From Pirellulales bacterium (GTDB taxonomy: Bacteria > Planctomycetota > Planctomycetia > Pirellulales > JAICIG01), in contig DATKRK010000416.1 in assembly GCA_035532215.1 (NCBI GenBank), positions 13,183 through 77,182 on the forward strand: a stretch of 64,000 nt of DNA, in the 5' to 3' direction. Position numbers and translations under genes: made by a program. Positions 1-64,000 of this stretch are shown here, piece by piece (positions within the stretch are counted from its first letter, which is position 1; the number at the start of each line of letters is the position of its first letter). A model generated the notes under the pieces. It had not been told where the DNA came from. It worked only from the letters and a program-made list of their open reading frames with translations, and searched no databases.

Positions 1-2184
1 CCGGTGACGGTGAACGGCTTCAATGGCACGAAGCCGGCTTCGACGGTCTACGTGAACGGCAGTTCCGGCAACGACAACATCTACGCCGACTATCGCACGA
101 TCTCGCTGGACGCCAATCCGGCCGATCGCATCCAAGCCGGCGTTCCGTTCACCCATTTGGGATCCGACATCACCTATTCCGGCGTGGCCGCCTTGAATCT
201 CGCCGGGATGGGCGGCGACAACACATTTACCATCCAAGTTCCGCCGACCTTGAATGCCCCGTTCGTGAGCAACGTTCTGCCCGCCACGGTCGTGGTTTAC
301 GGAAGCAACAGCCCGCTCTCGTTGCCTGTCGCCAACGGAACGAACTTGTTGCGAGTGCTCGGCAACGATCCGAGCACCAACAGCACCGGCGCCGACACCA
401 TCGCCGTCGGCGATTTCGGCACGGATCCGATCCAAATGGTGAACATCTCTGGACTGGTGATCTACGGGTATGGGGGCAACAACACCTTGACCAATGATTC
501 CGTCGGCATCCCGCTGCAAGGCATTCCTCCGGTGCCGGCCGTGCTGATCGGCGGCTCGGGCAACGACTCGCTGACCGGCGGCGCCGGCGGCGACGTGTTG
601 TTGGGCGGCGCCGGCATGAACACGTTGACCGACAAGTCCACGGCCGGCTACACGGCGTACCTTTTGGCGCATCAGGACCAGAACGGCAATATCTACGATC
701 CGTACTTGCAGTCGCCCATTCCACCCACGGACAACACGCTTTCGACGATTACGACCGGCGCCGGCAACGACGTCGTGGTGACGGGCGCCCGGCAGCAGAT
801 CATCTACGGCGATCCGGGCGACATCGACAACTTCAAAGCCGCGACTTCGACGACCGGCATCTTGCAGCAGTTCGCGACGGTCGATCCGCAGAATTTGACG
901 AGCTCCTTGTACGAAGTCACGCCGGCCTTGTTGGCGCTGGAACAGGCGTTTGGGATCAGCAACGGACAGTTTCCGCCCAATGAAGCGGCCGTGCTGGAAT
1001 TCGGCGCGAACAAAAACTTGCGATCTCAGTTCGCTACGTTCGGCGCCTTCGTGGGCCGCGCCTATGCCGACTACATGGTCGACCGCAAGGGCGGCTTGGG
1101 AACTTCAGGCGTCGTCAGCACCGATGAAATCAATTTCTGGGTCGGGCTGGCGCAGCAGGGGGTAACCGTACAACAGGTGCAAGCCACCTTGTTGGCCTCC
1201 GACGAGTTGCGACAGACCGAGCGGCTCACGAACGCCTGGTTCCGCGGCATGTACGAAACGGTGCTCGGGCGACTGCCGACGCCTGCCGAAATCAACGCCT
1301 ACCTCACGCCGCTGGAAATTAACGACACGTCCGCGACGCGATATCAAGCCGCGATACAGTTGCTCACGAGCACCGACGGCACGCTGGCCGAAATCAACGA
1401 GATGTACGCCAATCTCGTGCCGAAGGGCTCGCCCTCGCAGCTCGACGAGCAGGCGATCCTGATCGACCTGGCCTCCGGCATGCGACTGGAACAAGTGGCG
1501 CAAATCATCTCCGCCAGCAACGGAGACTACTTCAACTACGCGGTTTCCCACAACGCCGGGGAAGTCGGCTTCATCGGCGGGCTGTACGAGAGCGTACTGG
1601 GGCGATCGGCCTCGAGCGCCGACCTCGCCACGTGGGGCCAGTTTCACGCCGAAGGCGTCAGCAACGAACAGATCGCCCTGGCCATTTTGACTTCGCCCGA
1701 GCACCGGTCGCACATCATCGCGGGCTATTACGAGACGTACTTGCACCGCGGCGTCGACGCGGGGGGCCTTAACTTCTGGCTCAGCGTGATGGCGGCAGGG
1801 GCTACCGAAGAACAAGTCCTGGGCTCGATCGTCGGCTCCGAGGAGTATTACCTCGAACACGGCGGCACGTCGGATTCGTACATCCGCGCCCTCTATAAGG
1901 ACGTCCTGTTGCGGCCCACGGCGCCATCTCAAGCGGAGGTCGACGGTTGGATTGCCACGTTGGCTGCATCCTCTCGCGGCGCGGCCCAAGCCCGCGCCGA
2001 CGTGGTCGTCGGCTTCGCCACCAGCGACGAGTTCCGCTCGAGGGAGATCAACGGCTGGTACGAGGCTTACCTGGGACGGCCCGCGACCGCAACCGAGATC
2101 GACGTTTGGCTGAATACGTTCCATTTGGGCGCCAGCCAGGACGCCGTGCAAGCGCAGATCTTGCTCAACCGGGCGTCCTTCTAG
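1..2184 (+). CDS. C-terminal part (5'-truncated by the window edge) of a large secreted repeat protein with an RTX-like Gly/Asp stretch and several DUF4214-type repeats
   Basis: Frame 1 is open from nt 1 to TAG 2182-2184 (ORF track 4..2184). GGSGNDSLTGGAGGDVLLGGAGMNTL resembles hemolysin-type Ca-binding nonapeptides. Repeated units such as WFRGMYETVLGRLPTPAEINAY, FIGGLYESVLGRSASSADLATW, YIRALYKDVLLRPTAPSQAEVDGW and INGWYEAYLGRPATATEIDVW match the DUF4214 signature. The same signature ends both downstream giants. Confidence 0.8.
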   Translation, partial: PVTVNGFNGTKPASTVYVNGSSGNDNIYADYRTISLDANPADRIQAGVPFTHLGSDITYSGVAALNLAGMGGDNTFTIQVPPTLNAPFVSNVLPATVVVYGSNSPLSLPVANGTNLLRVLGNDPSTNSTGADTIAVGDFGTDPIQMVNISGLVIYGYGGNNTLTNDSVGIPLQGIPPVPAVLIGGSGNDSLTGGAGGDVLLGGAGMNTLTDKSTAGYTAYLLAHQDQNGNIYDPYLQSPIPPTDNTLSTITTGAGNDVVVTGARQQIIYGDPGDIDNFKAATSTTGILQQFATVDPQNLTSSLYEVTPALLALEQAFGISNGQFPPNEAAVLEFGANKNLRSQFATFGAFVGRAYADYMVDRKGGLGTSGVVSTDEINFWVGLAQQGVTVQQVQATLLASDELRQTERLTNAWFRGMYETVLGRLPTPAEINAYLTPLEINDTSATRYQAAIQLLTSTDGTLAEINEMYANLVPKGSPSQLDEQAILIDLASGMRLEQVAQIISASNGDYFNYAVSHNAGEVGFIGGLYESVLGRSASSADLATWGQFHAEGVSNEQIALAILTSPEHRSHIIAGYYETYLHRGVDAGGLNFWLSVMAAGATEEQVLGSIVGSEEYYLEHGGTSDSYIRALYKDVLLRPTAPSQAEVDGWIATLAASSRGAAQARADVVVGFATSDEFRSREINGWYEAYLGRPATATEIDVWLNTFHLGASQDAVQAQILLNRASF

Positions 2185-2321
2185 GGGCCGAGCGAGGTGC
2201 AAACGCCGGCCGCAAGCCGGCAAGAGGAAGCTGCGTTCCTCCGGAAAGGTTCGCTCGACGTCCGGCCGCGCCGCAAGTTTTTCGAATGCGCGCAAAACGC
2301 CGGATTGAACGTGCTTTTTTG

Positions 2322-2350
2322 TTGCCTTAAATGTTACGGCCGAGCACAAT
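2322..2350 (+). promoter_or_regulatory. candidate sigma70-type promoter upstream of giant gene 1
   Basis: TTGCCT (2322-2327), 17-nt spacer, CACAAT (2345-2350), in the comparatively AT-rich spacer 2185-2452, about 100 nt upstream of ATG 2453. This is a pattern match only. Confidence 0.2.
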
Positions 2351-2452
2351 CGGTAGGAATTCAACGCTTTCGAAAAAATAGATCGGCGACCCCGGAACAG
2401 GGGAAGCACAATCCCTAGAAACATCGAAAGTTTCGCCTCAGGAGAATGATCA

Positions 2453-5400
2453 ATGGGGATGTGGAGCTCATGGCGCCCTATCCAGAATCCCGAGCAGGAT
2501 CGCAATCGACGACGCGGCGCTCGCAGACGCGGACGGGCCGCCCGGCCGTTGGTCGGACGAGAGATGCTGTTGGAGCAATTCGAACAGCGCTTGATGCTGA
2601 CCGGTCCGCAATTGATTTCGATCATTCCGGACGCCGGCGGTTTGCTCTTGCCCGGCGACACTTTGAACGTCGCTCCCAAGGAACTGACGTTTAATTTCGA
2701 CCAGAATCAGACCATCAACGCGGGAACTCTGGCCGGCATCGAACTGGTGCGCAGCGGCGGCGACGGCACGTTCGGCAACAGCAACGACGTGCAAATCACT
2801 CCGGGATTCATCGGCATCGGCACGCAGCCCAATACGGTCGTGATGCGCTTCAGCACGTCGCTGCCCGACGACCTGTACCAGATTACGATCGTCGGCTCCG
2901 GACCGAATGCGCTGACCAACGCCTCCCAAGAGGCGTTCAACAACGGGGTCAACGAGAGCCAGGAATTCCGCTTGAACCTTGGCCCGCAGGTGCTGGCCGT
3001 CGTGCCGCAGCCAATCAGCCTGCCGGATCCGACGACGGGCGTGCGAACGCAAGCCGCGAACGAAATCGACGTCTACTTCAATCAGCGCTTGCAAGAGTGG
3101 GCCGGACATCCGGGCCAACTCGATCCCGCCTTGTTCCAGTTGATCGCGACCAAGAACACGGCGACCACCGCCGACGATACGGTCTACGTGCTCGATCCGA
3201 ACGTGTCGACGTCGACGCCCGCGGTCTTCGCTGACGGCACGACGCACGTGGCCGGGCAGGTTTACTATAACGCCGCGAACAACGAAGCGAGGTTGGTGTT
3301 CGGGCAAACGTCATCCGTGCCGGGCGCCATAAACCTGAATACGCTGGGCACGGGCTCTTTCCGGTTGCGGTTCGGCAACAGCGACCAGCCGCAGCAAGCT
3401 CCGCTGGTCGTTCCCGTGCCGCCCTCGCCCGACAATCCTTCGACGCCGGGCGGAACCGGCCCGGGCGACACCTTTTCCACGTCGATGGCCACCGGCGCCT
3501 TGGGCGACGGACAAACCAAGCTTTTCGACTCGTCGATCGCGCCCATGTCGGTCAACGCGGGATTGTTGTTCCCAGGCGGCGATTCGGCGCCGGGTACGCA
3601 GAACATCGCCGATCCGACCAGCATTTCCGGCTTGGCGGCCTGGATCACTTCGCAAGGCATCCAAAACCACTTGATCGACGGCCGCTATACGTCGCCGGGC
3701 GGCGTAACGACGATTCCCTATAACTTCCAGGACATTTACGGCTCCGACGTCAACGGCAACCTGCTGCACAATCAGATCAGCACCACGCAGGAGCAGGATG
3801 TCCGCGATATCTTCAGCTTGTTCTCCTACTACAGCGGCGTGAATTTCGTGGAAACGCCGCACGACGGCATCACCTTCGCGGTGGGCGATATTCGCGCCGT
3901 GGCGCCGTCGGATCCGGCGACTTCGGTGAACGGGATCGAAGGCCCCACCAAAACGGCGCCCTTCGTGGCCATCGTCAACGGCAACGTCAATTGGGGCCAG
4001 AGCGAATACGGCGGCGCGTTCTTCGCCGTGGCCATGCACGAGATCGGCCATGCGCTGGGGCTGGGCAATTCCTACGATTTACCGGCGCCCAACGCAATGG
4101 GCTATACCGGAGTGACGGGCGGAGGCGAAGATCCCAATCAGCCGACCCAGCCGGCCAACCAGGTCGGCACGGCCGAACCTGCGCTGCCCGGCGCCGGCGA
4201 CATCTCCGCATTGCAGTATCTGTACAGCACTGACAGCAAAGACGTCGATCTCTACAAGTTCACGCTGACGCAACAAGGCGTGCTCAACGCCCAAACGATC
4301 GCCCAGCAACTGACGCCCACCAGCAGTCTCAACACCGTCCTGACGCTGTACAACGAACTGACCTTGTTGGGCTTGCCCGCCAACGGCGGACAAGGCGTCA
4401 GCGACGGCCAGACGTTCTCCATCACCAGCACGAATCCCGGCGGCGTGACTGCGACGACGCAAACGTTCGAGTTCAACAGCGGGTTGTCGCTCACGCTGCC
4501 CGCCGGCGGGGTCGTAGACGGGCGAACCTTCTCGCTCAGCGACGGCACGCACACCGTGCGATTCGAATTTGCCGTCAATGGTCGTCAGTTATCGCCCGGA
4601 GACACGAACACGCCGATCGACTACAACGCCAACGACTCGCTCGACACGATCGCCGGCGACGTCGTGCAAGCCATCAATTCGGCCGTCAAGAACGCCGGGC
4701 TCGGCGTCACCGCCCAAGGCTCGCAAACCATCGACGCAACCTACAGCGGCAGCGGCGCGATCAACATCGGCGGCGACGCCAACACGACGTTCAGCGCGCA
4801 AAATGCGGGCTTGACGATCAGCGGAAACGTGAACGTGCAGGCCGGGCACATCCTCGTTCGTTATGCGCCTGCCGACACGCAGCACGATCTGGCGATCGCC
4901 ATCGCCAACGCCATTACCGGCGCCGCCGTGTCGCTCGGCAACCCGAACGGATTGAACGTCTCCGCAACGGCGGAACTCAACCAGGTGCAATTGCAAGGCC
5001 CGATCAGCCTGGACATCAGCGGCTCGCCGACGTTGACGTCCTCGATCCAGCGCTCGATCATTTCGCGCAACGACGATTTCATCGGCACGGACTCGCTGAT
5101 CAACCTGAACCTGACGCCGGGCGTGTATTACATCGGCGTGAGCAGTTCGGGAAATACGAACTACGACCCCAACATCACCGACAGCGGCTGGGGCGGCGCC
5201 AGCAACGGCATGTACGAACTGCGGCTGAACTTCCAGGCCACGCCTTCGACTCCGACGAATCCGGCGAAGGCCAGCTTGGACAGCTACGTCGCGCCGGTCG
5301 ATACCGGGCTCAATGCGCTCGGCCAGGACGCTCCGCAGCCTCTCGACGGCGACGCCAACGGCACGCCGGGCGGAACCTACAACTTCTGGTTCAACGTCAC

Positions 5401-8400
5401 CAATCCGACCAGTACGATCTACGTCGACAAGACGCCGCCCAAGCCGGGAGATATCAGCGGACCGCTGGGCTCGCTTACGAATCCGTTCACGACGATTCAA
5501 GCCGCCTTGAATTCCGGCCTGCTGGTTGCCGGAACGAACTTGCGGATCGAAGGCAACGAAGGCGCCAGCTTCGTACTGCCGCTCTCGGCGAAGCCGTTTG
5601 CCGTGGGACAGCAGTTTACGGTGAGCGCGGGCACGGTCAGCGCCGTGTTCGAATTCACCAGCAGCGGCGCCGCCGCCAACGGCCAGTTGCTGCCCGACGG
5701 CAACTATGCCGTCGCCTTGCCCGCAACCTACACTCCGCTCGGCGCCGCCTTCGCCGTTCAAAACGCCATTCAAAACGTGTTCCCGAGCTCGTCGCCGCAG
5801 GGGGACGCCAGCGGCGACATCCAGGTCGCGCTATCGAGCGACTCCGCGAACGAGTACGTCAACCTGACCGGCAAGCTGCGAATTACGCTGGGCATCGATC
5901 CGCCGCCGGCGACCGCCTTGTCGACCCAGCCCCACGCGGCGGGCGGAACCGACCTGGTCGTGCCGCTCGGCGCGGCGCCGATCGTGGCCGGCCAGACTTT
6001 CCAAATCGTCGCCGGAACGGTCACTGCAAAGTTCGAATTCGCCAGCGGCGCCGGGATCTCTCCCGGTCAGCTTCTGACCGACGGCAATTACGCGGTCGTG
6101 CTGCCGGCGACTTATTCGGCGCAGAACGTCGCCGCCGCGCTGCAGGCGGCGATTGCGGCTTCGCCGTTGTCAGGGGCGGCGGCGGGCAATGTCGTGGTCT
6201 CGGTCACCAACGATTTAACCAACTACTACGCGACGCTGACCGGCAGTCTGTCGATTTCAGTGACCGTGCTCTCGACGCCCGCCACGCCGATGTCGTTCAA
6301 GTACAGCGACGTGGCGTATCAAATCGGCGCCAACAACGCCGCCAACCAATTCCAGCCGCTGGCCGACGGCGCTACGTTCGACGTGCCGCGGGGCGTGACG
6401 GTGATGATCGATCCCGGCGCCGAGTTCAAGATGAGCAAGTCGATCATCGACGTCGGCAGTTCGGCTCAAGGCATCGATCGCAGCCAAGGCTCGTTGCAAG
6501 TTCTGGGCATTCCCGGCAACCAGGTGATTTTCACCTCGTTCGCCGACGATACCGTCGGCGGCCAAACCGAATTTCCCGACACGGCGCCGACCCGCGGCGA
6601 TTGGGGCGGGTTGGCGTTCCGCAACGACTCGGGGTTGGAGCCGCTGGGCATTTTCGTGAATTACGTCGACGAAGCCAATCTTCGCTACGGCGGCGGCCAG
6701 GTCTCCGTCAACGGCACGCCGTCGGTGTTCAACGCCGTCGACATGGAATCCGCCCGGCCGACGGTCACCAACAACATCATCGTCGACAGCGCGCAGGCGC
6801 CTATTTCCGCGACGCCCAACAGCTTCGAAAAAACTCAGTTCCAGCAGAACGTGCGGCTCACGGCCGCGGCCGGCAGCGCCATCGTGGACGGGCAGACGTT
6901 CCAAATTCACGGCGCCACTTTCGAGTTCATCAACGTCAATAACCCGCAGAACTCGGCCGGCAACGGCAAGTACAAGAGCCTGCCCGGCGTGGTCCAAGTC
7001 TTGTATCACAGCGGCTTTTCCGGCCCGACCGATACCGACGTGCAGGTGGCGTTGGAAATCGCCGAAGCCATCAACGGCGCGCAACAGCTTTCGCACCCCG
7101 CCGTCCAGGCGGCCGTGACGGGCAATCAAGTGACGATCACCAACGTGACGTCGGTCGATTCGCCGGTGGCGCTCGACGTGCCCTTCTCCGGCAGCCAATC
7201 GGGCTTGAACGGCGAGACGTTCGCTATCAAGGGCACGGTTTTCGAATTCTTCAGCGGCGATGCGTTTCAAGTTCCCGCCAACGGCGGCACGGGCATCGCC
7301 GACGGCGCCACGTTCACGATCACCCAAGGCGCCAACGCCGTCACCTTCGAGTTCGCAGCCAACGGCCGCACGCTGACCGACGGCCACGTGGCGATCGATT
7401 ACAACAACAATCCGGGCGCGACCGTTCCGCTGGTCGACACGATGGACACGCTGGCCCGCGAGGTCGTGCAGGCGATCAACGCGCAGGCCGCCGCCGGCGC
7501 GTTCGGCGCCGGCTCGCCCATCTCGGCGGCCTACAGCGGCAAGGGCGTGATCAGCATCGGCAGCAACGCCAGCACCAGCTACAGCCTAGGCGGCAGCGGC
7601 TTGACGCTGCTGGCGGGCGCCAACCAGGCGCCGTTGACCCCGAATAACGTGCTGGTTCACTTCAATCCGGCCGACACGTCGTTGGCTTTAGCCCAAGAAA
7701 TGGCCGCGGCGATCAATGCGGCGCAGATCGACGGCGGCACGGGCCAGCTCGTCTATGCCGAAGCGGTGCAGTCGGGCGCCACGGCGCGCGTCGACCTGAT
7801 GTACAGCTCCGACGTCAATCTCTCGGCGCCCGGCTCCGCCCCGCTCACGATGAGCCTGCTGACGCCGCTGACGATCAACACGGTCCCCGGCAGCCAATTG
7901 TCGGAGGGCGACACGTTCACGGTCAACGGCAAGACGTTCGAATTCGACAGCGGCTACACGCTAACCGTGCCGCAGAACCTGGCCCTGGCGGCGCCGCAGA
8001 GTTTCAGCATCAGCGATGGAACGAATACCATCGACTTCGATTTCAACGGCCCCTCGCCCGCCCGACAGGACCACGTGAACATCCCCTATTCGCCGGGCGA
8101 AACGCGCGATCAATTGGCGCAAGACATCGTCACGGCGATCAATAATTCGGGCCTCAAGGGCATCTTTGCCACGTGGCTCGGCTCTTTGGGGGGCCAATAC
8201 ACAGGCCAAGTGAACATCGGCGGCGTCGCCGCCAGCACCCTGCCCGGCGCGCCGGCCGCTACGCAGGTGAACACGAACGTCGTCTACGACAATTCGGCTC
8301 TCACGCGGAGCGGCTCGCCCGGTTTCACGGGCTTTACATCCGGCGACGTGTTGACCGTGCCGGATCTGAGCGCGGCGACGGGTTTGCGCAGCTTTCTGAT

Positions 8401-11400
8401 CAGCGACGGCACGAAGACCGTCACGTTCGATTTCAACGGCGCGCCCCAGGTCGGGCACGTGAACATTCCCTTTACGCCGGGGACCGACACGGCCGATACG
8501 ATCGCCCAGGCCATGGTCGCCGCCGTCAATGCCCAGAGCTTCTTCGGGGTCTACGCGACGTGGCTGGGGCAATTCGGCTCGGCGTACACGGGCCAGGTGA
8601 ATCTGGAAGGGGTCATCAAAGGCACGGCCAATTCGTTGCAGTATCCGGCCACGCTGGTCACGGCCAACACCGGCGGACCGCCCACGCCCACCACTCCCGC
8701 CTTGCAGCTCACCGGCCAGCCCGGCTTTACGGGCCTGACCGCCGGCTACGTTTTAAGCTTGCCCAGCACGCTCTCGCCGTCGGGCGTCGATAGCTTCGAA
8801 ATCAGCGACGGCGTGAAGGACGTTACTTTCGATTTCAACGGTCCGGCCCAGCCGGGACACGTCATCATCGCCTATACCAGCGGCGAGACCCCCGACCAAT
8901 TGGCCCAGGGCATCGTCACGGCCATCAATGCTCAGGGTTTCTTTGGCGTACACGCCACCTGGCTGGGCCAGTTCGGCACGTTGTACGCGGGCCAGATCAG
9001 CATCGAAGGCGTGGTAGCGGGCAGCGTGAACGGCAACGCCTATCCGGCCACGTCGGTCACCGCCGATATTCCGGCCGCCGTCGGCGACCCGCTGATTCTT
9101 TCCGGGCAGCCCGGCGCCGATCACACCGGCGGCATTCCGGCGCCCTTCGTGCCGACCGACAGCGCCTCGACGATCGCCAGCGAAATCGGGGCGGCCGTCA
9201 GCGGTTCGGGCCTCGATGTTTCGGCGAACTCCAACACGGCCGGCGCCGGCACGGTGACGTTCCAAAACGTCGACTCGCTGGTTCCCAGCCCGCTCGTGAT
9301 GCAGCCCTCGCCCGAGCCGATCGCGTATCAACTGCAAAACGTGTTTTCGTTCGGCGCCGACACATTGCCGCTGGCGGTGTCCAACGACATTTTCACGGCC
9401 GACTATCAACGCATCGGCCCCGAGGTCCACGGCAACGTGCTGGCTTTGCCGCAACCCAAAGTGCTCTCGATCGGTTCCCCAGGGCAGGTGCAGGACGGGC
9501 AGCAGTTCGTCATCAATAACCTGGGCTTCGAATTCGACAACAACAACACGACGACGGCGGGCTACCATGCGGTGTCGTTCACCGCGGCCCAGTTGGCGGC
9601 GCCCAATGCGCTCGATTTGCTGGCCGAAGACGTGGCGGCGGCGATCAACGCGGCCAGCAATCCGGCGAGCCCGCAATATGTGCAGGGCTTCAACGTCACC
9701 GCCACGATCGGCTCATTGGGCTCGGGCCAGGTGATTCTGTCGTCGAACGCGGCCAACGCGGCGGTCGTTACGAACGGCGCACCGCTGTCGATCAAGCAGT
9801 CGATCGTGGAGAACACGATCAACGGCCTGTTCGTGAACATCCGCACCAACTTGGGCAAGTCGATCGATACGCTGGACGTATCGGCGGAGTTCAACGCCAC
9901 CGACATCCCGTACGTCATTACCTCGAATTTGGAAATCACCGGCGAGACGGGCGGGCCGCTGGGCACGACCGGCCGCGAAAGCGCCCGGCTGCAGGTCGAT
10001 CCGGGCGTGGTGGTCAAGATGCTCGGTTCGCGGATCGAAGTCGGCATGGGCGCCAACTTCGTGGCCGAGGCCGACCAGAACCATCGCGTGATCTTCACGT
10101 CGCTGTTCGACGACACGTTCGGCGGGGGCGGCACGTTCTACACCAACGGCGACGATCAGAATCCCACCCCGCCGCAAGCCGCGGCCCCCGGCGATTGGGG
10201 CGGCATTTATTTCTCGCCCACTTCCAAGGGCAGCATCGACCACGCGCTGATCACCTACGCCGGCGGCTCGATTCCGATCGAGGGCGGGTTCGACAGCTTC
10301 AACGCCATCGAAATTCATCAGGCCCAGGTTCGCATCACGAACTCTTCGTTGCTGAGCAACGCCAGCGGCAAGTCCTCGGGAACGCGCAACGGCCGCGGCG
10401 CCAACGACGCGGCCGTGATCTACGTGATCGACGCGCAGCCCGTGCTCGTGAACAACATCGTGCAGAACAACCAGGGCGCCGCGATCAGCGTCAACGTGAA
10501 CTCGCTGAACAATGCGCTCACGCCGGACTGGGGTCGCAGCACAGGCGTCATCGACAGCTTCACGCAGTTCGCCGACAACTACGGCCCGCTGGTGCGGCTC
10601 AACAAGCTGGGCAATAACTCCATCAACGGCATGCTGGTTCGCGGCGGCACGCTCAACACGGCTTCGATCTGGGACGACACCGACATCGTCCACGTCGTGG
10701 AAAGCGAGATCGACACCACGAATTACGCCACCAACGGCGGTTTGCGGCTGCAAAGCAACTCGACGCAAAGCCTGGTGGTCAAGCTGCTGGGCGCCAGCGC
10801 CGGCTTCACCGCCACGGGAGTCGCCTCGAACATCACCGATCGGATCGGCGGCACGCTGCAAATCATCGGCACGGCCGGACATCCGGTGGTCTTGACTTCG
10901 CTGTACGACAACAACGTCGGCGCCGGCCTGACGCCGGGCGACCGGCCCGACAACGTCACGCTCAACGGCAATACCACGAAGCCTTCGCCGGGCGATTGGA
11001 ACTCGGTCCTGTTCGACCAGTACGCCAACGACAACAACGTCGCGGTCATCAACGAGGCCGAAAGCACGTTTACCGGCGGACAAGGCACGGACAATACGCC
11101 GGGCGCCGCGCAAAACCTCGGCGCGCTGGCGCCCAATCTGAAAAGCGGCGACGACAAACAACGGCTGGGCTACGTCGTTCACGGCTTCATCAGTCCGGAC
11201 GACACTCACGACATGGACGTCTACAGCTTTTCCGCGGCGCCCGGCACGCAGGTCTGGCTCGATTTGGGCAACACTTCGATGGCGCTCGACGCCGTGCTGG
11301 AATTGGTCGATGCCAACGGCAACGTGCTCGCCCGCAGCGACAACTCGGTGCTCGAACAAGAGGACGCGATCCAGGCGGGTAATCCGCTCGTGGCCGGCCC

Positions 11401-14400
11401 GCTGTTGAGCGGCTTGATTCCGGGCGGCACGAACCTGGCTCAGCCGATGCAGAGCACCACGTTCCAGAGCAACGTGTATCCCGCGTCCAACGTGCACGAT
11501 TTCGGCTCGATCAATCCGCGCGATCCGGGCATGCGGGTCGTTCTGCCCGGCGGGCCGCTGCAGCAGGGTCAGTCGAATCCGACGTATTACGTGCGGGTTT
11601 ACAGCCGCGGCCCGAACTCGAATCCCTACGTCAATTCGCCGGCGCCCGGCCAATCGGCGCCTGCCGAGAGCAACGGGCTCACGAGCGGCGCCTACGACCT
11701 GCAAGTCCGTTTGCAAGAGACGACGCAGGTCGCCGGCTCGGTCGTGCGGTTTGCTTCGATCAACTACGCCAAAGACGGCATCACCGTGCTCGGCCAGCCG
11801 GATCACTCGCCGTTGGCCGGGCAATCCGTTTCGAGCGGCTCCAATAACGTGACGATTACGGTGCCGCCCTCGCCGTTCGGCTCGACCGACCCGACCTACT
11901 TCCCCGGTCAAGCCAACGGTCCGGCTGCCGCGCAGAACCTGGGCGACCTGCTCACGACCGACACCAGTTCGCTGAGCGTCGGCGGAAATCTGACCGATCC
12001 CGGCCAGGTCGATTGGTACTCGTTCACGCTGAACTACGACTTGATGCAGGCGATCCAGCACGTCAACGGCGCCGACAAGACGTTCTCTACGATTTTCGAC
12101 ATTGGCTATGCCGACGGGTTGACGCGGCCCGATACGACGCTTTCGGTGTTCAACCAATACGGTCAATTGATCCTCAGCGGCCGCGATTCGAACATTTCCG
12201 ACCAGCAGCCGCAGCCGGGAGCGGGCGCCGACACGTCGAACCTCAGCCACGGCTCGTTCGGCACGCTCGATTCGTACATCGGCTCGGCGCAGTTGCCGAC
12301 CGGCTACGCGAATGGAACCACGCCCGGCTCGCTCGCCGGGCAGAATCCCGTTGGGTTGAACAGCTACACCTACTACGTCGCGGTCAGTTCCAATGCGACC
12401 TTGCCGACGGCGATGGACGCGACGTTCAACGCCAACAGCGCCAATCCGCTGGTGCGTCTGGAACCGCTCGAAGGTTTCAAGCGAATTGTCGAAGATCACA
12501 TCGGCTTTACCGGCTACACCAGCGGCAACGCGCTGTTCAACAGCGGCAACCTCACCTCGGGCAACCAGTCTTCGGGCAACACGATGGCCCCCCAAGACGG
12601 CGCGCTGCTGCCGATTCAGACCGTGGCCGATTTGCAGCAGCACGTCGTGCCGTACACGCTCGACAACGTCGTCGGCTACGCGGTCACCGACAATCATCTT
12701 TACACGATCAATCCCGCCACCGGTCAGCAGGAAACGGACGTCTCAGCCTTGGCGACCGACCAGCCGCCCAACGGAGTCTGGAAAGACATCTCGATCCGCA
12801 ACGACGGCAAGATGTTCGGCTATCGCACCGCGTACGATACCACCGGCAACTCGGGTTATTTCTACCAAATCGATCCAGGCACCGGAGCGCAGACGCTGCT
12901 CGGCGGCGACGGCGCCGCGGGCAAATGGGGCTTGAGCAAGGAAGTCGACTCCATGGTCTGGACGGGAGACGGCTTCAACAACTCGTACAAATTATTTTTT
13001 TCGATCAGGGCGGCTAACGGAATTTCGGCGCTGGTGCGGGCCAATCCGGACACGGGCGACACGACCCAGACGCCGCCATACGGGTTGTACGGCTACATGG
13101 AGACGGGGCTGCAAAACGGCATCAAGATCGAATCGCTGGCTGCGCAGGACGCCAACAAAAACCCCCAGATCTTCGAAGGCCAATCGTTCCAGCTCACCGA
13201 TCTGGCCGGGCGCACGATTACCTTCGTGTTTCACAACACGGCCAACCCGCCGCTGCCGCCGCCGCCGGCCGGCGCCGCGTATATCGACTTCGCCAGCGGC
13301 GACAGCGCGGACACGGTTGGCATGGAAATCGACTCTGCGATCAATCAGGCTTTCTTTGCGTTAGGCGCCCCGGTCAATCCCCCGGCAAACTACAAGCCGT
13401 TGACGGCCAACTATTCGTTTGCCGGCACGGCCAAACCGATCCAGCCGGGAGAGGTCGACGTCAACAACGTGGCCTCGGAAGACTTTTCGAACGCCTCGCA
13501 ATTCAACGTCACTTCGACCGGCGTCGGCGGTTACATCACCGGCATGGCTTTGGATCCCACCACCGGCGAAATCTATTGCGTGAGTTCCAACGGCGGCGTC
13601 TACGTGATGGATGGCCCCAATCCGGGCAGCATGCGGTACTTGGGTGCTTCGCAAGTTTTCACCAAAGCCGGCTATTCGTTCACCGGTTTGAACGTCGGTC
13701 CCCAAGACTTGGATTGGAATGGCGACGGCACGCCGGGCGACCTGCGCCATGTGTTGATCGCCAGCGCCGACGTCGCCGGCGGCGGCAGCGTCTTGACGGC
13801 CATCTCGATGGACGATCTGGCGGCGGGCAATATCTTCAATTCGCAGCCTATCCAGGCCGGCGCGCCGGTGGCCATCTTCGACGTGCCGGGCGTCGACCAG
13901 AACGGCTTGAGCGGACCGACGGGCTCGTACACCGACAATACGCCGCTGGCCGAGACGGGCGCGACCGGGATCGCCCTGTCGCCGCTGGACTTCAATCTCT
14001 GGCACCCGACCTTCACGCGTTGGGCCGATCCGGGCCACGGCATCCCCAACACCTATTCCAACAGCCGCGTCGGCGGCTTCCCCACTTCGGTCACCAGCGG
14101 CGACGTCAACTTCAGCACGAACGGATCGGCGGGCGGCGAAGTGGCCGGCGGCGTAAGCTTCTACTTCGGCATGGACAACTACATGCCGGAGCCCGCGAAC
14201 TATTTCGGCTACAACGGCATCGACGCCCAGTACGGCGTGCTCGACACGAATACGCAGAAGAATCTGACCTATCAAACGAATTCGGCCGCAAGTCCGGTGA
14301 TCCGCCAGACGTACAATCTGCCGGGCGGCGCCGACGGCATCCTGGAAACGAACGGATTCAGCCTGGCGGGCTACTCGTCGGCCGACAAGCCGACGTTGTA

Positions 14401-17400
14401 CTTCAACTATTACCTCGACACGAACAACAACAATACCAAGGGCGTGACGCCGGGATTTAACGACTTCACCCAGGCAGCGCGGGTCTACGCTTCGGCCGAC
14501 GGCGGCAAGACCTGGCAGTTGATGGCCACGAACGACGCGACACGGACGTACTACGACACCAACACGAACATCACGGGTCAATTGGGCGAATTGCCGCAGT
14601 TCGCCACCGCTTCGGCCGACGTGCCGGCCACCACGCTCAACGGCCAGCCGGTCGTCGATCCGCGGCAGCAGACGCAGCAACTGTTCAACAGCACGGGCAC
14701 GTGGCGGCAGGCCCGCATCGACTTGGGCAATTTCGCCGGTCAACAGAACATCTTGCTGCGGTTCGATTTCCACACCTCGGGCAGTTCCGACATCTACTCG
14801 TCGTACAATCCCCAGTTCGTGCAGGGCGATCAATACGGCAATCCGACCAAACCGACCCGCGCGCAGAACCTGCAGCACGAAGGGTTTTACATCGACGACA
14901 TCATCGTGGGTCTGGCCGAGCGCGGCGAGCAAGTGACCAACAGTCCGGCGGGTCAGACGCAATTCTTCACTACGCCGCAGAACCCCAATTTCGGCGCTCC
15001 GACCGAAACGCTGACGGGCCAGTACCAATTGCAGATTCGCCCGGGCCAGGCGACGGGCCAGACGATCAATCCCAACAACAGCGCGATCGAGCTCAATCCC
15101 AATCAGTTCGACGTGAACGATCGTCTGACCTCGGGATACACGTTGGTTGCCCCCGAAGGACACTTCAACCAGTCGATTACCAAGACGTTGCCGTCCTTCA
15201 ATCTCGCCACGCAAGCCTACTCCGTGCCGACCCAGACGTACACCTTCCAAAACTTGCCGACGCCGACGGGCGGCGGCACGCTCACGATCAGCGGCGTCGG
15301 CGACCTGGAAGGCATTCTGGAATATCTCAAGCTCGACGGCATCGGCGACGTTTCGGTCACGCAAAACGTGTTCTTCAGCCAGGCGCAGGCCGACAAGGCC
15401 CAGCAGGGGCAATTCATCACCAGCACGCAGATTCACCTGTCGCAGGCGCAACTGCTCAAGCTGCTCGCCGCGGGCGGCGGCAACTCGATTCAGTTCAACT
15501 TGACCCCGCAAACTCCGATCGACGGCGCCAACACCAACAATCTCGACCTCAACAACACGAATCCGGCTACCCAAGTCAACAGCCTGCTGCAGTTGAACGT
15601 GACGCTCGACTACGCGTCGGCGCCTTACGACGGGCAGACGTTCACCATCAGCGACGGCGTGAACCAGGCGGTGTTCGAACTCGACGACAACAATTCGCTG
15701 GTCAATCCCAGCGACATCCGCGTCGCTTTCGATCCCACGTTCACGGCCGCTCAATTGGCCCAAGCGATGGCGGCGGCGATCAATCAGCAGACGCTGCTCA
15801 AGGTCACGGCCAGCACTGCGGACGCTGCGGGCAACAACGCCGCGTCCAACACCAACGATACCAACGACCGCGTGAACCTGTTCGGCGCGGCGTGGGTGCA
15901 GGTCGGCATGCCGCAGGTCACGGTCAGCGGGGCCGGGGCCGCGTCGCCGCCGCCCAATACGATCGGCAACGCGTTCAAGACGACGCTCGACTCGGCCGCT
16001 TCCAGCGGAAACCGCGCGTTCAACGGCTACGGCGAGTTGGGCAACGCCGCCGGCACGTCGGGCATCAGCAATCCAAGAGACGTGAACCTGTACCAGGTTC
16101 ACTTGAACGCTGGCGACGCTTTGACCGTGCAGCTCAACTCGGGCAGCATTTTGTCGTCGCTGCAGCCCTACTTGCGAATTTTCGACGCGGCCGGCAACGA
16201 GGTGGGAAATTCGAGCACGCTCACGCAATTGCCCACGTTGCCCGACGGCAGCGGCTTTCCGCCGAACGCCTTCGTGGCTCCCGATCCGTACTACACGTTC
16301 ACGGCGCAGAGCACAGGCGACTATTACATCGGGGTCAGCGGGGCGGGCAACCTGCTCTACGATCCGACGAAGCCGCCTGCGGCCTGGACCGCCACGACGC
16401 CGAATCCGGCGGGCAGCACGGGCTACTACCAGATTCACATCAGCGTCGGGTCCATCAACGTCCGCGGCGTCGTGCCGCCGGCCACGCCCTCGTTCTCGTT
16501 CTTCCCGCCCAATTACGAACCGGGCCAGCCGGTCAACGAGGGCACGCTGTCGTACCAAGGCCAGTTGCAATTGCCGACGAGCACCGGCAACCCGTACACT
16601 GGCGACCCGAACATCGGCGACGACGGCACGATCCGCGTGCTCAAGTACGATTACACCGGCGACGCGCAGGTGGTCGCGCCGCAAGGCTCGTTGATTCTGG
16701 AAAGCAACCAAATCACCAATTCGAGCGACGTCGGCATCCTGGTCAGCTCCGCGCCGCGCGAAGGGCTCCTCGGGCAGCCGAACCCGAATCTGCCGCACCA
16801 AGGCGGCGTGGTCAATACGCCGGTGCTGAACAGCGCGCGGCTCGTGCCGGGCGTGGTCGTCGAGAACAATCTCGTCACCAACTTCGGCAACGCGGGCATC
16901 CAGTTCAGCGGCGACACCAACCCGGCCGGCGCCCCGCTGGCGGCAGTTCCCTTCGGGCGACTCATCAACAACACGGTCTACGGCGGCTTGCAGGCCACCG
17001 GGAAGGTCGGCATTTTGGTGTCCAACAACGCCAGCCCGACCGTCGTCAATAACATCGTGGCGAACACGCAGTTGGGCATTTCCGTCGACGCTTCGTCGCA
17101 GGCTCTGCCGAGCCCGCCCGTGCTGGGCGCCAATCTGTTTAGCGGCAACGCCAAAAACACCAACCTGGGCAATCCGGCACAGTACCCCAACGGCGATCCG
17201 GGCAGCAACGGCATCGTGCTGACCGCCGGCCAGCCGCTGTTCACCAATCCGGCCTTGGGCAACTTCTATCTGAAGGAGTATTCGCCCGCCATCGACAGCT
17301 CGCTCAACTCTTTGGTCGATCGGCCGCAGATGACCGCGGTGACGGGTCCGCTGGGCATTTCGCCTTCGCCGATCCTGGCCCCGGACACGGACATGAACGG

Positions 17401-20400
17401 TCAATTGCGCGTGGACGATCCGTTCGTGGCCTCGCCGCCAGGGCTCGGCTCGAACGTGTTCAAGGACCGTGGCGCGATCGAACGCGCCGACTTGACCGGA
17501 CCGCAAGCCAGTTTGCTGAGCCCGGTCGACAACAACATCCAAGATCAAGATCCGCGAGTCAACATCGTCCACCCGGTCGGCGAGTTGCTCTCTGAATTCC
17601 AAATTCAATTGAACGATGGCGTCGGTTCGGGCATCGACAATTCGACCGTGACGCCGGACCGCGTCACGGTGCGGCGCAACGGCGTGCTGCTCACGCAGGG
17701 GGTCGACTACTCGTTCGTCTACGACAATAACAACCACATCATCCGCTTGATTGCAGCCTCGGGGGTGTGGCAAAACGGCTACGTCTACGACATCGCCCTC
17801 GACAACGGCGTCCATTTCGACCCGCAGGCCGCCGATACCAGCGGCACGCCGCTGGGCATCAAGGACCTGGCCGGCAATTTCCTGCAAGCCGACTTTCCCA
17901 ACGGCTTCACGACCTTCCAACTGATTCTCGACAGCGTGCAGAACGATCCGCCGGCGGTCACCTTGCCGCTGACCGCTCAAACGGTCGCCGAGAATTCGCC
18001 GGGCAGTCCCTACAGCCCGGCGGCGCCCAGTTCCTTGGCCTTCGATACCGCCAACCAGAATACGATTACGGTTTACGATGTCGACGCCAACGGCGGCGTC
18101 GAGCAAATCACCGTCTCGACGGCCCAAGGCACGCTGGCCATCGGCGGCTCGCTGCCGGGCATCAATATCTTGAACTCGAGCAACGGGACAAGCACGTTGC
18201 AATTCCAGGGCACGGTCGACGCACTGAATGCTGCGCTCGATACGCTGGTTTACACGCCCGCGCCGTACTTCAACGGCCAGGCGACGATCCAGATCGTGGC
18301 CAACGACCTGGGCAATTCTCCGCCGCCGGCGAAGTTGACGACCGTGTTCATTCCGGTAACCGTGACGCCCGTCAACAACGCGCCGGTCATCACCATGCCG
18401 GCTACGCAGTCGGTCACCGAGGACAACCCGTTGGTCTTCTCGAGCTCGGGCGGAAATCCGATCTCGGTCTTCGATGTGGACGTGCAAGGCGCCGATACGA
18501 GCAATCCGAGCTATCTCTACACGGAAGAAGTCCGGCTCGACAACTTGCCGGCGATCGCGGGCAACAACAATCTGCCGCAGATCGTGTTAGGAACCACGTC
18601 GGGCATCACCTTCCTGGCGCCGCCCGCCGGCGGGGCCGTGACCGCCAACGGATCGACCGATATTTGGTTCCGCGGCACGCTCTCGGCGATCAACACCGCG
18701 CTCAACGGGCTGAAATTCATTCCGCCGGCCGAAGACTCGACGGCCGAGCCGGGCCTGTATCCCAATCCTTTCTCGTTGACGCTTGTCACGAACGACAACG
18801 GCAACATCGGCGCCGGGGTTCCGCAAATCGTGACGCAGAGCGTTTCGATCACGGTCAACCCGGTGATCGATGCGCCGACCCTCGACAACAGCCAGACGAT
18901 GACGCTCTCGCCGCTGACCGAGAGTTTGACGTCGCCGACTCCCGCCCAGGTTTCGGCGGCCATCTCCGCGGCGGGAGGAAGCAACACCGTGGCCTCGGTG
19001 CTCGCCACCGGCGCCGACGGCGGCTCGCCGATCACGATCAACACGCTCACTTCCGGCGGACAACTCGGGATCGCGATCACCGATGCGACCGAAACCGATC
19101 CGACTCGGGGGACGTGGTATTACTCGGTCGACGCGGGCGCGACTTGGAAGTCGTTCGGCACGGCGGCCACCGACTTCGGCGCGGCGTCGATGAGCCATGC
19201 CCTGTTGTTACGCGCGACGGATCTCGTCGAGTACGTGCCGGCGGCGAATTTCAATACCAACGGCACGCTCGATCCGCTTCCCACGCTGACGTTCACGGCC
19301 TGGGATCAGACCACCGCCGTGGAACCGGCCCAATTGCAGATTCTGCCTTTGGCGCCGGGCTCGGCCGCCAATCTGACTCAAATCGGCCAAGGCGCCAGCA
19401 CGCCGTTCAGCGTCGCCAGCGGCACGGCCACGCTGTCGATCAGCGCGGTCGACAGTCCGCCGCACATCAGCCTGCCGTCGGGCGCCTTCATCACCAACGA
19501 AGACGTGGCGATTTCGTTCAGCGGGGCGAACGCCCCCGTCGTATCGGATCCGGATATCAACGAAGGAAATCTGGCCAACGTCGGCCAGGTCAGCCTCACG
19601 GTTTCAGTCAATCCGGCGCAGGGTACGTTGTCGCTCGGCCCCTCCGTTCCCGGCACGGTGCAAATCATCAACGGCGGGAACGGCCAAAGCAGCATCGCCA
19701 TTCAAGGGCTGATGGCCGACGTCAACACGGCGATCAACGGTTTGAAGTTCACGCCGGCGCTCTATTTCGCCAGCCAGGCCACGGTCAATTTGGTCGTCAA
19801 CGACTTGGGGAACTTCGGCGTCTTGCCGCCGGGCTATCCCAGCGCCAACGGCGGCTTGATCGATACGGAAACGTTGACCATCGACGTGACGCCGGTCCAT
19901 TTCGCTCCGGTGCTCGACAGCAACAACGGCGCCCCGACCTTCGCCTCGGTCGTGCAAAACACGCCGCCGGCGAACAACACCGGCAGTACCGTGGGCGCGA
20001 TGTTGCTGACGGGCGGCTCGATCGTGTCCGACGTCGATCCGGCGGGTTCCTTCCTGGCGATCGACGCCGACGCGGGGGCCAAGCAGGGGATCGCCGTGAC
20101 CGGACTGACGACTGCCAGCGGCGGCATTTGGTACTATTCCACCAACGGCGGCGCCAGCTTCAGTCTGGTTGGCGCGGTTTCGCCGTCGAACGCCTTGTTG
20201 CTGCGTTCCACCGATCTGGTTCGCTTCCTGCCCAACCAGAACTTCACCGGCAACGTGACCATGACCTTCCAGGCCTGGGACCAAACGGATCAGGCGGCGG
20301 CAGGCAGTCGAGTGAATTTGACGACGGCCGGCGCGACGGGCGGCAAGACCGCTTACAGCACCGCCAGCGCCACCGCGACGCTCAGCGTCACGCCGATTCC

Positions 20401-22696
20401 CTTGGCGCCGTCGTTCCATCTGATTTCGACCGCCACGCTGGAAGACAACACCGTCCTTGCCAGCGGCGGCAGTCCCGGCGGCAGCAACCCGAACCTGATC
20501 TTGGTCCCCGGCTTCGCGTATGGCATTTCGAACGGCGCCGGCGGCACGACTGCCACGACGTTTACCGTCAGCGACTACAACAACGACTCGATCCCGTACA
20601 ACGGCCTGTTCTCCGTGCCGCCGACGATTGCTTCCGACGGCACGTTGAGCTATCAGCTTAATCCGGACGTGTTCGGCGTGGCGACGCTGAAGGTCGTCGC
20701 CAGCAATGGCGCGGCGACTTCGGCCGCGCAGCAGACGACGATCACCGTCACGGCCATCGACGATCCGCCGACGCTGGATCCGATTTCGAGCCTCACGGTG
20801 TTGGACAATTCCGGCCAAAACGCCGTCTCTTTGACGGGGATCTCGGCCGGTCTCAACGAGTCGCAGGTCCTGACGATCACCGCGACGTCGAAGGACACGA
20901 GCATCATCCCCAACCCGACGATCAGCTACGCCAGCCCGAACGCGACCGGCCTGTTGTTCTTCACGCCGGTGCTCGGCAAAGCTGGAACCGTGAGGATCAC
21001 CGTCACCGTGACCGACAACGGCAACATCGCGGCGGGCGGCTTGAACTCGTTCTCGCAAACCTTCGACGTCACCGTTCAGAGCACTGTGCCCGTGGCCAGC
21101 GGCGGCACCGTCACCATCGACGAAGGAAGCCAGGGGACGATCGCGCTGAACGGCGTCAACGGCGTGGGCGACAGCGGCACGCTGTCGGCGAAAATTACCA
21201 GCTTGCCCAGCGGCGGCACGTTGTACCAAACGTCCGACGGAATCACGCTCGGGTCGCCGATCACGTCCGTGCCGACGAACGTCTCGAACCCGAACATGCA
21301 GGTGATCTACGTCCCGAACGCCGGCCAGTTCGGCAGCCCCTTCGACAGTTTCCGCTTCGAGGTGACCAATGGCACGCAAACCTCGGCTCCGGCTACTGAA
21401 ACCATTGACGTAACCCAGGTCAATCAGGCGCCGACCTTCACGGCCGGGCCGAACATTAACCTGGCGGCGGGCAATACGACCGCGCAGGTCTTCTCGGGTT
21501 GGGCCAAGAACATCTCGCCGGGCGCACCCAACGAATCGGCTCAAACGCTGACCTTCCTCGTCCTCGGCGATACGAATCCCAGCATGTTCAGCGTGCTGCC
21601 GGCCGTAGATCCGATTACCGGCAACCTGACATTCAGTCTGGCCGCCAACGCCAGCGGATCGGCCACGATCTCGCTGGTGTTGAAAGACAACGGCGGCACG
21701 GCGAACGGCGGCCACGACACCTCGGCGCCGCAGAGCTTCACGATTTCGGCCAGCGCGGCGCCCACGGCGAATCCGGAAACGTATATCGTCAACGACAGCG
21801 GCGCCAGTTTCGTCACTGCGGCCTCGGGAGTGCTGGCGAATGATTCCGATCCGAACGTCGGCGGCGTCATGACCGCGACGCTCGTTTCGGCGCCGAGCTT
21901 CGGCCGCGTGACGCTCAACTCCGACGGCTCGTTCAGCTACACGCCGGGCGGAAGCTTCGAAGGACTCGATCGCTTCACCTATCGCGATGTCGACGCCGGG
22001 CTGAGCAGCAACGTGACGACCGTCACGATCTGGTCTCACGAGGCGGCGATCGTCAACAAGTTCTACCAACAGGTCTTGAACCGAAACGCGGACGACGCCG
22101 GTTTGCAGTACTGGGCCAACCAGTTGCACAACGGCGCTCAGCCCGGCGCCATCGCACAAGGAATCTTCGAGAGCAACGAGCACCTGGACCCGATCATCAC
22201 CCAGTACTACGAGCAATTCCTGCTCCGCGCTCCCGACCAGCAAGGGCTGACCTTCTGGCGCGACCAGGTCTGGAAGGTTTACGGCGGGCCGGAGCAAGTT
22301 ATCGCCGGCATGATCAGTTCTCCCGAATTCTTCCAATCCGCCGGCGGAACCAACACCGGCTGGGTGACGCAGTTGTACCAGCGGCTGCTCAAACGGGCGC
22401 CCGACACGCAAGGGCTCCAATTCTGGGTCGGCCTGCTCGATCAGCATCAGGCGACCGAGTCGCAAGTGGTGCTCGGTTTCCTCAGCAGCACCGAGTATTA
22501 CACGAATTTGGTCGACGGCTTCTTCCAGCAGTACCTCGAGCGGGCGCCGTCGTCGGCCGAGTTGGCTCAGTACTTGTCTCAGCTCCAGGCAGGGGCCAGC
22601 CAGCGGGCCATCCAAATCAAGATCGTGGATACGCCCGAGTACTTGAACAATCCGCCCGCTCCGGCCGTCGGAGCGGCGATTCGGTTGTACTACTAA
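2453..22696 (+). CDS. giant (6,747 aa) multidomain extracellular protein, paralogue 1
   Basis: Uninterrupted 20,244-nt ORF with AGGAGA (2440-2445) 7 nt upstream of ATG 2453. The N-terminus is MGMW, then an Arg-rich stretch, then LEQFEQRLMLT (2567-2599). Recognisable parts: an M10/serralysin-like block with HEIGHALGLGN (4037-4069); PPC-like DxDxYxF sandwiches (~4241, ~11206, ~12007, ~16078); at least 14 TFEF-type modules; GDWGG(L/I)xF beta-helix blocks (~6596, ~10190); an Asp-box SADGGKTW (14492-14515) followed by a MAM/choice-of-anchor-J-like segment (ARIDLGNFAGQQNILLRFDF...GFYIDDIIVG); PbH1-type parallel beta-helix repeats (~16690-17170); cadherin-like/VCBS-type repeats (~17941-22040); and a DUF4214 tail. 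Confidence 0.9.
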   Translation: MGMWSSWRPIQNPEQDRNRRRGARRRGRAARPLVGREMLLEQFEQRLMLTGPQLISIIPDAGGLLLPGDTLNVAPKELTFNFDQNQTINAGTLAGIELVRSGGDGTFGNSNDVQITPGFIGIGTQPNTVVMRFSTSLPDDLYQITIVGSGPNALTNASQEAFNNGVNESQEFRLNLGPQVLAVVPQPISLPDPTTGVRTQAANEIDVYFNQRLQEWAGHPGQLDPALFQLIATKNTATTADDTVYVLDPNVSTSTPAVFADGTTHVAGQVYYNAANNEARLVFGQTSSVPGAINLNTLGTGSFRLRFGNSDQPQQAPLVVPVPPSPDNPSTPGGTGPGDTFSTSMATGALGDGQTKLFDSSIAPMSVNAGLLFPGGDSAPGTQNIADPTSISGLAAWITSQGIQNHLIDGRYTSPGGVTTIPYNFQDIYGSDVNGNLLHNQISTTQEQDVRDIFSLFSYYSGVNFVETPHDGITFAVGDIRAVAPSDPATSVNGIEGPTKTAPFVAIVNGNVNWGQSEYGGAFFAVAMHEIGHALGLGNSYDLPAPNAMGYTGVTGGGEDPNQPTQPANQVGTAEPALPGAGDISALQYLYSTDSKDVDLYKFTLTQQGVLNAQTIAQQLTPTSSLNTVLTLYNELTLLGLPANGGQGVSDGQTFSITSTNPGGVTATTQTFEFNSGLSLTLPAGGVVDGRTFSLSDGTHTVRFEFAVNGRQLSPGDTNTPIDYNANDSLDTIAGDVVQAINSAVKNAGLGVTAQGSQTIDATYSGSGAINIGGDANTTFSAQNAGLTISGNVNVQAGHILVRYAPADTQHDLAIAIANAITGAAVSLGNPNGLNVSATAELNQVQLQGPISLDISGSPTLTSSIQRSIISRNDDFIGTDSLINLNLTPGVYYIGVSSSGNTNYDPNITDSGWGGASNGMYELRLNFQATPSTPTNPAKASLDSYVAPVDTGLNALGQDAPQPLDGDANGTPGGTYNFWFNVTNPTSTIYVDKTPPKPGDISGPLGSLTNPFTTIQAALNSGLLVAGTNLRIEGNEGASFVLPLSAKPFAVGQQFTVSAGTVSAVFEFTSSGAAANGQLLPDGNYAVALPATYTPLGAAFAVQNAIQNVFPSSSPQGDASGDIQVALSSDSANEYVNLTGKLRITLGIDPPPATALSTQPHAAGGTDLVVPLGAAPIVAGQTFQIVAGTVTAKFEFASGAGISPGQLLTDGNYAVVLPATYSAQNVAAALQAAIAASPLSGAAAGNVVVSVTNDLTNYYATLTGSLSISVTVLSTPATPMSFKYSDVAYQIGANNAANQFQPLADGATFDVPRGVTVMIDPGAEFKMSKSIIDVGSSAQGIDRSQGSLQVLGIPGNQVIFTSFADDTVGGQTEFPDTAPTRGDWGGLAFRNDSGLEPLGIFVNYVDEANLRYGGGQVSVNGTPSVFNAVDMESARPTVTNNIIVDSAQAPISATPNSFEKTQFQQNVRLTAAAGSAIVDGQTFQIHGATFEFINVNNPQNSAGNGKYKSLPGVVQVLYHSGFSGPTDTDVQVALEIAEAINGAQQLSHPAVQAAVTGNQVTITNVTSVDSPVALDVPFSGSQSGLNGETFAIKGTVFEFFSGDAFQVPANGGTGIADGATFTITQGANAVTFEFAANGRTLTDGHVAIDYNNNPGATVPLVDTMDTLAREVVQAINAQAAAGAFGAGSPISAAYSGKGVISIGSNASTSYSLGGSGLTLLAGANQAPLTPNNVLVHFNPADTSLALAQEMAAAINAAQIDGGTGQLVYAEAVQSGATARVDLMYSSDVNLSAPGSAPLTMSLLTPLTINTVPGSQLSEGDTFTVNGKTFEFDSGYTLTVPQNLALAAPQSFSISDGTNTIDFDFNGPSPARQDHVNIPYSPGETRDQLAQDIVTAINNSGLKGIFATWLGSLGGQYTGQVNIGGVAASTLPGAPAATQVNTNVVYDNSALTRSGSPGFTGFTSGDVLTVPDLSAATGLRSFLISDGTKTVTFDFNGAPQVGHVNIPFTPGTDTADTIAQAMVAAVNAQSFFGVYATWLGQFGSAYTGQVNLEGVIKGTANSLQYPATLVTANTGGPPTPTTPALQLTGQPGFTGLTAGYVLSLPSTLSPSGVDSFEISDGVKDVTFDFNGPAQPGHVIIAYTSGETPDQLAQGIVTAINAQGFFGVHATWLGQFGTLYAGQISIEGVVAGSVNGNAYPATSVTADIPAAVGDPLILSGQPGADHTGGIPAPFVPTDSASTIASEIGAAVSGSGLDVSANSNTAGAGTVTFQNVDSLVPSPLVMQPSPEPIAYQLQNVFSFGADTLPLAVSNDIFTADYQRIGPEVHGNVLALPQPKVLSIGSPGQVQDGQQFVINNLGFEFDNNNTTTAGYHAVSFTAAQLAAPNALDLLAEDVAAAINAASNPASPQYVQGFNVTATIGSLGSGQVILSSNAANAAVVTNGAPLSIKQSIVENTINGLFVNIRTNLGKSIDTLDVSAEFNATDIPYVITSNLEITGETGGPLGTTGRESARLQVDPGVVVKMLGSRIEVGMGANFVAEADQNHRVIFTSLFDDTFGGGGTFYTNGDDQNPTPPQAAAPGDWGGIYFSPTSKGSIDHALITYAGGSIPIEGGFDSFNAIEIHQAQVRITNSSLLSNASGKSSGTRNGRGANDAAVIYVIDAQPVLVNNIVQNNQGAAISVNVNSLNNALTPDWGRSTGVIDSFTQFADNYGPLVRLNKLGNNSINGMLVRGGTLNTASIWDDTDIVHVVESEIDTTNYATNGGLRLQSNSTQSLVVKLLGASAGFTATGVASNITDRIGGTLQIIGTAGHPVVLTSLYDNNVGAGLTPGDRPDNVTLNGNTTKPSPGDWNSVLFDQYANDNNVAVINEAESTFTGGQGTDNTPGAAQNLGALAPNLKSGDDKQRLGYVVHGFISPDDTHDMDVYSFSAAPGTQVWLDLGNTSMALDAVLELVDANGNVLARSDNSVLEQEDAIQAGNPLVAGPLLSGLIPGGTNLAQPMQSTTFQSNVYPASNVHDFGSINPRDPGMRVVLPGGPLQQGQSNPTYYVRVYSRGPNSNPYVNSPAPGQSAPAESNGLTSGAYDLQVRLQETTQVAGSVVRFASINYAKDGITVLGQPDHSPLAGQSVSSGSNNVTITVPPSPFGSTDPTYFPGQANGPAAAQNLGDLLTTDTSSLSVGGNLTDPGQVDWYSFTLNYDLMQAIQHVNGADKTFSTIFDIGYADGLTRPDTTLSVFNQYGQLILSGRDSNISDQQPQPGAGADTSNLSHGSFGTLDSYIGSAQLPTGYANGTTPGSLAGQNPVGLNSYTYYVAVSSNATLPTAMDATFNANSANPLVRLEPLEGFKRIVEDHIGFTGYTSGNALFNSGNLTSGNQSSGNTMAPQDGALLPIQTVADLQQHVVPYTLDNVVGYAVTDNHLYTINPATGQQETDVSALATDQPPNGVWKDISIRNDGKMFGYRTAYDTTGNSGYFYQIDPGTGAQTLLGGDGAAGKWGLSKEVDSMVWTGDGFNNSYKLFFSIRAANGISALVRANPDTGDTTQTPPYGLYGYMETGLQNGIKIESLAAQDANKNPQIFEGQSFQLTDLAGRTITFVFHNTANPPLPPPPAGAAYIDFASGDSADTVGMEIDSAINQAFFALGAPVNPPANYKPLTANYSFAGTAKPIQPGEVDVNNVASEDFSNASQFNVTSTGVGGYITGMALDPTTGEIYCVSSNGGVYVMDGPNPGSMRYLGASQVFTKAGYSFTGLNVGPQDLDWNGDGTPGDLRHVLIASADVAGGGSVLTAISMDDLAAGNIFNSQPIQAGAPVAIFDVPGVDQNGLSGPTGSYTDNTPLAETGATGIALSPLDFNLWHPTFTRWADPGHGIPNTYSNSRVGGFPTSVTSGDVNFSTNGSAGGEVAGGVSFYFGMDNYMPEPANYFGYNGIDAQYGVLDTNTQKNLTYQTNSAASPVIRQTYNLPGGADGILETNGFSLAGYSSADKPTLYFNYYLDTNNNNTKGVTPGFNDFTQAARVYASADGGKTWQLMATNDATRTYYDTNTNITGQLGELPQFATASADVPATTLNGQPVVDPRQQTQQLFNSTGTWRQARIDLGNFAGQQNILLRFDFHTSGSSDIYSSYNPQFVQGDQYGNPTKPTRAQNLQHEGFYIDDIIVGLAERGEQVTNSPAGQTQFFTTPQNPNFGAPTETLTGQYQLQIRPGQATGQTINPNNSAIELNPNQFDVNDRLTSGYTLVAPEGHFNQSITKTLPSFNLATQAYSVPTQTYTFQNLPTPTGGGTLTISGVGDLEGILEYLKLDGIGDVSVTQNVFFSQAQADKAQQGQFITSTQIHLSQAQLLKLLAAGGGNSIQFNLTPQTPIDGANTNNLDLNNTNPATQVNSLLQLNVTLDYASAPYDGQTFTISDGVNQAVFELDDNNSLVNPSDIRVAFDPTFTAAQLAQAMAAAINQQTLLKVTASTADAAGNNAASNTNDTNDRVNLFGAAWVQVGMPQVTVSGAGAASPPPNTIGNAFKTTLDSAASSGNRAFNGYGELGNAAGTSGISNPRDVNLYQVHLNAGDALTVQLNSGSILSSLQPYLRIFDAAGNEVGNSSTLTQLPTLPDGSGFPPNAFVAPDPYYTFTAQSTGDYYIGVSGAGNLLYDPTKPPAAWTATTPNPAGSTGYYQIHISVGSINVRGVVPPATPSFSFFPPNYEPGQPVNEGTLSYQGQLQLPTSTGNPYTGDPNIGDDGTIRVLKYDYTGDAQVVAPQGSLILESNQITNSSDVGILVSSAPREGLLGQPNPNLPHQGGVVNTPVLNSARLVPGVVVENNLVTNFGNAGIQFSGDTNPAGAPLAAVPFGRLINNTVYGGLQATGKVGILVSNNASPTVVNNIVANTQLGISVDASSQALPSPPVLGANLFSGNAKNTNLGNPAQYPNGDPGSNGIVLTAGQPLFTNPALGNFYLKEYSPAIDSSLNSLVDRPQMTAVTGPLGISPSPILAPDTDMNGQLRVDDPFVASPPGLGSNVFKDRGAIERADLTGPQASLLSPVDNNIQDQDPRVNIVHPVGELLSEFQIQLNDGVGSGIDNSTVTPDRVTVRRNGVLLTQGVDYSFVYDNNNHIIRLIAASGVWQNGYVYDIALDNGVHFDPQAADTSGTPLGIKDLAGNFLQADFPNGFTTFQLILDSVQNDPPAVTLPLTAQTVAENSPGSPYSPAAPSSLAFDTANQNTITVYDVDANGGVEQITVSTAQGTLAIGGSLPGINILNSSNGTSTLQFQGTVDALNAALDTLVYTPAPYFNGQATIQIVANDLGNSPPPAKLTTVFIPVTVTPVNNAPVITMPATQSVTEDNPLVFSSSGGNPISVFDVDVQGADTSNPSYLYTEEVRLDNLPAIAGNNNLPQIVLGTTSGITFLAPPAGGAVTANGSTDIWFRGTLSAINTALNGLKFIPPAEDSTAEPGLYPNPFSLTLVTNDNGNIGAGVPQIVTQSVSITVNPVIDAPTLDNSQTMTLSPLTESLTSPTPAQVSAAISAAGGSNTVASVLATGADGGSPITINTLTSGGQLGIAITDATETDPTRGTWYYSVDAGATWKSFGTAATDFGAASMSHALLLRATDLVEYVPAANFNTNGTLDPLPTLTFTAWDQTTAVEPAQLQILPLAPGSAANLTQIGQGASTPFSVASGTATLSISAVDSPPHISLPSGAFITNEDVAISFSGANAPVVSDPDINEGNLANVGQVSLTVSVNPAQGTLSLGPSVPGTVQIINGGNGQSSIAIQGLMADVNTAINGLKFTPALYFASQATVNLVVNDLGNFGVLPPGYPSANGGLIDTETLTIDVTPVHFAPVLDSNNGAPTFASVVQNTPPANNTGSTVGAMLLTGGSIVSDVDPAGSFLAIDADAGAKQGIAVTGLTTASGGIWYYSTNGGASFSLVGAVSPSNALLLRSTDLVRFLPNQNFTGNVTMTFQAWDQTDQAAAGSRVNLTTAGATGGKTAYSTASATATLSVTPIPLAPSFHLISTATLEDNTVLASGGSPGGSNPNLILVPGFAYGISNGAGGTTATTFTVSDYNNDSIPYNGLFSVPPTIASDGTLSYQLNPDVFGVATLKVVASNGAATSAAQQTTITVTAIDDPPTLDPISSLTVLDNSGQNAVSLTGISAGLNESQVLTITATSKDTSIIPNPTISYASPNATGLLFFTPVLGKAGTVRITVTVTDNGNIAAGGLNSFSQTFDVTVQSTVPVASGGTVTIDEGSQGTIALNGVNGVGDSGTLSAKITSLPSGGTLYQTSDGITLGSPITSVPTNVSNPNMQVIYVPNAGQFGSPFDSFRFEVTNGTQTSAPATETIDVTQVNQAPTFTAGPNINLAAGNTTAQVFSGWAKNISPGAPNESAQTLTFLVLGDTNPSMFSVLPAVDPITGNLTFSLAANASGSATISLVLKDNGGTANGGHDTSAPQSFTISASAAPTANPETYIVNDSGASFVTAASGVLANDSDPNVGGVMTATLVSAPSFGRVTLNSDGSFSYTPGGSFEGLDRFTYRDVDAGLSSNVTTVTIWSHEAAIVNKFYQQVLNRNADDAGLQYWANQLHNGAQPGAIAQGIFESNEHLDPIITQYYEQFLLRAPDQQGLTFWRDQVWKVYGGPEQVIAGMISSPEFFQSAGGTNTGWVTQLYQRLLKRAPDTQGLQFWVGLLDQHQATESQVVLGFLSSTEYYTNLVDGFFQQYLERAPSSAELAQYLSQLQAGASQRAIQIKIVDTPEYLNNPPAPAVGAAIRLYY
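3700..4240 (+). other. serralysin/matrixin (M10)-like metalloprotease-type block of giant 1
   Basis: IPYNFQDIYGS...FSLFSYYSGVNFVE...AMHEIGHALGLGNSYD...DISALQYLY. HEIGH is at 4037-4051 (aa 529-533). HEIGHALGL is the serralysin signature, but the position of the third zinc-ligand His (HEXXHXXGXXH) is Asn. Confidence 0.6.
7949..9110 (+). repeat. three tandem ~130-aa coding repeats (recent triplication of one TFEF-type module) inside giant 1
   Basis: Three consecutive units share ...(S/L)(F)xISDG(T/V)(N/K)x(I/V)(D/T)FDFNG(P/A)...(D/G)HVxI(P/A)(Y/F)(S/T)(P/S)GE(T)...(L/I)AQx(I/M)V(T/A)A(I/V)Nxxx(F/L)xG(I/V)(F/Y/H)ATWLGxxGxxY(T/A)GQ(V/I)x(I/L)xGV. The (D/T)FDF cores start at 8033, 8423 and 8825, giving spacings of 390 and 402 nt. 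Confidence 0.85.
22042..22693 (+). other. DUF4214-type repeat tail of giant 1
   Basis: VNKFYQQVLNRNADDAGLQYW, ITQYYEQFLLRAPDQQGLTFW, VTQLYQRLLKRAPDTQGLQFW and VDGFFQQYLERAPSSAELAQY follow the (F/Y)xxxLxRxxDxxGLxxW pattern. Confidence 0.75.
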
Positions 22697-23213
22697 GGAC
22701 GGAGGAGAAGGGGGGTCGCTTTTTTCTTGACTTAGATGTAGCGCGAGATTTAATGGAACCTAAGCTCGTCCGAGTTCGGAACATACCGCCGGCGCCTGCC
22801 TCAAGGCCCTGCAGCGGGTTAAAGGCGCCAGGATGGCACTCTCGCCGGAGTTGCCGGCGTCGAGGCCGCGGGCTGTTGGTAATCGGCTTTTCGTCGACGG
22901 CGCCGAGTCTGATTCGTAAACGCCGCCGCCGCCGACGAAGTCTGCCGGTCAATGATCGAGCCGTGTCAGTTCGCCTGTGGCAAGATGTCGGCGGTGGTGC
23001 GCGCAGAGATAGCCTTGTATGACGGGCAATCGTCAGTCTGGGCTGAAATGGTAATTGGGGAGGACTTGGCACTTTACCTGGCCAGATAAAGTGGCAAGTA
23101 TAGGATGTTTGCGTATTGCTATTAGAATGGCAGAAATAGAAAACTAAGGGGTTCTGCCTAACCTGTTCCGAGGCCGTCTGGTTGGAACAGGATTCCACCT
23201 AGGAGAAGAATTC

Positions 23214-26200
23214 ATGGGGATGTGGCGTTCGCTTCACCCTTTCCATTCGTCCACGCCGAAACCCAGCCGACGCAGCAGCGTCAAGCGATCGAGCCGACGT
23301 CGCGCGCTCAAGCGCCGCGAGACGAATGCTTCGCGCGCAGGCCGGCGAGAACTGCAACTCGAACGCTTCGAAGAGCGTTTGCTGCTGACGGCTGCACCCC
23401 AGTTGTTGTCGATCCTGACCAACAGCAACGACGTGGTTTTTGCTCCCAACGCCGCCACGCAGCCGTTGACCACGGCGCCTCAAGAGCTTGATTTGCTCTT
23501 CAACGAAGGACAGGTGATCGATCCGGCGACGCTCGGCGGCATCCAGATCGTGCGCGCGGGCGTCGACCACACGCTGAACACCGCCGACGACGCGCCGATT
23601 CAGCCCGGTTACGTCGGCATCGGCTCGATTCCCAACGAGGTCGTGGTCCGGTTCGCTTCCACGCTTCCCGACGACCTCTATCAAATCACGCTGCTGGGTA
23701 CCGGTCCCGATGCGCTGACCAACAGCAGCAATCCGCCCGTTCCCTTTTCCAGCGGCAACTCGACGCAACCCAACCAGCGAATCGATTTTCAGATCGACAC
23801 GGCGCCACAGGTGCTGTCGGTCGTCCCCGAACCGATCACGCGCAATTCCGACGGCAGCCTGTCTCAGGCGACGGATACGATCGACGTTTATTTCAACAAG
23901 CCGATCCAACCGCTGCCGACGACGATCAATCAGCTCGATCCGCACCTGTTCCAACTGGTCGCCACGCAAAACACGGCCGATCCCACGGACGACCAGGTCT
24001 ACACGCCGAACAACGTCAGCTTCGACCTTTCGACGAACATGGCGCAGCTCACGTTCGCTGCGCCGATCAGTTCCTTGAGCACCGGCTCGTTCCGCTTGCG
24101 AATCGGCGATAATCAGCCCGTGGCCACCGGCAGCAATGCGGCGCCGGTCACCGTTCCGATTACGGTCGGCTCGGCCGGTTCGACTTTCGGCGACGCGAAC
24201 ACGCTGACGCAAGATCCCGGACCCTATAACGTCGGCGATTTGAACGCCGTGTCGCACCAACTGTTGACGGGCGGCGTGATCGGGCCGGTCAGCGATTTGC
24301 CGGCGACGGCGACGCCGGGCGGAAATCTCGGCCCCGGGCTGAGCGGCATCCCGATCGACAACCACGTCGACCCCAACGCAGCGCAGCCCAGCGGGCAAAC
24401 GCATTACGTGCCGACGATCACCTACAATTTTCCCGACATCTACGGCAGCGTTCCCGGCAATCCGCAACTGCACAACGTCATCACGCCGGCGCAACAGCAG
24501 TTGACGCGGGAGATCTTCCAGCTTTACAGCTACTATTACGGCGTGCAGTTCCAGGAGGTCGGCAGTGCGACGCTGGGCGCCGCCGAATTGGGCGTCGTCA
24601 CCGGCGTGGTGCAGTCGCTCGACCAGTCGGCCCCCGTCGGTTTGACCGGCATCGCTCAGGCGCCCGCGACTCCTTTCCCAGTCACGCCTTTGGCCTCGCG
24701 CGGCGAAGCGTTGGCCGTGATGAACGCGGGTATCTTCAACACGGAAAGCCAATACGGCGGGCCGTGGTTCATGGAAGCCCTGCGTCAGATCGGGATCATG
24801 CTCGGGCTGACGAACGTCAACGGCGCGCCGCCGGGAACGGTGATGGGCGCGGGCGGCAACGACCCGGCCACGAATGCGCCGGCGGAGCCGGTGTTCCCCG
24901 GCAACGCCGACATTCTGCACGGCCGGTACTTGTACCAGCCGGACAGCAACGCCATCAACATGTACAAGTTCACCGTCACGACGCCCGGCGCGTTCAGCGC
25001 CGAGACGATCGCCCAGCGTCTGACCGACGCCAGCGGCGCGCCGGATACGAGCCTGCTGAACACCGTCTTGACGCTGTACAACGAGACGCACGTCATTCAA
25101 CTGCCCACCACGGGCGCCAATCCGGTCGGCTCGGCGATCGTGCCGGGCAGTTCGTTTACGCTCAACGACGGAACATCCCCGGCGGTCACGTTCGCGTTCG
25201 ACAACGGCATAACGCCGATCCCCGCGGGCGCCGTATCGATTCCTTTCACGGCGTCGCAGACCGCGCACGACGTGGCGTTGTCGCTGGCCCAAGCGATCAA
25301 CGGTTACCTGACGACCCACAGTCTGAACGTCTCGGCCAACGTCGAATTCGATCGCGTGGTGCTCAGCGGGCCCTTGACGGTTACGCACAGCGCGTCGCAG
25401 GGTTCGGTCGCCTACAGCGTCGACCGCGAGATCGTCTCGCGCAACGACGACTATTTCGGAACCGATTCGTACCTCAAGCTGCAGCTTGCGCCGGGCAATT
25501 ATTACGTGGCGGTGACCAGCACCGGCAACGCCAATTTCAACCCCAACGTGCCGGACAGCGGCGCCGGCGGCACGACGACGGGCGCGTACAACCTGCGGCT
25601 CGATTTCACGCCCACGCCCGTCAGCACGCTGACCGACGACGGCCTGTCGTTGATCGTGCCCAACGTGCCCCTCGGCGGACAAGGGGGCATTCAAAACCTC
25701 GACAAGTTCACTATTTCTACCGATAGCAACACCTCCGTGACGTTCCAGTTCGTCACGCAGGGTTCGACGCCGCAGACGGGCGTCACTGCCATTCTGGTGT
25801 CGCCCGGCGCCACGCAGGACCAGGTGGCGCAGGCCGTGGCGACGGCGATCGCCAATTCCGGCTTGACGACGCTGACCCTGCGCTACGACGGCCACGGCCA
25901 GGTGAACCTGGGCGGTTCGGCGACGACGACAATCACGACGTCCACGAGCGCCTTGGCCGTGTGGGGCACGGCGACTCGACACGTGCTCGAGGGCAATTCC
26001 GACGGCGCCAGCGGCGCTTACAATTTCTGGTTCGCCTCGAACGACGCCAGCACGATCTACGTCGATAAGCTGTCGGCGGCTACGGCCGATCCGACTTTGG
26101 GAACGATCGGCAATCCCTACAATACAATTGCCGGCGCCTTGCAAGCCGCGTCGGATCGCATCATTGCGCCGACGGGCGCCGCCTTGGCGACCGCGACGCC

Positions 26201-29200
26201 GCAAACGTTCGTAGTCAACGACGGCACGTACGCCGTGACGTTCGAATTCTCGGTCAACGGCGGCGCCGTCTCCGCCGGCAACATCGCGGTCTCCGTGCAA
26301 TCGACCGACACGGCCGCCCAGGTGGCCCAGGAAATCTACAACGCCATTTTAGGCGCCGAACAAGGCGGCTATTTGACGCTCGGCCCCTCGTTTGCGCCGC
26401 CGGCCACGGACAGCGATTTCGTCGACGTGACCGGCGCCGCGTTCGTCGACGTCAAGAACGCTCCGGCGCTGTTGGCGGGCACGAAGATCGTGCGGGTCGT
26501 GGGCAACATCGGCGCCGACAACAGCCTGGGCGTGCCGATCAATCCCCAGCCCAGCGTGTCGACCTTGGCGCCGTCGGGTTCGGCCGGGCAAACGTTCAGC
26601 ATCGCGGCGGGAACGCTGTCGCTCGTCTTCGAGTTCACGCAGGATCCGACCGCAACTCCCGGCAACCTGCTCGCCGACGGCAACTATGCGGTGGCGCTCG
26701 CTCCGGGCGCCTCGGCGCAAGACATCGCCAATGCCATGGCCGCGGCCATCAACGCTTCGCCGCTGGCTCAAGCGGACGGCGGCGCCGTGGCGGCGAGCGT
26801 GACGGGCGACGCCGTCGCGTTTCGCGTGAATTTGACGGGCGTCGGCCAGATCGCGATCAACGCCCAAAATACTCCCTCGCTGATCGCCGCCTCGAACGCG
26901 CAGCCCTACGAGATTGGCTACGACCAATTCACGCACCAGCCGCTGGCCGACGGCGGCGATTTGAACGTGCCTCAGGGCGTGACATTGATGATCGACGCGG
27001 GCGCCGTTTTCAAGATGGAAGGCGCCAACCTCAACGTGGGCCTCAATTCGCCGAATATCGATCGCAGCGGCTCCGCGCTGCAAGTGTTGGGCGCCCCGAG
27101 CAGCTCCGTCTACTTCACGTCGTTCCACGACAACCAACTCGGCGGCATTACCGATAACGTCACCGCCCCGTCGCCGGGCGATTACGGCGGCATCGTGTTT
27201 CACCAGCATTCCGACCTGGAAAGCCAGGGCATTTTCCTGAACACGGTCAATCACGCCAACATCCGCTATGCCGGCGGAACGGTCATCGTCGACGGCGTTC
27301 CGGCGGTCTACAACCCGATCTACCTCGACGGCTCGCGGCCCACGATCGACTACAACACGATCACGCTGAGCCACGACGCCGCAATGTCGGCCGACCCCAA
27401 CAGCTTCCAAGAGACGATTTTCGGCAGCTCGGCCTACGACCCCGCCTCGATCAATCCCAGCATCGGCCCGTACGTCGCCGATTACAACCGCACCGGGCCC
27501 GATATTCATGGCAACCTGTTGTCGGCCGTGGTCCCCGGCGGAATGGCGATCGTGACGCCCGACGCCAGCCAGATCATTGCGGGCGAAACGTTCCTCGTGG
27601 AAACGATCGACGGCAGCGGCAACACGAGTTACGCGACGTTCGAGTTCACGACCAGCTCCGCGTCGATCGTCAATGGCAAGCTCGCCGACGGGAACTGGGC
27701 CGTGTTGTTCAAGCCCGGCAACCCGGCGCAGAACATCGCGGGCGACACGGCGCTGCAAGTCGCGACTGACATCGCCGACGCCGTCAATGCGGCCGGCATC
27801 GCCGGCGTGAGTGCGACGGTTCGCACGGTCACGTCGTCGGACGGAACGACGGCTCAGGAAGCCGTTTTGGCGGGGGTTTCCAAGATCGAACTCCCCTCGT
27901 CGCGAACTTTCAACGCGCCGACCGGCCAGTCGATCGTCGACGGCCAGACCTTTACGATCGTCAACCCCGTCAGCGGGTCCGACACGGTTTTCGAATTCGA
28001 CAATACGGGGGCAGTCGCGGCGGGACACGTCGCCGTGCCGTTCCTGGCGTCCGATTCCGCCACGGCCCTGGCGGGCAAAATCGCCGCGGCGATCAACGGC
28101 TCCAGCACTGGCGTAGGCGCCATTGCTTTGGGCAACGTCGTTATGTTGACTTCGGTGCCGAACATCGCGGTGTCGACTACAGGCTCGGTGATCGCCGGCC
28201 TACAGTCGCTCACAGTCCCCAATGGGAATCTGCTTACCGCAGGTTCAACGTTCTCCATTACCAACAAGAGCAATGGGGCTATTACGGTCTTCGAGTTCAC
28301 GACCAACGCCGCGTCGGTCGTCAACGGCAAGCTCGCCGACGGCAACTACGCGATTGTATACGCCTCCAGCGATCAGGCGGCGACGATCGCTGCCGCAGCG
28401 GCCGCCAAAGTGAACGATCTCGGCTTGGGCTTTGCGGCGATCGCTTCCGGCGCCAATATCGTGCTGACGGGCCTCTCGGATTTCCGCTTCGCTTCGCCCC
28501 TCTCGCTGGATTCGTCGATCGTCGCCAACACGGTAAACGGTCTGTTCGTCCGCACGCAAAACGTGCAAGGGCAGACGCCGGAAACCCTGGACGTCGCCGC
28601 GAGATTCACGGCGACCGACATCGTCTACGTGATCAGCGACAACCTGGTCATTCAAGGCAATCCGGGCGGCCCGGTCGGCAGCACGCCGCGAATCGCCGGC
28701 CGGCTGGCCATCGATCCGGGCGCGATCGTAAAATTGCTCGGCGCCCGGATCGAGGTGCAAATGGGCGCCAACCTGATCGCCGAAGGCGACGCCAACCAAC
28801 AAGTCGTGTTCACGTCGTTGCACGACGACAGTTTTGGCGCCGGCGGCACGTTCGACACCGATGGCGACAACTACAAACTTTCGGCGCCGCCGGCCGTGGC
28901 GCAGCCGGGCGATTGGTCGGGAATCTATTTCGCGCCGACCTCGCGCGGCAGTCTCGATTACGCGAGACTGGCCTATGGCGGCGGAAGCAGTTCGATTGCC
29001 GGCGGGACCGACAATTTCGACGCCATTGAAATCCGCCAGGCGCAGGTCCGAATCGCCGACAGCACGATCGCAAACAACGCCGCCGGCCTGGCGACGACGC
29101 CCACCCGCGACGGCCTGCTGGCGAACGACAGCGCCGCGATCTACGTGCTGGGCGCCCAGCCGACGATCGTCAACAACGTGCTGCTCGACAATTACGGCGC

Positions 29201-32200
29201 CGCCATCAGCATCAACGCCAACTCGCTCACCAGCGACGTCATACCCGACCCTGGCCGCAGCACGGGCGCCATCCAGCAGTACGCCCAGTTCGACGACAAT
29301 CGCGGGCCGCTCGTGAGGCTGAACCGCATCGGCAACATCGAAAATCGTCCGGCAATCAACGGCATGCTGGTTCGGGGGGCCACGCTCGACACTTCGTCCG
29401 TCTGGGACGACACTGATATCGTGCATGTGGTCGAGAATCAGATTTCCGTGCCCAACGTCGATTCGCGAGGCGGCTTGCTGCTCGAAAGCAGCGCCTCGCA
29501 AAGCCTGGTCGTCAAGCTGCAAGGCGACAACGCGGGCTTCACCGCAACGGGTACGCCCTCCGATATTCAGAATCGCATTGGCGGTTCCGTGCAAGTCGTC
29601 GGCACGCCGGGACATAATGTGATTCTAACCTCGCTGCTGGATACCACGGCAGGGGCCGGTTTGACGCCTGGCGGGCAGCCACAAAACGATACGAACAATA
29701 CGGGCGTGGGGACGCCTGCCGATACGCCGCCCACTTTCCCGCCGTCCGGCGGACAGCTTACTGTTACGCCTTCGAACAACGCGGCGGCGCTGGTGAATTC
29801 CATGCTGTTGCGGCCGCTTCCCTCTGGAGTCACGGTGGCCGGCACTAACTATGTCGGCGGAGCGACCGAGGCTGGGACGTACATCAACGGCGACGGAGTG
29901 CCGCTGCAAATCCCGCAGAAGGGCGCCATCCTGACGACCGGCATCGCCCAAATTCCCGCGCAAAACACGAGCACCGACTTCGGAGCCGACCTGGGACTGC
30001 CGGGCGATCCTAGACTTTCAGCGTTGATCGGCGGCACCCCGACTTACGACGCGTGCGAGTTGACGTTCACCGTCAACGTCGATCCGTCTTCGTCCATCAA
30101 GTCGGGCATTTTCGAGTTTCAATTCGGCAGCGACGAGTATCCAGAGTTCGTTGGCTCTTTCAACGACGTTCTGGCCGGCTTTATCGACGGGTCGCCCACG
30201 TCGAACTTTTTGCACGATTCAAAGGGCAATCTGGTGTCGGTGAATAGTGCTTTCTTCGACATCAATAATAACGTTCAATTGCCGGCCAAGTCGCCGCTCA
30301 ACATTGAATACGACGGCATGACTTCCGGGCTCAGAGCGTCGTTCCCTCTGCACTCCGGATTGAATACGATCACGATCGCGATCGCCGACGCCCTGGACGG
30401 AATCCTTGATTCCGGCGTTCTCATGACGGATCTGCACTTCAGCACGCAGAGCGTTGGGGCGGGCGGCGTCACACGCGCGGGGGCCTCGTCGGGCCAGTGG
30501 AACAGCATCACGCTGGACCAGAATTCCAACGATACCAACGTCGCCGTCGTCAACGAAGCCGAACCGGCGAATACCGGCGGCGTCGATACGAACGGCACGG
30601 TCGCCACGGCGCAAAACTTGGGCGTGATGGCGCCGAACATGAAAAGCGGCGACGACACCGAGCGCTTGGGCTTCGTGGTCAATGGCGCGATCAGCCCGAA
30701 CGCTCCGGGCGACATGGACATGTATCGCTTCCAGGCGCAGCCGGGCACGCAAGTTTGGCTCGATATCGGCAACACTTCGCCGGGCTTGGACACGGTGCTC
30801 GAACTCGTCGACGCCAACGGCACCGTGCTCGCCCGCAGCGACAACTCGGGCCAAGAGGCCGCCAACCCCGCGTTGTTGCAGGCGGAATTGCCTGGCAATC
30901 TGGCGCAAACCATGCCGGCCGATACGCTGCTGCACGGCCTTTACGATCCGAACAGCGCCGCCGATCCGGCGCTGCGCGACCTGAACTCCACGAATCCCTA
31001 CGACGCCGGTTTCCGCCTCGTGTTGCCGGGCACGCTCAATCCGAGTCAGCCGCTGAACAACTATTACGTCCGCGTGCGGAGCCGCGGCGCCGATTCGCAC
31101 TACAACGACCTGGGCAAGGGCCTGAGCAGCGGCGTCTATCAACTGCAAGTGCGGCTGCAAGAGCAGGAGGCGTTCCCCGGCTCGACCGTCCAGAACGCCG
31201 ACATTCGCTACGCCACCAACGGCATCCAAGTCATCGGATTGCCCGCTCATTCTCCGCTGATCGCCGAGGCGGGCTCGAGCCAGGCGGCTCACAACACGAT
31301 GGCGACGGCCCAAGATCTCGGCAACTTGCTGACCACCGACCGCAACGCGATCGGAGTGAGCGGCAACCTCTCCTCCGGCACGACGCAGGACTGGTACAAG
31401 TTCGAATTGAACTACAACCTGGCCCAGGTGATCGCCGGGTTGAACAGCGGGGACAAAACGTTCGCCACGATGTTCGACATCGACTATGCCGACGGCCTGG
31501 CGCGCCCCAATACGACGCTCTCCGTTTTCGATGCCGCCGGCAACTTGATCTACGTCGGCCGCGACTCGAACATCGGCAACGATCAGCCGCTGCCTGGGCA
31601 AAGTTCGACCAGCGCCTTGACGGATCTGACGCGCGGTTCGGCGGGCCAGCTCGATCCGTTCGTCGGCACGGTGCAATTGCCCGCCGGACCGACGCGGACC
31701 TATTACGTCGCGATCAGCTCCGACGCCACGCTGCCCACGGCGCTCAACGCCACGTTCGTCAAGGGCGCGGCGCAGCCGCTGATCCGGCTGGAACCGATCG
31801 ACTCGCTCAACCGCATCGTCGAAGATCACATCGGCAGCCAGGGCGGACAAACGGCGCAGGATCCCAAGTCGCTCACGGCCGCCTTCAACGGCAACACCAG
31901 CAGCCAGGCTGGCATCGATCAGCTCAACAGCTCGGCCACGCCCTTTTCGCTGTCGGACGTGACGCTGTTCGTCGACCAGGCCGGCAACAACGGCCACTTG
32001 GAGACGGTCAACCCGTTCACGGGCCAGAGCGAAACCGACATCAACCCCGTGCCTAGCAGCGGTTCGGGCTACGGCGACATTGCGATGCGCAACGACGGCC
32101 AGTTGTACGGCTTTTCGTTGGGCACGATCAGCGCCGGCGGCGGCAACTACAACCTGATCGATACCGGAACGGCCGCGATCAACACGCAAGGCAACGGCGG

Positions 32201-35200
32201 CATCGTCACGTATGCTTTCAACAACGCCAACCCGCCCGTGCTGACGGCGAATAACACCGGCGTGCAAATCAACGCCATCGCCTTCGATCAATCGGGCGGC
32301 CCCAACAATCGGCTGTTATTCGGGGTGGGCAGCTATGCCGGCGGGAACGGCGTGTCGGGCTTTGCCAACGGCCTGTACGAATTCAATCCCAACACGGGCG
32401 CGGTGCTGGGCGCGACGGGCAACGCCACGAACCCGACCGATCCGCCCCCCAAAATCCTCAACCTGCTGGGCGGCCCCGGCGGGCAAATCACCGGCATGGC
32501 GTACGTGAACGGCACGCTGTACGCCGTGACCAGCCTGGGCGGCTTGTTCGTGATCAACAATCCGCAGGGCAACGCCTCGGCGACGTACGTCGGCACGGCG
32601 ACCGCGCTGGCGGGCGTGAACTTCACCGGCTTGACGGCCGGTCCGCCCGACGTGGCAGGCGGCAAATACGCCAGCGATCTGTTCGCCACCGACGCCAGCG
32701 GCAAGCTGTGGAGCTTCGACACCGCAGGCATCCTGCAGAAGGTGTTCGCCAACGGCGCGGCGAGCATTTCGCTGGGCGCGACCAATCTGGTCGGGCTGGC
32801 GTTCTCGACGCTCGATTACAACTTGTGGCACGTGACGAACCATCGCGGAACGGACGCAGGCCACGGCATCAACGTGGCGCCCGACCAGAGCCGCGATCCC
32901 GCTTCGGCCAACCAACCGCAGGCCGGAAATACGAGCTTTTACTTCGGCCTCGAGGCGCCGCCGAGCGCCGATCCGAATTCGCTCAACGCCAATTCGCAGC
33001 CCGACGCGGGCAACTACGCCACCAACCCGAGCGTTTATCACACTTATAACTTGCCCGGCGGCGCACAAGGCAGCCTGGTCAGCAACTCCTTCAGCCTGTC
33101 GAACTACACGGCCGGCGACAAGCCGACGCTGTATTTCAATTACTTCCTGGACACGCAGCAAGCCAGCGCTACGCCCGCCGATCCGACCGGCATGCGCGAC
33201 AGCGCCCGCGTGTTCGCCTCGGTCGACGGCGGCAAGACCTGGCAAATGCTCGCCACCAACGATCCCGAAGTTCCGACTTCGAACACCGACCCGAACGGCG
33301 AATTGCCCAGCTATCAGAGCGCCAGTTCCAACACGGGTTCGGGCGATCCCCGGCAGCAGGTGCAGCAGTTGTTCGACGGTTCGGGAAGCTGGCGCCAAGC
33401 CCGGGTCGACCTGGGCGCTTACGCCGGTTACAGCCATATTCAGTTGCGGTTCGATTTCAGCACCGCCGGCTCGATGGGCCAAGGCTTGCCGGGCGACAAT
33501 TTCGGCGATCCGACGAGCCCCCAGCGCGGTCAGAACAACGCGCACGAGGGCTGGTACGTCGACGACATTACCGTGGGCTTCGCCGAGCGCGGCGAGATGG
33601 TCACCGGCGCGACGGCGAACTCGACGTTCTTCACCGTGCCGCAGAACCAGAACGTCGGCGCGCCGCAACAGATTCTGAGCGGCCCTTATCAACTGGAAAT
33701 TCGCCAAGGCACGAGCTACGCACAAACCGTCAATCCGCTGACGCCCGACATCACGCTGACCCAATCGTTCGACACCAACGACCGGCTCGCCAGCGGCTTC
33801 ACGATCATCGCCCCGGCGGGCTCCGCCGTCACGGATGGAGAAACCTTCACGGTCGGCGACGGCGTCCATACCGTGACGTTCGAGTTCGATAACGACAACA
33901 GCCTGCAGCACGCCGGGGACGTGGCCGTGCCCTTCCAGTCCTCGTACACCCAGGCGCAAATGGGCGCCGCCATCGCCGCGGCCATCAACGCCAATTTGAC
34001 GTTGAAGGGCGTGACGGCCGGGACGGTCGACAATTCCGTGCTCAATTTGACCGCTCCGACGGGCGCCTCGCTCACCGACGGCCAGACATTCACCGTCGCC
34101 GACCAGTCGGGCCACAGCGTGGTTTTCGAATACGACAGCAACGGCAGCGTGCAAGCCGGACACGTCGCCGTGCCATTTGCGCTTACGTCGACCTCGGCCG
34201 ACGTCGCCGCCAGCATTTCCGCGGCCATCAGCAACGCATCGTCGCTCGTCGGCCTGAACGTCAACGTCATCGCAACCGGTTCGACGAGCCTCGTGGTTGT
34301 CGGCGGCGTGGCGTCGAGCACCGTCACGGGCGATCGCGTGGAAGTGTACGGCGCGGCGGCGGTTTCCGCGATCAACGCCGTGCAAGGCAATATTTCCGTT
34401 TCCTTCAACAATCCGTCGACCTCGACGACGAACGTCAACCACGGCTCGGTCTCGGAGAACGGCGGCACGACCTCGATTTGGGTCGCCAGCAGCGCGCCCG
34501 CCGGAAACCAGACGACCGTGACGCTCAGCGCGATCGATCTGGCCAAAGCCGCGGGGATCAACCCGCCTTTGAGTTCGAACGTCTCGTTCCAGTACAACAG
34601 TCAGTCGGGTCCGTCGATCGCGCTCACGCTCACCGGCGGTCAGCCGCAGTTGGTCGTAGTGACCGGCTTGCCGCAAATGGGCGCCAACAACCAGCCGCTC
34701 GCCGACGGTCCCCAAGCCGTGGAACTCGTCGCTACGGCCGCCGGCTACAGCAGCAACAGCGCCACGATCGACGTGACAGACGATCCGACGCTGCTGCCGG
34801 CGCTCGGCGTCACCATCGACTCGCCCAAATCGATCGCGGAGAACTCGGCGACGCCGATCGAGGCGACAATCACCTTGAACACGCCGCCGCTCGATCACGA
34901 TCTGACCGTGAACGTGCAAAGCCTGAATCCGGGCGCCGCCGCGACCCCCGCCGTCGTGACGATTCCGGCCGGCCAAACCTCGGCGACGTTCCCCATCACT
35001 GCCGTCGACAACAACGTAATCAATCCGGGCGGCAAGCAAACCGCCGTGATCCTGGCGACGGCCGCGGGCTACCTCGGCGGCAGCGACACGCTGACCGTTC
35101 TCGACGACGGCGATGGCCAGATTCCGTTCAACTCGGCGCCGACTTATCTTCCGCAGGGCCCTTCGCACATCATCAACGGGCAGGCGGAGAACGTGCCGGA

Positions 35201-38200
35201 CCCGGCTAATTCCGGCGCCAGCAACCCGGTCGAAGGGTCGATCGAAACGGTGCTGGCCAACCCGTCGAACCCCAACGTGGTCTACGTGGGCACGGTCAAC
35301 GGCGGCATTTGGAAAACGACCGACGCCATGGCCGCCGGCGGTCCGACCTGGACGCCGCTGACCGACAACATGCCTTCGATGTCGATCGGGGCCTTGCAGT
35401 TCGATCCGACCGACGCCACGCACCAGACCTTGATCGCCGCCATCGGCCGCTTCAGCAGCTTCGCCTTCGCGGGCGGCACGCTCGACGGCCTGCTGCGCTC
35501 GACCGACGGCGGGCAAACTTGGACCCAGATCGATCCGGGCGGCTTCTTCAATGGCAAGAATTTGACCGGCGTCGCCGAACGCGGCCAAACGATCGTCGCC
35601 ACCGACAACGGCTTCTTGGGCGGCAACGGCGGCTTGTACGTGAGCAGCGACGGCGGCGCCACGTTCACGACCGTTTCCGGCACGCCGAACAGCGGTTTGC
35701 CCGACGGGCGCGTCACCGATCTGGTGGCCGACCCGAACGACAACAATCGCTTGTACGCCGGCGTGCTGGGCTCATCGGGCGGCATTTTCACGAGCACCGA
35801 TCGCGGGCAAACCTGGAACAACATCACGCCCTCCGGATTGACGCTGAATTCTTTCCCGTTCAATGACAACATCCGCATTGCCGTCTCGGCGACCGCGGGA
35901 AGCCCGGTCTATTTCGGCTACGTCAACAACGGGCATTTGGCCAATCTCTACCGCTCGGGGGATTTCGGCACGACTTGGCAGGCGTTGGACTTGCCCACCA
36001 CCAACGAGAACGGCACCACCGAAGGCTTGCAGCCGGGCGCTGGAGACGAGAATCCAGGCGGTCAAGGCGTGATCCATTTTTCAATCGCCGCCGACCCGAC
36101 GAATCCCGATTTGGTGTACGTGGGCGGCGACCGCCAGCCGGGGCCGGGCGATGGTTCGGCCACGTTCCCCAACTCGTTGGGCGCGCTGAATTATTCAGGA
36201 CGCTTGTTCCGCGGCGACGCATCCAAGCCCAGCGGCAGCCAATGGACGTCGTTGACCCACGTAGGCACGGCGAGCGACAGCGCTCCGCACGCCGACTCGC
36301 GCCACCTGACGTTCGACGGCAACGTGTTGCTGGAAACGGACGACGGCGGCATTTACATGCGGACCAGCCCGCAATCGTCCAGCGGCGACTGGTTCTCGTT
36401 GATCGGCAACCTGCAGGTCAGCGAATTGCACAACATCGCCTACGACACGAACACCAAGACGATCATCGCCGGGGCCCAGGACGTCGGCACGCCGGAGCAA
36501 TTGCCGGGCAGTACGACCTGGAACGACTTCGCGCAAGGCGACGGCGGCGACGTAGCGGTCGACGACAGCAACGCGGGCTATTCGATTCGCTATGCCAGCT
36601 ATCCGGGCCTCGGCGGCTTTTCGGCCACGACCTACGATGCCAACGGCAATCAAATCGGCCAGACCTCGTACCCCTCGTTGATCGTCAACGGCGCCGGCGG
36701 TCAGGACATTTTTCAGTACGACGTCGGCTTGCCGTTCGTCACGACATTCAAGCTCAACGCCATTGATCCGACGCGGATGGTGTTCGGCGGCGGCAGCGCC
36801 GTCTACGAATCGCTCGACGACGGCAATACCGTGACCAGCTTGGGCGTCGGCGGCATACCAGGCGGAATTTCGGGCGCGGCGATGGCCTATGGCGGACGGA
36901 TCGTCGATCAGTTCGGCAACGTGGCCAACAATCCCAACGTGCTCTGGGTCGGCGCCGGCAACCAGGTGTTTCTGCGGACCACGGCCGGCGGGCCGTTGGT
37001 GCAGTCGAACTACACGGGCGGAACCGTGACCAGCCTGGCGATCAACCCCAACAATTGGCAGCAGGCCTTCGTCACCGACGCCAACGGTCATGTCTGGATG
37101 ACCACCGACCAAGGCGCCAGCTTCATCGATATCTCGGGACCGGCGGGCGGCGCCACTTCGTTCACCACGTTGACGAGCGACCCGCACAGCGTGGCCTTCG
37201 TGCCGGGCTTGACGAGCGGCACGCTGTTCGTCGGCGGCATCGACGGAGTCTATTCGACGCCCATCGGCAGCAGCGGCGCCTCGGGCGCCTGGGCGCGATA
37301 CGGCCAGGGCCTGCCGCACGTGCCCGTCTACGGCTTGGAGTACGTGCCGAGCCAGCAATTGTTGGTGGTGGGCACGATGGGGCGCGGCGCCTTCTTGACG
37401 AATGCGCTCGGGGCTTCGGGCAACCTGAGCGTCACCGTCAACGGCGCAAAGCAGGTCAGCGACGACTCGAACGTGCTGACTCAGGAGCTGACGATCACTC
37501 GCAACGGCTCGTCCGGCGATTTGACGTTCTCGCTGACCTCGAGCGACCCGACGCTGGCCTCGGTTCCGGCAACCTTAACGATTCCCGACGGCAAGTCTTT
37601 AGTGTCCGTCGACGTAACGATCTCCGACAGCGCCGTCGCCCAATACCCGGCCACGGTCGTGTTCACGGCGTCGGTGGGCGGGCTGAACAGCATTTCCGAC
37701 AGCCTGGACGTCGTCCCCAACGGCGACGACAGCAGCGGTTCGAGCACGCCGACGGACGCGGATACCCCGTCGCTGACGGTCAGCATTCCGCCCGGCTCGC
37801 AGGTTCAAGCCGACACGGGCGTCAATTCGGTGGTCGCCACGGTCACGCGCAACAGTCCGACGACCTATCCGCTGACGGTGTACTTGCTGAGCAGCGATCC
37901 GAGCGAGGCGTCGGTTCCGGCCACCGTCGTGATTCCGGCCGGACAGACGTCGGTCAGCTTCGTGGTCGGCGCGGTCGATCAGTTTGCCGGCGACCTTTCG
38001 CGTCTGATCACGATCACCGCGGCGTCCAGCGGCTTCGTCAGCGGCTTGGATTCGCTGACCGTGAATCCGGCGAAGCATATTTTGTCTTACGATCGGCTGG
38101 GAGATCCCAACCTGCTGCGGCAGCAAGGGCAGGTCGTATTGCAGGACAACAAGATCTCCTCTTCGCTCGACTACGGCATCGTGGTCGAGGCGGCGCCTCG

Positions 38201-41200
38201 CGATTCGGTCACGGGTCAATCGGTCCCAGGCGCGGTGCAGAACTTGAGCACGCTGAACACGGCGCGGCTGACGCCGGGCGCCACGATCGAGAACAACTTG
38301 ATCGTCGGCGGCGGGCAAGGCGGCATCGATTTCCTGGGAGATCCCAATTCCACCTCGGCTGCGCTGGCCGCCGTGCCGTTCGGTCGAATCGTGAACAACA
38401 CGATCTACGGCGCAGCGACGCCGACGGGCATCGGCGTCAACGTAGCGCAGAATGCCAGCCCCACGATTCTCAACAACATTTTCGCCAATCTGGCCACGGG
38501 CGTCAGCGTCGACAACACGTCCGGCACGACCGTCGCCCAGCGTTCGGTCTATCAGAACGACGGCACGAATCTCAGCGGTTCGGTCTTCGGCGGCTCCGAC
38601 GTGAACAGCCTGGCCCTGTCTTCGACGGCGAAGCTCTTCGCCAACGCCGCCGCCGGCAATTTCTATCTGCTGCCCGGTTCGCCCGCCATCGACAGCGCGC
38701 TGAATTCGATCGCCGAGCGCAGCGCCATGCACGCGGCCAAGACCCTGACGGGGATACCCGACTCGCCGATCGAAGCCCCGGCTTACGATTTGTACGGGCA
38801 GTTGCGCACGGCCAACCCGCAAACCACGCCCAACGGCGTGGGCAGCACGCAATTCAAGGATCGCGGCGCCATCGAAGCCGTCGACTTCACCGGCCCGACG
38901 ACGACGTTGGCGAACCCGATCGACAACGGTTCGAACGATCAAGATCCGGCCCTGAACGTCGTTCACGACGTCGGCGTCTCGCTGACCGACTTCGAGATCC
39001 AGTTCAGCGACGCCAATGGCGTCGGCGTCGACGACTCGACCATCGACAGTTCGAAGTTCGTGCTGTATCGAAACGGCACGCTGCTGCAGCCGGGCATCGA
39101 CTATTTCTTCCGCTACGACGTCAACACCAAGACGGCCTTTTTCACGCCCGCCACCGGCACGTGGCTCAACGGCAGCGTCTATACGATCGCCGTCAATAAC
39201 GGCGTTCATTTCGATCCGTTCAATACTTCGACGCCGGCGAATTCGAGCAACGGCGTCAAGGATTTGGCCGGCAACCTGCTGCAGGCGAACTCTTCGACCG
39301 GCTTCACGCGGTACGATATCTTGCTGCAGAGCGCCAGCGGCGACGCGCCTTCGATTGGCGTGCCCGGCGTCCAGAACGTGCCTGAGAACGGCCCAACCGC
39401 CGCGAACTCGCTCGTCTTCAGCAGCGCGAAAGGCAACGCCGTCACCGTGTTCAACATCGATGCGCCGAGCAACCCGGTCGCCGTCACCTTGAGCACCAAC
39501 CAAGGCACGCTGACGCTCGCCGGGGTAAGCGGTCTCAGCGGCGTAAGCGGCAACAATTCGGCCTCGATCTCGTTCACCGGCTCGCTGACCGCCATCGACG
39601 CGGCTTTGAACGGCTTGACGTTCGTCCCGACGACCTACTTCAACGGGTCGGCGGCCATTTCGATCACCGCGACCGACACGGTCCGGAATTTGACCGGTTC
39701 GAACACGGTCAACATCGCCGTGATCCAGGTCAATCAGCCCCCCTATCTCACGCTGCCGCCCAGCCCGTCGATCTCCGAAAACACGGGCGTGATCTTCTCC
39801 ACGGCCAATGGCAACTCCATTACGATGGGCGATGTCGATGCCAACGGCGGCGTCGAGCAGGCGACGCTGACGGTGCTCAACGGCGCGGTCACGCTCGCTG
39901 AGAAGACGGGCCTGACGCTGCTCACGGGCACGGGTTTCGAAGATACGACAGTCACCATCCAGGGTACGTTGGCCGCGATCAACGCCGCCTTCAACGGCTT
40001 GATCTTCACGCCCGCCTTGAACTTCGCCGGCACGGCGTCGATTCAGTTCTCGCTCGACGATTTGGGCAACAGCGGCAACGGCCCGCTTGGGCAGGCCGGC
40101 GTCTACCCGCAAACGTCCTCGTTCACGCTGGAGATCAACGTCACGCCGATCAATCAACCGCCGTACGTCAAGCAGCCGAATCCGCTGAATAACTTGACGG
40201 TCAGCGAGAACGCGCCGCCGTCGGTCATCGACCTGACGCAGGTCATCGGCGATCCGGACACTTCCATTTCGCCGCCCGAGAACTACCCGACCATCTCCGT
40301 GACGAGCAACTCCAACCCGGGCCTGGTCTCGGTGAGCATCGATCCGACCACGCACTTGATGACGTTGACCTACGGCCTCGACCGATTCGGTCAGACGTCG
40401 ATCACGCTCACGGCGGTCGACGCCGGCGGCAACCATCCCTCGCTGACCTATACGTTCAAAGTTACGGTCAACAAGGTGGAACTGCCTCCCCAGACCAACA
40501 ACGACGGTTACGTTTACGCCATCGGCACGCCACTGGTCGTCACGGCGCCGGGCGTGTTGGGCAACGACGTGGAACTCAACCACGAGCCGCTCAAGGCCGT
40601 GTTGTTCAACGTGCCGGCCCACGGCAAGCTGACGCTGAACGCGGACGGCTCGTTCACGTACATTCCCGACGCGGGCTTCGACGGGCGCGATAGTTTCGTC
40701 TACTACGCCGACAACGGCAGCTTCCGCACGGCCGCCACCGTAACGCTGGACAGCCCGACCTCGCAATGGGTGGCTCGCATGTACACCGAAGTGCTCGGCC
40801 GGCCGAGCACCCCGAGCGACGACGAAATCAATAACTGGGTCAGCCAAATCGACCACGGCGAAAGCCGCTCCCAGGTGGCTCAGTTCTTCGTCACCAGCGC
40901 GGAACGGCGCAGCAGAATCATCGACCAATTATATCAAGCCTACTTGGGCCGCGCGGCCGACCCGGCCGGCCTGAATTACTGGCTGAGCGTCTGGGCGGCC
41001 AACAGCGGACCCGAGCAAGTGCAGGCCGGCATTATCGGCTCGCTGGAGTATTTCAACACGGCCGCACGGGAATTGCCCAACCTTTCGCCCGCGGCGGCCT
41101 GGGTCACGAAGCTCTACGAAAACCTCTTGCACCGCGATCCGGGACAGGACGAAGTCGACTATTGGACGACGGTCATTCAGAGCACGTCGCGAGAGGACGT

Positions 41201-41426
41201 GGTGCTGGGCTTCGTCACCAGCGACGAGTATCGCCTGGGCCTGATGCGAGGCATTCCCGACTTCCCCGGCCAACCGAGCTTGCCGGGCTGGTACGAGCAG
41301 TATTTGCACCGTCCGATCGACAATCCGGGCGCCCAATTCTGGCTGGCCCAGATGAAGGCCGGCTACCCGCAAGAAGCCATCCTGGAAGGCATCGTCTCCA
41401 GCGACGAATACTTCAATCGGGCGTAA
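23214..41426 (+). CDS. giant (6,070 aa) multidomain extracellular protein, paralogue 2
   Basis: Uninterrupted 18,213-nt ORF with AGGAGA (23201-23206) 7 nt upstream of ATG 23214. It has the same MGMW start and an Arg/Ser-rich stretch followed by LQLERFEERLLLT. It is collinear with giant 1: an M10-like block with a degenerate zinc motif, a split PPC, at least 9 TFEF-type modules, GDYGG/GDWSG beta-helix blocks (~27175, ~28906), PPC-like domains (~30709-31165 and following), a propeller-like region, SVDGGKTW (33219-33242), PbH1 repeats (~38120-38560), cadherin-like repeats (~39333-40740) and a DUF4214 tail (40759-41423). It also has paralogue-specific cassettes, listed below. Confidence 0.9.
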   Translation: MGMWRSLHPFHSSTPKPSRRSSVKRSSRRRALKRRETNASRAGRRELQLERFEERLLLTAAPQLLSILTNSNDVVFAPNAATQPLTTAPQELDLLFNEGQVIDPATLGGIQIVRAGVDHTLNTADDAPIQPGYVGIGSIPNEVVVRFASTLPDDLYQITLLGTGPDALTNSSNPPVPFSSGNSTQPNQRIDFQIDTAPQVLSVVPEPITRNSDGSLSQATDTIDVYFNKPIQPLPTTINQLDPHLFQLVATQNTADPTDDQVYTPNNVSFDLSTNMAQLTFAAPISSLSTGSFRLRIGDNQPVATGSNAAPVTVPITVGSAGSTFGDANTLTQDPGPYNVGDLNAVSHQLLTGGVIGPVSDLPATATPGGNLGPGLSGIPIDNHVDPNAAQPSGQTHYVPTITYNFPDIYGSVPGNPQLHNVITPAQQQLTREIFQLYSYYYGVQFQEVGSATLGAAELGVVTGVVQSLDQSAPVGLTGIAQAPATPFPVTPLASRGEALAVMNAGIFNTESQYGGPWFMEALRQIGIMLGLTNVNGAPPGTVMGAGGNDPATNAPAEPVFPGNADILHGRYLYQPDSNAINMYKFTVTTPGAFSAETIAQRLTDASGAPDTSLLNTVLTLYNETHVIQLPTTGANPVGSAIVPGSSFTLNDGTSPAVTFAFDNGITPIPAGAVSIPFTASQTAHDVALSLAQAINGYLTTHSLNVSANVEFDRVVLSGPLTVTHSASQGSVAYSVDREIVSRNDDYFGTDSYLKLQLAPGNYYVAVTSTGNANFNPNVPDSGAGGTTTGAYNLRLDFTPTPVSTLTDDGLSLIVPNVPLGGQGGIQNLDKFTISTDSNTSVTFQFVTQGSTPQTGVTAILVSPGATQDQVAQAVATAIANSGLTTLTLRYDGHGQVNLGGSATTTITTSTSALAVWGTATRHVLEGNSDGASGAYNFWFASNDASTIYVDKLSAATADPTLGTIGNPYNTIAGALQAASDRIIAPTGAALATATPQTFVVNDGTYAVTFEFSVNGGAVSAGNIAVSVQSTDTAAQVAQEIYNAILGAEQGGYLTLGPSFAPPATDSDFVDVTGAAFVDVKNAPALLAGTKIVRVVGNIGADNSLGVPINPQPSVSTLAPSGSAGQTFSIAAGTLSLVFEFTQDPTATPGNLLADGNYAVALAPGASAQDIANAMAAAINASPLAQADGGAVAASVTGDAVAFRVNLTGVGQIAINAQNTPSLIAASNAQPYEIGYDQFTHQPLADGGDLNVPQGVTLMIDAGAVFKMEGANLNVGLNSPNIDRSGSALQVLGAPSSSVYFTSFHDNQLGGITDNVTAPSPGDYGGIVFHQHSDLESQGIFLNTVNHANIRYAGGTVIVDGVPAVYNPIYLDGSRPTIDYNTITLSHDAAMSADPNSFQETIFGSSAYDPASINPSIGPYVADYNRTGPDIHGNLLSAVVPGGMAIVTPDASQIIAGETFLVETIDGSGNTSYATFEFTTSSASIVNGKLADGNWAVLFKPGNPAQNIAGDTALQVATDIADAVNAAGIAGVSATVRTVTSSDGTTAQEAVLAGVSKIELPSSRTFNAPTGQSIVDGQTFTIVNPVSGSDTVFEFDNTGAVAAGHVAVPFLASDSATALAGKIAAAINGSSTGVGAIALGNVVMLTSVPNIAVSTTGSVIAGLQSLTVPNGNLLTAGSTFSITNKSNGAITVFEFTTNAASVVNGKLADGNYAIVYASSDQAATIAAAAAAKVNDLGLGFAAIASGANIVLTGLSDFRFASPLSLDSSIVANTVNGLFVRTQNVQGQTPETLDVAARFTATDIVYVISDNLVIQGNPGGPVGSTPRIAGRLAIDPGAIVKLLGARIEVQMGANLIAEGDANQQVVFTSLHDDSFGAGGTFDTDGDNYKLSAPPAVAQPGDWSGIYFAPTSRGSLDYARLAYGGGSSSIAGGTDNFDAIEIRQAQVRIADSTIANNAAGLATTPTRDGLLANDSAAIYVLGAQPTIVNNVLLDNYGAAISINANSLTSDVIPDPGRSTGAIQQYAQFDDNRGPLVRLNRIGNIENRPAINGMLVRGATLDTSSVWDDTDIVHVVENQISVPNVDSRGGLLLESSASQSLVVKLQGDNAGFTATGTPSDIQNRIGGSVQVVGTPGHNVILTSLLDTTAGAGLTPGGQPQNDTNNTGVGTPADTPPTFPPSGGQLTVTPSNNAAALVNSMLLRPLPSGVTVAGTNYVGGATEAGTYINGDGVPLQIPQKGAILTTGIAQIPAQNTSTDFGADLGLPGDPRLSALIGGTPTYDACELTFTVNVDPSSSIKSGIFEFQFGSDEYPEFVGSFNDVLAGFIDGSPTSNFLHDSKGNLVSVNSAFFDINNNVQLPAKSPLNIEYDGMTSGLRASFPLHSGLNTITIAIADALDGILDSGVLMTDLHFSTQSVGAGGVTRAGASSGQWNSITLDQNSNDTNVAVVNEAEPANTGGVDTNGTVATAQNLGVMAPNMKSGDDTERLGFVVNGAISPNAPGDMDMYRFQAQPGTQVWLDIGNTSPGLDTVLELVDANGTVLARSDNSGQEAANPALLQAELPGNLAQTMPADTLLHGLYDPNSAADPALRDLNSTNPYDAGFRLVLPGTLNPSQPLNNYYVRVRSRGADSHYNDLGKGLSSGVYQLQVRLQEQEAFPGSTVQNADIRYATNGIQVIGLPAHSPLIAEAGSSQAAHNTMATAQDLGNLLTTDRNAIGVSGNLSSGTTQDWYKFELNYNLAQVIAGLNSGDKTFATMFDIDYADGLARPNTTLSVFDAAGNLIYVGRDSNIGNDQPLPGQSSTSALTDLTRGSAGQLDPFVGTVQLPAGPTRTYYVAISSDATLPTALNATFVKGAAQPLIRLEPIDSLNRIVEDHIGSQGGQTAQDPKSLTAAFNGNTSSQAGIDQLNSSATPFSLSDVTLFVDQAGNNGHLETVNPFTGQSETDINPVPSSGSGYGDIAMRNDGQLYGFSLGTISAGGGNYNLIDTGTAAINTQGNGGIVTYAFNNANPPVLTANNTGVQINAIAFDQSGGPNNRLLFGVGSYAGGNGVSGFANGLYEFNPNTGAVLGATGNATNPTDPPPKILNLLGGPGGQITGMAYVNGTLYAVTSLGGLFVINNPQGNASATYVGTATALAGVNFTGLTAGPPDVAGGKYASDLFATDASGKLWSFDTAGILQKVFANGAASISLGATNLVGLAFSTLDYNLWHVTNHRGTDAGHGINVAPDQSRDPASANQPQAGNTSFYFGLEAPPSADPNSLNANSQPDAGNYATNPSVYHTYNLPGGAQGSLVSNSFSLSNYTAGDKPTLYFNYFLDTQQASATPADPTGMRDSARVFASVDGGKTWQMLATNDPEVPTSNTDPNGELPSYQSASSNTGSGDPRQQVQQLFDGSGSWRQARVDLGAYAGYSHIQLRFDFSTAGSMGQGLPGDNFGDPTSPQRGQNNAHEGWYVDDITVGFAERGEMVTGATANSTFFTVPQNQNVGAPQQILSGPYQLEIRQGTSYAQTVNPLTPDITLTQSFDTNDRLASGFTIIAPAGSAVTDGETFTVGDGVHTVTFEFDNDNSLQHAGDVAVPFQSSYTQAQMGAAIAAAINANLTLKGVTAGTVDNSVLNLTAPTGASLTDGQTFTVADQSGHSVVFEYDSNGSVQAGHVAVPFALTSTSADVAASISAAISNASSLVGLNVNVIATGSTSLVVVGGVASSTVTGDRVEVYGAAAVSAINAVQGNISVSFNNPSTSTTNVNHGSVSENGGTTSIWVASSAPAGNQTTVTLSAIDLAKAAGINPPLSSNVSFQYNSQSGPSIALTLTGGQPQLVVVTGLPQMGANNQPLADGPQAVELVATAAGYSSNSATIDVTDDPTLLPALGVTIDSPKSIAENSATPIEATITLNTPPLDHDLTVNVQSLNPGAAATPAVVTIPAGQTSATFPITAVDNNVINPGGKQTAVILATAAGYLGGSDTLTVLDDGDGQIPFNSAPTYLPQGPSHIINGQAENVPDPANSGASNPVEGSIETVLANPSNPNVVYVGTVNGGIWKTTDAMAAGGPTWTPLTDNMPSMSIGALQFDPTDATHQTLIAAIGRFSSFAFAGGTLDGLLRSTDGGQTWTQIDPGGFFNGKNLTGVAERGQTIVATDNGFLGGNGGLYVSSDGGATFTTVSGTPNSGLPDGRVTDLVADPNDNNRLYAGVLGSSGGIFTSTDRGQTWNNITPSGLTLNSFPFNDNIRIAVSATAGSPVYFGYVNNGHLANLYRSGDFGTTWQALDLPTTNENGTTEGLQPGAGDENPGGQGVIHFSIAADPTNPDLVYVGGDRQPGPGDGSATFPNSLGALNYSGRLFRGDASKPSGSQWTSLTHVGTASDSAPHADSRHLTFDGNVLLETDDGGIYMRTSPQSSSGDWFSLIGNLQVSELHNIAYDTNTKTIIAGAQDVGTPEQLPGSTTWNDFAQGDGGDVAVDDSNAGYSIRYASYPGLGGFSATTYDANGNQIGQTSYPSLIVNGAGGQDIFQYDVGLPFVTTFKLNAIDPTRMVFGGGSAVYESLDDGNTVTSLGVGGIPGGISGAAMAYGGRIVDQFGNVANNPNVLWVGAGNQVFLRTTAGGPLVQSNYTGGTVTSLAINPNNWQQAFVTDANGHVWMTTDQGASFIDISGPAGGATSFTTLTSDPHSVAFVPGLTSGTLFVGGIDGVYSTPIGSSGASGAWARYGQGLPHVPVYGLEYVPSQQLLVVGTMGRGAFLTNALGASGNLSVTVNGAKQVSDDSNVLTQELTITRNGSSGDLTFSLTSSDPTLASVPATLTIPDGKSLVSVDVTISDSAVAQYPATVVFTASVGGLNSISDSLDVVPNGDDSSGSSTPTDADTPSLTVSIPPGSQVQADTGVNSVVATVTRNSPTTYPLTVYLLSSDPSEASVPATVVIPAGQTSVSFVVGAVDQFAGDLSRLITITAASSGFVSGLDSLTVNPAKHILSYDRLGDPNLLRQQGQVVLQDNKISSSLDYGIVVEAAPRDSVTGQSVPGAVQNLSTLNTARLTPGATIENNLIVGGGQGGIDFLGDPNSTSAALAAVPFGRIVNNTIYGAATPTGIGVNVAQNASPTILNNIFANLATGVSVDNTSGTTVAQRSVYQNDGTNLSGSVFGGSDVNSLALSSTAKLFANAAAGNFYLLPGSPAIDSALNSIAERSAMHAAKTLTGIPDSPIEAPAYDLYGQLRTANPQTTPNGVGSTQFKDRGAIEAVDFTGPTTTLANPIDNGSNDQDPALNVVHDVGVSLTDFEIQFSDANGVGVDDSTIDSSKFVLYRNGTLLQPGIDYFFRYDVNTKTAFFTPATGTWLNGSVYTIAVNNGVHFDPFNTSTPANSSNGVKDLAGNLLQANSSTGFTRYDILLQSASGDAPSIGVPGVQNVPENGPTAANSLVFSSAKGNAVTVFNIDAPSNPVAVTLSTNQGTLTLAGVSGLSGVSGNNSASISFTGSLTAIDAALNGLTFVPTTYFNGSAAISITATDTVRNLTGSNTVNIAVIQVNQPPYLTLPPSPSISENTGVIFSTANGNSITMGDVDANGGVEQATLTVLNGAVTLAEKTGLTLLTGTGFEDTTVTIQGTLAAINAAFNGLIFTPALNFAGTASIQFSLDDLGNSGNGPLGQAGVYPQTSSFTLEINVTPINQPPYVKQPNPLNNLTVSENAPPSVIDLTQVIGDPDTSISPPENYPTISVTSNSNPGLVSVSIDPTTHLMTLTYGLDRFGQTSITLTAVDAGGNHPSLTYTFKVTVNKVELPPQTNNDGYVYAIGTPLVVTAPGVLGNDVELNHEPLKAVLFNVPAHGKLTLNADGSFTYIPDAGFDGRDSFVYYADNGSFRTAATVTLDSPTSQWVARMYTEVLGRPSTPSDDEINNWVSQIDHGESRSQVAQFFVTSAERRSRIIDQLYQAYLGRAADPAGLNYWLSVWAANSGPEQVQAGIIGSLEYFNTAARELPNLSPAAAWVTKLYENLLHRDPGQDEVDYWTTVIQSTSREDVVLGFVTSDEYRLGLMRGIPDFPGQPSLPGWYEQYLHRPIDNPGAQFWLAQMKAGYPQEAILEGIVSSDEYFNRA
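24415..24950 (+). other. M10-like block of giant 2 with the zinc-binding/catalytic motif lost
   Basis: ITYNFPDIYGS...FQLYSYYYGVQFQE...WFMEALRQIGIMLGLTNVNG aligns residue for residue with giant 1 FFAVAMHEIGHALGLGNSYD. The changes are H->R, E->Q and H->I. The motif lies at nt 24771-24818. Confidence 0.7.
29769..30450 (+). other. choice-of-anchor-L-like domain inserted in giant 2 only
   Basis: NNAAALVNSMLL...GVTVAGTNYVGGATEAGTYINGDG...GAILTTG...GLPGDPRLSALIGGTPTYDACELTFTV...FEFQFGSDEYPEFVGSFNDVLAGFIDG matches the choice-of-anchor L signature (F-x-(F/Y)-x-S-(D/E)-E-Y-x-E-(F/Y)-V..FND). Giant 1 goes directly from GLTPGDRPDN... to SPGDWNSVLFDQ at the equivalent point. Confidence 0.6.
35110..37400 (+). 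other. BNR/Asp-box beta-propeller region (sortilin/VPS10-like) inserted in giant 2 only
   Basis: Asp-box motifs (S/T)-x-D-x-G-x-(T/S)-(W/F): STDGGQTW 35499-35522, SSDGGATF 35643-35666, STDRGQTW 35793-35816, SGDFGTTW 35955-35978 and TTDQGASF 37101-37124. It is flanked by Calx-beta-like segments (~34790-35100 and ~37420-38060), e.g. VVTIPAGQTSATFPITAVDNN and PATVVIPAGQTSVSFVVGAVD. Confidence 0.65.
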
Positions 41427-41446
41427 CGTCTTTGGAGGAATTCCGC

Positions 41447-42760
41447 ATGCTTCGCCGATTGCTTGCGGGCGGCTGCTTCATCGGCCTGTTCGCGCTGGCG
41501 CCGCTCGCGACAGCGTCGGCCGACGAACCGGCGGCTTGGGCCGCCGCCCATCTCGATGAGCTGCTGGCGCTCTACAAACACTTTCACCAGCACCCGGAGC
41601 TTTCTCTCGAAGAGCGAGAGACGGCCGCCCGCGTGGCCGATGAATTGCAGGCCGCAGGGGCCCAGGTCACGCGGGGCCTGGGCGGCCACGGGGTCGTGGG
41701 AGTGCTTGCCAACCGAAAAGGGCCCACGGTTCTGATTCGCACCGATTTAGACGCCCTGCCGGTCACCGAGCAGACGGAGCTGACCTACGCCTCGACGGTC
41801 AAGGTCAAGGACGCTCGCGGGACCGAGACCGGCGTCATGCACGCCTGCGGCCACGACATCCACATCACCAGCCTGATCGGCGTGGCCCGCTATCTCAACG
41901 AACATAAAAACCGCTGGCAAGGCACGGTGGTGTTCATCGGCCAACCGGCGGAAGAACGCGGCGAAGGCGCGCTGCAAATGCTCAACGCCGGTCTGTTCGA
42001 GAAGTTTCCCAAGCCCGACTACGCCCTGGCCATGCACGTCGACGCGACCCTGGCCGCCGGCAAGGTCGGCTATCGGGCGGGCTACACGTTGGCCAACGTC
42101 GACAGCGTCGATATCAAGCTGCGCGGCCGCGGCGGGCACGGCGCCTTTCCGCAAACGACGGTCGATCCGATCGTGCAAGCGGCGCGGTTGATTCTCGACC
42201 TGCAAACGATCGTCAGCCGCGAAATCAAGCCCACCGAGCCGGCCGTGGTCACGGTCGGCTCGATCCACGCCGGCACGAAGCACAACATCATCAGCGACGA
42301 ATGCGACTTACAATTGACCGTTCGCAGTTTTTCCGACGAAGTCCGCCAGCACCTGCTCGACGCCATTCGACGCAAGGCTGCGGCGACCGCCGCCAGTTCG
42401 GGCGCCCCGGAACCGACCGTCACGGTGTCGGAAGGCACGCCGGCCATGTTCAACGACGAAAAGCTGGTCGAACGCGTCGTGCCGGTGTTTCAGAAGCTGT
42501 TCGGCGAGGAGCGAGTCGTCCCTTCCGAAGCGTCGATGGGCGGAGAAGATTTCAGCCGCTACGGCCTGGCAGGCGTGCCGATCTTCATGTTCCGCGTCGG
42601 TTCTGTCGACGCCCATCGCCTGGCCGGCTACGAGCGGATCGGCCAGCCGCCGCCCTCGCTGCACTCGGCCGTGTACTACCCCGACCCCGAGCCGACGCTG
42701 GGCGCCGGCGTGACGGCCATGGCTGCGGCCGCGCTGGATTTGTTACAGGTCAAGCCATGA
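41447..42760 (+). CDS. secreted M20D-family amidohydrolase (aminoacylase/hippurate hydrolase-like)
   Basis: GGAGG (41434-41438) lies upstream of ATG 41447. Signal-peptide-like N-terminus MLRRLLAGGCFIGLFALAPLATASA. The motifs HPELSLEE, MHACGHDIH, GQPAEERGEG and RGRGGHGAFP are typical of M20D. The longer ORF-track start (41162) would overlap giant 2. Confidence 0.8.
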   Translation: MLRRLLAGGCFIGLFALAPLATASADEPAAWAAAHLDELLALYKHFHQHPELSLEERETAARVADELQAAGAQVTRGLGGHGVVGVLANRKGPTVLIRTDLDALPVTEQTELTYASTVKVKDARGTETGVMHACGHDIHITSLIGVARYLNEHKNRWQGTVVFIGQPAEERGEGALQMLNAGLFEKFPKPDYALAMHVDATLAAGKVGYRAGYTLANVDSVDIKLRGRGGHGAFPQTTVDPIVQAARLILDLQTIVSREIKPTEPAVVTVGSIHAGTKHNIISDECDLQLTVRSFSDEVRQHLLDAIRRKAAATAASSGAPEPTVTVSEGTPAMFNDEKLVERVVPVFQKLFGEERVVPSEASMGGEDFSRYGLAGVPIFMFRVGSVDAHRLAGYERIGQPPPSLHSAVYYPDPEPTLGAGVTAMAAAALDLLQVKP

Positions 42761-43113
42761 GCGCTGCCGCAGCGCGAAGAATCGCTCCGGGGCTTTTGCT
42801 CTGGCTCGTCGCGTATCTGGCGACGATGGCGGGGTTGGCCGCGGCGCTGGTCTACGTTCGCCGGCAGACGGTCGCTCAACTGAGCAGCCCCAAGGCAATG
42901 GCCGACTGGCAAGCCTGGAAAGCCGAGACCGAGCGGCAAGCCGAGCGGCCCGGCGCATCAGGCCGCCGCCCTGTGCGCAGCGACGAGCCGCCGGCGCTGG
43001 TCTTGCTGCGAGATCACTTCGCGCCGATCATGGCCATGAGCTTGACCGTGGCCACGTTCCTGTTCGGGTTCCTGGCGATGATCTTGCGCGGCGCCGTACG
43101 AGGTTCGAAATGA
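42757..43113 (+). CDS. small membrane protein, hypothetical
   Basis: An ATGA start/stop overlap with the amidohydrolase (ATG 42757, TGA 42758-42760). Two hydrophobic segments: LLLWLVAYLATMAGLAAALVYV and IMAMSLTVATFLFGFLAMIL. Confidence 0.55.
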   Translation: MSAAAARRIAPGLLLWLVAYLATMAGLAAALVYVRRQTVAQLSSPKAMADWQAWKAETERQAERPGASGRRPVRSDEPPALVLLRDHFAPIMAMSLTVATFLFGFLAMILRGAVRGSK

Positions 43114-43592
43114 GCGCCGTGCCTGCCGCAGCCTCCACTTCGCGCCGCGGACCGCCGCCGCCGGTCAGTTGGCGTAGCTGGCCGCTGGAAGAGGGCGGGC
43201 TGTCCGCCTGGCTGCTGTCGGTCCTCGCCGTGACGATCATCGTCGCCTGCGGCTTGACCACGGGCAGCGTGCAGTGGGCGCTCGTCGCCTGCGGCGTGTT
43301 GGCCGCCTCGGCCTGGCGGTTCTTCATCCCCGTGCATCTCGAACTCAACGCCCAAGGCGTGTTCCAGGAAGTTCTAGGCCGGCAACGACGGATCGTTTGG
43401 CGGGCGTTCGAGAGCGGAGAACTGTGCCGCGAAGGCGTGTATTTGCGGTTCGCAGGCGGATCCTTCGCGCTGAACCGCGGGCTCTATCTCCCTTGGGGAA
43501 CGCACCGCGCCGAGGTGATGGCCTTCGTCGATTACTATCTGACGCAAGCCCGGCAGCCTGATCGCCACTACGGATTCGAAATCGGGCGTTGA
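43110..43592 (+). CDS. membrane protein, hypothetical
   Basis: An ATGA overlap with the preceding ORF (ATG 43110, TGA 43111-43113). Two TM-like segments: LSAWLLSVLAVTIIVACGL and WALVACGVLAASAWRFFI. The 3' end overlaps the convergent mtaB-like gene by 25 nt. Confidence 0.5.
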   Translation: MSAVPAAASTSRRGPPPPVSWRSWPLEEGGLSAWLLSVLAVTIIVACGLTTGSVQWALVACGVLAASAWRFFIPVHLELNAQGVFQEVLGRQRRIVWRAFESGELCREGVYLRFAGGSFALNRGLYLPWGTHRAEVMAFVDYYLTQARQPDRHYGFEIGR

Positions 43593-44908
43593 AGCGCCGC
43601 GCCCGATACATCAACCCCTCTCCCAAAGGGAGAGGGATTTGCCGCCGCGAGAATTCGCCCGTCGACCACGTGCGCGGCTGTCACCGTCGCAAAACGGCCG
43701 AAAGGCGCCAGCCCGGCGGGCGCCTCGACGACGGCATAGCGACAGCTCGTGCCGTAGATATATCCGGGCCGCTCGGGGACGGGCGACTCGACCATCACTT
43801 GCAGCTCGCGGCCGACGAGGCTCTGGTAATAGCGCTCGGCCAATCGCCGCTCCAGTTCGCGCAGCCGCTCGACCCGTTCGGCCTTGATCGGAGGCGAAAC
43901 CTGGTCGGGCATTTCCGCGGCCGGCGTCGTGCGGCGAGGGCTGAAGGGAAAGATGTGAATCTTCGAGAAGCCGACCTCCTCGGCCACGCGGCATGTCTCC
44001 AGAAAGTCGGCTTCGGTCTCGCCGGGAAAGCCGACGATGATGTCGGTCGTCAAGGCCGGTTGATCGAGCGACTGGCAAACCAGTCGGCAGCGGCCGACGA
44101 AGCGCCGCGCTCCCCAGCGGCGGCGCATGCGGCGCAAGATACGATCGGAGCCGCTTTGCAGCGAAACGTGTAGATGCGGGCAAACCCTTTGCGGGTGTTC
44201 GGCCATCGTCGCGACCAGTTCGCGCGTGACCTCGGTGGCTTCGATGCTCGACAAACGCACGCGGAAGTCGCCATCCAGCCGGGCGATGCGGTCGACGAGT
44301 TGGGCCAGCCGCAGCCAGTCGGTTTTCGGTCGGCCGCGGCTGAAGTCGACGCCGTAGTGGCCCAAGTGGATGCCGGTCAAAATCACTTCCCGATAGCCGC
44401 TGTCGACCAGCCGGCGGACCTCTTCCAAAATGTGCTCGGCCGGTCGGCTCGCCAATTGCGGCCGCACCTTGGGGATGATGCAAAAGCTGCAATGGAGCAG
44501 GCAGCCGTCTTGCACCTTCACATAGGCTCGCTTGCGGCCGTCGAACCGCGAAATGCCCGTCGGAATGTCGACGACGCCGAAGCGGCCCAGCAGATCGGGC
44601 AGCTCGCGCTTATCCGCCACCACTTCGACGACGCCGGGCAGGGCCGCGACTTCTTCGGGCGCCCGCGTGGCGTAGCAGCCCATCACAACGATCCGCGTGC
44701 CTGGATTTCGCGCCGCCAATTGGCGGATGGTCTGCCGGCTTTTGGCGTCCCCCTCGTGCGTTACCGTGCAGGTATTCACGACGCACAAATCGGCCGGTTC
44801 GTCCGCCGCCGCGTCGCGAAACCCGATCCGCGCCAGCCCTTCGCGCACGTACTGCGTTTCGTACTGGTTGACCTTGCAGCCGAGCGTGACGGTTTTAAGG
44901 GAAGGCAT
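43568..44908 (-). CDS. mtaB: radical-SAM methylthiotransferase, MtaB-like (tRNA t6A37 methylthiotransferase)
   Basis: N-terminal LGCKVNQYETQYV...VVNTCTVT (UPF0004 domain), a radical-SAM Cys cluster CSFCIIP, and a C-terminal TRAM-like segment. GCKVNQYE is MtaB-type rather than MiaB/RimO-type. Confidence 0.7.
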   Translation of the reverse strand: MPSLKTVTLGCKVNQYETQYVREGLARIGFRDAAADEPADLCVVNTCTVTHEGDAKSRQTIRQLAARNPGTRIVVMGCYATRAPEEVAALPGVVEVVADKRELPDLLGRFGVVDIPTGISRFDGRKRAYVKVQDGCLLHCSFCIIPKVRPQLASRPAEHILEEVRRLVDSGYREVILTGIHLGHYGVDFSRGRPKTDWLRLAQLVDRIARLDGDFRVRLSSIEATEVTRELVATMAEHPQRVCPHLHVSLQSGSDRILRRMRRRWGARRFVGRCRLVCQSLDQPALTTDIIVGFPGETEADFLETCRVAEEVGFSKIHIFPFSPRRTTPAAEMPDQVSPPIKAERVERLRELERRLAERYYQSLVGRELQVMVESPVPERPGYIYGTSCRYAVVEAPAGLAPFGRFATVTAAHVVDGRILAAANPSPFGRGVDVSGAALQRPISNP

Positions 44909-44962
44909 GAGGAAGTCGGAGGTCGGAAAACGGAGTCGGAGGCTCGCTGCTTCTTTTCCGAC

Positions 44963-45337
44963 CTAATGTGCCGGTTCAATCGTCGAAAACATCGAGCCCA
45001 AACAGCCCCGGACCGATTTGTCTTTGCCGTAGGCGTGGATCTGGTCGCGCTTCAATTCGGCGTGTTCTTTGGTGGTGGTCAAGACGATAGCCCGGCCTTG
45101 CGAATGGACTTGCTCGGCGATCTCAAATCCCTTTTCAATAGGATGCGCGAACAGCTCGGCCAACATCAAGATCACGTATTCATAGGTGTGGTCGTCGTCG
45201 TTCCAGAGGATGACGTTATAGGGGGGCTGGCGCTTCGGCTTCTTGCGGCGTTCTTCACGCGGCTTGACAGCCTCCTCGACGGCAGCTTCTGCCTTGGCAA
45301 TGGTTTTTGACACAGCGATATCCGCCGAAATCGGCAA
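44963..45337 (-). CDS. clpS: ATP-dependent Clp protease adaptor ClpS
   Basis: PPYNVILWNDDDHTYEYVILMLAELFAHPIEKGFEIAEQVHSQGRAIVLTTTKEHAELKRDQI is the ClpS core. The exact start codon is uncertain. Confidence 0.85.
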   Translation of the reverse strand: MPISADIAVSKTIAKAEAAVEEAVKPREERRKKPKRQPPYNVILWNDDDHTYEYVILMLAELFAHPIEKGFEIAEQVHSQGRAIVLTTTKEHAELKRDQIHAYGKDKSVRGCLGSMFSTIEPAH

Positions 45338-45400
45338 ATTGGTTTCACGGGCTCATGGCCCATCGGGCGTCTGACCATTATAGTAAGAACCCGTTACGAC

Positions 45401-45560
45401 ATGGAGGGACGGGCGCCCTCGCCCGTCCAAGAGGGTGGGACGCTATGGAGGGCCGGGCGCCCTCGCCCGTCCAAGAGGGAGGGATCCTCTGGAAGAGTTC
45501 GGAAGAAAGCGAGGCGGATTCTGATTCGCCTACGCCGGGCGAGGGCGCCCGGCCCTCCAT
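45401..45560. repeat. GC-rich palindromic dispersed repeat, family A (three copies: two direct, one inverted)
   Basis: ATGGAGGG(A/C)CGGGCGCCCTCGCCCGTCCAAGAGGG occurs at 45401-45435 and 45445-45479. The reverse-complement form CCGGGCGAGGGCGCCCGGCCCTCCAT occurs at 45535-45560. All lie in the clpS/dipeptidase divergent spacer. Confidence 0.85.
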
Positions 45561-45585
45561 GAAACAAGACCGCGAGGTGACTGCG

Positions 45586-46977
45586 ATGGATCAGGCAAAA
45601 CTCGATCGCTATTTGGAAGAGTACGGCGCCAAATTCGAAGCTGATTTGTGCGAACTGCTCAAGATTCCCAGCGTCAGCGCCGATAGCCGCCACCGCCCCG
45701 ACGTCCGCCGCGCCGCCGAGTGGGTGGCGGGGCAGTTCCGCTCGCTGGGCCTGACGGTCGAACTTTGCGAAACCGCCGGCCATCCGATCGTCTACGCCGA
45801 ATCGCTGGCGGCGCCCGGCGCCCCGACGGTGCTGGTTTATGGCCATTACGACGTGCAGCCGCCCGATCCGCTTGACGAATGGACTTCGCCGCCGTTCGAG
45901 CCGACCCGCCGCGACGGCAACCTTTATGCCCGCGGCGCCACCGACGACAAAGGCCAGATGCTCACGCACGTCAAAAGCGCCGAAGCCTGGCTCCGCTCCG
46001 AGGGCCGGCTGCCGATCAACCTCAAGTACCTGATTGAAGGCGAAGAAGAGGTCGGCAGCGAACATCTGGAAAAATTCATCGCCGAGCAACGCCAGCGGCT
46101 GGCCTGCGACGTGATCGTGATCAGCGACACCAGCCAGTTCGCCCCCGGTCAACCGGCCATTACTTACGGACTCAAGGGCATCGCCTATTTCGAATTGCGG
46201 TTGACTGGGCCGAACCAGGACCTGCACTCGGGCACGTTCGGCGGCGGCGTGACCAACCCGGCCAATGCGCTGGCCAAAATGCTGGCCGCGCTCGTCGACG
46301 ACCAGGGCCGGATTCAAGTGCCCGGCTTCTACGACGACGTCGTGCCGCTTTCCGCCGCCGAACGCGAGCAATTCGCGGCGCTCGGCTTCAGCGAAGAAGA
46401 GTTCATGGCTCAGATCGGCGTCGATGGCGTGACGGGCGAGGCCGGCTACACGACGCTCGAACGCCGCTGGGCGCGGCCGACGTGCGATGTGAACGGCTTG
46501 TGGAGCGGCTATCAGGGCGAGGGCTCGAAAACCGTGCTGCCCGCGCGGGCCGGCGCCAAGTTCAGCTTCCGTCTCGTGCCGAATCAGGATCCGCTCAAGA
46601 TTCACAAGGCGTTGGAGGCCATGCTGCGGCGGCTCTGCCCGCCGGGCATCAAGCTGGAACTGATCCCCTTTCACGGGGCGCCGGGCGTGGTGGTTCCGCT
46701 CGACAGCCCTTACATGGCGGCGGCGGCGAAGGCCATCGAGCACGGCTTCGGCAAGCGCCCGGTGTTCATTCGCGAGGGCGGCTCGATCCCGGTCGTTTCG
46801 ACCTTCCGCCAACTGCTCGGCGCCGATACGCTGCTGTTGGGCTGGGGGCAGAACGACGACAACACCCACAGTCCCAACGAAAAATTCTGCCTGGCCGACT
46901 ACCATCGCGGCATCAAGGCCAGCGCCTATTTGTGGCACGAACTGAGCCAAATATCGCACAAAGGCAGCGCTACCTGA
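45586..46977 (+). CDS. M20-family dipeptidase (ArgE/DapE/CNDP-like)
   Basis: MDQAKLDRYLEEY...LLKIPSVSAD...VLVYGHYDVQPPDPLDEWTSPPFEP...LYARGATDDKGQ...LIEGEEEVGS. The start is placed at ATG 45586 (alternative 45559). The ORF-track start 45307 would read through the family A repeats. Confidence 0.8.
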   Translation: MDQAKLDRYLEEYGAKFEADLCELLKIPSVSADSRHRPDVRRAAEWVAGQFRSLGLTVELCETAGHPIVYAESLAAPGAPTVLVYGHYDVQPPDPLDEWTSPPFEPTRRDGNLYARGATDDKGQMLTHVKSAEAWLRSEGRLPINLKYLIEGEEEVGSEHLEKFIAEQRQRLACDVIVISDTSQFAPGQPAITYGLKGIAYFELRLTGPNQDLHSGTFGGGVTNPANALAKMLAALVDDQGRIQVPGFYDDVVPLSAAEREQFAALGFSEEEFMAQIGVDGVTGEAGYTTLERRWARPTCDVNGLWSGYQGEGSKTVLPARAGAKFSFRLVPNQDPLKIHKALEAMLRRLCPPGIKLELIPFHGAPGVVVPLDSPYMAAAAKAIEHGFGKRPVFIREGGSIPVVSTFRQLLGADTLLLGWGQNDDNTHSPNEKFCLADYHRGIKASAYLWHELSQISHKGSAT

Positions 46978-47106
46978 CGCGGCGGCAGTTTGGTATGTTA
47001 GGCGTATCGTTCACCTCCAGTGCCCCTGCGAGGCGGGCGGTGCCGTGCCCGCGAACGCTGCGCCGTTGACTTCTCAGACGGTTCGACAGAGTGTATAGAG
47101 GGATTC

Positions 47107-47292
47107 GTGATCGTCCATTATGATGGCTTCATTATTCTGTTGATTGTTCTTATGGGGCTTGTTCCGATTTGCCGCGGTGGTAAGTGGAATTGGAAGGTCG
47201 TTCAGCGCGGCAAGGCCCTCAGTGCTGTGTTCTGGTTTGGGTGGTTCTCGGCGCTCCTCGTCAGCCTGCTGAGGTTATGTGGCCTGATCTAA
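47107..47292 (+). CDS. possible small hydrophobic protein
   Basis: A GTG-started ORF, VIVHYDGFIILLIVLMGLVPICRGG...AVFWFGWFSALLVSLLRLCGLI, with two hydrophobic stretches in an apparently lower-GC patch. It has no clear RBS and no recognisable family. Confidence 0.25.
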   Translation: MIVHYDGFIILLIVLMGLVPICRGGKWNWKVVQRGKALSAVFWFGWFSALLVSLLRLCGLI

Positions 47293-47351
47293 CACTACAG
47301 CGATAACGTGAAGCGTTTTATCGTGTCGTCGCAATAGCGGAGTCTCGTTCG

Positions 47352-47573
47352 ATGAGCCTGACCTTGGAACAGTTCGGCATCGACCGGCTCAGCCCCCAGC
47401 AGCGACTTGAGCTCATCAGCCTCCTCTGGGACAGCCTGCCCGCCGATGTTCCAATAACCGTTCCCGATTCGCAGTTGCGGGAGTTAGAGCGGCGAATCGC
47501 CGCCGCGGATGCAGACCCCGGCGCGGCCGAGCCATGGGAAGAGGTGCGTGCTCGCCTGTCGAAAAAGCCATGA
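47352..47573 (+). CDS. putative addiction-module antitoxin component (TIGR02574-type, normally paired with a ParE/RelE toxin)
   Basis: MSLTLEQFGIDRLSPQQRLELISLLWDSLP...DSQLRELERRIAAADADPGAAEPWEEVRARL matches the 'putative addiction module component' pattern (L.P.eR.eLi..LwdSL....l.......eL.rR...). The stop TGA 47571-47573 overlaps the next ATG. Confidence 0.7.
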   Translation: MSLTLEQFGIDRLSPQQRLELISLLWDSLPADVPITVPDSQLRELERRIAAADADPGAAEPWEEVRARLSKKP

Positions 47574-47650
47574 TCTCGCCCGTCGTCCTGCGTCCCGAAG
47601 CCGCTCAAGACGTGGAAGTGGCAGCAAACGGAGCGTTCTGGATCGAATGA
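47570..47650 (+). pseudogene. 26-codon remnant of a ParE/RelE-type toxin gene
   Basis: ATG 47570 makes an ATGA overlap with the antitoxin stop. It encodes MISPVVLRPEAAQDVEVAANGAFWIE then a stop, resembling the N-terminus of ParE-family toxins (..v.f.peAe.Dl.ea..w..). The stop TGA 47648-47650 overlaps the hicA ATG 47647. Confidence 0.5.
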
Positions 47651-47835
47651 AGGTTAGGGAACTCATTAAACTTATTGAGGAAGATGGTTGGACGCAGACG
47701 CGAATGAAGGGAAGTCATCGCCAGTTCAAGCACGCTTCCAAAGCGGGGACAGTCACCGTGTCGGGCAAGCCGAACGTTGACGTACCGCCAGGCACGCTGA
47801 ATAGCGTGCTGAAGCAAGCGGGACTTAAGGAGTAG
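47647..47835 (+). CDS. hicA: HicA-family mRNA interferase toxin
   Basis: MKVRELIKLIEEDGWTQTRMKGSHRQFKHASKAGTVTVSGKPNVDVPPGTLNSVLKQAGL is the canonical HicA (YcfA-like) pattern, including GSH. Confidence 0.85.
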   Translation: MKVRELIKLIEEDGWTQTRMKGSHRQFKHASKAGTVTVSGKPNVDVPPGTLNSVLKQAGLKE

Positions 47836-47842
47836 GTGCTAC

Positions 47843-48058
47843 ATGCAGTACATGGTGGTCATCGAACAAGGCCCGACGAGTTGGGGCGCTTACGTCCCCG
47901 ATCTTCCCGGATGCGTTGCAGCCGGGGAGAGCCGCGACGAGGTGTTGCAACTGATCCGGGAAGCCATCGAATTTCACCTCGAAGGCCTTAAAGACGAGGG
48001 CGAGCCGATTCCGGCGCCGCATTCCTCGGGGGAACTCGTTGAGGTCCATGTCGATTAA
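47843..48058 (+). CDS. hicB: HicB-family antitoxin (UPF0150 core only, no appended DNA-binding domain)
   Basis: YMVVIEQGPTSWGAYVPDLPGCVAAGESRDEVLQLIREAIEFHLEGLKDEGEPIP is the HicB N-terminal fold signature. It lies 7 nt downstream of hicA. Confidence 0.8.
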   Translation: MQYMVVIEQGPTSWGAYVPDLPGCVAAGESRDEVLQLIREAIEFHLEGLKDEGEPIPAPHSSGELVEVHVD

Positions 48059-48168
48059 CATTGCGCCTTTGCGTTGGCACGCGTTGGAATAACGCCATCC
48101 AAAGCAACGTATCAACGGTCATCGCTTTCTTTCGTCTGTTCCCCTGACGCCATCGCCAATCGCCTCTC

Positions 48169-49446
48169 ATGCTCGACCGCAAATTCATCGTCGAAAACGC
48201 CGATCTCGTCCGCCAGAATTGCGAGCGCCGCGGGGCGCGCGCGGACGTCGATCAGTTCGTGGCCTTGGACGCCAAGCGTCGCGAGAAGCAGGTCGAAGTC
48301 GATCATTTGAACCAGAAGGCCAACGAGGTCTCGAAATCGATCGGCAAGGCCAAGGACGCCGCCGAGCGCGAAGCCCGCAAAAACGAAGGGCGGCAACTGC
48401 GCGAACAAACGGCGGCCGCCCAGGCGGAACTCGACGCGGCGCTGGCGGAAATGGACGTCATCCAGCGCACGATTCCCAACCTGTCGCACCCCGCCGCTCC
48501 GCTGGGCGCCGACGACCAGGCGAATCTCGAAATTCGCCGCGGCCGATCGCCGCAGCCCAAGTTCGATTTCAAGCCGCTCGATCACGTCGAATTGGGCGAG
48601 AAGCTGAGCCTGATGGATTTCGAGGGGGGCGCCAAGGTCGCCGGCCACGGTTTTTATTTCCTCAAGAACGACGCCGTACTGCTGGAGCTGGCGCTGCAGC
48701 GATACGCGATCGAATTGCTGATTGCCGAGGGATTCACGCCGACGATCACGCCCGACCTGGCCCGCAACGAAATCTTGCAAGGCACGGGCTACATCCCCCG
48801 CGGGCCCGAGACGCAAATCTATAGCATCGCCGATAGCGACCTGAGCCTGGTCGCGACGGCCGAGATCACGCTCGGCGGACTGCTGGCCGACACGATGCTC
48901 GAAGCCGAGCAGTTGCCGATCAAGGTCTGCGGCATCAGCCATTGCTACCGCACGGAAGCCGGCGCCCACGGCCGGGCGACTCGCGGGCTGTACCGCGTTC
49001 ACCAATTCACCAAAGTCGAGATGTTCGCCTTCACCGAGCCTGCGGCGAGCGACGCGATGCTCGATAATTTTTGCGAACTCGAATGCCGGCTGTTCGACGG
49101 GCTGGGCATTCCCTATCGCGTCGTCGACACGGCCACCGGCGACCTCGGCGGGCCGGCCTACCGCAAGTTCGACCTGGAAGCCTGGATGCCCGGCCGCGGC
49201 GAGAGCGGCGAATTCGGCGAAGTGACCAGCACCTCGAACTGCACCGACTACCAGGCCCGGCGGCTGGGGATTCGATTCCGCAAGAAGGGCGAAAAGGGCA
49301 CGACCTTCGTCCACACGCTCAACGGCACCGCCATCGCCATCAGCCGCGCGATCATCGCGATTTTGGAGAACTACCAGCAGGCCGACGGTTCGGTCCTCGT
49401 CCCGCAGGCTTTGCAAGCCTTCATGGGCAAAAAGCGAATCGGATAG
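48169..49446 (+). CDS. serS: seryl-tRNA synthetase
   Basis: 425 aa with an N-terminal coiled-coil arm (MLDRKFIVENADLVRQNCERRG...). Class II motifs include GFYFLKNDAVLLELAL, HCYRTEAG...RGLYRVHQF.KVE and FVHTLNGTAIAISRAIIAILENYQ. Confidence 0.95.
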   Translation: MLDRKFIVENADLVRQNCERRGARADVDQFVALDAKRREKQVEVDHLNQKANEVSKSIGKAKDAAEREARKNEGRQLREQTAAAQAELDAALAEMDVIQRTIPNLSHPAAPLGADDQANLEIRRGRSPQPKFDFKPLDHVELGEKLSLMDFEGGAKVAGHGFYFLKNDAVLLELALQRYAIELLIAEGFTPTITPDLARNEILQGTGYIPRGPETQIYSIADSDLSLVATAEITLGGLLADTMLEAEQLPIKVCGISHCYRTEAGAHGRATRGLYRVHQFTKVEMFAFTEPAASDAMLDNFCELECRLFDGLGIPYRVVDTATGDLGGPAYRKFDLEAWMPGRGESGEFGEVTSTSNCTDYQARRLGIRFRKKGEKGTTFVHTLNGTAIAISRAIIAILENYQQADGSVLVPQALQAFMGKKRIG

Positions 49447-49613
49447 TTGCGGTCCTCGCTCGAAGTGCAGGCGGTGAAGGCGCCCGTCGCTTCTGGTTCT
49501 GCTTGCACGGCGGCATACAATTGGCTTGTGGCCCCTCGCGTTCTTTGGCTGTTATGTCGACCGAATCCGATCTCCCCGCGCCGTTGCCCGAAGAACCACT
49601 CGGCGAACCCAAC

Positions 49614-49717
49614 GCCGGGCGAGGGCGCCCGGCCCTCCCTGATGACGCCGGGCGAGGGCGCCCGGACCTCCCTGAAGCGGAATCCGATGCCGGGCGAGGG
49701 CGCCCGGCCCTCCCTGA
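49614..49717. repeat. family A GC-rich palindromic repeat, three direct copies
   Basis: GCCGGGCGAGGGCGCCCGG(C/A)CCTCCCTGA occurs at 49614-49642, 49647-49675 and 49689-49717. It is the same core as 45535-45560 and lies in the serS-uvrC spacer. Confidence 0.85.
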
Positions 49718-49739
49718 CGCGCGCGACGGCGACGCTGAA

Positions 49740-51050
49740 ATGCAGTTCGGCTATCGCCGGGCGGCGGCCAAGGTGCGCGAGTTTCCGCAGACGCCGGGCG
49801 TGTATCTGATGAAGGACGGCCGCGGCCGCGTGATCTACGTGGGCAAGGCCAAGAACTTGCGGTCGCGCGCGGCCAGTTACTTCTTGAAGGCGGCGGCCGA
49901 CGACCGCCGCACGGCCGAACTGGTGCGCGAAATCTGCGACATCGACTACGTCGAAGCCGAAAGCGAAGTCGACGCACTGCTGGCCGAAGCCCGGCTAATC
50001 AAGGACATTCAGCCCAAGTTCAACCAGGACCTGAAAGACGACAAGACCTTTCCGTACCTGGAAATCTACACCCGCGAGGACTTTCCCCGCGTCGAATTCA
50101 CGCGCGAGCCGAGCGAGCGCGGCACGAAGCTCTACGGGCCGTTCGCCAGCGCCAGCGGCCTGCGCGGCGCGATCCAGGTGCTGCAAAAGATTTTCAAATT
50201 CCGCACGTGCAGCCTCGACATCGACGAGGGCGACGAAAAGTGGCGCTGGTTCCGGCCCTGCCTGCTGGCCAGCATCGACCAGTGTACGGCGCCTTGCAAT
50301 TTGCGCATCTCGAAAGAAGAGTATCGCCGCGACATCGCCCGGCTGCGGATGTTTTTGGACGGTAACAAGCAGAAGCTGCTCAAAGAGATGCGCGAGGAGA
50401 TGACCGCTCACGCGAAGGCTCTGCGCTTCGAGCAGGCCGCCCGGCTGCGCGATGAAATCCGCTTGCTCGAAACGCTCGATCAGCGCGGCGAACTCGACAC
50501 CCACGAGCAGCCCGAGGTGTTCTACATCGACCCGAAAAAGGGACTGGCCGGGTTGAAAAAGGTGCTCAAGCTGGCCGAAACGCCGCGGACGATCGAAGGG
50601 GTCGACATCGCTCACCTGGGCGGCGGAGAAACGGTGGCCAGCCTGGTGCAATTCATCGACGGCTTGCCGTTCAAGCCCGGCTACAAGCGTTACAAGATTC
50701 GCGGCGTGAGCGGCATCGACGACTTTGCCAGCATTCACGAGGTGGTAGCTCGCCGTTTCCAGCGTCTGGACGCCGAAGGCGAAGCGTTTCCCGACATCCT
50801 GCTGATCGACGGCGGCAAGGGACAGCTCAACGCCGGCATGGAGGCGTTCGCGGCGCTGGGCATCCAGCCGCCGACCGTCATTTCGCTGGCCAAGCGGGAA
50901 GAAGAAGTTTTCCTGCCCGGCGTCGACGAGCCGCTGCGTTTAAGCCGCCACTCCTACGCCCTGCGGCTGTTGCAGTACGTGCGCGACGAGGCCCATCGCT
51001 TCGCCCAGCACTACCACCACATTTTGCGGCGCAAGACGTTGGAAGGATGA
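49740..51050 (+). CDS. uvrC: excinuclease ABC subunit C (short form, no C-terminal (HhH)2 domain)
   Basis: Start chosen at ATG 49740: MQFGYRRAAAKVREFPQTPGVYLMKDGRGRVIYVGKAKNLRSRAASYF (GIY-YIG). It also has a Cys-rich segment FRPCLLASIDQCTAPC, a UVR domain (LRFEQAARLRDEIRLLE) and an endonuclease domain ending ...YVRDEAHRFAQHYHHILRRKTLEG. The upstream in-frame ATG 49554 would add a tail made of family A repeats. Confidence 0.85.
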   Translation: MQFGYRRAAAKVREFPQTPGVYLMKDGRGRVIYVGKAKNLRSRAASYFLKAAADDRRTAELVREICDIDYVEAESEVDALLAEARLIKDIQPKFNQDLKDDKTFPYLEIYTREDFPRVEFTREPSERGTKLYGPFASASGLRGAIQVLQKIFKFRTCSLDIDEGDEKWRWFRPCLLASIDQCTAPCNLRISKEEYRRDIARLRMFLDGNKQKLLKEMREEMTAHAKALRFEQAARLRDEIRLLETLDQRGELDTHEQPEVFYIDPKKGLAGLKKVLKLAETPRTIEGVDIAHLGGGETVASLVQFIDGLPFKPGYKRYKIRGVSGIDDFASIHEVVARRFQRLDAEGEAFPDILLIDGGKGQLNAGMEAFAALGIQPPTVISLAKREEEVFLPGVDEPLRLSRHSYALRLLQYVRDEAHRFAQHYHHILRRKTLEG

Positions 51051-51270
51051 CGGGGATTTTGGATTTTCGATTGCGTGAATAGGCGTCGTGCCAGGCATTA
51101 CTCCCAAATGCCCCAATTCAACGAGACGGAATCGAATTATGGTTCCTCGGCAGAATCTGTGGTTGGTTCCGGCCGCAGATCAAATGGAGGCGTGCGTTTT
51201 TTTAGGCATATCCGGGCAAATAAATGGGGTCGCAATGCGCGGACGAGATAATTCGTGATAGAATCTTCGT

Positions 51271-51394
51271 CGCCTGGTGAAACGGAGTCAGGCTCTGCTG
51301 GCGAGCAACCTGGCAAGGGATAACCAGGTCCGCACCGGGTAAATGACTCGCCTTGCCCTGACCCGCCGCGGCGGGTCAGGGCCTTTTGCGCTTT
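51271..51394 (+). ncRNA. candidate ~125-nt structured small RNA or cis-regulatory leader
   Basis: An extended -10 element TGaTAGAAT (51256-51264) is followed by predicted stems UCGCC/GGCGA and ACCUGG/CCAGGU (51309-51329), then an 11-bp terminator hairpin. The whole unit is bracketed by a perfect 19-bp inverted repeat, CCGGGCAAATAAATGGGGT at 51212-51230 and its complement at 51400-51418. No known RNA family was recognised. Confidence 0.3.
51356..51394 (+). terminator. Rho-independent terminator-like hairpin
   Basis: CCCTGACCCGC (51356-51366), loop CGCG, GCGGGTCAGGG (51371-51381), then CCTTTTGCGCTTT. The opposite strand has no T-run. Confidence 0.6.
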
Positions 51395-51506
51395 ACAGCA
51401 CCCCATTTATTTGCCCGGCCTTGCCTTGGAAAACGCAACCGCAGCCCCGCTAATCAGCGCCAAAATCACCACTAGATTCTGCGGAAGAGCCAGAAAGGAT
51501 TGAGCC

Positions 51507-52421
51507 ATGCAGTTCAACGAATGGGTAACGCTCTACGCCCATTACCGAGACTTGGCCTCAAAATCGGGCGCACGCCACAACTCGGTTTATCGAACGTTCG
51601 AGACCTTTTACGACACGCACATCAAGGATGCAGAGAGCAGGCGCAGTGAGATGGATGCGAGCCATCTCCACATGGAGCGAGCGTGGTATAGCGAACGACG
51701 ACCATATTACAACGTCTACCCGAAGATCATCCCGCACCTAACGGCCGTTCGTCTCGACTGCCCTGTCTCAGTGGTCGAGCCACCGGTGCCTTATCTATTG
51801 GTCCGGTTACCCGCCGCCGACAATCCTCTATCGTTTGCCCACGAAGGCCGCCCCTATAATCTTCGAGGAATTCTTTTTGGTGTTTTTGAGTTCCTCTACA
51901 CTGGAAGACATCGCTTTGATATGTGGCTCGACATCGGTGAGACGGGAGTTGATGACCGACCCGTTTACACGCTTCGCAGCTTCAACTTCGACCGAGAACG
52001 ATCCGTCGAGGAAGCGATCAATGAGGGGAAGACCGATCCCTCGATCAATTATGGCGTGCTGCTTCCCACCGATTTTCAGCTTCAAGCCATAAAACTGGTT
52101 TGTTGCCTCTGCCTGCTAAGAGGAGATCCCGATGTAATTGAGCCTGACGTTTTAGTCGACGATCAGGATAAATACGAGCAAACCGGGGACCAACGGTACG
52201 TCGAGAAAGCCCATCGGCGGGGCAAGGTAGGCTGGACCGTAGGCAAGCAGATCGAAAAAGCCCCTCACTGGCGACGGCCACATTTTGCGCTGTTCTGGAC
52301 GGGAAAGGGGCGAACCATTCCCAAGATCGGGCTGCGAAAGGGGGCAATCGTCAAGCGAGCCGTGGTCGGCGAGATTCCCACCGGCTACCTCGACGATAAG
52401 GAGAAGCCCGGCGCAAGCTAA
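51507..52421 (+). CDS. hypothetical 304-aa protein, no recognisable family
   Basis: GAAAGGA lies about 7 nt upstream of ATG 51507. Codon usage and GC look atypical for the window by eye. It has no signal peptide or TM segment. The basic C-terminal segment is APHWRRPHFALFWTGKGRTIPKIGLRKGAIVKR. It lies inside the TIR-bounded segment. Confidence 0.6.
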   Translation: MQFNEWVTLYAHYRDLASKSGARHNSVYRTFETFYDTHIKDAESRRSEMDASHLHMERAWYSERRPYYNVYPKIIPHLTAVRLDCPVSVVEPPVPYLLVRLPAADNPLSFAHEGRPYNLRGILFGVFEFLYTGRHRFDMWLDIGETGVDDRPVYTLRSFNFDRERSVEEAINEGKTDPSINYGVLLPTDFQLQAIKLVCCLCLLRGDPDVIEPDVLVDDQDKYEQTGDQRYVEKAHRRGKVGWTVGKQIEKAPHWRRPHFALFWTGKGRTIPKIGLRKGAIVKRAVVGEIPTGYLDDKEKPGAS

Positions 52422-52565
52422 TCATTTCTGGGGCTGGGAATAAGGCAATTTTGTTCGCCGGCCAGGAATTGCGCTTCATTCTTTTTCGTTTCGTTTAATC
52501 AGGGCATTTGGGAGCAAAGCCCTCACAAGCTGCGAAATCGAAAATCCAAAATAATCGCAAAAAAT

Positions 52566-53861
52566 CTACGCCGCCTTGCGAACGTAGTCGAACTGCGACG
52601 CGGCCTTGTTCCAGCGGCGCAAGGCCATCGCCGCCATGTGCCCGCCAAAGGCGACCGAGAGCTTGAGCGCGTGCTCGAATGGGCTGCGGCGGCCGACGAG
52701 CGGAATGCAATCGAGATCGCACTCGGGGTCGGGATCGGTCAGATTCACGGTCGGCGGGGCGAAGCCGTCGCGCAAGGCGAGCGCCGTGATCGCCAATTCG
52801 ACGCTGCCCGCGGCGTTCACCAGGTGGCCGAGCATCGACTTGGTCGAGCTCAGGCAAATTCGGTCGGCGGCGCTGCCCAAGGCGCGGCGAATGCCGCGCG
52901 TTTCGACCACGTCGTTCTGCTGCGTGCCCGTGCCGTGGGCGTTGATATAGCCCACGTCGTCCGGGCTCAGCCGGGCTTGTTTGAGCGTCGCCGAAATCAG
53001 ATAGGCGAGCGATTCGCTTTCGGCGTCGAGCCCGGTGAGGTGATAGGCTTGGGCTTGCATCTTGCCGCCGATCACTTCGGCGTAGATGTCGGCTTCGCGG
53101 CGCAAAGCGTGGCTCAGGCGTTCGACGACGAACATCGCTGCGCCTTCGCCCATCACGAAGCCGCTGCGGCGGACGTCGAACGGGCGGCAGGCCTGCTGCG
53201 GATCGTCGTGCGTGGCCAGCACGCGCATGGCTTGAAAGCCCGCGGCGAACAGCGGATGAAACGTCTCGGCGCTGCCGGCCAAGGCGATATCGCATTGGTC
53301 ATCGCGAATGGCGCGGACGGCCGACAGCACCTCGATCAACCCGCTGGCGCAGGCCGTCGAATGGCAAAGCCGGGGGCCTGTTAAGCCATAGCGATTGGCG
53401 ACCAGAGAACACGCGGTATTCGGCAGCCATTGATGCCACCAAGGCAGATCCTTGGCGTGCGGCGCCGGCCAGCGGCCCGGCTGCTCGTCGAACCAGCCGG
53501 TATCGCCCATGTGGCCGCTTACGGCGCAGCCGAATCGCTGCGGCTCGATTCGCGCCAGATCGACGTGCGCGTCCGCCATCGCTTCGGCGGCGGCCTGCTG
53601 GCACAGGGCAATCGTTTTGAGCTGGCCCGGATACTCCAGCGAAGTCCGAACCGGGGCGCCGATGGCCAGGCCCGCGGGAATCTCGGGCAGCCCGGCCAGA
53701 GAGCGAACGCCGCTTTGCCCTCGGCGCACGGCTTGCCAGACGGTTTCGCGATCGTCGCCAACGGCGGCAATCAGACCGATGCCCGTGATGACGATCGCGT
53801 CCCGCTCGGGGTTTAGCGTCGCAACCCCTCTGCTCATCTTGCTCGCCGCCTCAAGGTGCAC
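52566..53861 (-). CDS. beta-ketoacyl-ACP synthase, KAS-II (FabF)-like
   Basis: IVITGIGLIAAVG N-terminus, active-site Cys in HSTACASG, and His residues in NAHGTGTQQND and SMLGHLVNAAG (C-H-H triad). The start may instead be ATG 53837. It is not next to other fab genes. Confidence 0.8.
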   Translation of the reverse strand: MHLEAASKMSRGVATLNPERDAIVITGIGLIAAVGDDRETVWQAVRRGQSGVRSLAGLPEIPAGLAIGAPVRTSLEYPGQLKTIALCQQAAAEAMADAHVDLARIEPQRFGCAVSGHMGDTGWFDEQPGRWPAPHAKDLPWWHQWLPNTACSLVANRYGLTGPRLCHSTACASGLIEVLSAVRAIRDDQCDIALAGSAETFHPLFAAGFQAMRVLATHDDPQQACRPFDVRRSGFVMGEGAAMFVVERLSHALRREADIYAEVIGGKMQAQAYHLTGLDAESESLAYLISATLKQARLSPDDVGYINAHGTGTQQNDVVETRGIRRALGSAADRICLSSTKSMLGHLVNAAGSVELAITALALRDGFAPPTVNLTDPDPECDLDCIPLVGRRSPFEHALKLSVAFGGHMAAMALRRWNKAASQFDYVRKAA

Positions 53862-53932
53862 GTGAAAATGGGGCCGTTATCCCCAGCCCGCCATTTGGGG
53901 CGTCGCAAGGTAGCGAAATCGACCAACGGCGG

Positions 53933-54070
53933 CTAGCCCGGATTATTCATCAGCCCCGAGAATGCTCGACAAAGCGCTTCATACTAACCCGAAGCGCTAG
54001 CGAGGTAAGGAGATTGCTCCACCTCGCTTGCGCTTCGGGTTGGTGTGGGCTGACGAATAATCCGGGCTAG
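53933..54070. repeat. 138-bp nested-palindrome (MITE/REP-like) element, family B, copy 1
   Basis: Terminal inverted repeats CTAGCCCGGATTATTCATCAGCC ... GGCTGACGAATAATCCGGGCTAG. The inner hairpin is AACCCGAAGCGC.AGCGAGGT ... ACCTCGCTTGCGCTTCGGGTT. Confidence 0.85.
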
Positions 54071-54123
54071 AGGAGTTTGCCGACCACTTTCGGCCACTTT
54101 CGGCCAGGGAGCAACTCGCGCAA

Positions 54124-54681
54124 TTATTCCGTGATTTCTCGAATAACCCGGCAGGGATTCCCGGCGGCGAACACGCCATCCGGGACGTCGCGCGTGACGA
54201 CGCTTCCGGCTCCGATCACGGATTTCGAGCCGATCCTTACGCCCGGGCAAATGATAGCACCGCCCCCGACCCACACATCCGATCCGATCTCGATCGGTTT
54301 GCCAAACTCCTGCCTTCGACGCAGTTCGGCATTCATCGGATGGGTGGCGGCGTAGATCTGCACCGCCGGGCCGAACATCGTGAAATTCCCGATCCTGACC
54401 GGGCACACGTCGAGCACGACGCAATTGAAATTGAAAAACACCCGCTCTCCGAGCCAGATGTTCTTCCCATAGTCGCAATAAAAGGGCGGCTGGAGCCAGA
54501 CGGACTCCCCGCCCTGCCCGAACAGTTGCTTCAGAATCGAGCGTCGAGCGTCGCCGTCCCGTTCACGGGTAAGATTCAAGTCTTGGCACAAATCTCTCGC
54601 ACGCTCGCGAGCTTGGACGAGCTCCGCGTCGAGCGGATCGTAAAGCTCTCCCGCCAACATCTTCTCTTGTTCCGTTGGCAT
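54124..54681 (-). CDS. maa: maltose/galactoside O-acetyltransferase (hexapeptide-repeat, Maa/LacA-like)
   Basis: MPTEQEKMLAGELYDPLDAELVQARERARDLCQDLN is the Mac N-terminal domain. The hexapeptide left-handed beta-helix follows: IGNFTMFGPAVQIYAATHP...IGSDVWVGGGAIICPGVRIGSKSVIGAGSVVTRDVP. The start is taken at the internal ATG 54681. Confidence 0.8.
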   Translation of the reverse strand: MPTEQEKMLAGELYDPLDAELVQARERARDLCQDLNLTRERDGDARRSILKQLFGQGGESVWLQPPFYCDYGKNIWLGERVFFNFNCVVLDVCPVRIGNFTMFGPAVQIYAATHPMNAELRRRQEFGKPIEIGSDVWVGGGAIICPGVRIGSKSVIGAGSVVTRDVPDGVFAAGNPCRVIREITE

Positions 54682-55180
54682 CGACGGCTCAAGACCCTCG
54701 GTAAAACAGATAACCCGCGGAATTGCCACCCCCAATTCCTAGACCTGACAAAGCACTAGTATGGTAATGAACCTCATCTCGGCTTCCCAGAGGCAAGTCG
54801 ATCGAGAATCGAGATTTACCGCGAGGCCAACTCCGGTTGCCGCGGGCGATTTTAGGGATTATATCAAGGCGGACGCACGGCGCTCCACGTCGCAGAAGCC
54901 GAAACGAAGGAGGTTCAAGGAAAACTTCGAGGACGTCGAATTGGGCCAGAACATCCTGGACCAGGGCGGTCGAGGAAATTGACCAGCCAATTCGAAACGT
55001 GATGCCGTTGCTCAACGCGTTTTCGGTCGCGCGTCGTGCATTTCCTCGAGCGTCTCGCCTCGGCGGCCAAGCCACTACGCCGGTATCGTAGGCACGGCTG
55101 CGCGCGACGGACCGATCAAGCGCGGGTCACACGAAGGCGCGGCCGAGGCGGCCGACCGTGAGAGTCAACTGCGGCAAACG

Positions 55181-55627
55181 GGCCATCTTGGGGCGGCGAC
55201 TTGGCGTGGAAACCTACGAGAAAGACCGGAATGCCTCCGAAGATGGCCAACTTCGTCGATCTTCTTGGCCAGGCTGGCGGCCTTCCGCAACCGGCTACGC
55301 CCGAGATGCGGCAGGTGCGACTGGGGCACGCCCGAAGATGGCCAATGGCGCTGGCAACCATCGCCAAGATGGCCACTTTCAACGGCCGGCGAATCGCGAT
55401 TGGCCGGAAACGGCCGGATCAGACGCCAAGATGGCCAACCGCGCCGGCTGTACTTTGCCAAGATGGCCGCCTTCGACGGCCGGCGAGGCCCGCGTTTGAC
55501 CGGCAAGCGCTGGATCAAATGCCAAGGTGGCCAACCGCGCGGGGATTCTTCGCCAAGATGGCCACCTTGGCCTGTTGGAAGGCCGGATCGCGGGTGAGAA
55601 CGAAAGGAGTGGCTGCCAAGATGGCCA
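55181..55627. promoter_or_regulatory. non-coding array of about nine copies of GCCAAGATGGCCA (half-palindrome centred on TGGCCA)
   Basis: Direct copies lie at 55237-55251, 55331-55346, 55361-55376, 55422-55440, 55455-55470, 55521-55536 (AAGGTGG variant), 55551-55566 and 55613-55627. An inverted copy lies at 55181-55192. From 55331 onward, spacings alternate roughly 31 and 62 nt (a degenerate ~94-bp unit). The copies fall in all three reading frames. Confidence 0.7.
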
Positions 55628-55786
55628 GTCACTGCCGCCTTACCTGCGCTCGATCGCTTCGCGCAGCACGGCCGCCGCCAGCCGCAGCCGGGCGTATTCC
55701 TCGACGTCGCCGGCGAGTTCGGCCAGCAGGTTCTGGGCCTTGCCGGCCGCCACTTGGACATGCATCCATTCGCCGCTGACAGAGCG

Positions 55787-56761
55787 CTAAGCGACCTGAA
55801 ACGGCAGCGGGCGGCCTTCCAGCCCGGCCAACAGATTGTCGACGGAAATTTCCGCCATCCGCCGCCGGGTTTCGAGCGTCGCGCTGCCCAAGTGGGGCAC
55901 GATCACCAAGTTCGGCAAGGCGAGCAGGCGGTGGCCGCGAGGCAGCGGCTCGGGGTCGGTGACGTCGAGCGCCGCAGCGGCGATTCGCCCCGTTTCGAGC
56001 GCTTCGAGCAAGGCCTGCGTATCGACCACCGGCCCGCGAGCGATGTTCACCAGCGTGGCCGTGGGCTTCATCTTGGAAAACGCCCGAGCGTCGATCAAGC
56101 CCTTGGTTTCTTCTGTCAGCGGGCAAGTCAGCATCACGTAATCGCTCTCGGCGAGCAGATCCTCGAACGCCGCATAGCGCACGCCGAGTTCGGCTTCGGC
56201 GTCTGGGCAGCGGCGCCGATTGTGGTACAACACCCGCATGTCGAAGCCGCGAGCCCGGCGAGCCACCTGCCGGCCGATGCGTCCCAAGCCGACGATGCCC
56301 AGCGTGGCCGAGTGGACTTCGCGGCCCAGCATGTAGCCCGGATCGTAAACGGTGAACTCGGGCGAACGGGCGTACCGGTCTCCTTCAATCAAACGCCGCG
56401 CCGAGGCCAGCAGCAAGGCGAAGCCCAAATCGGCCGTAGCGCCATCTAAAATGCCCGGCGTGTTGCCGACCGGGATGCCTCGCTGGCAGGCGTCGGCTAG
56501 GCGAATATGGTCGACGCCGACGCCGTAATTGCTGATGACCTTCACGCCCGGCAGCCGGTCGAGCATCGCGCCGTCGACGTGCGGATGCCCGTAGGTATAG
56601 ATTGCATCGACCGGCTCGCGGCTGCCTTCCACGGCCATTTGCCAGGGCAGCCAGGCGACGCGGCCCTCGAGCAATTGCAGAATCGCCGGCGCCAGCGGCC
56701 CGTCGGCGACCACTCGCGGCAAACCGTGGCGACGGGGTTCGGAAGGAGACGGTGAAGGCAT
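55787..56761 (-). CDS. D-isomer-specific 2-hydroxyacid dehydrogenase (glyoxylate/hydroxypyruvate reductase-like)
   Basis: NAD-binding GIVGLGRIGRQVARRARGFDMRVLYHNRR, the catalytic region NIARGPVVD...ALDV and PNLVIVPHLGSAT. The start is taken at ATG 56761 (the ORF track extends to 56806). Confidence 0.85.
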   Translation of the reverse strand: MPSPSPSEPRRHGLPRVVADGPLAPAILQLLEGRVAWLPWQMAVEGSREPVDAIYTYGHPHVDGAMLDRLPGVKVISNYGVGVDHIRLADACQRGIPVGNTPGILDGATADLGFALLLASARRLIEGDRYARSPEFTVYDPGYMLGREVHSATLGIVGLGRIGRQVARRARGFDMRVLYHNRRRCPDAEAELGVRYAAFEDLLAESDYVMLTCPLTEETKGLIDARAFSKMKPTATLVNIARGPVVDTQALLEALETGRIAAAALDVTDPEPLPRGHRLLALPNLVIVPHLGSATLETRRRMAEISVDNLLAGLEGRPLPFQVA

Positions 56762-56915
56762 GCAAGCTCCCGTGTCGTGGTCGATCGTCAGATGACGAGC
56801 AATCATTGTTGGAGCGCCCGAAGGCGACAGTCAAGCCGCGAACGGCTCAACCAAGGTCGCAGACACCAGGCCGGGCGGAAGATGAGGCACTAGCGTGTGA
56901 ACCGGTTCGTCAGGG

Positions 56916-57596
56916 CTACTTCTTGCCGAACAGCGTCTGAAGCCATCCGCGGCGTTTGGGCGTTTCGACCGCCGTGGTTTCCCCGTCCGAATCCGAAGCC
57001 AAGGCTTCGTAATCGCCTTCCGGTAAGGCTTGCTCGCTCTCCTCTTCGGCGGAGACCGTTTTATACTGTGCCCGGCTATGAATGAGACGTGCATTGGTCG
57101 TGGGGCGGCCTTCCAGGCCGCCGGCCATTGACGGCCTGGAAGGCCGCCCCACATGCCGCCCAACCGACTTGCCTTCCCTTCCGTCTTTGCCGTCGCCCGA
57201 TTCTTCGCCGTCCTTGATCTTCTGGCCGCAGTGGCAGCAGACTTTTTCGACGACCCAATTGTAATCGGGAACTTCCTTTTCCGATTGCTTCTTGACCAGC
57301 ACGTTCCTCGTGCGAACCTGGGCGCAGACGGGCTTCAAGACCGCGTGGCAACACTTGATCCCCAGCCGGTTGCGCTCGCACACCTGGCCGCACTTGACGC
57401 TCCGGCCGGGGAGGCAAAAGTCTTCGCTTTCGCACTCGTATTCGATCTTGATTTCTTTCTTCTTTCCGCAAACCAGACGGCAGACCTTTTTGCAATGCCG
57501 CTGGCAACCGCAATGGTCGCAATATTGAAGGCCCGCTTCGCTCGTCGATGCCGTCGCCGCCACGGCGATCGCCAAGGCCAGTTGCAGAAATCTCAT
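56916..57596 (-). CDS. secreted Cys-rich protein, hypothetical
   Basis: Signal peptide MRFLQLALAIAVAATASTSEA, then a region with about 16 Cys (YCDHCGCQRHCKKVCRLVCGKKK...CESEDFCLPG...CGQVCE...KCCHAVLKPVC...VCCHCGQK), then an acidic, low-complexity tail. The start is taken at ATG 57596. Confidence 0.6.
   Translation of the reverse strand: MRFLQLALAIAVAATASTSEAGLQYCDHCGCQRHCKKVCRLVCGKKKEIKIEYECESEDFCLPGRSVKCGQVCERNRLGIKCCHAVLKPVCAQVRTRNVLVKKQSEKEVPDYNWVVEKVCCHCGQKIKDGEESGDGKDGREGKSVGRHVGRPSRPSMAGGLEGRPTTNARLIHSRAQYKTVSAEEESEQALPEGDYEALASDSDGETTAVETPKRRGWLQTLFGKK
57102..57150. repeat. perfect 18-bp-stem palindrome embedded in-frame in the Cys-rich protein gene
   Basis: GGGGCGGCCTTCCAGGCC (57102-57119), 13-nt loop, GGCCTGGAAGGCCGCCCC (57133-57150). 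It is translated as ...GRPSRPSMAGGLEGRP.... Confidence 0.8.
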
Positions 57597-57800
57597 GCGA
57601 ATTCCCCCAAATAAGCTTGCACGAGCCGGCAGTTTCGACGCGGCCCCGACAGCGAAACGCATGCCGTCCATGCTCTCTCATCGGCACTTCGCCGTGGAGA
57701 CATTTGAGCGGCAGACCGGCCTTTACGCATGCGCGAAGGCTGCAAAACTGCGCAAGCTTTAAGGGCTCCAGACGAGGGACGGCCAGTCGATCAAGGCAGT

Positions 57801-57937
57801 TTAGCCCGGATTATTCATCAGCCCACACTAACCCGAAGCGCAAGCGAGGCGGAGCAACGCACTTACCTCGCTGGCGCTTCGGGTTGGTATCGAGCGCTTT
57901 GTCAAGTAATAGCCGGGCTGTGAATAATCCGGGTTAG
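57801..57937. repeat. family B nested-palindrome element, copy 2 (inverted relative to copy 1)
   Basis: The reverse complement aligns with 53933-54070 over its whole length, with most positions matching by manual alignment. The asymmetric internal segment (GACAAAGCGCT...) is on the opposite side of the inner hairpin, which shows the inverted orientation. Confidence 0.8.
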
Positions 57938-57956
57938 AGGTATTGGCCGCGGACGC

Positions 57957-58223
57957 TCAGGTCTCTGCAAATGGTTGCGCCGAAGAGGTTGCGCCCAGGA
58001 AATAGTAGCGCTGCCGGCCGTGCAACTCATCAAGTTCGTAGATGGCGATGCTAGTCGCCGGTTCGCCCGGCACGCTGCGATGCCCGGCCAGAAGCCGGAA
58101 GATGTTGCGGCTGACCGGCAGCGCAACCGTGTCGGCCAGCGACTCCGCCGGGATGGTCACCATCTGCCGATGTCCGTCGAACGGCCCGCCGATGAACTCG
58201 ATTTCATAAGAAGTGGCTGCCAT
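57957..58223 (-). CDS. small hypothetical protein (88 aa)
   Basis: AGGAAAGGA lies 7-8 nt upstream of ATG 58223. The sequence is MAATSYEIEFIGGPFDGHRQMVTIPAESLADTVALPV...YELDELHGRQRYYFLG. No family was recognised. The upstream part of the ORF-track ORF (to 58565) looks non-coding. Confidence 0.45.
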   Translation of the reverse strand: MAATSYEIEFIGGPFDGHRQMVTIPAESLADTVALPVSRNIFRLLAGHRSVPGEPATSIAIYELDELHGRQRYYFLGATSSAQPFAET

Positions 58224-58735
58224 GATCTCGTCCTTTCCTGTACTGATCTCCGTCCGGGCGTTCCTTGAAATCCTGTCCTCACCCACAGCATTTCGCGTGC
58301 CAAAACCAGTTCGTCGCTCATCCAGCGACGTCCGGCGGCAAGTTGCGATCTTTGCGAGCAGCATCGCGATCAAGCGTTTGCGCGAGGGCGCCGTCGCGAC
58401 AACTTGGCGCCTTGCCCCGCGATACGCGTATTGCGATTGTGGCAGAACGAGTCGGCGACAAGCTAATCTTGGGAGGCGCCATTTTTCGCGCCGGGCGTCT
58501 GAAAGAAACTGAATTCTTTTCAACCAACGAGAAAGCCGCGCGGCAAAACGGCACAGCCGCGGCATTTTTGTTCAGCTTCTCGATACGCCGCGCGTTTAAA
58601 AACCGAGCCTCGGCGGCGCGCGATTCGCCAGCCCTCCAGCGTTGCGGCGCCCGAGCGGATGCAGTAGAGTCGAAGACCAGTACGCGTCCTTGGCGTCAAC
58701 GATGGCCCGACGTTCGAGCGAAAGGCGGTCTGGCG

Positions 58736-59623
58736 ATGTCCATTCAATTCACCTGTCCCCAATGCGGCGTGACGACCGAGGTCGACGAGCGGTTGGCCGG
58801 TCAAACGGGCCCCTGTCGCCAGTGCGGCGCGACGGTGACCGTGCCCGCCGAACCGTCTCAGCCGTTCGCACCGCCGCCGAAAAAATCATCGGCGCCGATC
58901 ATCATCGTCGTGCTGGCGGCCTGCCTCGTCGGCGCCGTCGCTTGCGGCGGCGTGCTGATCGCGCTGCTGCTGCCCGCCGTTCAAGCGGCGCGCGAAGCCG
59001 CGCGGCGCAGCCAGTGCTCGAACAATCTCAAGCAAATCGGGCTCGCCCTGCAAAACTACGCCGACGTCTATAAAGAGTTTCCCCCGCAGTATCTAGCCGA
59101 CGAAAACGGCAAGCCGATGCACAGTTGGCGAGTGTTGATTCTGCCGTATATGGAACAACAGGCGCTCTACGACCAGTACGATTTCAACGAGGCGTGGGAC
59201 GGCCCGCACAACAGCCAATTGGCCGCGCAGATGCCGGCCGTTTTCCGCTGCCCGTCCGATCCGGTCACGGCGACGGGCGGAACGATTACGAGCTACGTCG
59301 GCGTGAGCGGTCCGGGCACGATCTTCGACGGTCCGAAGTCGGCGAACTTCGCCAACATTACCGACGGCTTATCGAATACGCTCGCGGTCGTCGAGTTCGC
59401 CGGCGGCGGCGTACACTGGATGGAGCCGCGCGATCTGGACGCCAGCCAACTGAGCGGCATCGTCAGCCCGCCCGACGGCCAGAACATATCCAGCTATCAC
59501 CCGGGCGGCGCCAACGCGGAGTTTGCCGACGGCCATGCGCAATTTCTGTCGTCGTCGATCGACCTCCAGTTCCTGCGCGCACTGACGACCGTCGCGGGCG
59601 GGGAGAACGTTGGCGGCTTTTAG
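58736..59623 (+). CDS. DUF1559 (H-X9-DG) domain protein with an N-terminal zinc ribbon and TM anchor instead of a prepilin leader
   Basis: LLLPAVQAAREAARRSQCSNNLKQIGLALQNY plus HPGGANAEFADGH (H-X9-DG) define DUF1559. The N-terminus is MSIQFTCPQCGVTTEVDERLAGQTGPCRQCGATV (CxxC...CxxC), followed by a Pro-rich linker and IIIVVLAACLVGAVACGGVLIA. The start is at ATG 58736. Confidence 0.75.
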   Translation: MSIQFTCPQCGVTTEVDERLAGQTGPCRQCGATVTVPAEPSQPFAPPPKKSSAPIIIVVLAACLVGAVACGGVLIALLLPAVQAAREAARRSQCSNNLKQIGLALQNYADVYKEFPPQYLADENGKPMHSWRVLILPYMEQQALYDQYDFNEAWDGPHNSQLAAQMPAVFRCPSDPVTATGGTITSYVGVSGPGTIFDGPKSANFANITDGLSNTLAVVEFAGGGVHWMEPRDLDASQLSGIVSPPDGQNISSYHPGGANAEFADGHAQFLSSSIDLQFLRALTTVAGGENVGGF

Positions 59624-59677
59624 GCAAGCGGCAAGCATTGTGGCGACACTCTTCCTTATTTTGATCGCGTTTGGAAA

Positions 59678-60505
59678 ATGAAAGCTTTCGGTTTGCGCTT
59701 CCTCGTTCTCGCGACGATCCTCTTAAACCGCTACGCTACCGTAGCGGCCGACGCGCCTCGCCCCAAAAAATTGCTGCTCTTGGGCCAAGGCCCCGACGGC
59801 CACCCGCCAGCGACGCACGAGTATCTGGCCGGGTTGAAAGTGCTCGAGTTGTGCCTGAAGCACGCGCCGCAGATCGAGGCGACTTTGGAGCGGGCCGACG
59901 AGCCTTGGGAGTCCGGTCCTGCCAAGTTGGCCGAGGCCGACGGCGTCGTGATCTTTCTGTCGGAAGGCGCCAAGTGGGCCCAGGCCGATCCGCGGCGGCT
60001 CGACGCGCTGGCCCGGCTGGCCGAGCGGGGCGGCGGCTTCGTCGCGCTGCACTGGGGCATGGGCACGCAGGAGGCGGCGCCGATCGACGCCTATCTCAAG
60101 CTGCTGGGCGGCTGCCACGGAGGACCTGACCGGCGATATGCCGTCGTCGAAGAAACCTTGCGGCCAGCCGAACCGCGCCACGCGGTCGCCACGGCGCTGG
60201 AACCGGTGCGCGTCCGCGAAGAGTTCTATTTCCGCCTGAAGTTCGCCCCGGCGCCCGCCATCGTCGAGCCGGTGATGACCGTACCGATCGAAGGCCGCCA
60301 AGAGACCGTCGCCTGGGCTTGGCAGCGGCCCGACGGCGGCCGCTCGTGCGGATTCAGCGGCCTGCACTTTCACGAGAACTGGCGGCAGGCGACCTATCGG
60401 CGGCTGGTCGTGCAGAGCGTACACTGGTCGCTGAAACTGCCGATTCCGCCCGCGGGCGCCAACGTCGAAGTGGCCGAAGAAGTTCTTGCGGGGCCGCAAC
60501 GATGA
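59678..60505 (+). CDS. secreted ThuA-like (class I glutamine amidotransferase-like fold) protein
   Basis: Signal peptide MKAFGLRFLVLATILLNRYATVAADA. The layout KKLLLLGQGPDGHPPATHEY...ADGVVIFLSEG...GGGFVALHWG...EEFYF...GFSGLHFHENW resembles ThuA-domain proteins. This is a family call by pattern only. Confidence 0.45.
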   Translation: MKAFGLRFLVLATILLNRYATVAADAPRPKKLLLLGQGPDGHPPATHEYLAGLKVLELCLKHAPQIEATLERADEPWESGPAKLAEADGVVIFLSEGAKWAQADPRRLDALARLAERGGGFVALHWGMGTQEAAPIDAYLKLLGGCHGGPDRRYAVVEETLRPAEPRHAVATALEPVRVREEFYFRLKFAPAPAIVEPVMTVPIEGRQETVAWAWQRPDGGRSCGFSGLHFHENWRQATYRRLVVQSVHWSLKLPIPPAGANVEVAEEVLAGPQR

Positions 60506-61626
60506 GGTGGTCGTGGAAGCTTGGCGAAGTCGCGGGCATCGGCATCTACGTCCACTGGACGTTTCTGATCTTGATCGGCTGGATCGCCATGGCGGACCTT
60601 GCCGCAGGCGAGCCGGCCGGCGAGGCGATCAAGGGCATCGGCTTCGTACTGGCACTGTTCGGCTGCATCGTGCTGCACGAATTGGGACACGCTTTAACCG
60701 CCAAGCGGTTCGGCGTGCGGACGCAGGACATCACGCTGCTGCCGATCGGCGGCCTGGCCCGGTTGGAGCGGATTCCGGAGAATCCAGTGCAGGAATTTTG
60801 GATCGCCGTCGCCGGACCGGCAGTCAACGTCGCCATCGCCGGCATTCTGGCGGCGCTGCTGTTCGTCGCCGGCCGCACATTCGGCCGCTGGGAGTCGATT
60901 CCCACGCACGGCGACTTTTTCGTGCAATTGATGTATGTCAACGTCGCCTTGGTCGTGTTCAACATGATCCCGGCCTTTCCGATGGATGGCGGCCGCGTGT
61001 TGCGGGCCGTGCTGGCGCATTTTTCGGGCGATTACGTGGCGGCCACGCAGACGGCCGCGAGCATCGGTCAGGCGCTGGCGATCATGTTCGGCTTCCTGGG
61101 CTTGTTGTTCGGCAATCTGATGCTGATGTTCATCGCGCTGTTCGTGTTTGTCGTCGCCCAGGAAGAAGCCCACTCCGTTCAAATGCGCGCGGCGCTCAAG
61201 GGCGTCCCTGTGCGTCATGCGATGATGACCCGCGTCCGCGCGCTCAAGCCCGACGACACGCTTGAAACGGCCGTGCAGGAGTTATTGGCTGGCGCCCAGC
61301 AAGATTTTCCCGTCGTCGTCGACGGCGCCGTCGCCGGGCTGCTATTGCGCGGCGACGTGATGCGCGCCCTGGCCGAAGGTGGCGCCGAGCAGCGCGTGGG
61401 CAACGTCATGCAGCAGGAGTGCGCCACCGTGGAAGATACCGAAATGCTGGCTTCCACGTTCCAACGCATGCGCGAGAGCAATTGCGGCAGCCTGCCCGTA
61501 GTGCGCTCAGGGCAGTTCGTCGGAATGATCACGCTGGAGAACGTCGGCGAACTGTTGATGGTCGATTCCGCCTTGCGCGAACGCCGCGGCCGGAGCCCTG
61601 CGGAAAGCGTGCCGCAAGCAAAGTAG
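60502..61626 (+). CDS. M50-family (site-2 protease-like) zinc metalloprotease with a C-terminal CBS pair
   Basis: An ATGA overlap with the upstream gene (ATG 60502). HELGHALTAKRFGV (HExxH in a TM helix), the second motif NMIPAFPMDGGRVL, and a C-terminal CBS-like region VRHAMMTRVRALKPDDTLETAVQELL...FPVV...GMITLENVGELL. Confidence 0.85.
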   Translation: MRWSWKLGEVAGIGIYVHWTFLILIGWIAMADLAAGEPAGEAIKGIGFVLALFGCIVLHELGHALTAKRFGVRTQDITLLPIGGLARLERIPENPVQEFWIAVAGPAVNVAIAGILAALLFVAGRTFGRWESIPTHGDFFVQLMYVNVALVVFNMIPAFPMDGGRVLRAVLAHFSGDYVAATQTAASIGQALAIMFGFLGLLFGNLMLMFIALFVFVVAQEEAHSVQMRAALKGVPVRHAMMTRVRALKPDDTLETAVQELLAGAQQDFPVVVDGAVAGLLLRGDVMRALAEGGAEQRVGNVMQQECATVEDTEMLASTFQRMRESNCGSLPVVRSGQFVGMITLENVGELLMVDSALRERRGRSPAESVPQAK

Positions 61627-61731
61627 ACGCGGCATCCTGCCGCGTTAGCAGCGTAGACGCGGCATCCTGCCGCGTTCCCAAGGTAGAGGCGGCGTCCTGC
61701 CGCGTTTGATGCGGCAGGATGCCGCATCTAC
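61623..61731. repeat. family C hairpin repeat cluster (three 30-bp-period direct copies plus one inverted partial copy)
   Basis: GTAGA(C/G)GCGGC(A/G)TCCTGCCGCGTT occurs at 61623-61646, 61653-61676 and 61683-61706. The inverted GCGGCAGGATGCCGCATCTAC is at 61711-61731. Each unit contains the GCGGCA/TGCCGC hairpin. Copy 1 overlaps the M50 stop codon. Confidence 0.85.
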
Positions 61732-61740
61732 AGGGGAAGC

Positions 61741-61944
61741 TTACGAGCACGATGCGAGTTCGATTTCCAGCGGACGCCAACCGGCATCCAAGCTAGCGAA
61801 GGAAACCGGCTCAGCCCGGTCGACCGCGGGCGGAGCATACCGGGGCAATAATTCGCTCAGCACTTCGCTCATCGACCAGACTCCGCCGCGGCAGCCCGCT
61901 TGCTTCGTGGTTGCGTCCAGGCCGTTCTCGACACGCACGTTCAT
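61741..61944 (-). CDS. possible small protein (67 aa), hypothetical
   Basis: GGGAG lies about 8 nt upstream of ATG 61944. No family was recognised. It is flanked by family C repeats and sits next to an AT-rich palindromic region. Confidence 0.3.
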   Translation of the reverse strand: MNVRVENGLDATTKQAGCRGGVWSMSEVLSELLPRYAPPAVDRAEPVSFASLDAGWRPLEIELASCS

Positions 61945-61991
61945 CGCAAAACTCCCTACAAGGGCAAAGACACTCGAATACGTGTACTAGT

Positions 61992-62008
61992 TACTGTACA
62001 AAACAGTA
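61992..62008. promoter_or_regulatory. operator-like perfect palindrome TACTGT-N5-ACAGTA
   Basis: TACTGTACAAAACAGTA lies in an AT-rich patch 48 nt upstream of the minus-strand small ORF start. The arms equal the E. coli SOS-box arms but the spacer is 5 rather than 8 nt. An adjacent GTACTAGTTACTGTAC (61983-61999, GTAC-N8-GTAC) overlaps it. Confidence 0.3.
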
Positions 62009-62065
62009 TACGCATGTCAACTTTTCCAGTTCACCCGGCTGGTAATTATTATTCCGCAGTTTGCG

Positions 62066-62089
62066 AACGCGGCAGGCTGCCGCGTCTGC
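62066..62089. repeat. family C hairpin repeat, isolated inverted copy
   Basis: AACGCGGCAGGCTGCCGCGTCTGC is the reverse complement of GCAGACGCGGCAGCCTGCCGCGTT, which differs at only a few positions from the 61623 unit. Confidence 0.7.
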
Positions 62090-62147
62090 AGGCTACGGAA
62101 TGACCGCCTTTTCACGGAATTCACATCGAATTCCGCGGTGGTTGGCG

Positions 62148-62176
62148 TTCTCAAGCAGCAGCAGTTGCTCTAGAAT
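62148..62176 (+). promoter_or_regulatory. candidate sigma70-type promoter upstream of typA
   Basis: TTCTCA (62148-62153), 17-nt spacer, TAGAAT (62171-62176). This predicts a ~210-nt leader containing an AGGAG-preceded 15-codon uORF (62191-62238) and an 8-bp hairpin GCCGCACG/CGTGCGGC (62217-62248). Confidence 0.3.
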
Positions 62177-62395
62177 GATAGGAGCGCGCCATGCTGACTT
62201 GGGGCGCCCGGGGCTTTGCCGCACGACAAAGGCGGTAAAACCGTGCGGCCAACCATCGTGGGCAGAAACCAAGGGACCGCGTGAAGAGCGTGCCTGCCTA
62301 GCTCGATCAACGCAGCCATCCGTCTGCGTGCGCTCCTCCGAAAGAACTCCATCCGCCCGTCGCGCGGGCTCCCGACGGGAATATATCGCTAACTA

Positions 62396-64000
62396 ATGGT
62401 TAAAATGGAACTTATGTCGCAATCGGTTTGTACCCAACGCCGTACCGATATCCGCAACATCGCGATCATCGCCCACGTCGACCACGGCAAGACGACGCTC
62501 GTCGACTGCCTGCTGCGGCAAAGCGGCGAGTTCCGCGCCAGCCAGCTTGTCGGCGAGCGGATTCTCGACTCCAACGATCTGGAGCGCGAACGCGGAATTA
62601 CGATCCTCGCCAAGAACATCGCCATTCCCTACAAGGGGGTGAAGATCAACCTGATCGACACGCCGGGCCACGCCGACTTTGGCGGCGAGGTCGAACGCGT
62701 ACTGCGGATGGCTGACGGCGCTTTGGTGCTGGTCGACGCCGCCGAAGGCCCGATGCCGCAAACCCGCTTCGTGCTCTCCAAGGCGCTCGAATGCGGCCTC
62801 AAGCCGGTCGTCGTGATCAACAAGATCGATCGCTCCGACGCCCGGGCCGAAGAAGTGCTCAACGAAACCTTCGAGCTGTTCATGGAACTGGGCGCCGACG
62901 AGGCGCTCGGCGATTTTCCCTATATCTTCGCCAGTTCGCGGCAGGGCTTCGCCACGCACAACCAGAACGAACCGGGCGACTCGATGAAGCCGCTCTTGGA
63001 TCTGGTGCTCTCGGCCGTGCCGGGGCCGGAGGTCGACGCCGATTCGCCGCTGCAGATGCTGGTCAACACGCTCGATTGGTCGGAGTTCGTCGGCCGCATC
63101 GCCATCGGCCGCATCCAGTCGGGGACGATCAAACGCGGCCAGCGCGTGGCGCTGATGCAAGCGGACGATGCCGTCACCGTTTCGAAAATCAACACGCTCT
63201 ACGTGTTCGACAAACTCGGCCGCACTGAAGTCGAAGAGGCCACGGCCGGCGACGTGGTGGCGGTCGTGGGTCTGGAAGACGTCGAAATCGGCGACACGAT
63301 TAGCGATGCCGAGGTCCGCCGGGCCATGCCGCGCGTCGAAGTCGATCAGCCGACGTTGGAAATGGTGTTTTCGATCAACAGTTCGCCGCTGGCCGGTCGC
63401 TCGGGCAAATACGTCACCAATCGCCATTTGCGCGACCGGCTAATGAAGGAACTGGAGCGGAACGTGGCCTTGCGGGTCGGGCCGATCGAAGGCAGCGAAG
63501 CGTTTGCCGTCTCGGGCCGCGGGCTGCTGCACCTGTCGGTATTGATCGAAACGATGCGCCGCGAAGGCTTCGAACTCTCGGTCGGCAAGCCGCGCGTGAT
63601 CACGCGCGAGCACAACGGCATCGTCGAAGAGCCGTTCGAAACGCTCATCGTCGAAGTGCCGCCCGACCGGCTGGGCGCCGTGATGGAACTGACCGGCGCG
63701 CGCCGCGGCCAAATGCTCGAAATGCACACCCGCGGCGAATACTCGCACGTGGCGTTTTCGATTCCCGCACGCGGATTGATCGGCTTGCGGACCCGGCTGC
63801 TCAACGCCACGCAAGGCTTGGCCATCATGCACCACCGCTTCGACCGCTACCGGCCGCTGGAGGGCGACATCCCCGGCCGCCCGACCGGCGTGCTGGTGTC
63901 GATGGTCGCCGGCAAGGCGGTGGCCTTCGGGCTCGACGGCTTGCAGGAGCGGGCCGAAATGTTCATCGGCCCGGGCGACGAAGTTTACGAAGGCATGATC
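62396..64000 (+). CDS. typA: translational GTPase TypA/BipA (3'-truncated by the window edge)
   Basis: The frame is open from ATG 62396 (alternatives 62405 and 62414) to the window end. [19 protein letters not shown] (G1), [14 protein letters not shown] (G3), VINKIDR (G4), then the BipA-type domains ...[20 protein letters not shown]...[21 protein letters not shown]. It is absent from the ORF track because no stop falls inside the window. Confidence 0.95.

Follow-up and report, generated by a model that had tools for sequence, protein, structure and literature searches.

Planctomycetes are known for their many giant genes, and next to nothing is known of the roles of the products or of how proteins in the megadalton range are delivered to the surface without classical signal peptides. 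The locus described here, from an uncultured Pirellulales bacterium, makes that question approachable on a small scale: its three proteins, two of them giant and one small, have a leader and a DUF4214 tail in common, and each gene has a recognisable promoter. An initial annotation had read it as an array of at least three giant genes, belonging to a locally duplicating family of modular surface or secreted proteins. What, then, do the three genes encode, how old is their association, and how might their products be exported and held? The window, meaning the whole stretch of DNA that was analysed (64,000 nt), contains the three genes as follows.

1..2184, + strand: ORF1, the last 727 codons and stop of a complete 1,053-aa protein (P0001)
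2453..22696, + strand: ORF2, 6,747 aa, 20,244 nt, about 697 kDa, pI 4.2, one cysteine, no transmembrane segment
23214..41426, + strand: ORF3, 6,070 aa, 18,213 nt, about 624 kDa, pI 4.3, one cysteine, no transmembrane segment; a divergent paralogue of ORF2

Two giant genes and a smaller partner

The two complete giants of 6,747 and 6,070 aa are each one unbroken frame on the + strand, beginning and ending where the initial annotation had placed them. Its count of at least three giant genes has to be lowered, given that ORF1 is complete at 1,053 aa, belongs to a separate family and starts just 978 nt before the window. By the customary definition of a giant gene, an unbroken coding frame >5 kb (Reva & Tummler 2008, as used in PMC5177795), ORF2 and ORF3 qualify and ORF1 (3,162 nt) does not. 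The initial annotation had suggested extending the contig upstream to count further paralogues; the extension recovered the start of ORF1, and the 10 kb upstream of it hold PQQ and FG-GAP propeller genes on the opposite strand and housekeeping genes, without another giant.

All of the data come from metagenome assemblies, and the ORF2-like gene of a related metagenome-assembled genome (MAG), L014, is split into four pieces, so the giants might in principle be relics without function or products of misassembly, whether as pseudogenes, chimeras or collapsed repeats. Against this stand the open frames of 20 and 18 kb themselves, whose GC3 of 0.83-0.85 equals that of the seryl-tRNA synthetase gene in the same window; the long antisense ORFs opposite them show the mirror GC3 pattern, and on both counts the frames are judged to be genuine coding frames. 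Independent ENA and JGI assemblies differ from the window by SNPs only and keep the frames open wherever they cover them, namely over ORF1 and the first ~9.7 kb of ORF2 (L005) and over the last 3.3 kb of ORF3 (L001/L002/L004). Orthologues are open for >3,200 codons in >10 other genomes. A search of the giant frames for DNA-level tandem or near-identical internal repeats found none, and the DNA of ORF2 and ORF3 is 64-74% identical at best, which together make assembly collapse unlikely. The breaks in L014 are attributed to assembly errors, frameshift-like and not decay, because the pieces are 70-79% identical to ORF2 on both sides of each break. An origin of the giants as relics or artefacts is accordingly highly improbable. 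Rfam and tRNA scans returned zero matches.

An old and fixed locus

Collinearity of the two giants had been proposed, and pairwise alignment bears it out, with six blocks in the same order, at 33-58% identity, and indels of 130-1,400 aa between them; the MGMW start and the AGGAGA-N7-ATG context are likewise common to both, as had been noted. The notion of a locally duplicating family fares less well: ORF1 is different and normal-sized, ORF2 and ORF3 each have orthologues of their own, and the gene order is conserved. Recent local amplification was rejected on the strength of these orthologues together with the DNA identity of at most 74%.

Giant orthologues were traced through their loci, since the matches to a 1,500-aa ORF2 query were all fragments of at most 2.5 kaa. 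ORF2-like giants were found in L006, L008, L010 and L013-L017, and ORF3-like ones in L026, L023 and as P0058, a protein of 6,690 aa that is 41-55% identical to ORF3 end to end. Outside this genome, an ORF1-like gene adjoins an ORF2-like giant in some 15 loci, drawn from genomes and metagenomes. The ORF1-like gene precedes the giant on the same strand in L006, L008/L019, L010, L013, L014, L015, L016, L017, L031, L032, L034, L036 and L059; the pair is head-to-head in L012, and the ORF1-like locus L011 has no giant within 2 kb downstream. The genes flanking the pair vary among genomes. An ORF2-type tail followed by an ORF3-like start occurs in L023 and L026, and the complete trio lies on the single contig Ga0307373_10001144. 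P0058, from a Pirellulales MAG, is on a contig of 148,024 nt, and P0016, an ORF1-like protein, and its ORF2-like giant are on one of 148,024 nt, which is taken to be the same contig. The ORF2-to-ORF3 tandem is found again elsewhere at ~50% amino-acid identity, as is the trio in full, so the duplication is ancient and fixed; a distinct ORF1, low DNA identity, separate orthologues and the conserved order of ORF2 and ORF3 all mark the array as a three-gene locus that is old and fixed. Its members, which represent separate families or old paralogues, occur together in other genomes too, and the trio recurs in soil Pirellulales.

Promoter-like elements and translation signals

A consensus scan of the three spacers for promoters and terminators found nothing; conserved elements emerged from cross-genome alignment alone.

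2313..2350, + strand: promoter-like element of ORF2, T-tract and TTGCCT-N17-CACAAT
2390..2403, + strand: small hairpin CCCCG-GAACA-GGGG in the putative 5' UTR of ORF2; stem kept and loop changed in L013 and L014
2440..2455, + strand: Shine-Dalgarno AGGAGA, 7 nt, ATG of ORF2
22718..22754, + strand: promoter-like element of ORF3, T-tract and TTGACT-N16-TTTAAT, conserved upstream of ORF3-like genes in L026 and L023
23201..23216, + strand: Shine-Dalgarno AGGAGA, 7 nt, ATG of ORF3

The block upstream of ORF2 is invariant across four genomes, the remaining spacer having diverged, and a related form occupies the same position in L006 and L015-L019; a 22-nt promoter-like pattern occurs twice in the window (0 expected). 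The ORF3 element begins 22 nt past the ORF2 stop and lies 460 nt before the ORF3 ATG. Transcription is predicted to start at ~2,357-2,362 for ORF2 and at 22,761-22,766 for ORF3. The start context AGGAG[AT]-N6-8-ATGGG[GA]AT[GT]TGG is conserved in eight orthologous loci. Each gene of the trio has its own conserved, predicted sigma-70-like promoter element and a strong ribosome-binding site. Separate conserved promoter-like elements disfavour a single operon, although co-transcription may still occur.

Leader and predicted export

The products of all three genes begin with a basic, non-hydrophobic leader ending in ExLExRxLL[T/A], a divergent form of Pfam Planc_extracel (PF07595), the motif of which reads RRLxxExLExRxLLA. 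After the basic stretch, within residues 38-59, the leaders end in VESLEPRQLLT (ORF1), LEQFEQRLMLT (ORF2) and LERFEERLLLT (ORF3).

2453..2602, + strand: ORF2 leader, MGMW start, basic stretch and LEQFEQRLMLT; divergent Planc_extracel-type motif, disordered in the AF2 model

Six-frame scans of the window and of five loci placed the motif exclusively at the N-termini of large ORFs. Against the PF07595 cut-off of 25.5 bits, the homologue P0050 scores above it (27.6 bits) and the corrected N-terminus of P0016 reaches 19.1; ORF1 remains under it at 14.0 bits (E 0.043), and the leaders of ORF2 and ORF3 escape detection by this model. Planc_extracel is a proposed planctomycete export signal (Studholme 2004 as cited in PMC8567305). 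In Tuwongella immobilis the motif is on most giant proteins, and of the 20 motif-bearing proteins that were detected, 8 were found solely in the SDS-soluble fraction S3, in which outer-membrane and cell-wall proteins were recovered (PMC8567305).

On the strength of this resemblance, we infer that the products of ORF1-3 reach the envelope or surface. The initial annotation saw no secretion, glycosylation or anchoring genes in the window, and a Pfam search agrees; yet the proteins bear their own putative targeting leader. Its description of modular surface or secreted proteins is likewise supported by the export-type leader, by an acidic, cysteine-poor and transmembrane-free make-up (pI ~4.2-4.5 across the three, nearly cysteine-free, no transmembrane segment), and by Ig-like, PPC, beta-helix, BNR, cadherin-like and DUF4214 parts.

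A signal peptide of the Sec or Tat type was considered and rejected, since both a hydrophobic core and a twin-arginine consensus context are missing. LapG-type processing was rejected as well, TAAP being present in ORF3 alone.

The small partner and the common tail

P0001, the 111-kDa product of ORF1 (N-terminus MMNRLSQFRN...RRRRDRLERRKLSRISNVESLEPRQLLTW), belongs to a family distinct from the giants, the members of which are all 1,000-1,160 aa long. Its AF2 model (pLDDT 82.5) is all-beta over residues 50-620 and all-helical over residues 630-1050.

550..603, + strand: two RTX-type nonapeptides in ORF1, GGSGNDSLT and GGAGGDVLL, coinciding with a 27-nt tandem period at 543-616
910..2181, + strand: helical tail of ORF1, four DUF4214 stretches (Pfam E 8e-31), phycobilisome-linker-like fold (Foldseek)
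21758..22030, + strand: cadherin-like / Big_9 domain of ORF2 (Pfam)
22037..22693, + strand: tail of ORF2, four DUF4214 stretches, E 4e-41; PBS_linker_poly sub-threshold, E 9e-4
40452..40748, + strand: cadherin-like / Big_9 domain of ORF3 (Pfam)
40749..41423, + strand: tail of ORF3, four DUF4214 stretches, E 2e-36; PBS_linker_poly sub-threshold, E 5e-5

That all three proteins end in DUF4214 had been recognised from the outset and is confirmed by Pfam, with four stretches per tail and scores of 106 (ORF1), 139 (ORF2) and 124 bits (ORF3) against a cut-off of 23.2 (PF13946). The cadherin-like domain ahead of the tail is a feature of the giants and not of ORF1. The model of the ORF1 tail matches the phycobilisome-linker domains 3pru, 3osj, 3nph, 2l3w and 2ky4 in Foldseek (probability 1.0, TM (target) 0.57-0.60, rmsd 3.0-3.7 A), the reference for this fold being PF00427 / Gene3D 1.10.3130.20; the PBS_linker_poly cut-off of 28.7 bits lies above the scores of the ORF2 (19.8 bits) and ORF3 (23.9 bits) tails.

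The beta part of ORF1 has the RTX751 segment of CyaA as its top Foldseek match (7usl_C, E 5e-4), and ORF1 scores 22.5 bits against HemolysinCabind (PF00353, cut-off 23), which several members of its family do match. An N-terminal RTX-like beta domain followed by C-terminal DUF4214, as given by the model and by Pfam, is the two-part architecture of Psh (PP_1794) of Pseudomonas putida, an RTX-DUF4214 protein reported to be exported by a type I secretion system (T1SS), the genes of which are adjacent (10.64898/2026.09.02.748959).

All three products might, like Psh and the RTX adhesins, be type I secretion substrates, exported C-terminus first by ABC/MFP/TolC components encoded elsewhere, with a signal in or after the DUF4214 tail and with the leader as a periplasmic retention or processing module. 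To our knowledge, no reliable sequence signature exists for T1SS signals. The GGxGxD nonapeptides and beta-roll-like, CyaA-matching fold of ORF1, the very acidic and almost cysteine-free composition of ORF1-3, their lack of a hydrophobic signal peptide and the export of Psh all speak for such a route. However, ABC transporter, MFP and OMP genes are absent from the window and from the differing flanks of three orthologous loci, the flanks covered including the 10 kb upstream and those of L006 and L008; the HemolysinCabind score is just under cut-off and confined to ORF1, and the giants have no RTX blocks. Further, the strictly N-terminal, family-independent leader is a feature shared with the Tuwongella cell-envelope-fraction proteins, and the preprint reports Psh-type genes linked to a T1SS in Gammaproteobacteria alone (10.64898/2026.09.02.748959). 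Type I secretion of the trio is therefore regarded as unlikely.

Domain anatomy of the giants

2606..3442, + strand: about three N-terminal Ig-like domains of ORF2 (AF2 and Foldseek)
3650..4372, + strand: matrixin-like (M10 metzincin) domain of ORF2, then the first half of a PPC domain (profile, Foldseek)
4508..15877, + strand: 14 scattered copies of an ~85-aa 'GQTFxIxDG..TFEF...AIN' repeat in ORF2 (chunked BLAST)
24357..25100, + strand: matrixin-like domain of ORF3, zinc site lost (ALRQIGIMLGLTN at 24777-24815; motif comparison)
25134..34328, + strand: nine copies of the ~85-aa repeat in ORF3
29823..30428, + strand: choice-of-anchor L domain of ORF3, residues 2204-2405 (NCBIfam NF038133, E 6e-33, 114 bits, cut-off 27)
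35634..35990, + strand: BNR / sortilin-Vps10-type propeller segment of ORF3, residues 4141-4259 (Pfam Sortilin-Vps10, E 6e-16)

AF2 modelled the N-terminus of ORF2 with low overall confidence (pLDDT 56.6); residues 50-180 reach pLDDT 75-90 and match CopC/PcoC in Foldseek (TM 0.76-0.80) along with tandem Ig folds. A phmmer search of ORF2 against PDB sequences gave nothing useful. The matrixin-like domain that follows matches MMP-12 by profile against the PDB (E 2e-7) and MMP-8/13 in Foldseek (probability 1.0, TM 0.53-0.59). Pfam Peptidase_M10 matches 9/14 family members, ORF2 itself falling below the gathering score (23.1 vs 24 bits).

The zinc site of this domain is eroded. In ORF2 the motif reads HEIGHALGLGN (4037-4069), the third His replaced by Asn, and orthologues of its lineage have HEIGH..N, DEIGK..N or NEIGH..T, several being without the first His; in ORF3 the position reads RQIGIMLGLTN, with all ligands lost, and in its orthologue P0058 the motif is degenerate too (MQQIGRLLGLGF). 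A complete HExxHxxGxxH is absent from every ORF2-lineage member examined, as from ORF3 and P0058. Paralogous giants outside the trio keep the canonical HEIGHxLGLxH, and across the giants the zinc site can be followed from intact through partly eroded to lost. Because HExxH and the Met-turn are retained in ORF2, residual protease activity may persist there.

Such domains raise the possibility that the giants are secreted or surface-bound degradative multi-enzymes, combining a metalloprotease, a pectate-lyase-like beta-helix and a glycosidase-like propeller to break down polymers or the envelopes of prey, a role that has been proposed for the giants of Omnitrophota, which have N-terminal peptidase domains (10.1101/2023.11.21.568195). 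The presence of the matrixin-like domain, its canonical zinc motif in giants outside the trio, and the Beta_helix/NosD-type, BNR/sortilin and F510_1955-like (NCBIfam, glycosylhydrolase-like) matches would all accord with this. Yet the erosion of the zinc motif in both lineages argues otherwise, the beta-helix and glycosidase-like matches all lie under their family cut-offs, the F510_1955-like one included, no catalytic residues were identified, and the bulk of each protein consists of non-catalytic repeats. A degradative function is thus very unlikely.

Some copies of the ~85-aa repeat in ORF2 are nested within the PPC domain and where the beta-helix starts. No Pfam model exists for the repeat, which was found in 1,957 representative proteins, most of them giant; all named members are Pirellulales, and the repeat profile gave nothing above noise against Pfam and the PDB. 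At noise level it matched Flagellin_IN (E 0.02), FlgD_ig (4e-4, in 2/22 copies) and FliD and tail-sheath proteins (E > 0.05), a lead and not a classification.

Proposed role of the trio

Taken together, the 111-kDa ORF1 product and the two ~0.65-MDa giants are probably exported, surface-held long fibre or adhesin-like proteins of a conserved trio. We infer the expression, export, leader cleavage and location of the products. The leader would direct export by a planctomycete-specific route, and the matrixin-like domain would act as a binding or structural module instead of a protease. The DUF4214 tail may be a common anchoring module that binds either a cell-surface glycan, as proposed for Psh, or the other two tails, and ORF1 may be the conserved small partner of the giants, as base, coat or adaptor. 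For Psh, O-antigen binding comes from one preprint and is partly modelling (10.64898/2026.09.02.748959). If DUF4214 is a general surface-glycan anchor, as that preprint suggests, the trio would show reuse of the module to tether very large fibres.

A bolder version of the fibre or adhesin proposal can be drawn, in which the trio forms one hetero-oligomeric surface organelle: ORF1 would form its base or adaptor, bound to glycan, and the giants would dock onto ORF1 or bundle with it through their phycobilisome-linker-like fourfold DUF4214 tails; leader and tail would constitute a planctomycete-specific export-and-anchoring system without neighbouring secretion genes, and ligand binding would fall to the eroded matrixin as a head close to the N-terminal tip. 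In this full form the idea is decidedly unlikely.

Relation to known systems

The RTX/LapA-type giant adhesins of Proteobacteria are huge, acidic, cysteine-poor and repetitive, with a special module at the N-terminus, a calcium-binding and secretion region at the C-terminus and a fibre that is retained at the surface. The giants described here are like them in size, acidity, low cysteine and repeats; unlike them, they have no RTX blocks and no nearby LapG/LapD or T1SS genes, their repeats are of other types, and their C-terminus is DUF4214. Psh resembles ORF1 by architecture, with an N-terminal RTX-like beta region, a helix-rich DUF4214 C-terminus of the phycobilisome-linker superfamily and a proposed cell-surface role, but it has adjacent T1SS genes and no planctomycete leader, whereas ORF1 is without a neighbouring T1SS and typically paired with a giant.

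The Omnitrophota giants (10.1101/2023.11.21.568195) are likewise from the PVC superphylum and resemble the present giants in carrying a peptidase domain towards the N-terminus, in their long stretches without annotation and in the conservation of neighbouring genes; theirs, however, are C39/S8 peptidases with many transmembrane segments, SecA-like domains and adjacent T2SS-like loci, none of which occurs here. Matrixins and serralysins (MEROPS M10) are matched by residues ~400-590 of ORF2, the fold and profile of which correspond to MMP catalytic domains, with HExxH and a Met-turn-like 'AMG'. The differences are the Asn as third zinc ligand in ORF2, the absent motif in ORF3, the sub-cut-off Pfam score and the embedding in a 0.7-MDa protein.

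The literature searched contained neither a conserved trio with a 1,053-aa partner nor the common cadherin-plus-fourfold-DUF4214 tail, the eroded matrixin-like domain or the 85-aa repeat. The planctomycete Planc_extracel giants (PF07595; PMC8567305; PMC5177795) share with the present ones the phylum, genes >5 kb, a basic leader ExLExRxLL[A/T] without hydrophobic core, Ig-rich and cadherin-rich multi-domain bodies and a predicted surface location, and differ in that the leaders of ORF2 and ORF3 are too divergent for the Pfam model. Well documented as it is, the locus belongs to the gene content that one expects of planctomycetes; with its three genes it adds another case, from an uncultured Pirellulales bacterium, to the giant surface proteins already known from the phylum.

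Two giant genes and a smaller partner

The array holds two giant genes, not the three or more proposed in the initial annotation, and the first of its three successive genes belongs to a separate family.

starting 978 nt upstream of the window, + strand: ORF1, start located by homology search through P0001, its full-length product
2453..22696, + strand: ORF2, 6,747 aa, single uninterrupted frame
23214..41426, + strand: ORF3, 6,070 aa, single uninterrupted frame

A homology search with the 727 in-window residues of ORF1 recovered P0001, encoded on an ENA contig of 77 kb that matches the window at ~99.9% identity; complete at 1,053 aa, ORF1 is not the end of a giant. Its family is tight (1,000-1,160 aa), all members come from Pirellulales metagenome bins, and no cultured organism with such a gene was found among the homologues. 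Upstream of ORF1, on the opposite strand, lie PQQ and FG-GAP propeller genes, and beyond these chorismate mutase, argC and argJ. A DUF1559 gene in the window and the sources of the homologues indicate that the DNA is from an uncultured member of the Pirellulales (Planctomycetota). In the homologues P0016, P0017, P0018, P0024, P0027 and P0033, the called start is a methionine inside the leader motif (MESLEDRRLLT, MEWLEERQLLT; L006 ~9.8-10.0 kb, L008 ~9.7-10.0 kb). Ahead of these starts the reading frame runs on for another 60-105 codons, in which the basic stretch of the leader is encoded; the deposited proteins are therefore truncated at the N-terminus.

The coordinates of the giants were exactly as first annotated, and ORF2 and ORF3 are true coding frames. 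Their GC3 is 0.84-0.85, against 0.83 for the seryl-tRNA synthetase gene of the window, and the long antisense ORFs have the mirrored GC3 pattern expected of shadows in 63% GC DNA. Independent assemblies of near-identical sequence from three ENA samples and one JGI sample cover ORF1 with the first ~9.7 kb of ORF2 (L005) and the last 3.3 kb of ORF3 (L001/L002/L004); in all stretches covered the frames are open, with a handful of substitutions only. The identical MGMW start and its AGGAGA, 7 nt, ATG context occur in both giants, as does the collinear order with whole-domain insertions and deletions: BLASTP recovers six ordered blocks at 33-58% identity, between which 130-1,400 aa of one or the other protein are unmatched. 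At the DNA level the best identity between the two genes is 64-74%, and Tandem Repeats Finder reported no long DNA repeats, which makes both assembly collapse and a recent duplication improbable.

Downstream of the array (41447-43592), an M20-family peptidase gene begins 20 nt past the ORF3 stop; next come two small ORFs that overlap each other (118 and 160 aa), neither with a Pfam match. Farther along (47352-48058 and 51507-52421) are an Unstab_antitox gene and a HicA/HicB toxin-antitoxin pair, both just upstream of serS, and a 304-aa gene downstream of uvrC with a precomputed Pfam match to AcrVA2-like (PF26125).

Conservation of the locus

The neighbourhoods of ORF1 homologues at 43-72% identity were surveyed, and JGI metagenomes were scanned for the N-terminal module of the giants. 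The recurring arrangement is an ORF1-like gene followed 170-300 nt downstream by a same-strand giant starting MG[MI]W, which along the first 600-3,000 residues matches ORF2 at 47-84% identity and ORF3 at only 32-38%. This pair was seen in L006, L008/L019, L010, L013, L014, L015, L016 and L017, and again in L031, L032/L033, L034, L036 and L059; L012 also has both genes side by side, in head-to-head orientation. L011 (3957-6018) is the one ORF1-like locus that lacks an ORF2-like giant in its 2 kb downstream, and its contig ends 667 nt upstream, where a head-to-head arrangement as in L012 is possible. The genes flanking the pair vary by genome (PhoU in one, a histidine kinase in another, propeller genes at the present locus), and so it is the pair itself that is linked.

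The ORF2-ORF3 order is likewise kept. In L023 (GCA_040904665.1) the last 2,000 residues of the upstream gene match ORF2 4729-6747 at 43-47%, and this ORF2-type tail stops 478 nt ahead of a gene nearer ORF3 (50%) than ORF2 (43%). In L026 a tail 54% identical to that of ORF2, versus 36% to that of ORF3, comes before an ORF3-like start (52%). One 50-kb contig contains both L026 and L032 and therefore carries ORF1-like, ~10.1-kaa ORF2-like and ORF3-like genes in succession. ORF3 also has an orthologue matching end to end, P0058 (6,690 aa, 41-55% identity), whose contig we take to be the same as that of the ORF1 homologue P0016 and its ORF2-like neighbour (both 148,024 nt). The conservation of both gene orders across genomes thus argues that the three genes are an old and fixed set rather than a family that is expanding in place. 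The proposal of ongoing local duplication finds no support, given that the ORF2-ORF3 order is itself conserved and ORF3 has its own orthologue.

Individual loci depart from the common pattern in other ways. L010 and L013, both from the metagenome-assembled genome SMAG_U6108, are two cassettes of an ORF1-like gene plus an ORF2-like giant, 72%/84% and 57%/75% identical to the window's pair; the cassette has therefore been duplicated at least once. In L014 (13504-23209, CAWAYY010000022.1) the ORF2-like giant is spread over four ORFs (1,395, 466, 850 and 401+ aa) that are 70-79% identical to ORF2 across the breaks, which look like assembly frameshift errors rather than marks of a pseudogene. L022 (1576-21568, ERZ27256801 k141_1179342) encodes a 2,445-aa leader-plus-DUF4214 protein, a family-2 glycosyltransferase (269 aa) and then an ORF3-like giant whose zinc motif, HEIGHTLGLGH, is intact; in none of the other loci seen does an array of this type include a glycosylation gene.

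Promoter-like elements

A consensus scanner found no promoter or terminator. Alignment of the ORF1-ORF2 spacer from four genomes revealed an invariant ~50-nt block amid diverged sequence, and related elements precede the other two genes.

2313-2350, + strand: ORF2 promoter-like element, GCTTTTTTG TTGCCT-N17-CACAAT CGG, from the four-genome spacer alignment
22718-22754, + strand, 22 nt past the ORF2 stop: ORF3 promoter-like element, GCTTTTTTC TTGACT-N16-TTTAAT
~300 nt upstream of ORF1 (L005 ~9671-9715): ORF1 promoter-like element, TTGACT-N16-TTTGAAT
2390-2403: hairpin CCCCG-GAACA-GGGG in the putative ORF2 5' UTR

A 22-mer related to the ORF2 element has only one further occurrence in the window, at the ORF3 element, with a chance expectation of 0. 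The pattern upstream of all three genes is a T-tract, TTGMCT, a spacing of 16-17 nt and a CACAAT- or TTTAAT-type -10, and the ORF2-type and ORF3-type elements are each kept at orthologous places in genomes with only ~50% protein identity. From sequence conservation, three sigma-70-like promoters are predicted, with 5' leaders of ~90 nt (ORF2), ~450 nt (ORF3) and ~300 nt (ORF1). A strong Shine-Dalgarno and the start ATGGGGAT[GT]TGG are also conserved. The hairpin stem is kept in L013 and L014, with the loop changed to CTCTT, and the ORF3 5' leader and its L026 counterpart have conserved patches in common, for example GTTTGCGTATTGC..AGAATGG.

Domain architecture

All three proteins end, as first noted, in DUF4214-type sequence (four stretches in each, E 1e-31 to 4e-41), and in the giants a cadherin-like/Big_9 domain precedes these stretches. 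In a model of ORF1 (pLDDT 82.5) residues 50-620 are all-beta and 630-1050 all-helical. By Foldseek the helical part matches phycobilisome-linker domains (probability 1.0, TM 0.57-0.60, rmsd ~3.4 A, 16-24% identity), with which sub-threshold PBS_linker_poly matches in the ORF2 and ORF3 tails are consistent; the best match of the beta part is the RTX domain of adenylate cyclase toxin.

Over most of its length, neither giant has a sequence match in Pfam, NCBIfam or PDB. ORF3 has a clear choice-of-anchor L domain (114 bits), tandem-95/cadherin-like domains also occur in the giants' bodies, and PPC domains, beta-helix/NosD-like stretches and BNR/sortilin-type propeller segments are all at or below family cut-offs. 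A further component is a repeat family of ~85 aa.

4508-15877 (ORF2) and 25134-34328 (ORF3), + strand: ~85-aa repeat, 14 copies in ORF2 and 9 in ORF3

ORF1 has none. The consensus, GQTFxIxDG....TFEF....G..AV....DT...A...A.AIN....A..G..V.L.G, is predicted to form three strands, a helix and two strands, and some copies interrupt a PPC domain that homologues such as P0049 have in one piece. The repeat lacks a Pfam model and has no Pfam or PDB profile match above noise, with weak similarity, below threshold, to the flagellin 'IN' motif, FliD and FlgD_ig. Among 1.84 billion representative proteins, a profile search found it in 1,957 (753 at E <= 1e-10), mostly of 2-8 kaa with 5-24 copies; named members belong to Pirellulales, Pirellulaceae and Rhodopirellula.

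The N-terminal 1,200 residues of ORF2 were modelled at only moderate confidence (pLDDT 56.6) from an alignment of 18 homologues. Two regions of the model are confident. One consists of CopC/PcoC-like Ig-like domains (~52-330, TM 0.76-0.80). The other, residues ~400-590, matches the catalytic domains of MMP-8 and MMP-13 (probability 1.0, TM 0.53-0.59, ~21% identity), a profile of this second domain finds MMP-12 and other matrixins in PDB (E 2e-7), and Pfam Peptidase_M10 matches 9 of 14 family members. More distant paralogous giants, P0044 for example, have the canonical HEIGHxLGLxH and Met-turn. The third histidine is missing throughout the ORF2 lineage (HEIGHALGLGN in ORF2 and five orthologues, DEIGKALGLGN in two, NEIGHALGLAT in two), and all zinc ligands are lost in ORF3 (RQIGIMLGLTN) and P0058 (QQIGRLLGLGF). 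Given this erosion, the domain is regarded as probably non-catalytic at this locus. Erosion of the active site, together with enzyme matches that are sub-threshold, weakens the case for the giants as degradative enzymes.

Leader and export

The three products share a leader of 38-59 residues with an aromatic or proline-rich start (MGMWxxxHPF... in the giants, MxxRxSxFR... in ORF1), a basic stretch of net charge +6 to +14 and the ending ExLExRxLL[T/A]. It has no hydrophobic core and is unstructured in AlphaFold models, and no transmembrane segment occurs anywhere in the three proteins. Six-frame scans of the window and five other loci found the motif solely at the head of large ORFs, those of unrelated neighbours included, 35-105 codons after an upstream stop. 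Among cassette neighbours with the motif are a 768-aa DUF4214 protein (L006 403-2709, - strand) and a 640-aa protein without a Pfam match (L008 5156-7078). The motif is a divergent form of the 'Planctomycete extracellular' motif (Pfam PF07595): the model scores the homologue P0050 above cut-off at 27.6 bits, an ORF1 homologue at 19.1 bits and ORF1 at 14.0 bits, and does not match ORF2 or ORF3. Studholme et al. (2004), as cited in PMC8567305, put forward the consensus RRLxxExLExRxLLA as a new kind of export signal. In Tuwongella immobilis it occurs in 52 proteins, 20 of them detected by mass spectrometry, and in 8 of the 10 longest (4,016-10,566 aa); 8 of the 20 were detected only in the SDS-soluble fraction S3, where outer-membrane and cell-wall proteins were recovered (PMC8567305).

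The main alternative is export by a type I secretion system (T1SS) encoded elsewhere, with the leader as a retention module. The acidity of the three proteins (pI 4.2-4.5), their scarcity of cysteine (zero or one each) and the RTX-type motifs in ORF1 speak for it; against it, no T1SS genes are linked in three different neighbourhoods, and the leader-bearing proteins of Tuwongella are located in the envelope. The shared leader and tail and the domain content uphold the initial annotation's reading of modular surface or secreted proteins, and exported surface fibres are considered a reasonably probable explanation. The leader would direct export by a planctomycete-specific route, the giant bodies would form long extracellular fibres, and the four DUF4214 stretches may be a common retention or assembly module, for which the sole functional lead is a preprint on Psh (PP_1794).

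Comparison with known systems

Psh, an RTX-DUF4214 protein of Pseudomonas putida, is exported by a T1SS and masks phage receptors, with binding to LPS O-antigen proposed; 'cargo' of serralysin-like, cadherin and Ig-like type is noted on DUF4214 proteins from other sources (preprint 10.64898/2026.09.02.748959). Compared by architecture, ORF1 has the same two parts, RTX-like and DUF4214. Planctomycetota have long been known for giant genes (Fuerstiella has 45, for example, and Zavarzinella 60), giant-gene surveys have predicted surface, adhesion or calcium-binding roles for their products, and the association of giant proteins with the Planc_extracel leader has already been reported (PMC8567305). 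The locus therefore belongs to a known kind. In the literature searched, no description was found of a fixed ORF1-ORF2-ORF3 locus, of a cadherin-plus-DUF4214 tail common to the giants, of the probable pseudo-enzyme domain derived from a matrixin, of the 85-aa repeat family or of the conserved promoter-like elements. Together these features mark the locus as a further, well-described example of that kind.

What the first reader, a model, noticed from the sequence alone, without database searches (positions are those of the whole stretch)
4358..9560. Unclassified 'TFEF' module repeated at least 14 times in giant 1
A recurring unit of about 90-130 aa has the core (D/N)GxTFx(I/V)xDG(T/V)xxV(T)FEF(D/A/T/N)...G(H)VxIx(Y/F)...(D/S)xxxx(I/L)Axx(V/I)xxAIN. 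This reads as predicted beta-strands followed by an amphipathic helix. The (T/V/K/R/G/D)F(E/D/V)(F/L) cores start at nt 4463, 4559, 5645, 6029, 6917, 7238, 7343, 7934, 8033, 8423, 8825, 9524, 13220 and 15671. I cannot match it to any named domain family from memory. It makes up a large share of the N-terminal third of the protein.
Basis: seen in the sequence. Interest (0 to 1): 0.75.

Follow-up and report, generated by a model that had tools for sequence, protein, structure and literature searches.

The report
Self-nesting 'TFEF' domain in giant proteins
The repeated 'TFEF' unit is a real, independently folding domain of about 95 residues that current domain libraries do not model; it fills giant surface proteins of Pirellulales bacteria, also occurs in enlarged phage tail-sheath proteins, and is often inserted inside another copy of itself.

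Summary
All 14 cores lie in frame in a 6747-aa ORF (2453..22696). A profile built only from unrelated database proteins re-finds them (33-76 bits for complete copies, against 3 bits or less in shuffles) and finds 9 more in the neighbouring 6070-aa giant.

AlphaFold2 gives a confident autonomous fold, beta-beta-beta-alpha-beta-beta (pLDDT 89, pTM 0.80). No Pfam or NCBIfam model covers the unit. Only its C-terminal half weakly resembles the Flagellin_IN motif, FliD, and the external extension domain of phage tail sheaths.

The family is large: 2091 cluster representatives. All sampled hits with a taxon name are Planctomycetota. Complete modules also sit inside bona fide tail-sheath proteins on IMG/VR viral contigs.

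New point: 3 of the 14 'copies' are hairpin-only halves. Their missing C-halves lie 100-400 aa downstream, after one or three complete modules. This reads as a module inserted into the beta2-beta3 loop of another module. The breakpoint is the same in 151 database proteins.

Most likely role (inferred, not shown): an insertion-competent, surface-exposed scaffold or decoration domain. It is an undescribed domain family of a familiar kind, with an unusual self-nesting habit.

The parts
2453..22696 (+). Giant ORF g1 (6747 aa) carrying 14 TFEF modules. It also has a metzincin-like HEIGHALGL motif, PPC, beta-helix and cadherin-like/tandem-95 domains, and 4 C-terminal DUF4214 domains.
4376..4489 (+). 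Outer module A, N-terminal hairpin only (aa 642-679; core TFEF at nt 4463).
   Evidence: M2 hmm 2-30, iE 6.5e-6. Spliced to 4784-5005 it aligns to hmm 2-92, E 2.6e-18.
4490..4783 (+). Complete module (aa 680-777) inserted inside module A.
   Evidence: iE 1.8e-21. AF2 pLDDT 89, pTM 0.80, b-b-b-a-b-b.
4784..5005 (+). Return connector plus C-half (beta3-alpha-beta4-beta5) of outer module A (aa 778-851).
   Evidence: M2 hmm 32-92, iE 1.8e-10. AF2 of aa 636-860: pLDDT 86.8, pTM 0.78.
5576..5881 (+). Complete module (aa 1042-1143).
   Evidence: iE 3.5e-12
5960..6268 (+). Complete module (aa 1170-1272).
   Evidence: iE 3.4e-16
6857..7171 (+). Complete module (aa 1469-1573).
   Evidence: iE 3.7e-13
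7175..7270 (+). Outer module B, hairpin only (aa 1575-1606; core VFEF at nt 7238).
   Evidence: Core in frame. Spliced to 7583-7828 it aligns to hmm 10-89, E 5.9e-13. It aligns with the other nested blocks in A3.
7271..7573 (+). Complete module (aa 1607-1707) inserted inside module B.
   Evidence: iE 1e-21
7583..7828 (+). Connector plus C-half of outer module B (aa 1711-1792).
   Evidence: M2 hmm 32-89, iE 1.6e-10
7868..7960 (+). Outer module C, hairpin only (aa 1806-1836; core TFEF at nt 7934).
   Evidence: M2 hmm 4-40, iE 7.6e-5
7961..8233 (+). Complete module (aa 1837-1927), first of three enclosed by module C.
   Evidence: iE 6.2e-19
8351..8620 (+). Complete module (aa 1967-2056), second of three. 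A connector of about 40 aa precedes it (8234-8350).
   Evidence: iE 5.2e-16. 51-56% identical to its two neighbours.
8753..9019 (+). Complete module (aa 2101-2189), third of three.
   Evidence: iE 1.6e-14
9101..9283 (+). C-half of outer module C (aa 2217-2277).
   Evidence: M2 hmm 36-78, iE 1e-5. In the splice test it scores as two separate pieces, so this is the weakest of the three split modules.
9464..9754 (+). Complete module (aa 2338-2434). It extends past the finding's end coordinate.
   Evidence: iE 1.9e-13
13148..13474 (+). Isolated complete module (aa 3566-3674).
   Evidence: iE 2.2e-13
15599..15895 (+). Isolated complete module (aa 4383-4481).
   Evidence: iE 1.5e-25
23214..41426 (+). 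Second giant ORF g2 (6070 aa) with 9 complete modules at nt 25113-25376, 25665-25949, 26166-26438, 26559-26849, 27549-27893, 27909-28193, 28209-28478, 33804-34046 and 34047-34361.
   Evidence: iE 3.5e-13 to 9.5e-25 with M2; coordinates

Best explanation
The TFEF unit is an autonomous extracellular domain of about 95 residues: a beta1-beta2 hairpin carrying DGxTFxIxDG...TFEFD, then beta3, one long helix ending in A-I-N, then beta4-beta5. It belongs to a large family that Pfam and NCBIfam do not model. The family is used many times over in giant secreted or surface proteins of Pirellulales (Planctomycetota), and as an extra domain in enlarged phage tail-sheath and tail-fibre-like proteins.

The domain is insertion-competent. 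A complete module, flanked by short connector strands, can sit in the beta2-beta3 loop of another module. A 'hairpin-only' piece, one to five complete modules and a 'C-half-only' piece then together make one nested block. In g1, three such blocks and eight plain modules build most of aa 640-2434.

Inferred function: a non-catalytic, surface-exposed scaffold or decoration domain. It would extend and stiffen the protein and offer a contact or adhesion surface, as external extension domains do on tail sheaths and outer domains do on flagellar proteins. It would hold the protease-like, PPC, beta-helix and cadherin-like parts away from the cell.

Shown: the repeat, the family, the confident fold, the split-piece statistics and the occurrence in sheath proteins. 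Inferred: physical packing of the N piece with the C piece, extracellular location, and the scaffold or adhesion role.
For: Repeat and family:
- HMMs independent of the window recover all complete copies and 5 of the 6 split pieces. Shuffles reach 3 bits or less.
- The family has 2091 cluster representatives at E<=1e-3 and 243 at E<=1e-30, with up to 23 copies per protein.
- NCBI names for hit proteins come from other domains or are 'hypothetical'. All named hits are Pirellulales, Pirellulaceae or Planctomycetia. The nearest genomes are Pirellulales MAGs.

Fold:
- AF2 single module: pLDDT 89, pTM 0.80.

Not modelled by current libraries.

Nesting:
- Spliced N+C pieces of blocks A and B align end to end as one module.
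- In 151 database proteins there are 1086 full, 191 N and 174 C pieces. N pieces end at model position 31 (mode) and C pieces start at 32-33 (mode). N is followed by a full module in 157 of 191 cases, by another N in 19, and never by C.
- 107 matched N..C pairs enclose mostly 1, 3 or 5 modules.
- 16 nested blocks from different proteins align over their full length at 24-40% identity.
- AF2 of g1 aa 636-860 gives pLDDT 86.8 and pTM 0.78. The outer pieces have the same secondary-structure order as a whole module.
- The block order is conserved in orthologous loci.

Surface-exposed insertion role:
- Complete modules (hmm 2-89, iE down to 4e-21) occur in 16 IMG/VR loci.
- These include tail-sheath proteins of 878-1063 aa (phrog_23 E 7e-56 and 8.5e-48; Pfam Phage_sheath_1 and 1C above threshold) and a tail-fibre/baseplate-wedge-like protein.
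- The PDB profile hits fall at residues 121-168 of phage Milano sheath gp20. That lies within its external sheath extension domain, residues 91-203, which is itself nested inside the body domain (PMC10811340).

Conservation:
- It is mostly core hydrophobics and turn glycines, as expected for a structural module.
- The partner domains (PPC, GEVED, cadherin-like, DUF4214, beta-helix) are typical of extracellular proteins.
Against: - No coordinates were available, so contact between the outer hairpin and the outer C-half in the nested model was not seen directly.
- Only 107 of 191 N pieces find a partner under my thresholds. Short pieces are hard to detect and many database proteins are fragments.
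- Block C of g1 is weak: its C-half has iE 1e-5, and in the splice test it scores as two separate pieces.
- Wrong-partner splices score as well as true ones. The test shows only that N plus C makes a whole module, not which piece pairs with which.
- One charged residue, E26 (88%), together with D10 (77%) and D28 (57%), is conserved beyond what a pure spacer needs. Metal or ligand binding is therefore not excluded.
- There is no experimental or localisation evidence, and no signal peptide was tested.
- Foldseek against PDB found nothing significant.
Confidence: 0.7

Rival explanations
1. The unit is just a Flagellin_IN (PF07196) motif, an already described family, preceded by an unremarkable hairpin. 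Nothing is new.
For: - Flagellin_IN is the only Pfam family hit repeatedly: 3/20 window copies and 8/72 database copies, best E 3.4e-5.
- The helix ends in A-I-N, as in the IN motif (I 72%, N 52%).
- FliD appears in the PDB profile search (6iwy, E 0.086) and repeatedly, though not significantly, in Foldseek.
Against: - The matches cover only the C-half.
- 64 of 72 members, and 17 of 20 window copies, show no hit even at E<=1. The window's best is 13 bits against a cut-off of 22.7.
- hhalign against E. coli FliD aligns 27 columns at 4% probability.
- There are no flagellar N- or C-terminal domains in g1.
- The most conserved block (DGxTFxIxDG..TFEFD) lies outside the motif.
Confidence: 0.15
2. 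The hairpin-only and C-half-only pieces are decayed or truncated remnants of ordinary tandem repeats, not halves of one split domain.
For: - 84 N and 67 C pieces remain unpaired under my thresholds.
- Packing was not seen directly.
- The C-half of block C is weak.
Against: - The breakpoint is sharp and shared, at model positions 31 and 32-33.
- N and C counts are nearly equal (191 vs 174), and the order is always N, then full module(s), then C.
- Whole N-F-C blocks are conserved as units across 16 proteins at 24-40% identity, including their connector strands.
- Both pieces have pLDDT of about 81-90 in the block model with pTM 0.78. Remnants would be expected to be disordered and to decay at random positions.
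Confidence: 0.1
3. The module is a ligand- or metal-binding unit (calcium-dependent rigidification as in RTX-adhesin extender domains, or glycan binding) rather than a passive scaffold.
For: - Conserved acidic residues D10, D18, E26, D28 and D30 sit at the two ends of the hairpin.
- The predicted open face of the sheet is Thr/Ser-rich. This is read from the alternation in the sequence together with the AF2 strands.
- A neighbouring giant carries RTX repeats.
Against: - No conserved surface aromatic residues of the kind carbohydrate-binding modules use were seen. The conserved Phe residues alternate as core positions.
- No match to any calcium-binding or CBM family.
- This rival is compatible with the main explanation and would refine it rather than replace it.
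Confidence: 0.25

Closest known systems
External 'sheath extension domain' of contractile tail sheath proteins (e.g. phage Milano gp20 residues 91-203; PhiTE sheath)
   Same: - Similar size (about 100-110 aa) and an external position.
- It is inserted into a loop of another domain, in a nested architecture: SHD contains SBD, which contains SED (PMC10811340).
- Profile hits to three different solved sheaths fall in this region (E 0.036-0.073).
- Complete TFEF modules occur in uncultured-phage sheath proteins.
   Different: - In the solved sheaths only the beta3-alpha-beta4-beta5 half matches, and weakly.
- Foldseek does not confirm the match.
- There is no TFEF signature in those alignments.
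- In the giants the module is repeated 9-23 times and nests in itself.
Flagellin hook IN motif (Pfam PF07196) and the outer domains of the flagellar cap protein FliD
   Same: - A helix ending in A-I-N followed by two strands.
- Sub-threshold to marginal Pfam hits.
- FliD appears in the sequence and fold search lists.
- Flagellar axial proteins are also built by domain-in-domain insertion (general knowledge).
   Different: - Only the C-half is covered, and most members do not hit.
- There is no flagellar context.
- The hhalign probability against E. coli FliD is 4%.
- Membership is not established.
Repeated extender domains of giant bacterial surface/adhesin proteins (bacterial Ig-like, cadherin-like, tandem-95, VCBS), and 'split' extender domains carrying an inserted ligand-binding domain in RTX adhesins
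   Same: - Many diverged copies of a roughly 100-aa module in a multi-thousand-residue protein. The protein is presumed extracellular because its partner domains are.
- Domain-in-domain insertion is known in such adhesins (from memory, not tested here).
   Different: - This is an alpha/beta fold with a long helix, not an all-beta Ig sandwich.
- None of these families' models match the module.
- Here the inserted domain is of the same family as its host, sometimes several in a row.

Membership tests
Flagellin_IN (PF07196) | Score at or above Pfam's gathering cut-off (22.7 bits) | tested here: not met
   Window copies: 3 of 20 hit, best 13 bits, E 0.12. Database copies: 8 of 72 at E<=1, best E 3.4e-5. 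Whole g1: no hit.
Flagellin_IN (PF07196) | Conserved I-N dipeptide at the centre of a motif of about 55 aa | tested here: met
   The helix ends A(85%)-I(72%)-N(52%) over 581 modules.
Flagellin_IN (PF07196) | Occurs in flagellin, hook-associated or cap proteins with flagellar N- and C-terminal domains | tested here: not met
   No Flagellin_N/C or FliD_N/C in g1 or g2.
Tail sheath extension (external) domain | Located as an insertion within a protein that has the conserved sheath core domains | tested here: met
   Met for viral relatives, not for the window protein. L017 is a 1063-aa ORF with phrog_23 E 7e-56 and Phage_sheath_1 plus 1C above cut-off; it carries a module at aa 337-431, iE 1e-19. 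g1 itself has no sheath domains.
Tail sheath extension (external) domain | Significant sequence or fold similarity to a solved sheath extension domain | tested here: inconclusive
Known adhesin repeat families (Big_x, Cadherin_4/5, tandem-95 NF012211, PPC, FlgD_ig) | Model match over the module | tested here: not met
   These families hit elsewhere in g1 and g2. They do not hit the modules above noise.
   pLDDT 89, pTM 0.80, no segment below 50.
Any InterPro, CATH or ECOD family other than Pfam and NCBIfam | HHpred or InterProScan match over the whole unit | not testable with these tools

The most novel reading that the evidence does not exclude
TFEF is a previously undescribed, self-nesting ('Russian-doll') domain family. 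It is shared between the external extension domains of phage contractile sheaths and the giant surface proteins of Planctomycetota, and is distantly tied to the flagellar IN motif. One insertion-competent decoration domain would then have been exchanged between phage tails and cell-surface giants, and be used to build branched, nested protein scaffolds by repeated insertion into its own beta2-beta3 loop.
Probability: 0.45. Interest if true: 0.7.

Novelty: new variant of a known kind. Interest (0 to 1): 0.55.

Why it matters
- Giant genes are a hallmark of Planctomycetota, and much of their sequence carries no domain annotation. The literature says only that most giant genes encode surface proteins or PKS/NRPS enzymes (PMC5177795). 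A model for this module would annotate about 1,200 residues of g1 and parts of more than 2,000 protein clusters.
- Recognising split, nested modules changes how such proteins should be parsed. Hairpin-only and half pieces are not debris.
- Same-family nesting at a fixed loop is an unusual way to grow a protein, and may interest protein engineers looking for insertion-tolerant scaffolds.
- The shared use in phage tail sheaths gives a concrete, structurally tractable handle on what the module does on a surface.

Tried and rejected
- The search for homologous proteins gave almost nothing: 1 hit with A1, none with the 225-aa block, none with A4. Its word index evidently does not reach these proteins. 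The exhaustive HMMER search did.
- Foldseek against PDB gave no significant match for either model.
- tblastn of the module consensus and of the nested block against 50,697 deposited phage genomes gave no match. The viral occurrences are so far only in uncultured IMG/VR contigs and BFVD models.
- Literature searches for PF07196, 'TFEFD', DUF4214 with Planctomycetes, and the flagellin IN motif found nothing describing this module.
- A first MAFFT alignment for the nested block (A2) misplaced the last strand of the plain modules onto the outer module. It was not used for prediction.
- A compositional or low-complexity artefact was rejected.
- A recent DNA-level tandem duplication was rejected: median identity between copies is 27%.


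Full report
**Setting.** The window holds two adjacent giant ORFs on the + strand: g1 (2453..22696, 6747 aa) and g2 (23214..41426, 6070 aa). An upstream partial ORF (4..2184) ends in the same C-terminal DUF4214 repeats.

Downstream genes are ordinary chromosomal ones: M20 peptidases, a radical-SAM enzyme, SerRS, UvrC, a ketoacyl synthase and a DUF1559 protein.

The closest genomes are Pirellulales MAGs, at 84%, 72% and 68% identity over the query region. The window's SerRS is on record in JGI and ENA metagenome contigs.

**Checking the observation.**
- An HMM seeded from 11 g1 copies found nine more in g2, which had not been used (iE 1e-9 to 1e-20).
- A second model, M2, was built only from 178 modules of unrelated database proteins. 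It recovers 11 complete modules in g1 (33-76 bits), nine in g2, and five shorter pieces.
- Fifty locally shuffled versions of g1 and its reverse reach 3 bits at most.
- A six-frame scan finds the module nowhere else in the window.
- Copies are old: median pairwise identity is 27%, maximum 56%.

Modules occupy 1194 of 1799 residues of aa 636-2434. The last module of the cluster ends at nt 9754, not 9560.

**What the unit is.** AlphaFold2 on copy aa 680-777, using the 20 window copies as alignment, gives pLDDT 89 and pTM 0.80. The order is beta1 (TFxI), beta2 (TFEF), beta3 (VxIxF/Y), a 19-residue helix ending A-I-N, then beta4 and beta5.

Over 581 database modules the best conserved positions are:
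- D10 and G11;
- F14 and I16;
- D18 and G19;
- F25, E26, F27 and D28;
- the helix positions A53, I56, A59, I60 and N61;
- V87, L89 and G91.

These are mostly core and turn residues, plus one strongly conserved glutamate.

**Is it a described family?**
- Pfam-A and NCBIfam show nothing over the modules in the whole proteins.
- Database proteins that consist almost entirely of modules (for example 510 aa with six copies) have no Pfam and no NCBIfam family at all.
- Scanning modules one by one, the only recurrent Pfam family is Flagellin_IN (PF07196). It hits 3 of 20 window copies (best 13 bits; cut-off 22.7) and 8 of 72 diverse copies (best E 3.4e-5), always over the C-terminal half.
- Profile searches of PDB sequences give marginal hits to three different phage tail-sheath proteins (E 0.036-0.073) and to H. 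pylori FliD (E 0.086). These again cover only beta3-alpha-beta4.
- hhalign against E. coli FliD aligns 27 columns around '...IRDAINNAKAGVSASI...' at 4% probability.
- Foldseek against PDB is not significant for either model, although FliD and tail-sheath entries recur among the top non-significant rows.
- Foldseek against predicted viral structures gives matches with probability 1.0 and TM 0.59-0.68. These include a 33%-identical stretch in an unnamed viral protein and 'baseplate J-like' proteins.

My reading is that the C-half is a distant relative of an IN-like beta-alpha-beta-beta element. The whole unit, with its signature hairpin, is not covered by any model I could test.

**Size and spread of the family.** An exhaustive HMMER search of 1.84 billion cluster representatives finds 2091 proteins at E<=1e-3, 855 at <=1e-10 and 243 at <=1e-30. 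The best 150 are mostly 2000-8000 aa long, with up to 23 matched stretches.

Where NCBI names them, the name comes from another domain (choice-of-anchor L, tandem-95, GEVED, PPC, Ig-like) or is 'hypothetical'. All named organisms are Pirellulales, Pirellulaceae, Planctomycetia or Planctomycetota.

**The nested arrangement.** Each is followed directly by one complete module (twice) or by three (once), and then by a piece matching only model positions 32 onwards (C).

Splicing N to C for the first two blocks gives a single end-to-end match to the model: hmm 2-92 with E 2.6e-18, and hmm 10-89 with E 5.9e-13. The third block scores as two pieces. Wrong-partner splices score equally well, so the test shows only that N plus C makes a whole module.

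Across 151 database proteins:
- There are 1086 full, 191 N and 174 C pieces.
- N pieces end at model position 31 (71 of 191) and C pieces begin at 32-33 (96 of 174).
- N is followed within 40 residues by a full module in 157 cases, by another N in 19, and never by C.
- A stack-matching pass pairs 107 N..C, enclosing 1 (54), 3 (20) or 5 (19) modules.

Sixteen N-F-C blocks from different proteins align over their whole length at 24-40% identity. The alignment includes conserved connectors ('FEFDSGYxLxVP' going in, 'LTVxGxPG' coming out).

AlphaFold2 on g1 aa 636-860 with that alignment gives pLDDT 86.8 and pTM 0.78. The outer pieces show the strand-strand ... strand-helix-strand-strand order of one module, and extra connector strands flank the inner module.

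Orthologous loci keep the same order: NFC-FF-FFCNFFFC-F.

I could not obtain coordinates. Packing of the outer hairpin with the outer C-half is therefore inferred from these lines, not observed.

**Phage connection.** A degenerate DNA pattern for DGxTFxIxDG pulled 116 IMG/VR loci. M2 then finds true modules in 16 of them (hmm 2-89, iE 1e-7 to 4e-21), far beyond what the 10-residue seed could give.

The carriers include:
- a 1063-aa tail sheath (phrog_23 E 7e-56; Pfam Phage_sheath_1 and Phage_sheath_1C above threshold) with a module at aa 337-431;
- an 878-aa sheath, found on two loci;
- another sheath-like ORF;
- a 1681-aa tail-fibre/baseplate-wedge-like protein.

The solved Milano sheath gp20 is described as three nested domains. 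Its external sheath extension domain spans residues 91-203 (PMC10811340), and my PDB hits (residues 121-168) fall inside it. Deposited cultured-phage genomes show no tblastn match.

**How it most likely works.** The module looks like a compact alpha/beta domain that tolerates being placed in loops of other domains and also hosts insertions in its own beta2-beta3 loop.

In phage sheaths such extra domains sit on the outside of the assembly. In the Pirellulales giants the modules, plain and nested, form the bulk of the N-terminal third. They lie between a metzincin-like segment, PPC-like and beta-helix segments, and far upstream of the cadherin-like and DUF4214 parts.

I therefore take the module to be a non-catalytic, surface-exposed scaffold or decoration domain that extends and stiffens the protein and may provide contact or weak adhesion surfaces.

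The conserved E26, D10 and D28 leave room for metal binding. That refinement is listed as a rival. None of the functional part is shown.

**Novelty and verdict.** Repeated 100-residue modules in giant surface proteins are a familiar kind of thing, and the C-half echoes a known motif. What is new:
- the family itself, which is unmodelled although it has more than 2000 clusters;
- its fixed-site self-nesting;
- its shared use by phage sheaths and planctomycetal giants.

Noticed in passing
window 23214-41426 (+): The second giant ORF (6070 aa) carries at least 9 TFEF modules. Like g1 it ends in a cadherin-like segment and four DUF4214 domains, and it also has a Sortilin/BNR-like stretch. It looks like a diverged paralogue lying directly downstream of g1.
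   Followed up: partly
window 4-2184 (+): A partial ORF running off the window start ends in RTX calcium-binding repeats and three DUF4214 domains. Three giant-type genes therefore seem to lie in tandem.
   Followed up: partly
window 2453-2620 and 23214-23390 (+): Both giants start 'MGMW', followed by an Arg-rich stretch and a shared motif (REMLLEQFEQRLMLTG in g1, RELQLERFEERLLLTA in g2). This may be a common N-terminal export or leader motif. It was not tested.
   Followed up: no
window 4037-4063 (+), g1 aa 529-537: An HEIGHALGL zinc-metalloprotease-like motif with weak Peptidase_M10, Reprolysin_3 and M6 hits (E 0.003-0.09), just upstream of the first TFEF block. The giant may carry a protease domain.
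   Followed up: no
window 8234-8350 and 8621-8752 (+); also 4784-4850: Conserved connectors of about 25-45 aa ('...LTxxGxPG...') follow each inserted module and recur in database proteins. The real repeating unit inside nested runs is about 130 aa: an entry strand, the module, then return strands.
   Followed up: partly
L009 (3814-6447, -) and L020, IMG/VR tail sheath ORFs of 878 aa: Around the one significant module (aa 186-283) there are two weak hairpin-like pieces before it and two weak C-half-like pieces after it (an N N F C C pattern). This hints at double nesting inside a phage sheath. Each weak piece is individually insignificant.
   Followed up: no
window about 47100-48050 (+), seen via L124 939-1890: Small toxin-antitoxin-type genes (Unstab_antitox, HicA_toxin, HicB-like) lie between the second M20 peptidase gene and serS, in the matching JGI contig.
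   Followed up: no
database proteins, e.g. P0015, P0027, P0038: Piece strings such as NNFCCCC and NNFCFCNFCFCC suggest nesting two or more levels deep. Runs enclosing 1, 3 or 5 modules are commoner than runs enclosing 2 or 4. This may reflect a few conserved super-blocks rather than independent events.
   Followed up: partly
L004 (Pirellulales MAG MFD05684.bin.2.6): The orthologous giant gene is split over several reading frames in this assembly. Frameshift errors are the likely cause, so giant ORFs in such MAGs may be under-called.
   Followed up: no

Follow-up and report, generated by a model that had tools for sequence, protein, structure and literature searches.

Two neighbouring giant proteins of a Pirellulales (planctomycete) bacterium, both putatively secreted, harbor 14 and 9 copies of an uncatalogued module of ~85 residues that is probably a small autonomous plug-in domain: the module nests in itself, its copies were gained and lost independently in the two genes by old insertions, and the resulting complements have since been stable. 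Both genes lie in the window, by which we mean the whole stretch of 64,000 nucleotides analysed here.

Host genes and module copies

Giant 1 (g1) and giant 2 (g2) are collinear, with 27–34% identity in BLASTP alignments (Table 1). The scaffold of g2 includes DUF4214, cadherin-like, BNR/sortilin and choice-of-anchor L domains, and the module hosts carry DUF4214, cadherin-like, BNR, beta-helix and choice-of-anchor L domains. The pair shows Pirellulales origin, a length of >5000 aa and extracellular-type domains (putative secretion), and resembles the giant surface proteins of Planctomycetota in size, in the tandem arrangement of giant genes and in the cadherin-like, Big_9 and DUF4214 domains. 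A third giant, located upstream of the pair, contains RTX repeats. Giant genes are abundant in Planctomycetota and are presumed to have surface or extracellular roles (PMC12673574, PMC11573180); the 2 studies report Pfam domains only and mention neither the module nor nesting.

Modules were located with an HMM that was seeded on the copies at 9 core positions proposed for g2 by an earlier sequence-only reading and iterated until converged. All 9 cores fall on "VTFEFD"-like strands of the plus-strand frame of the g2 ORF, in which the converged HMM recognized exactly 9 domains (per-domain E 1e-19 to 6e-27). In g1, 17 HMM matches resolved into 14 modules, of which 11 are contiguous and the other 3 are split. 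The counts agree with the minimum of 9 and 14 copies given by that reading; its interval of 25086–28450 spans M1–M7, although M7 ends at 28487 and M8 and M9 lie at 33813–34373. A model built from the g2 copies alone found the g1 copies at 25–42 bits. True copies scored 25–100 bits, compared with at most 11 bits for the only 4 matches in 100 locally shuffled giants; a match at g1 aa 61–94 (3.9 bits with the g2-only model) lay under this ceiling and was discarded. No modules were found in other frames or on the opposite strand of the window. Module residues amount to roughly 1,100–1,900 in each giant. Linear motif scans under-count or mis-count the copies where domains are split.

Table 1. Giant genes and their modules, with positions in the window
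Feature	Position	Strand	Residues (aa)	HMM domain (aa)	Description
Giant 1 (g1) ORF	2453..22696	+	6747 aa in total		Collinear paralogue, host of 14 modules (ORF list, translation, BLASTP)
g1 outer A, N-half	4388..4501	+	646-683		Ends "TFEFNSG"
g1 inner A (iA) cassette	4502..4822	+	684-790		Complete module with stalk strands
g1 outer A, C-half	4823..5032	+	791-860		Spliced halves form one domain, 47.0 bits
g1 b1 + b2	5600..6256	+	1050-1145 and 1171-1268		Type b tandem pair
g1 module 5	6869..7162	+	1473-1570		Opens g1-specific block of 8 modules
g1 composite B	7199..7837	+	1583-1603, 1604-1722, 1723-1795		Outer N-half, inner B (iB), outer C-half
g1 composite C	7889..9307	+	1813-1835, 1836-2221, 2222-2285		Outer N-half, iC1-3, outer C-half
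g1 module 12	9482..9772	+	2344-2440		In slot held by M5-M7 in g2
g1 module 13	13160..13522	+	3570-3690		g1-specific insertion, propeller-like region; kept in fragment P0002 and L006
g1 module 14 (m14)	15626..15910	+	4392-4486		Counterpart of g2 M8
Giant 2 (g2) ORF	23214..41426	+	6070 aa in total		Host of 9 modules (ORF list, translation)
g2 M1	25122..25379	+	637-722	637-706	Unsplit; positional counterpart of split g1 outer A and of split modules in L002-L005
g2 M2	25674..25931	+	821-906	821-898	Between PPC-like domain and "YNFWF"; slot empty in g1 and P0003
g2 M3	26169..26459	+	986-1082	986-1052	Splits beta-helix cap motif "NPYNTIAGALQAA ... GTKIVRVVGN"
g2 M4	26574..26858	+	1121-1215	1121-1196	Type b; counterpart of g1 b1/b2 (85% bootstrap)
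g2 M5	27558..27863	+	1449-1550	1449-1543	Type b motif
g2 M6	27918..28169	+	1569-1652	1569-1648	Best profile match; AlphaFold2-modelled copy
g2 M7	28218..28487	+	1669-1758	1669-1754	Type b motif
g2 M8, first part	33813..34046	+	3534-3611	3534-3605	Strands 1-3, helix, strand 4
g2 M9	34056..34307	+	3615-3698	3615-3691	Nested in last hairpin of M8
g2 M8, last strand	34308..34373	+	3699-3720		"GDRVEVYGAAAV"

Fold and subtypes of the module

The AlphaFold2 model of M6 (pLDDT 90.7, pTM 0.81) suggests a single fold of about 75–95 residues with the order strand-strand-strand-helix-strand-strand. The conserved positions of the window copies are core hydrophobic or turn residues only (F14, F27, F29, A54, and A60), and the residues kept across the family are G11, F14, F25, E26, F27, and A59. 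Two flavours of module, a and b, had been distinguished in both giants, and both motifs do occur. The copies with the type b motif "FEF..NG.L.DGNY" are g2 M4, M5, and M7 and g1 b1 and b2; type b, however, is a local subclade with a loop longer by 4–7 residues, and type a is not a class but an unresolved remainder that contains at least 2 further supported subtypes. The flavours are not unrelated folds, as every copy matches one profile over its full length.

Independent histories of the two complements

Copy numbers and slot maps differ between the collinear paralogues, and independent expansion and contraction, as proposed from the sequence, is borne out: one-to-one positional orthology fails, about 3 slots correspond, and the rest are gene-specific. 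Copies of both genes were placed in neighbour-joining trees (Poisson distances, bootstrap, 85–89 columns; deep nodes poorly supported). The slots M1–outer A (by flanks), M4–b1/b2 and M8–m14 (57% bootstrap) correspond across the genes, and the clades iA+iB (96%), iC1-3 (93%), and b1+b2 (81%) contain g1 copies only. Many copies occupy scaffold positions at which the other gene has no module. The cap motif split by M3 is uninterrupted in g1 (5480–5557), and at the position of M9, g1 m14 and P0003 run "DRVNLFG"/"NRVDLFG" straight after strand 4, without an inserted module. Orthologues in other Pirellulales MAGs reveal additional gains and losses, and more distant orthologues are set apart by precise insertions, some of them in the M1 loop.

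A strictly orthologous history, in which the ancestor carried all slots and simple losses alone left 9 and 14 modules, would fit the 3 matching slots, the clustering by slot of modules in the giant-2 orthogroup (52–100% bootstrap) and the identical module order of close orthologues (L001 for g2, L006 for g1). We nevertheless consider it improbable, given (i) the sister copies limited to g1; (ii) the recent sisters S0b and S0c in P0003 (96%); (iii) the M1 loop, which holds cassettes of differing subtypes in L002/L005, L003, L004, and g1 but is uninterrupted in g2, L001, and P0003, arguing for gains over losses; and (iv) the slot of 8 modules in g1, which is empty in g2 and contains an unrelated Fn3-like insert in P0003.

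The copies in the window are old. Adjacent copies, whose comparison had been proposed as a check, share only 48–67% of their nucleotides; the best pair is 61% identical in amino acids and 67% in nucleotides, and third-position identity is near background. Long identical DNA repeats between copies are absent from the window, where only short motif-level matches occur. Recent gene conversion or unequal crossing-over as the source of the copy differences was rejected for the window on nucleotide identity, and such conversion has left no sign there. By contrast, length-variable "periscope"-type tandem-repeat surface proteins have near-identical adjacent DNA repeats, which permit frequent changes in copy number. 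We also consider improbable an active process that keeps the complement variable, whether ongoing unequal recombination or gene conversion of the periscope kind or a dedicated diversification system. Two observations would suit it: the slot-1 inner cassettes of L003 and L004 resemble a mosaic, being identical for ~27 codons and then diverging sharply while the rest of the proteins are very similar, and in the tree P3_S4in joins g1_iB instead of the copies from its own slot (91% bootstrap). However, the candidate donors of the mosaic cassette are just 58–61% identical at the DNA level, and the low identity of the window copies, the lack of long repeats and the identical complements of close orthologues all count against it. 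Expansion and contraction as a continuing process, as the sequence-only reading had it, thus does not hold.

Nesting of modules within modules

The copies had been read as a linear series, but several are in fact nested inside other copies, which makes domain insertion, and not repeat slippage, the mechanism. In three g1 modules the sequence breaks off after the "TFEFxSG" strand and resumes behind 1, 1, and 3 complete modules, respectively; in g2, M9 lies inside M8. When the inserts were removed in silico, each pair of half-matches gave one full-length alignment, and with the model from g2 copies only, each spliced pair gave a single domain match of 32–47 bits. Single N-half matches are weak (2–15 bits), and the N-half of outer B was located by eye; all 3 g1 N-halves close with the same signature, "FEFxSG[YLD]x[LF]". 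The AlphaFold2 model of composite B (aa 1578–1800; pLDDT 79.1, pTM 0.68) has the secondary-structure order of a module within a module, with the outer halves, covered by only 2 alignment rows, at pLDDT 62–84. The unsplit M1 groups with the spliced split module of L002 (100% bootstrap); the two share conserved flanks and differ by a precise insert of ~115 residues. The split halves are also conserved in orthologues (P0002, L006). A split-and-nested arrangement is thus shown at the sequence level, and the two halves would re-associate into one fold, with the cassette termini side by side.

The habit is general in the family. Among the 150 best-matching proteins, 95 contain balanced brackets, 158 in all. 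N-halves (239) and C-halves (230) are nearly equal in number, and an N-half is immediately followed by a C-half in only 2 cases. The order N-half, 1–6 full modules, C-half occurs 135 times, versus 34 for the reverse order and 53 +/- 5.5 in label shuffles (maximum 71 in 1000). That the half-matches are what remains of truncated modules decaying in a linear tandem array is the least credible reading, since, set against the short and weak N-half matches and the 81 N-halves and 72 C-halves left unpaired in the census, there stand the balanced counts, the strongly asymmetric order, the near absence of direct N–C adjacency, the single-domain scores of spliced halves, the retention of halves in orthologues, the unsplit orthologue of a split module and a predicted secondary structure that seems to fit a complete outer module.

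As in other cases of domain insertion, a loop of the host module takes up the guest, so that the host is interrupted in sequence and the guest is not. The module differs from that class in that host and guest belong to the same family, one loop can hold 1 to 5 guests, and brackets are themselves nested within other brackets. We know of no described family with such a self-nesting habit. Literature searches on nested or recursive domain insertion, Flagellin_IN, and planctomycete giant proteins yielded no account of the module.

Proposed route of growth

In the explanation that we favor as probable, the module behaves as a plug-in: whole cassettes lie in frame within exposed loops of conserved scaffold domains, and also within the loop between strands 2 and 3, or the final hairpin, of other copies; a cassette seen in a module loop has a short entry strand on one side and an exit strand on the other. 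The outcome is a branched, nested architecture and not a linear string of beads. The complements of g1 and g2 probably came to differ through (i) old lineage-specific insertions at different slots; (ii) tandem duplication of cassettes within an insertion (iC1-3, b1/b2); (iii) related cassettes being used again in other host modules (iA/iB); and (iv) losses. Once fixed, a complement is stable, as the close orthologues show. The module itself may serve to decorate an extracellular giant protein, or as a binding surface on it, exposed to the solvent. Such nesting offers a natural, much-replicated set of cases for learning which loops accept an inserted domain and how a domain can be host to its own copies; it has a bearing on protein engineering, in which switches and sensors are built by domain insertion.

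Family size and nearest known families

An exhaustive representative search returned at least 2046 representative proteins, mostly giants. A word-indexed protein search with the module alignment returned only 2 fragments of a giant-1 orthologue, and the same kind of search with the composite B sequence and a broad alignment gave zero matches. All 5 related genome loci are from Pirellulales MAGs, and relatives are named "[Pirellulales bacterium]" and "[Pirellulaceae bacterium]". None of the curated models in Pfam-A 2025 and NCBIfam 20.0 matches the module above threshold. The module belongs to a large family without a Pfam or NCBIfam model in putatively secreted giants of Pirellulales and Pirellulaceae. 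Planctomycete giant genes are numerous and costly and large parts of them are unannotated; with at least 2046 carriers lacking a curated model, a family model would improve annotation at once.

The nearest relatives are the Flagellin_IN motif and FliD, together with decoration domains of phage sheath and baseplate proteins. Among sub-threshold Pfam matches, Flagellin_IN (PF07196) is the most common (13 of 90 family members at E<=1, best E 8.7e-4; 2 of 20 window copies, E 0.16), and no copy reaches its gathering score of 22.7 bits, one scored example having 11.2 bits. The likeness covers the part of the module from strand 3 through the helix, which ends "AIN", and strand 4 to strand 5; the module consensus helix ends "AAIN", so that the conserved "IN" at the centre of a strand-helix-strand motif is present, and A60 is found in >=90% of copies. 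The module differs from Flagellin_IN in (i) an extra hairpin at the N terminus, "GxTFxI..DG..VTFEFD", which the IN motif with its 55 positions lacks; (ii) its hosts, which are giant multidomain, putatively secreted proteins and not flagellar axial proteins, with no flagellin N- or C-terminal domains found in domain searches; and (iii) its repeated nesting in itself. Among PDB sequences, the family profile matched FliD best (6iwy_A, E 9.8e-4). Foldseek gave no significant structural match in the PDB; flagellin 4nx9 and FliD 5fhy were near the top of the lists, all non-significant.

The outer domains of flagellin and FliD are likewise built by inserting one domain into another, and the nested habit has a bearing on how such domains arose in flagellins, cap proteins, and phage sheaths. 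It is conceivable, but rather unlikely, that the cassette with its entry and exit strands is a self-propagating plug-in, copy-pasted in frame with a preference for the same loop of its relatives; recursive, tree-like architectures several levels deep would then represent a distinct mode of giant-protein growth, possibly the principle behind the outer domains of flagellin, FliD, and tail sheath.

Phage tail sheath and baseplate-J-like proteins carry a single decoration domain, by contrast with the many-copy nested family described here, and a tblastn search of M8+M9 against 50,697 phage records gave no match. Tail sheath chains recurred in the PDB profile searches (8fop_T, 9hz7_L, and 9cb9_A; E 0.1–0.3), and in PHROGs the tail sheath family phrog_165 matched (E 0.0024). 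The only significant Foldseek matches were predicted viral structures, namely A0A1P8DIQ1_1 (E 3.1e-4, query TM 0.81, 31% identity) and a baseplate J-like protein (E 8.3e-4), followed further down by a tail sheath protein at E 0.04.

Genomic setting

The DNA is chromosomal (approximately 63% G+C), and its neighbouring giant genes, giant 1 and giant 2, encode collinear paralogues with an identity of 27–34%. The C-terminus of a third giant is located upstream of giant 1; therefore, the + strand carries a tandem of at least 3 giant genes. Housekeeping genes (M20 peptidase, seryl-tRNA synthetase, and UvrC) lie 3' of the giants. Giant 2 includes beta-helix, choice-of-anchor L, BNR/sortilin, cadherin-like/Big_9, and DUF4214 (four matches) domains, and NCBI names of relatives follow such other domains ("choice-of-anchor L domain-containing protein" and "DVUA0089 family protein"). 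Giant genes are abundant in Planctomycetota, where surface or extracellular roles are presumed (reviews PMC12673574, PMC11573180).

Positions of the giant genes and of the composites of giant 1
Feature	Position	Strand	Description
Giant 1 ORF	2453–22696	+	6747 aa; tandem with giant 2
Giant 2 ORF	23214–41426	+	6070 aa; tandem with giant 1
Third giant, C-terminal 726 residues	4–2184	+	DUF4214 (three matches) and RTX (one repeat); immediately precedes giant 1
Composite A	N-half aa 646–687; C-half aa 774–840		complete module inside, aa 684–758
Composite B	N-half aa 1583–1603; C-half aa 1724–1773		N-half GETFAIKGTVFEFFSG; complete module inside, aa 1612–1685
Composite C	N-half aa 1813–1834; C-half aa 2224–2264		complete modules inside, aa 1840–1904, 1973–2033, and 2113–2166

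Copy number and fold of the module

A profile seeded on the nine giant 2 copies (M1–M9) converged immediately and revealed 9 domains in giant 2 and 17 matches in giant 1. The giant-2-only model scored the giant 1 copies at 25–42 bits and the giant 2 copies at 64–100 bits; when the giants were locally shuffled, 100 versions gave 4 matches in all, with a maximum of 11 bits. In a six-frame scan of the whole window, no module was found outside the two giant reading frames, and none in the visible part of the third giant. Each of the nine cores listed for giant 2 in the sequence-only reading falls on a VTFEFD-type strand. The interval given there, 25086–28450, contains M1–M7; M8 and M9 are located at 33813–34373. 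Homology and module matches in this interval occur in the + frame only, and the long minus-strand ORFs that overlap it (e.g., 26349–28028, 559 aa) are shadow ORFs, as is usual for coding DNA with a high G+C content.

The AlphaFold2 model of M6, for which 20 contiguous window copies were aligned, was confident (pLDDT 90.7, pTM 0.81) and consisted of strand TFxI, strand VTFEFD, strand HVAVPF, a 14-residue helix with AAIN at its end, and two strands. Only core hydrophobic and turn residues are conserved, namely F14, F27, F29, A54, and A60 in the window copies and G11, F14, F25, E26, F27, and A59 in 90 copies from other proteins; this conservation included no polar cluster hinting at catalysis. 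Of the two flavours proposed earlier, the type b motif is real in M4, M5, and M7 of giant 2 and b1 and b2 of giant 1, but one profile spans both flavours. The type b copies fit the whole of this profile, differ in having a longer loop between strands 2 and 3, and are of the same fold as the other copies rather than a separate one.

Nesting of modules

The module is a compact domain family whose copies lie within loops, either of other domains or of fellow copies. The copies had previously been taken as linear, which overlooked that half-matches in giant 1 bracket complete matches in 3 composites. The N-halves are weak individually, and that of composite B was located by eye. When the inserts were removed, each half pair aligned end to end with intact modules, and the spliced pairs were matched as single domains by the giant-2-only model with 47.0, 32.4, and 41.4 bits, approximately the sums of their halves. 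All 3 N-halves terminate in FEFxSG and are followed by an entry strand (LSLTLP, AFQVP, and YTLTVP), and an exit strand closes each cassette (GLTISG, GLTLLAG, and LILSGQPG). In the AlphaFold2 model of composite B (aa 1578–1800; pLDDT 79.1, pTM 0.68), two strands and a short strand precede a complete strand-strand-strand-helix-strand-strand unit, which is followed by a short strand and then strand-helix-strand-strand; the two halves may pack together. In giant 2, M9 is lodged in M8, after strand 4 and before the final strand (GDRVEVYG); the equivalents of this final strand in giant 1 module 14 (m14, DRVNLFG) and in P0003, a 6690-aa relative (NRVDLFG), are present without an inserted module. We consider the nested architecture probable.

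A search of 1.84 billion sequences with the module profile revealed 2046 representative proteins at E ≤ 1e-3 and 237 at E ≤ 1e-30. The best 150 of the 2046, mostly 2–8 kaa with 3–23 matched stretches per protein, contained 1033 full matches, 239 N-halves, and 230 C-halves, counts that are not independent events because the proteins are phylogenetically related. Balanced brackets numbered 158 across 95 of these proteins, some inside other brackets, and an N-half was directly followed by a C-half only twice. The order N-half, one to six full modules, C-half occurred 135 times versus 34 for the reverse order, and 53 ± 5.5 times (maximum 71) in within-protein label shuffles (n = 1000). Odd numbers of full modules per bracket (one, 61; three, 29; five, 12) were far commoner than even numbers (two, 7; four, 4), which could reflect a few conserved composite units common to related giants or a structural constraint.

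We propose that the entry and exit strands of a nested cassette would pair as a two-stranded stalk joining the cassette termini, such that in-frame insertion would leave the host fold intact. Growth would proceed by insertion and then local tandem duplication within the insert, and the outcome would be an extracellular giant protein with a branching array of small, variable domains exposed to solvent. This array might serve as decoration, spacing, or binding surfaces, a reading in which we place far less confidence than in the nesting.

Module complements of giant 1 and giant 2

Global alignment with module tracks and landmark motifs placed the copies in 8 slots.

Module content of the slots in the two giants
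Slot	Giant 2	Giant 1
After LNTVLTLYN	M1, unsplit	outer A (split host) with guest
Inside PPC-like domain	M2	empty
Splitting beta-helix cap motif NP(Y/F)xTI..AL...G..(I/L)R	M3	empty
Type b slot	M4	b1 + b2
Between PNSF(E/Q) and ADY.R.GP..HGN	empty	eight modules
After ADY.R.GP..HGN	M5–M7	one module (m12)
Propeller-like region	empty	m13
M8 slot	M8 with M9 nested inside	m14

A neighbour-joining tree of 23 modules, a simple method applied to few columns (89 columns, 300 bootstraps), gave a mixed answer to whether copies cluster by position or by gene. Independent expansion, as suggested by the sequence-only reading, agrees with the gene-specific clades, which include the modules inside the composites (iA+iB, 96%; iC1–3, 93%) and b1+b2 (81%), but two positional pairs cross the genes (M4 with b1/b2, 85%; M8 with m14, 57%); beyond these, the tree supports little. 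The pattern is neither pure orthology nor pure concerted evolution. Nucleotide comparison of the copies gave no sign of recent conversion in the window: the closest pair, iC2/iC3, has 67% identity (third positions, 52%) against background medians of 53% and 46%, and a repeat finder returned only short motif-level DNA matches. The complements differ through lineage-specific events that, judging by this divergence, are old.

Module complements of related loci

A conserved giant 2 scaffold segment matched five loci (65–89% identity) in the species-representative genome set, all from "Pirellulales bacterium" MAGs. The closest (L001, 89%) had the same nine modules as giant 2. The giant 1 orthologue L006, in a frameshift-ridden assembly, had the giant 1 order including all 3 composites, with which the fragments P0001 and P0002 are consistent. 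In the contigs of L005 and L006, giant genes are split into many short ORFs with shifting frames, most likely owing to indel errors of long-read assemblies; gene calls from contigs of this kind, such as P0001 (200 aa) and P0002 (139 aa), are fragments rather than genuine small proteins.

The M1 orthologue is split in L002 and L005 (78–81%), where VSFEFNTG is followed by FALQLPG, ~115 residues, and then NPSTSSAVKVLYSP, with conserved flanks. L003 and L004 (65%) had a different cassette in this loop and an extra module upstream, and L004 had a guest in the strand 2–strand 3 loop of its M8 orthologue. P0003 had three additional modules in tandem, a guest within the counterpart of M4, and a module inside its BNR propeller, and lacked M2 and M9. 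In a 71-module tree, giant 2 orthogroup modules grouped by slot (52–100% bootstrap), the spliced L002 host grouped with unsplit M1 (100%), and extra modules of P0003 and L004 had diverse affinities (P3_S0b/c, 96%; P3_S4in with giant 1 iB, 91%; L004_S1in with L004_S7, 75%), L003_S1in falling inside the type b clade. The presence of cassettes from different lineages in one loop favours repeated events of insertion, or replacement, over loss only.

The M1-nested cassettes of L003 (aa 770–870) and L004 (aa 770–877) are nearly identical over the first ~27 codons and diverge thereafter (~53% amino acid identity overall), whereas the adjacent modules are almost identical; in sequence, the cassette resembles a mosaic or a segment that has been replaced. 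Within the same proteins, the best candidate donors had just 58–61% DNA identity and were rejected.

Relation to known families

The module matched no Pfam-A or NCBIfam model above threshold. Recurrent sub-threshold signals were confined to the strand 3–helix–strand 4–strand 5 part: Pfam Flagellin_IN matched 13 of 90 members (best E 8.7e-4), FliD (6iwy_A) matched the module profile with E 9.8e-4, FlgI and phage tail sheath chains matched weakly (E 0.1–0.3), and a tail sheath PHROG gave a signal in the same part. Structure searches of the PDB listed the same proteins, none significantly. Matches were significant in a library of predicted viral structures, where the module hit baseplate-J-like proteins of phages and uncharacterised structural proteins (best TM 0.81, E 3.1e-4). 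Together, the sub-threshold signals and the viral matches suggest that the module may work like, and be distantly related to, the decoration domains that face outwards on flagellar and phage tail proteins; membership in Flagellin_IN is not demonstrated.

Non-module differences between the giants

A metzincin-like HEIGHALGLGN motif is kept in giant 1 (4031–4078, aa 527–542; sub-threshold Matrixin match, E 4e-4), and more distant relatives have HEIGHLLGxGH. The aligned giant 2 stretch (24768–24824, aa 519–537), EALRQIGIMLGL, is without the His/Glu ligands, and this protease-like domain is probably inactive. In P0003, an unrelated Fn3-like insert (...WFPVVGATGYKIYRGTASG...) lies between PNSFTETVFG and IDYERAGPDISGN (aa ~1700–1850), in the loop occupied by eight modules in giant 1 and empty in giant 2; it seems that this PNSF(E/Q) loop is generally prone to domain insertion. 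Giant 2 (29823–30428, aa 2204–2405; NCBIfam NF038133, E 5e-33) and P0003 have a choice-of-anchor L domain, which giant 1 lacks at the corresponding position (...TTKPSPGDWNSVLFDQ...); thus, the paralogues differ by insertion of non-module domains too.
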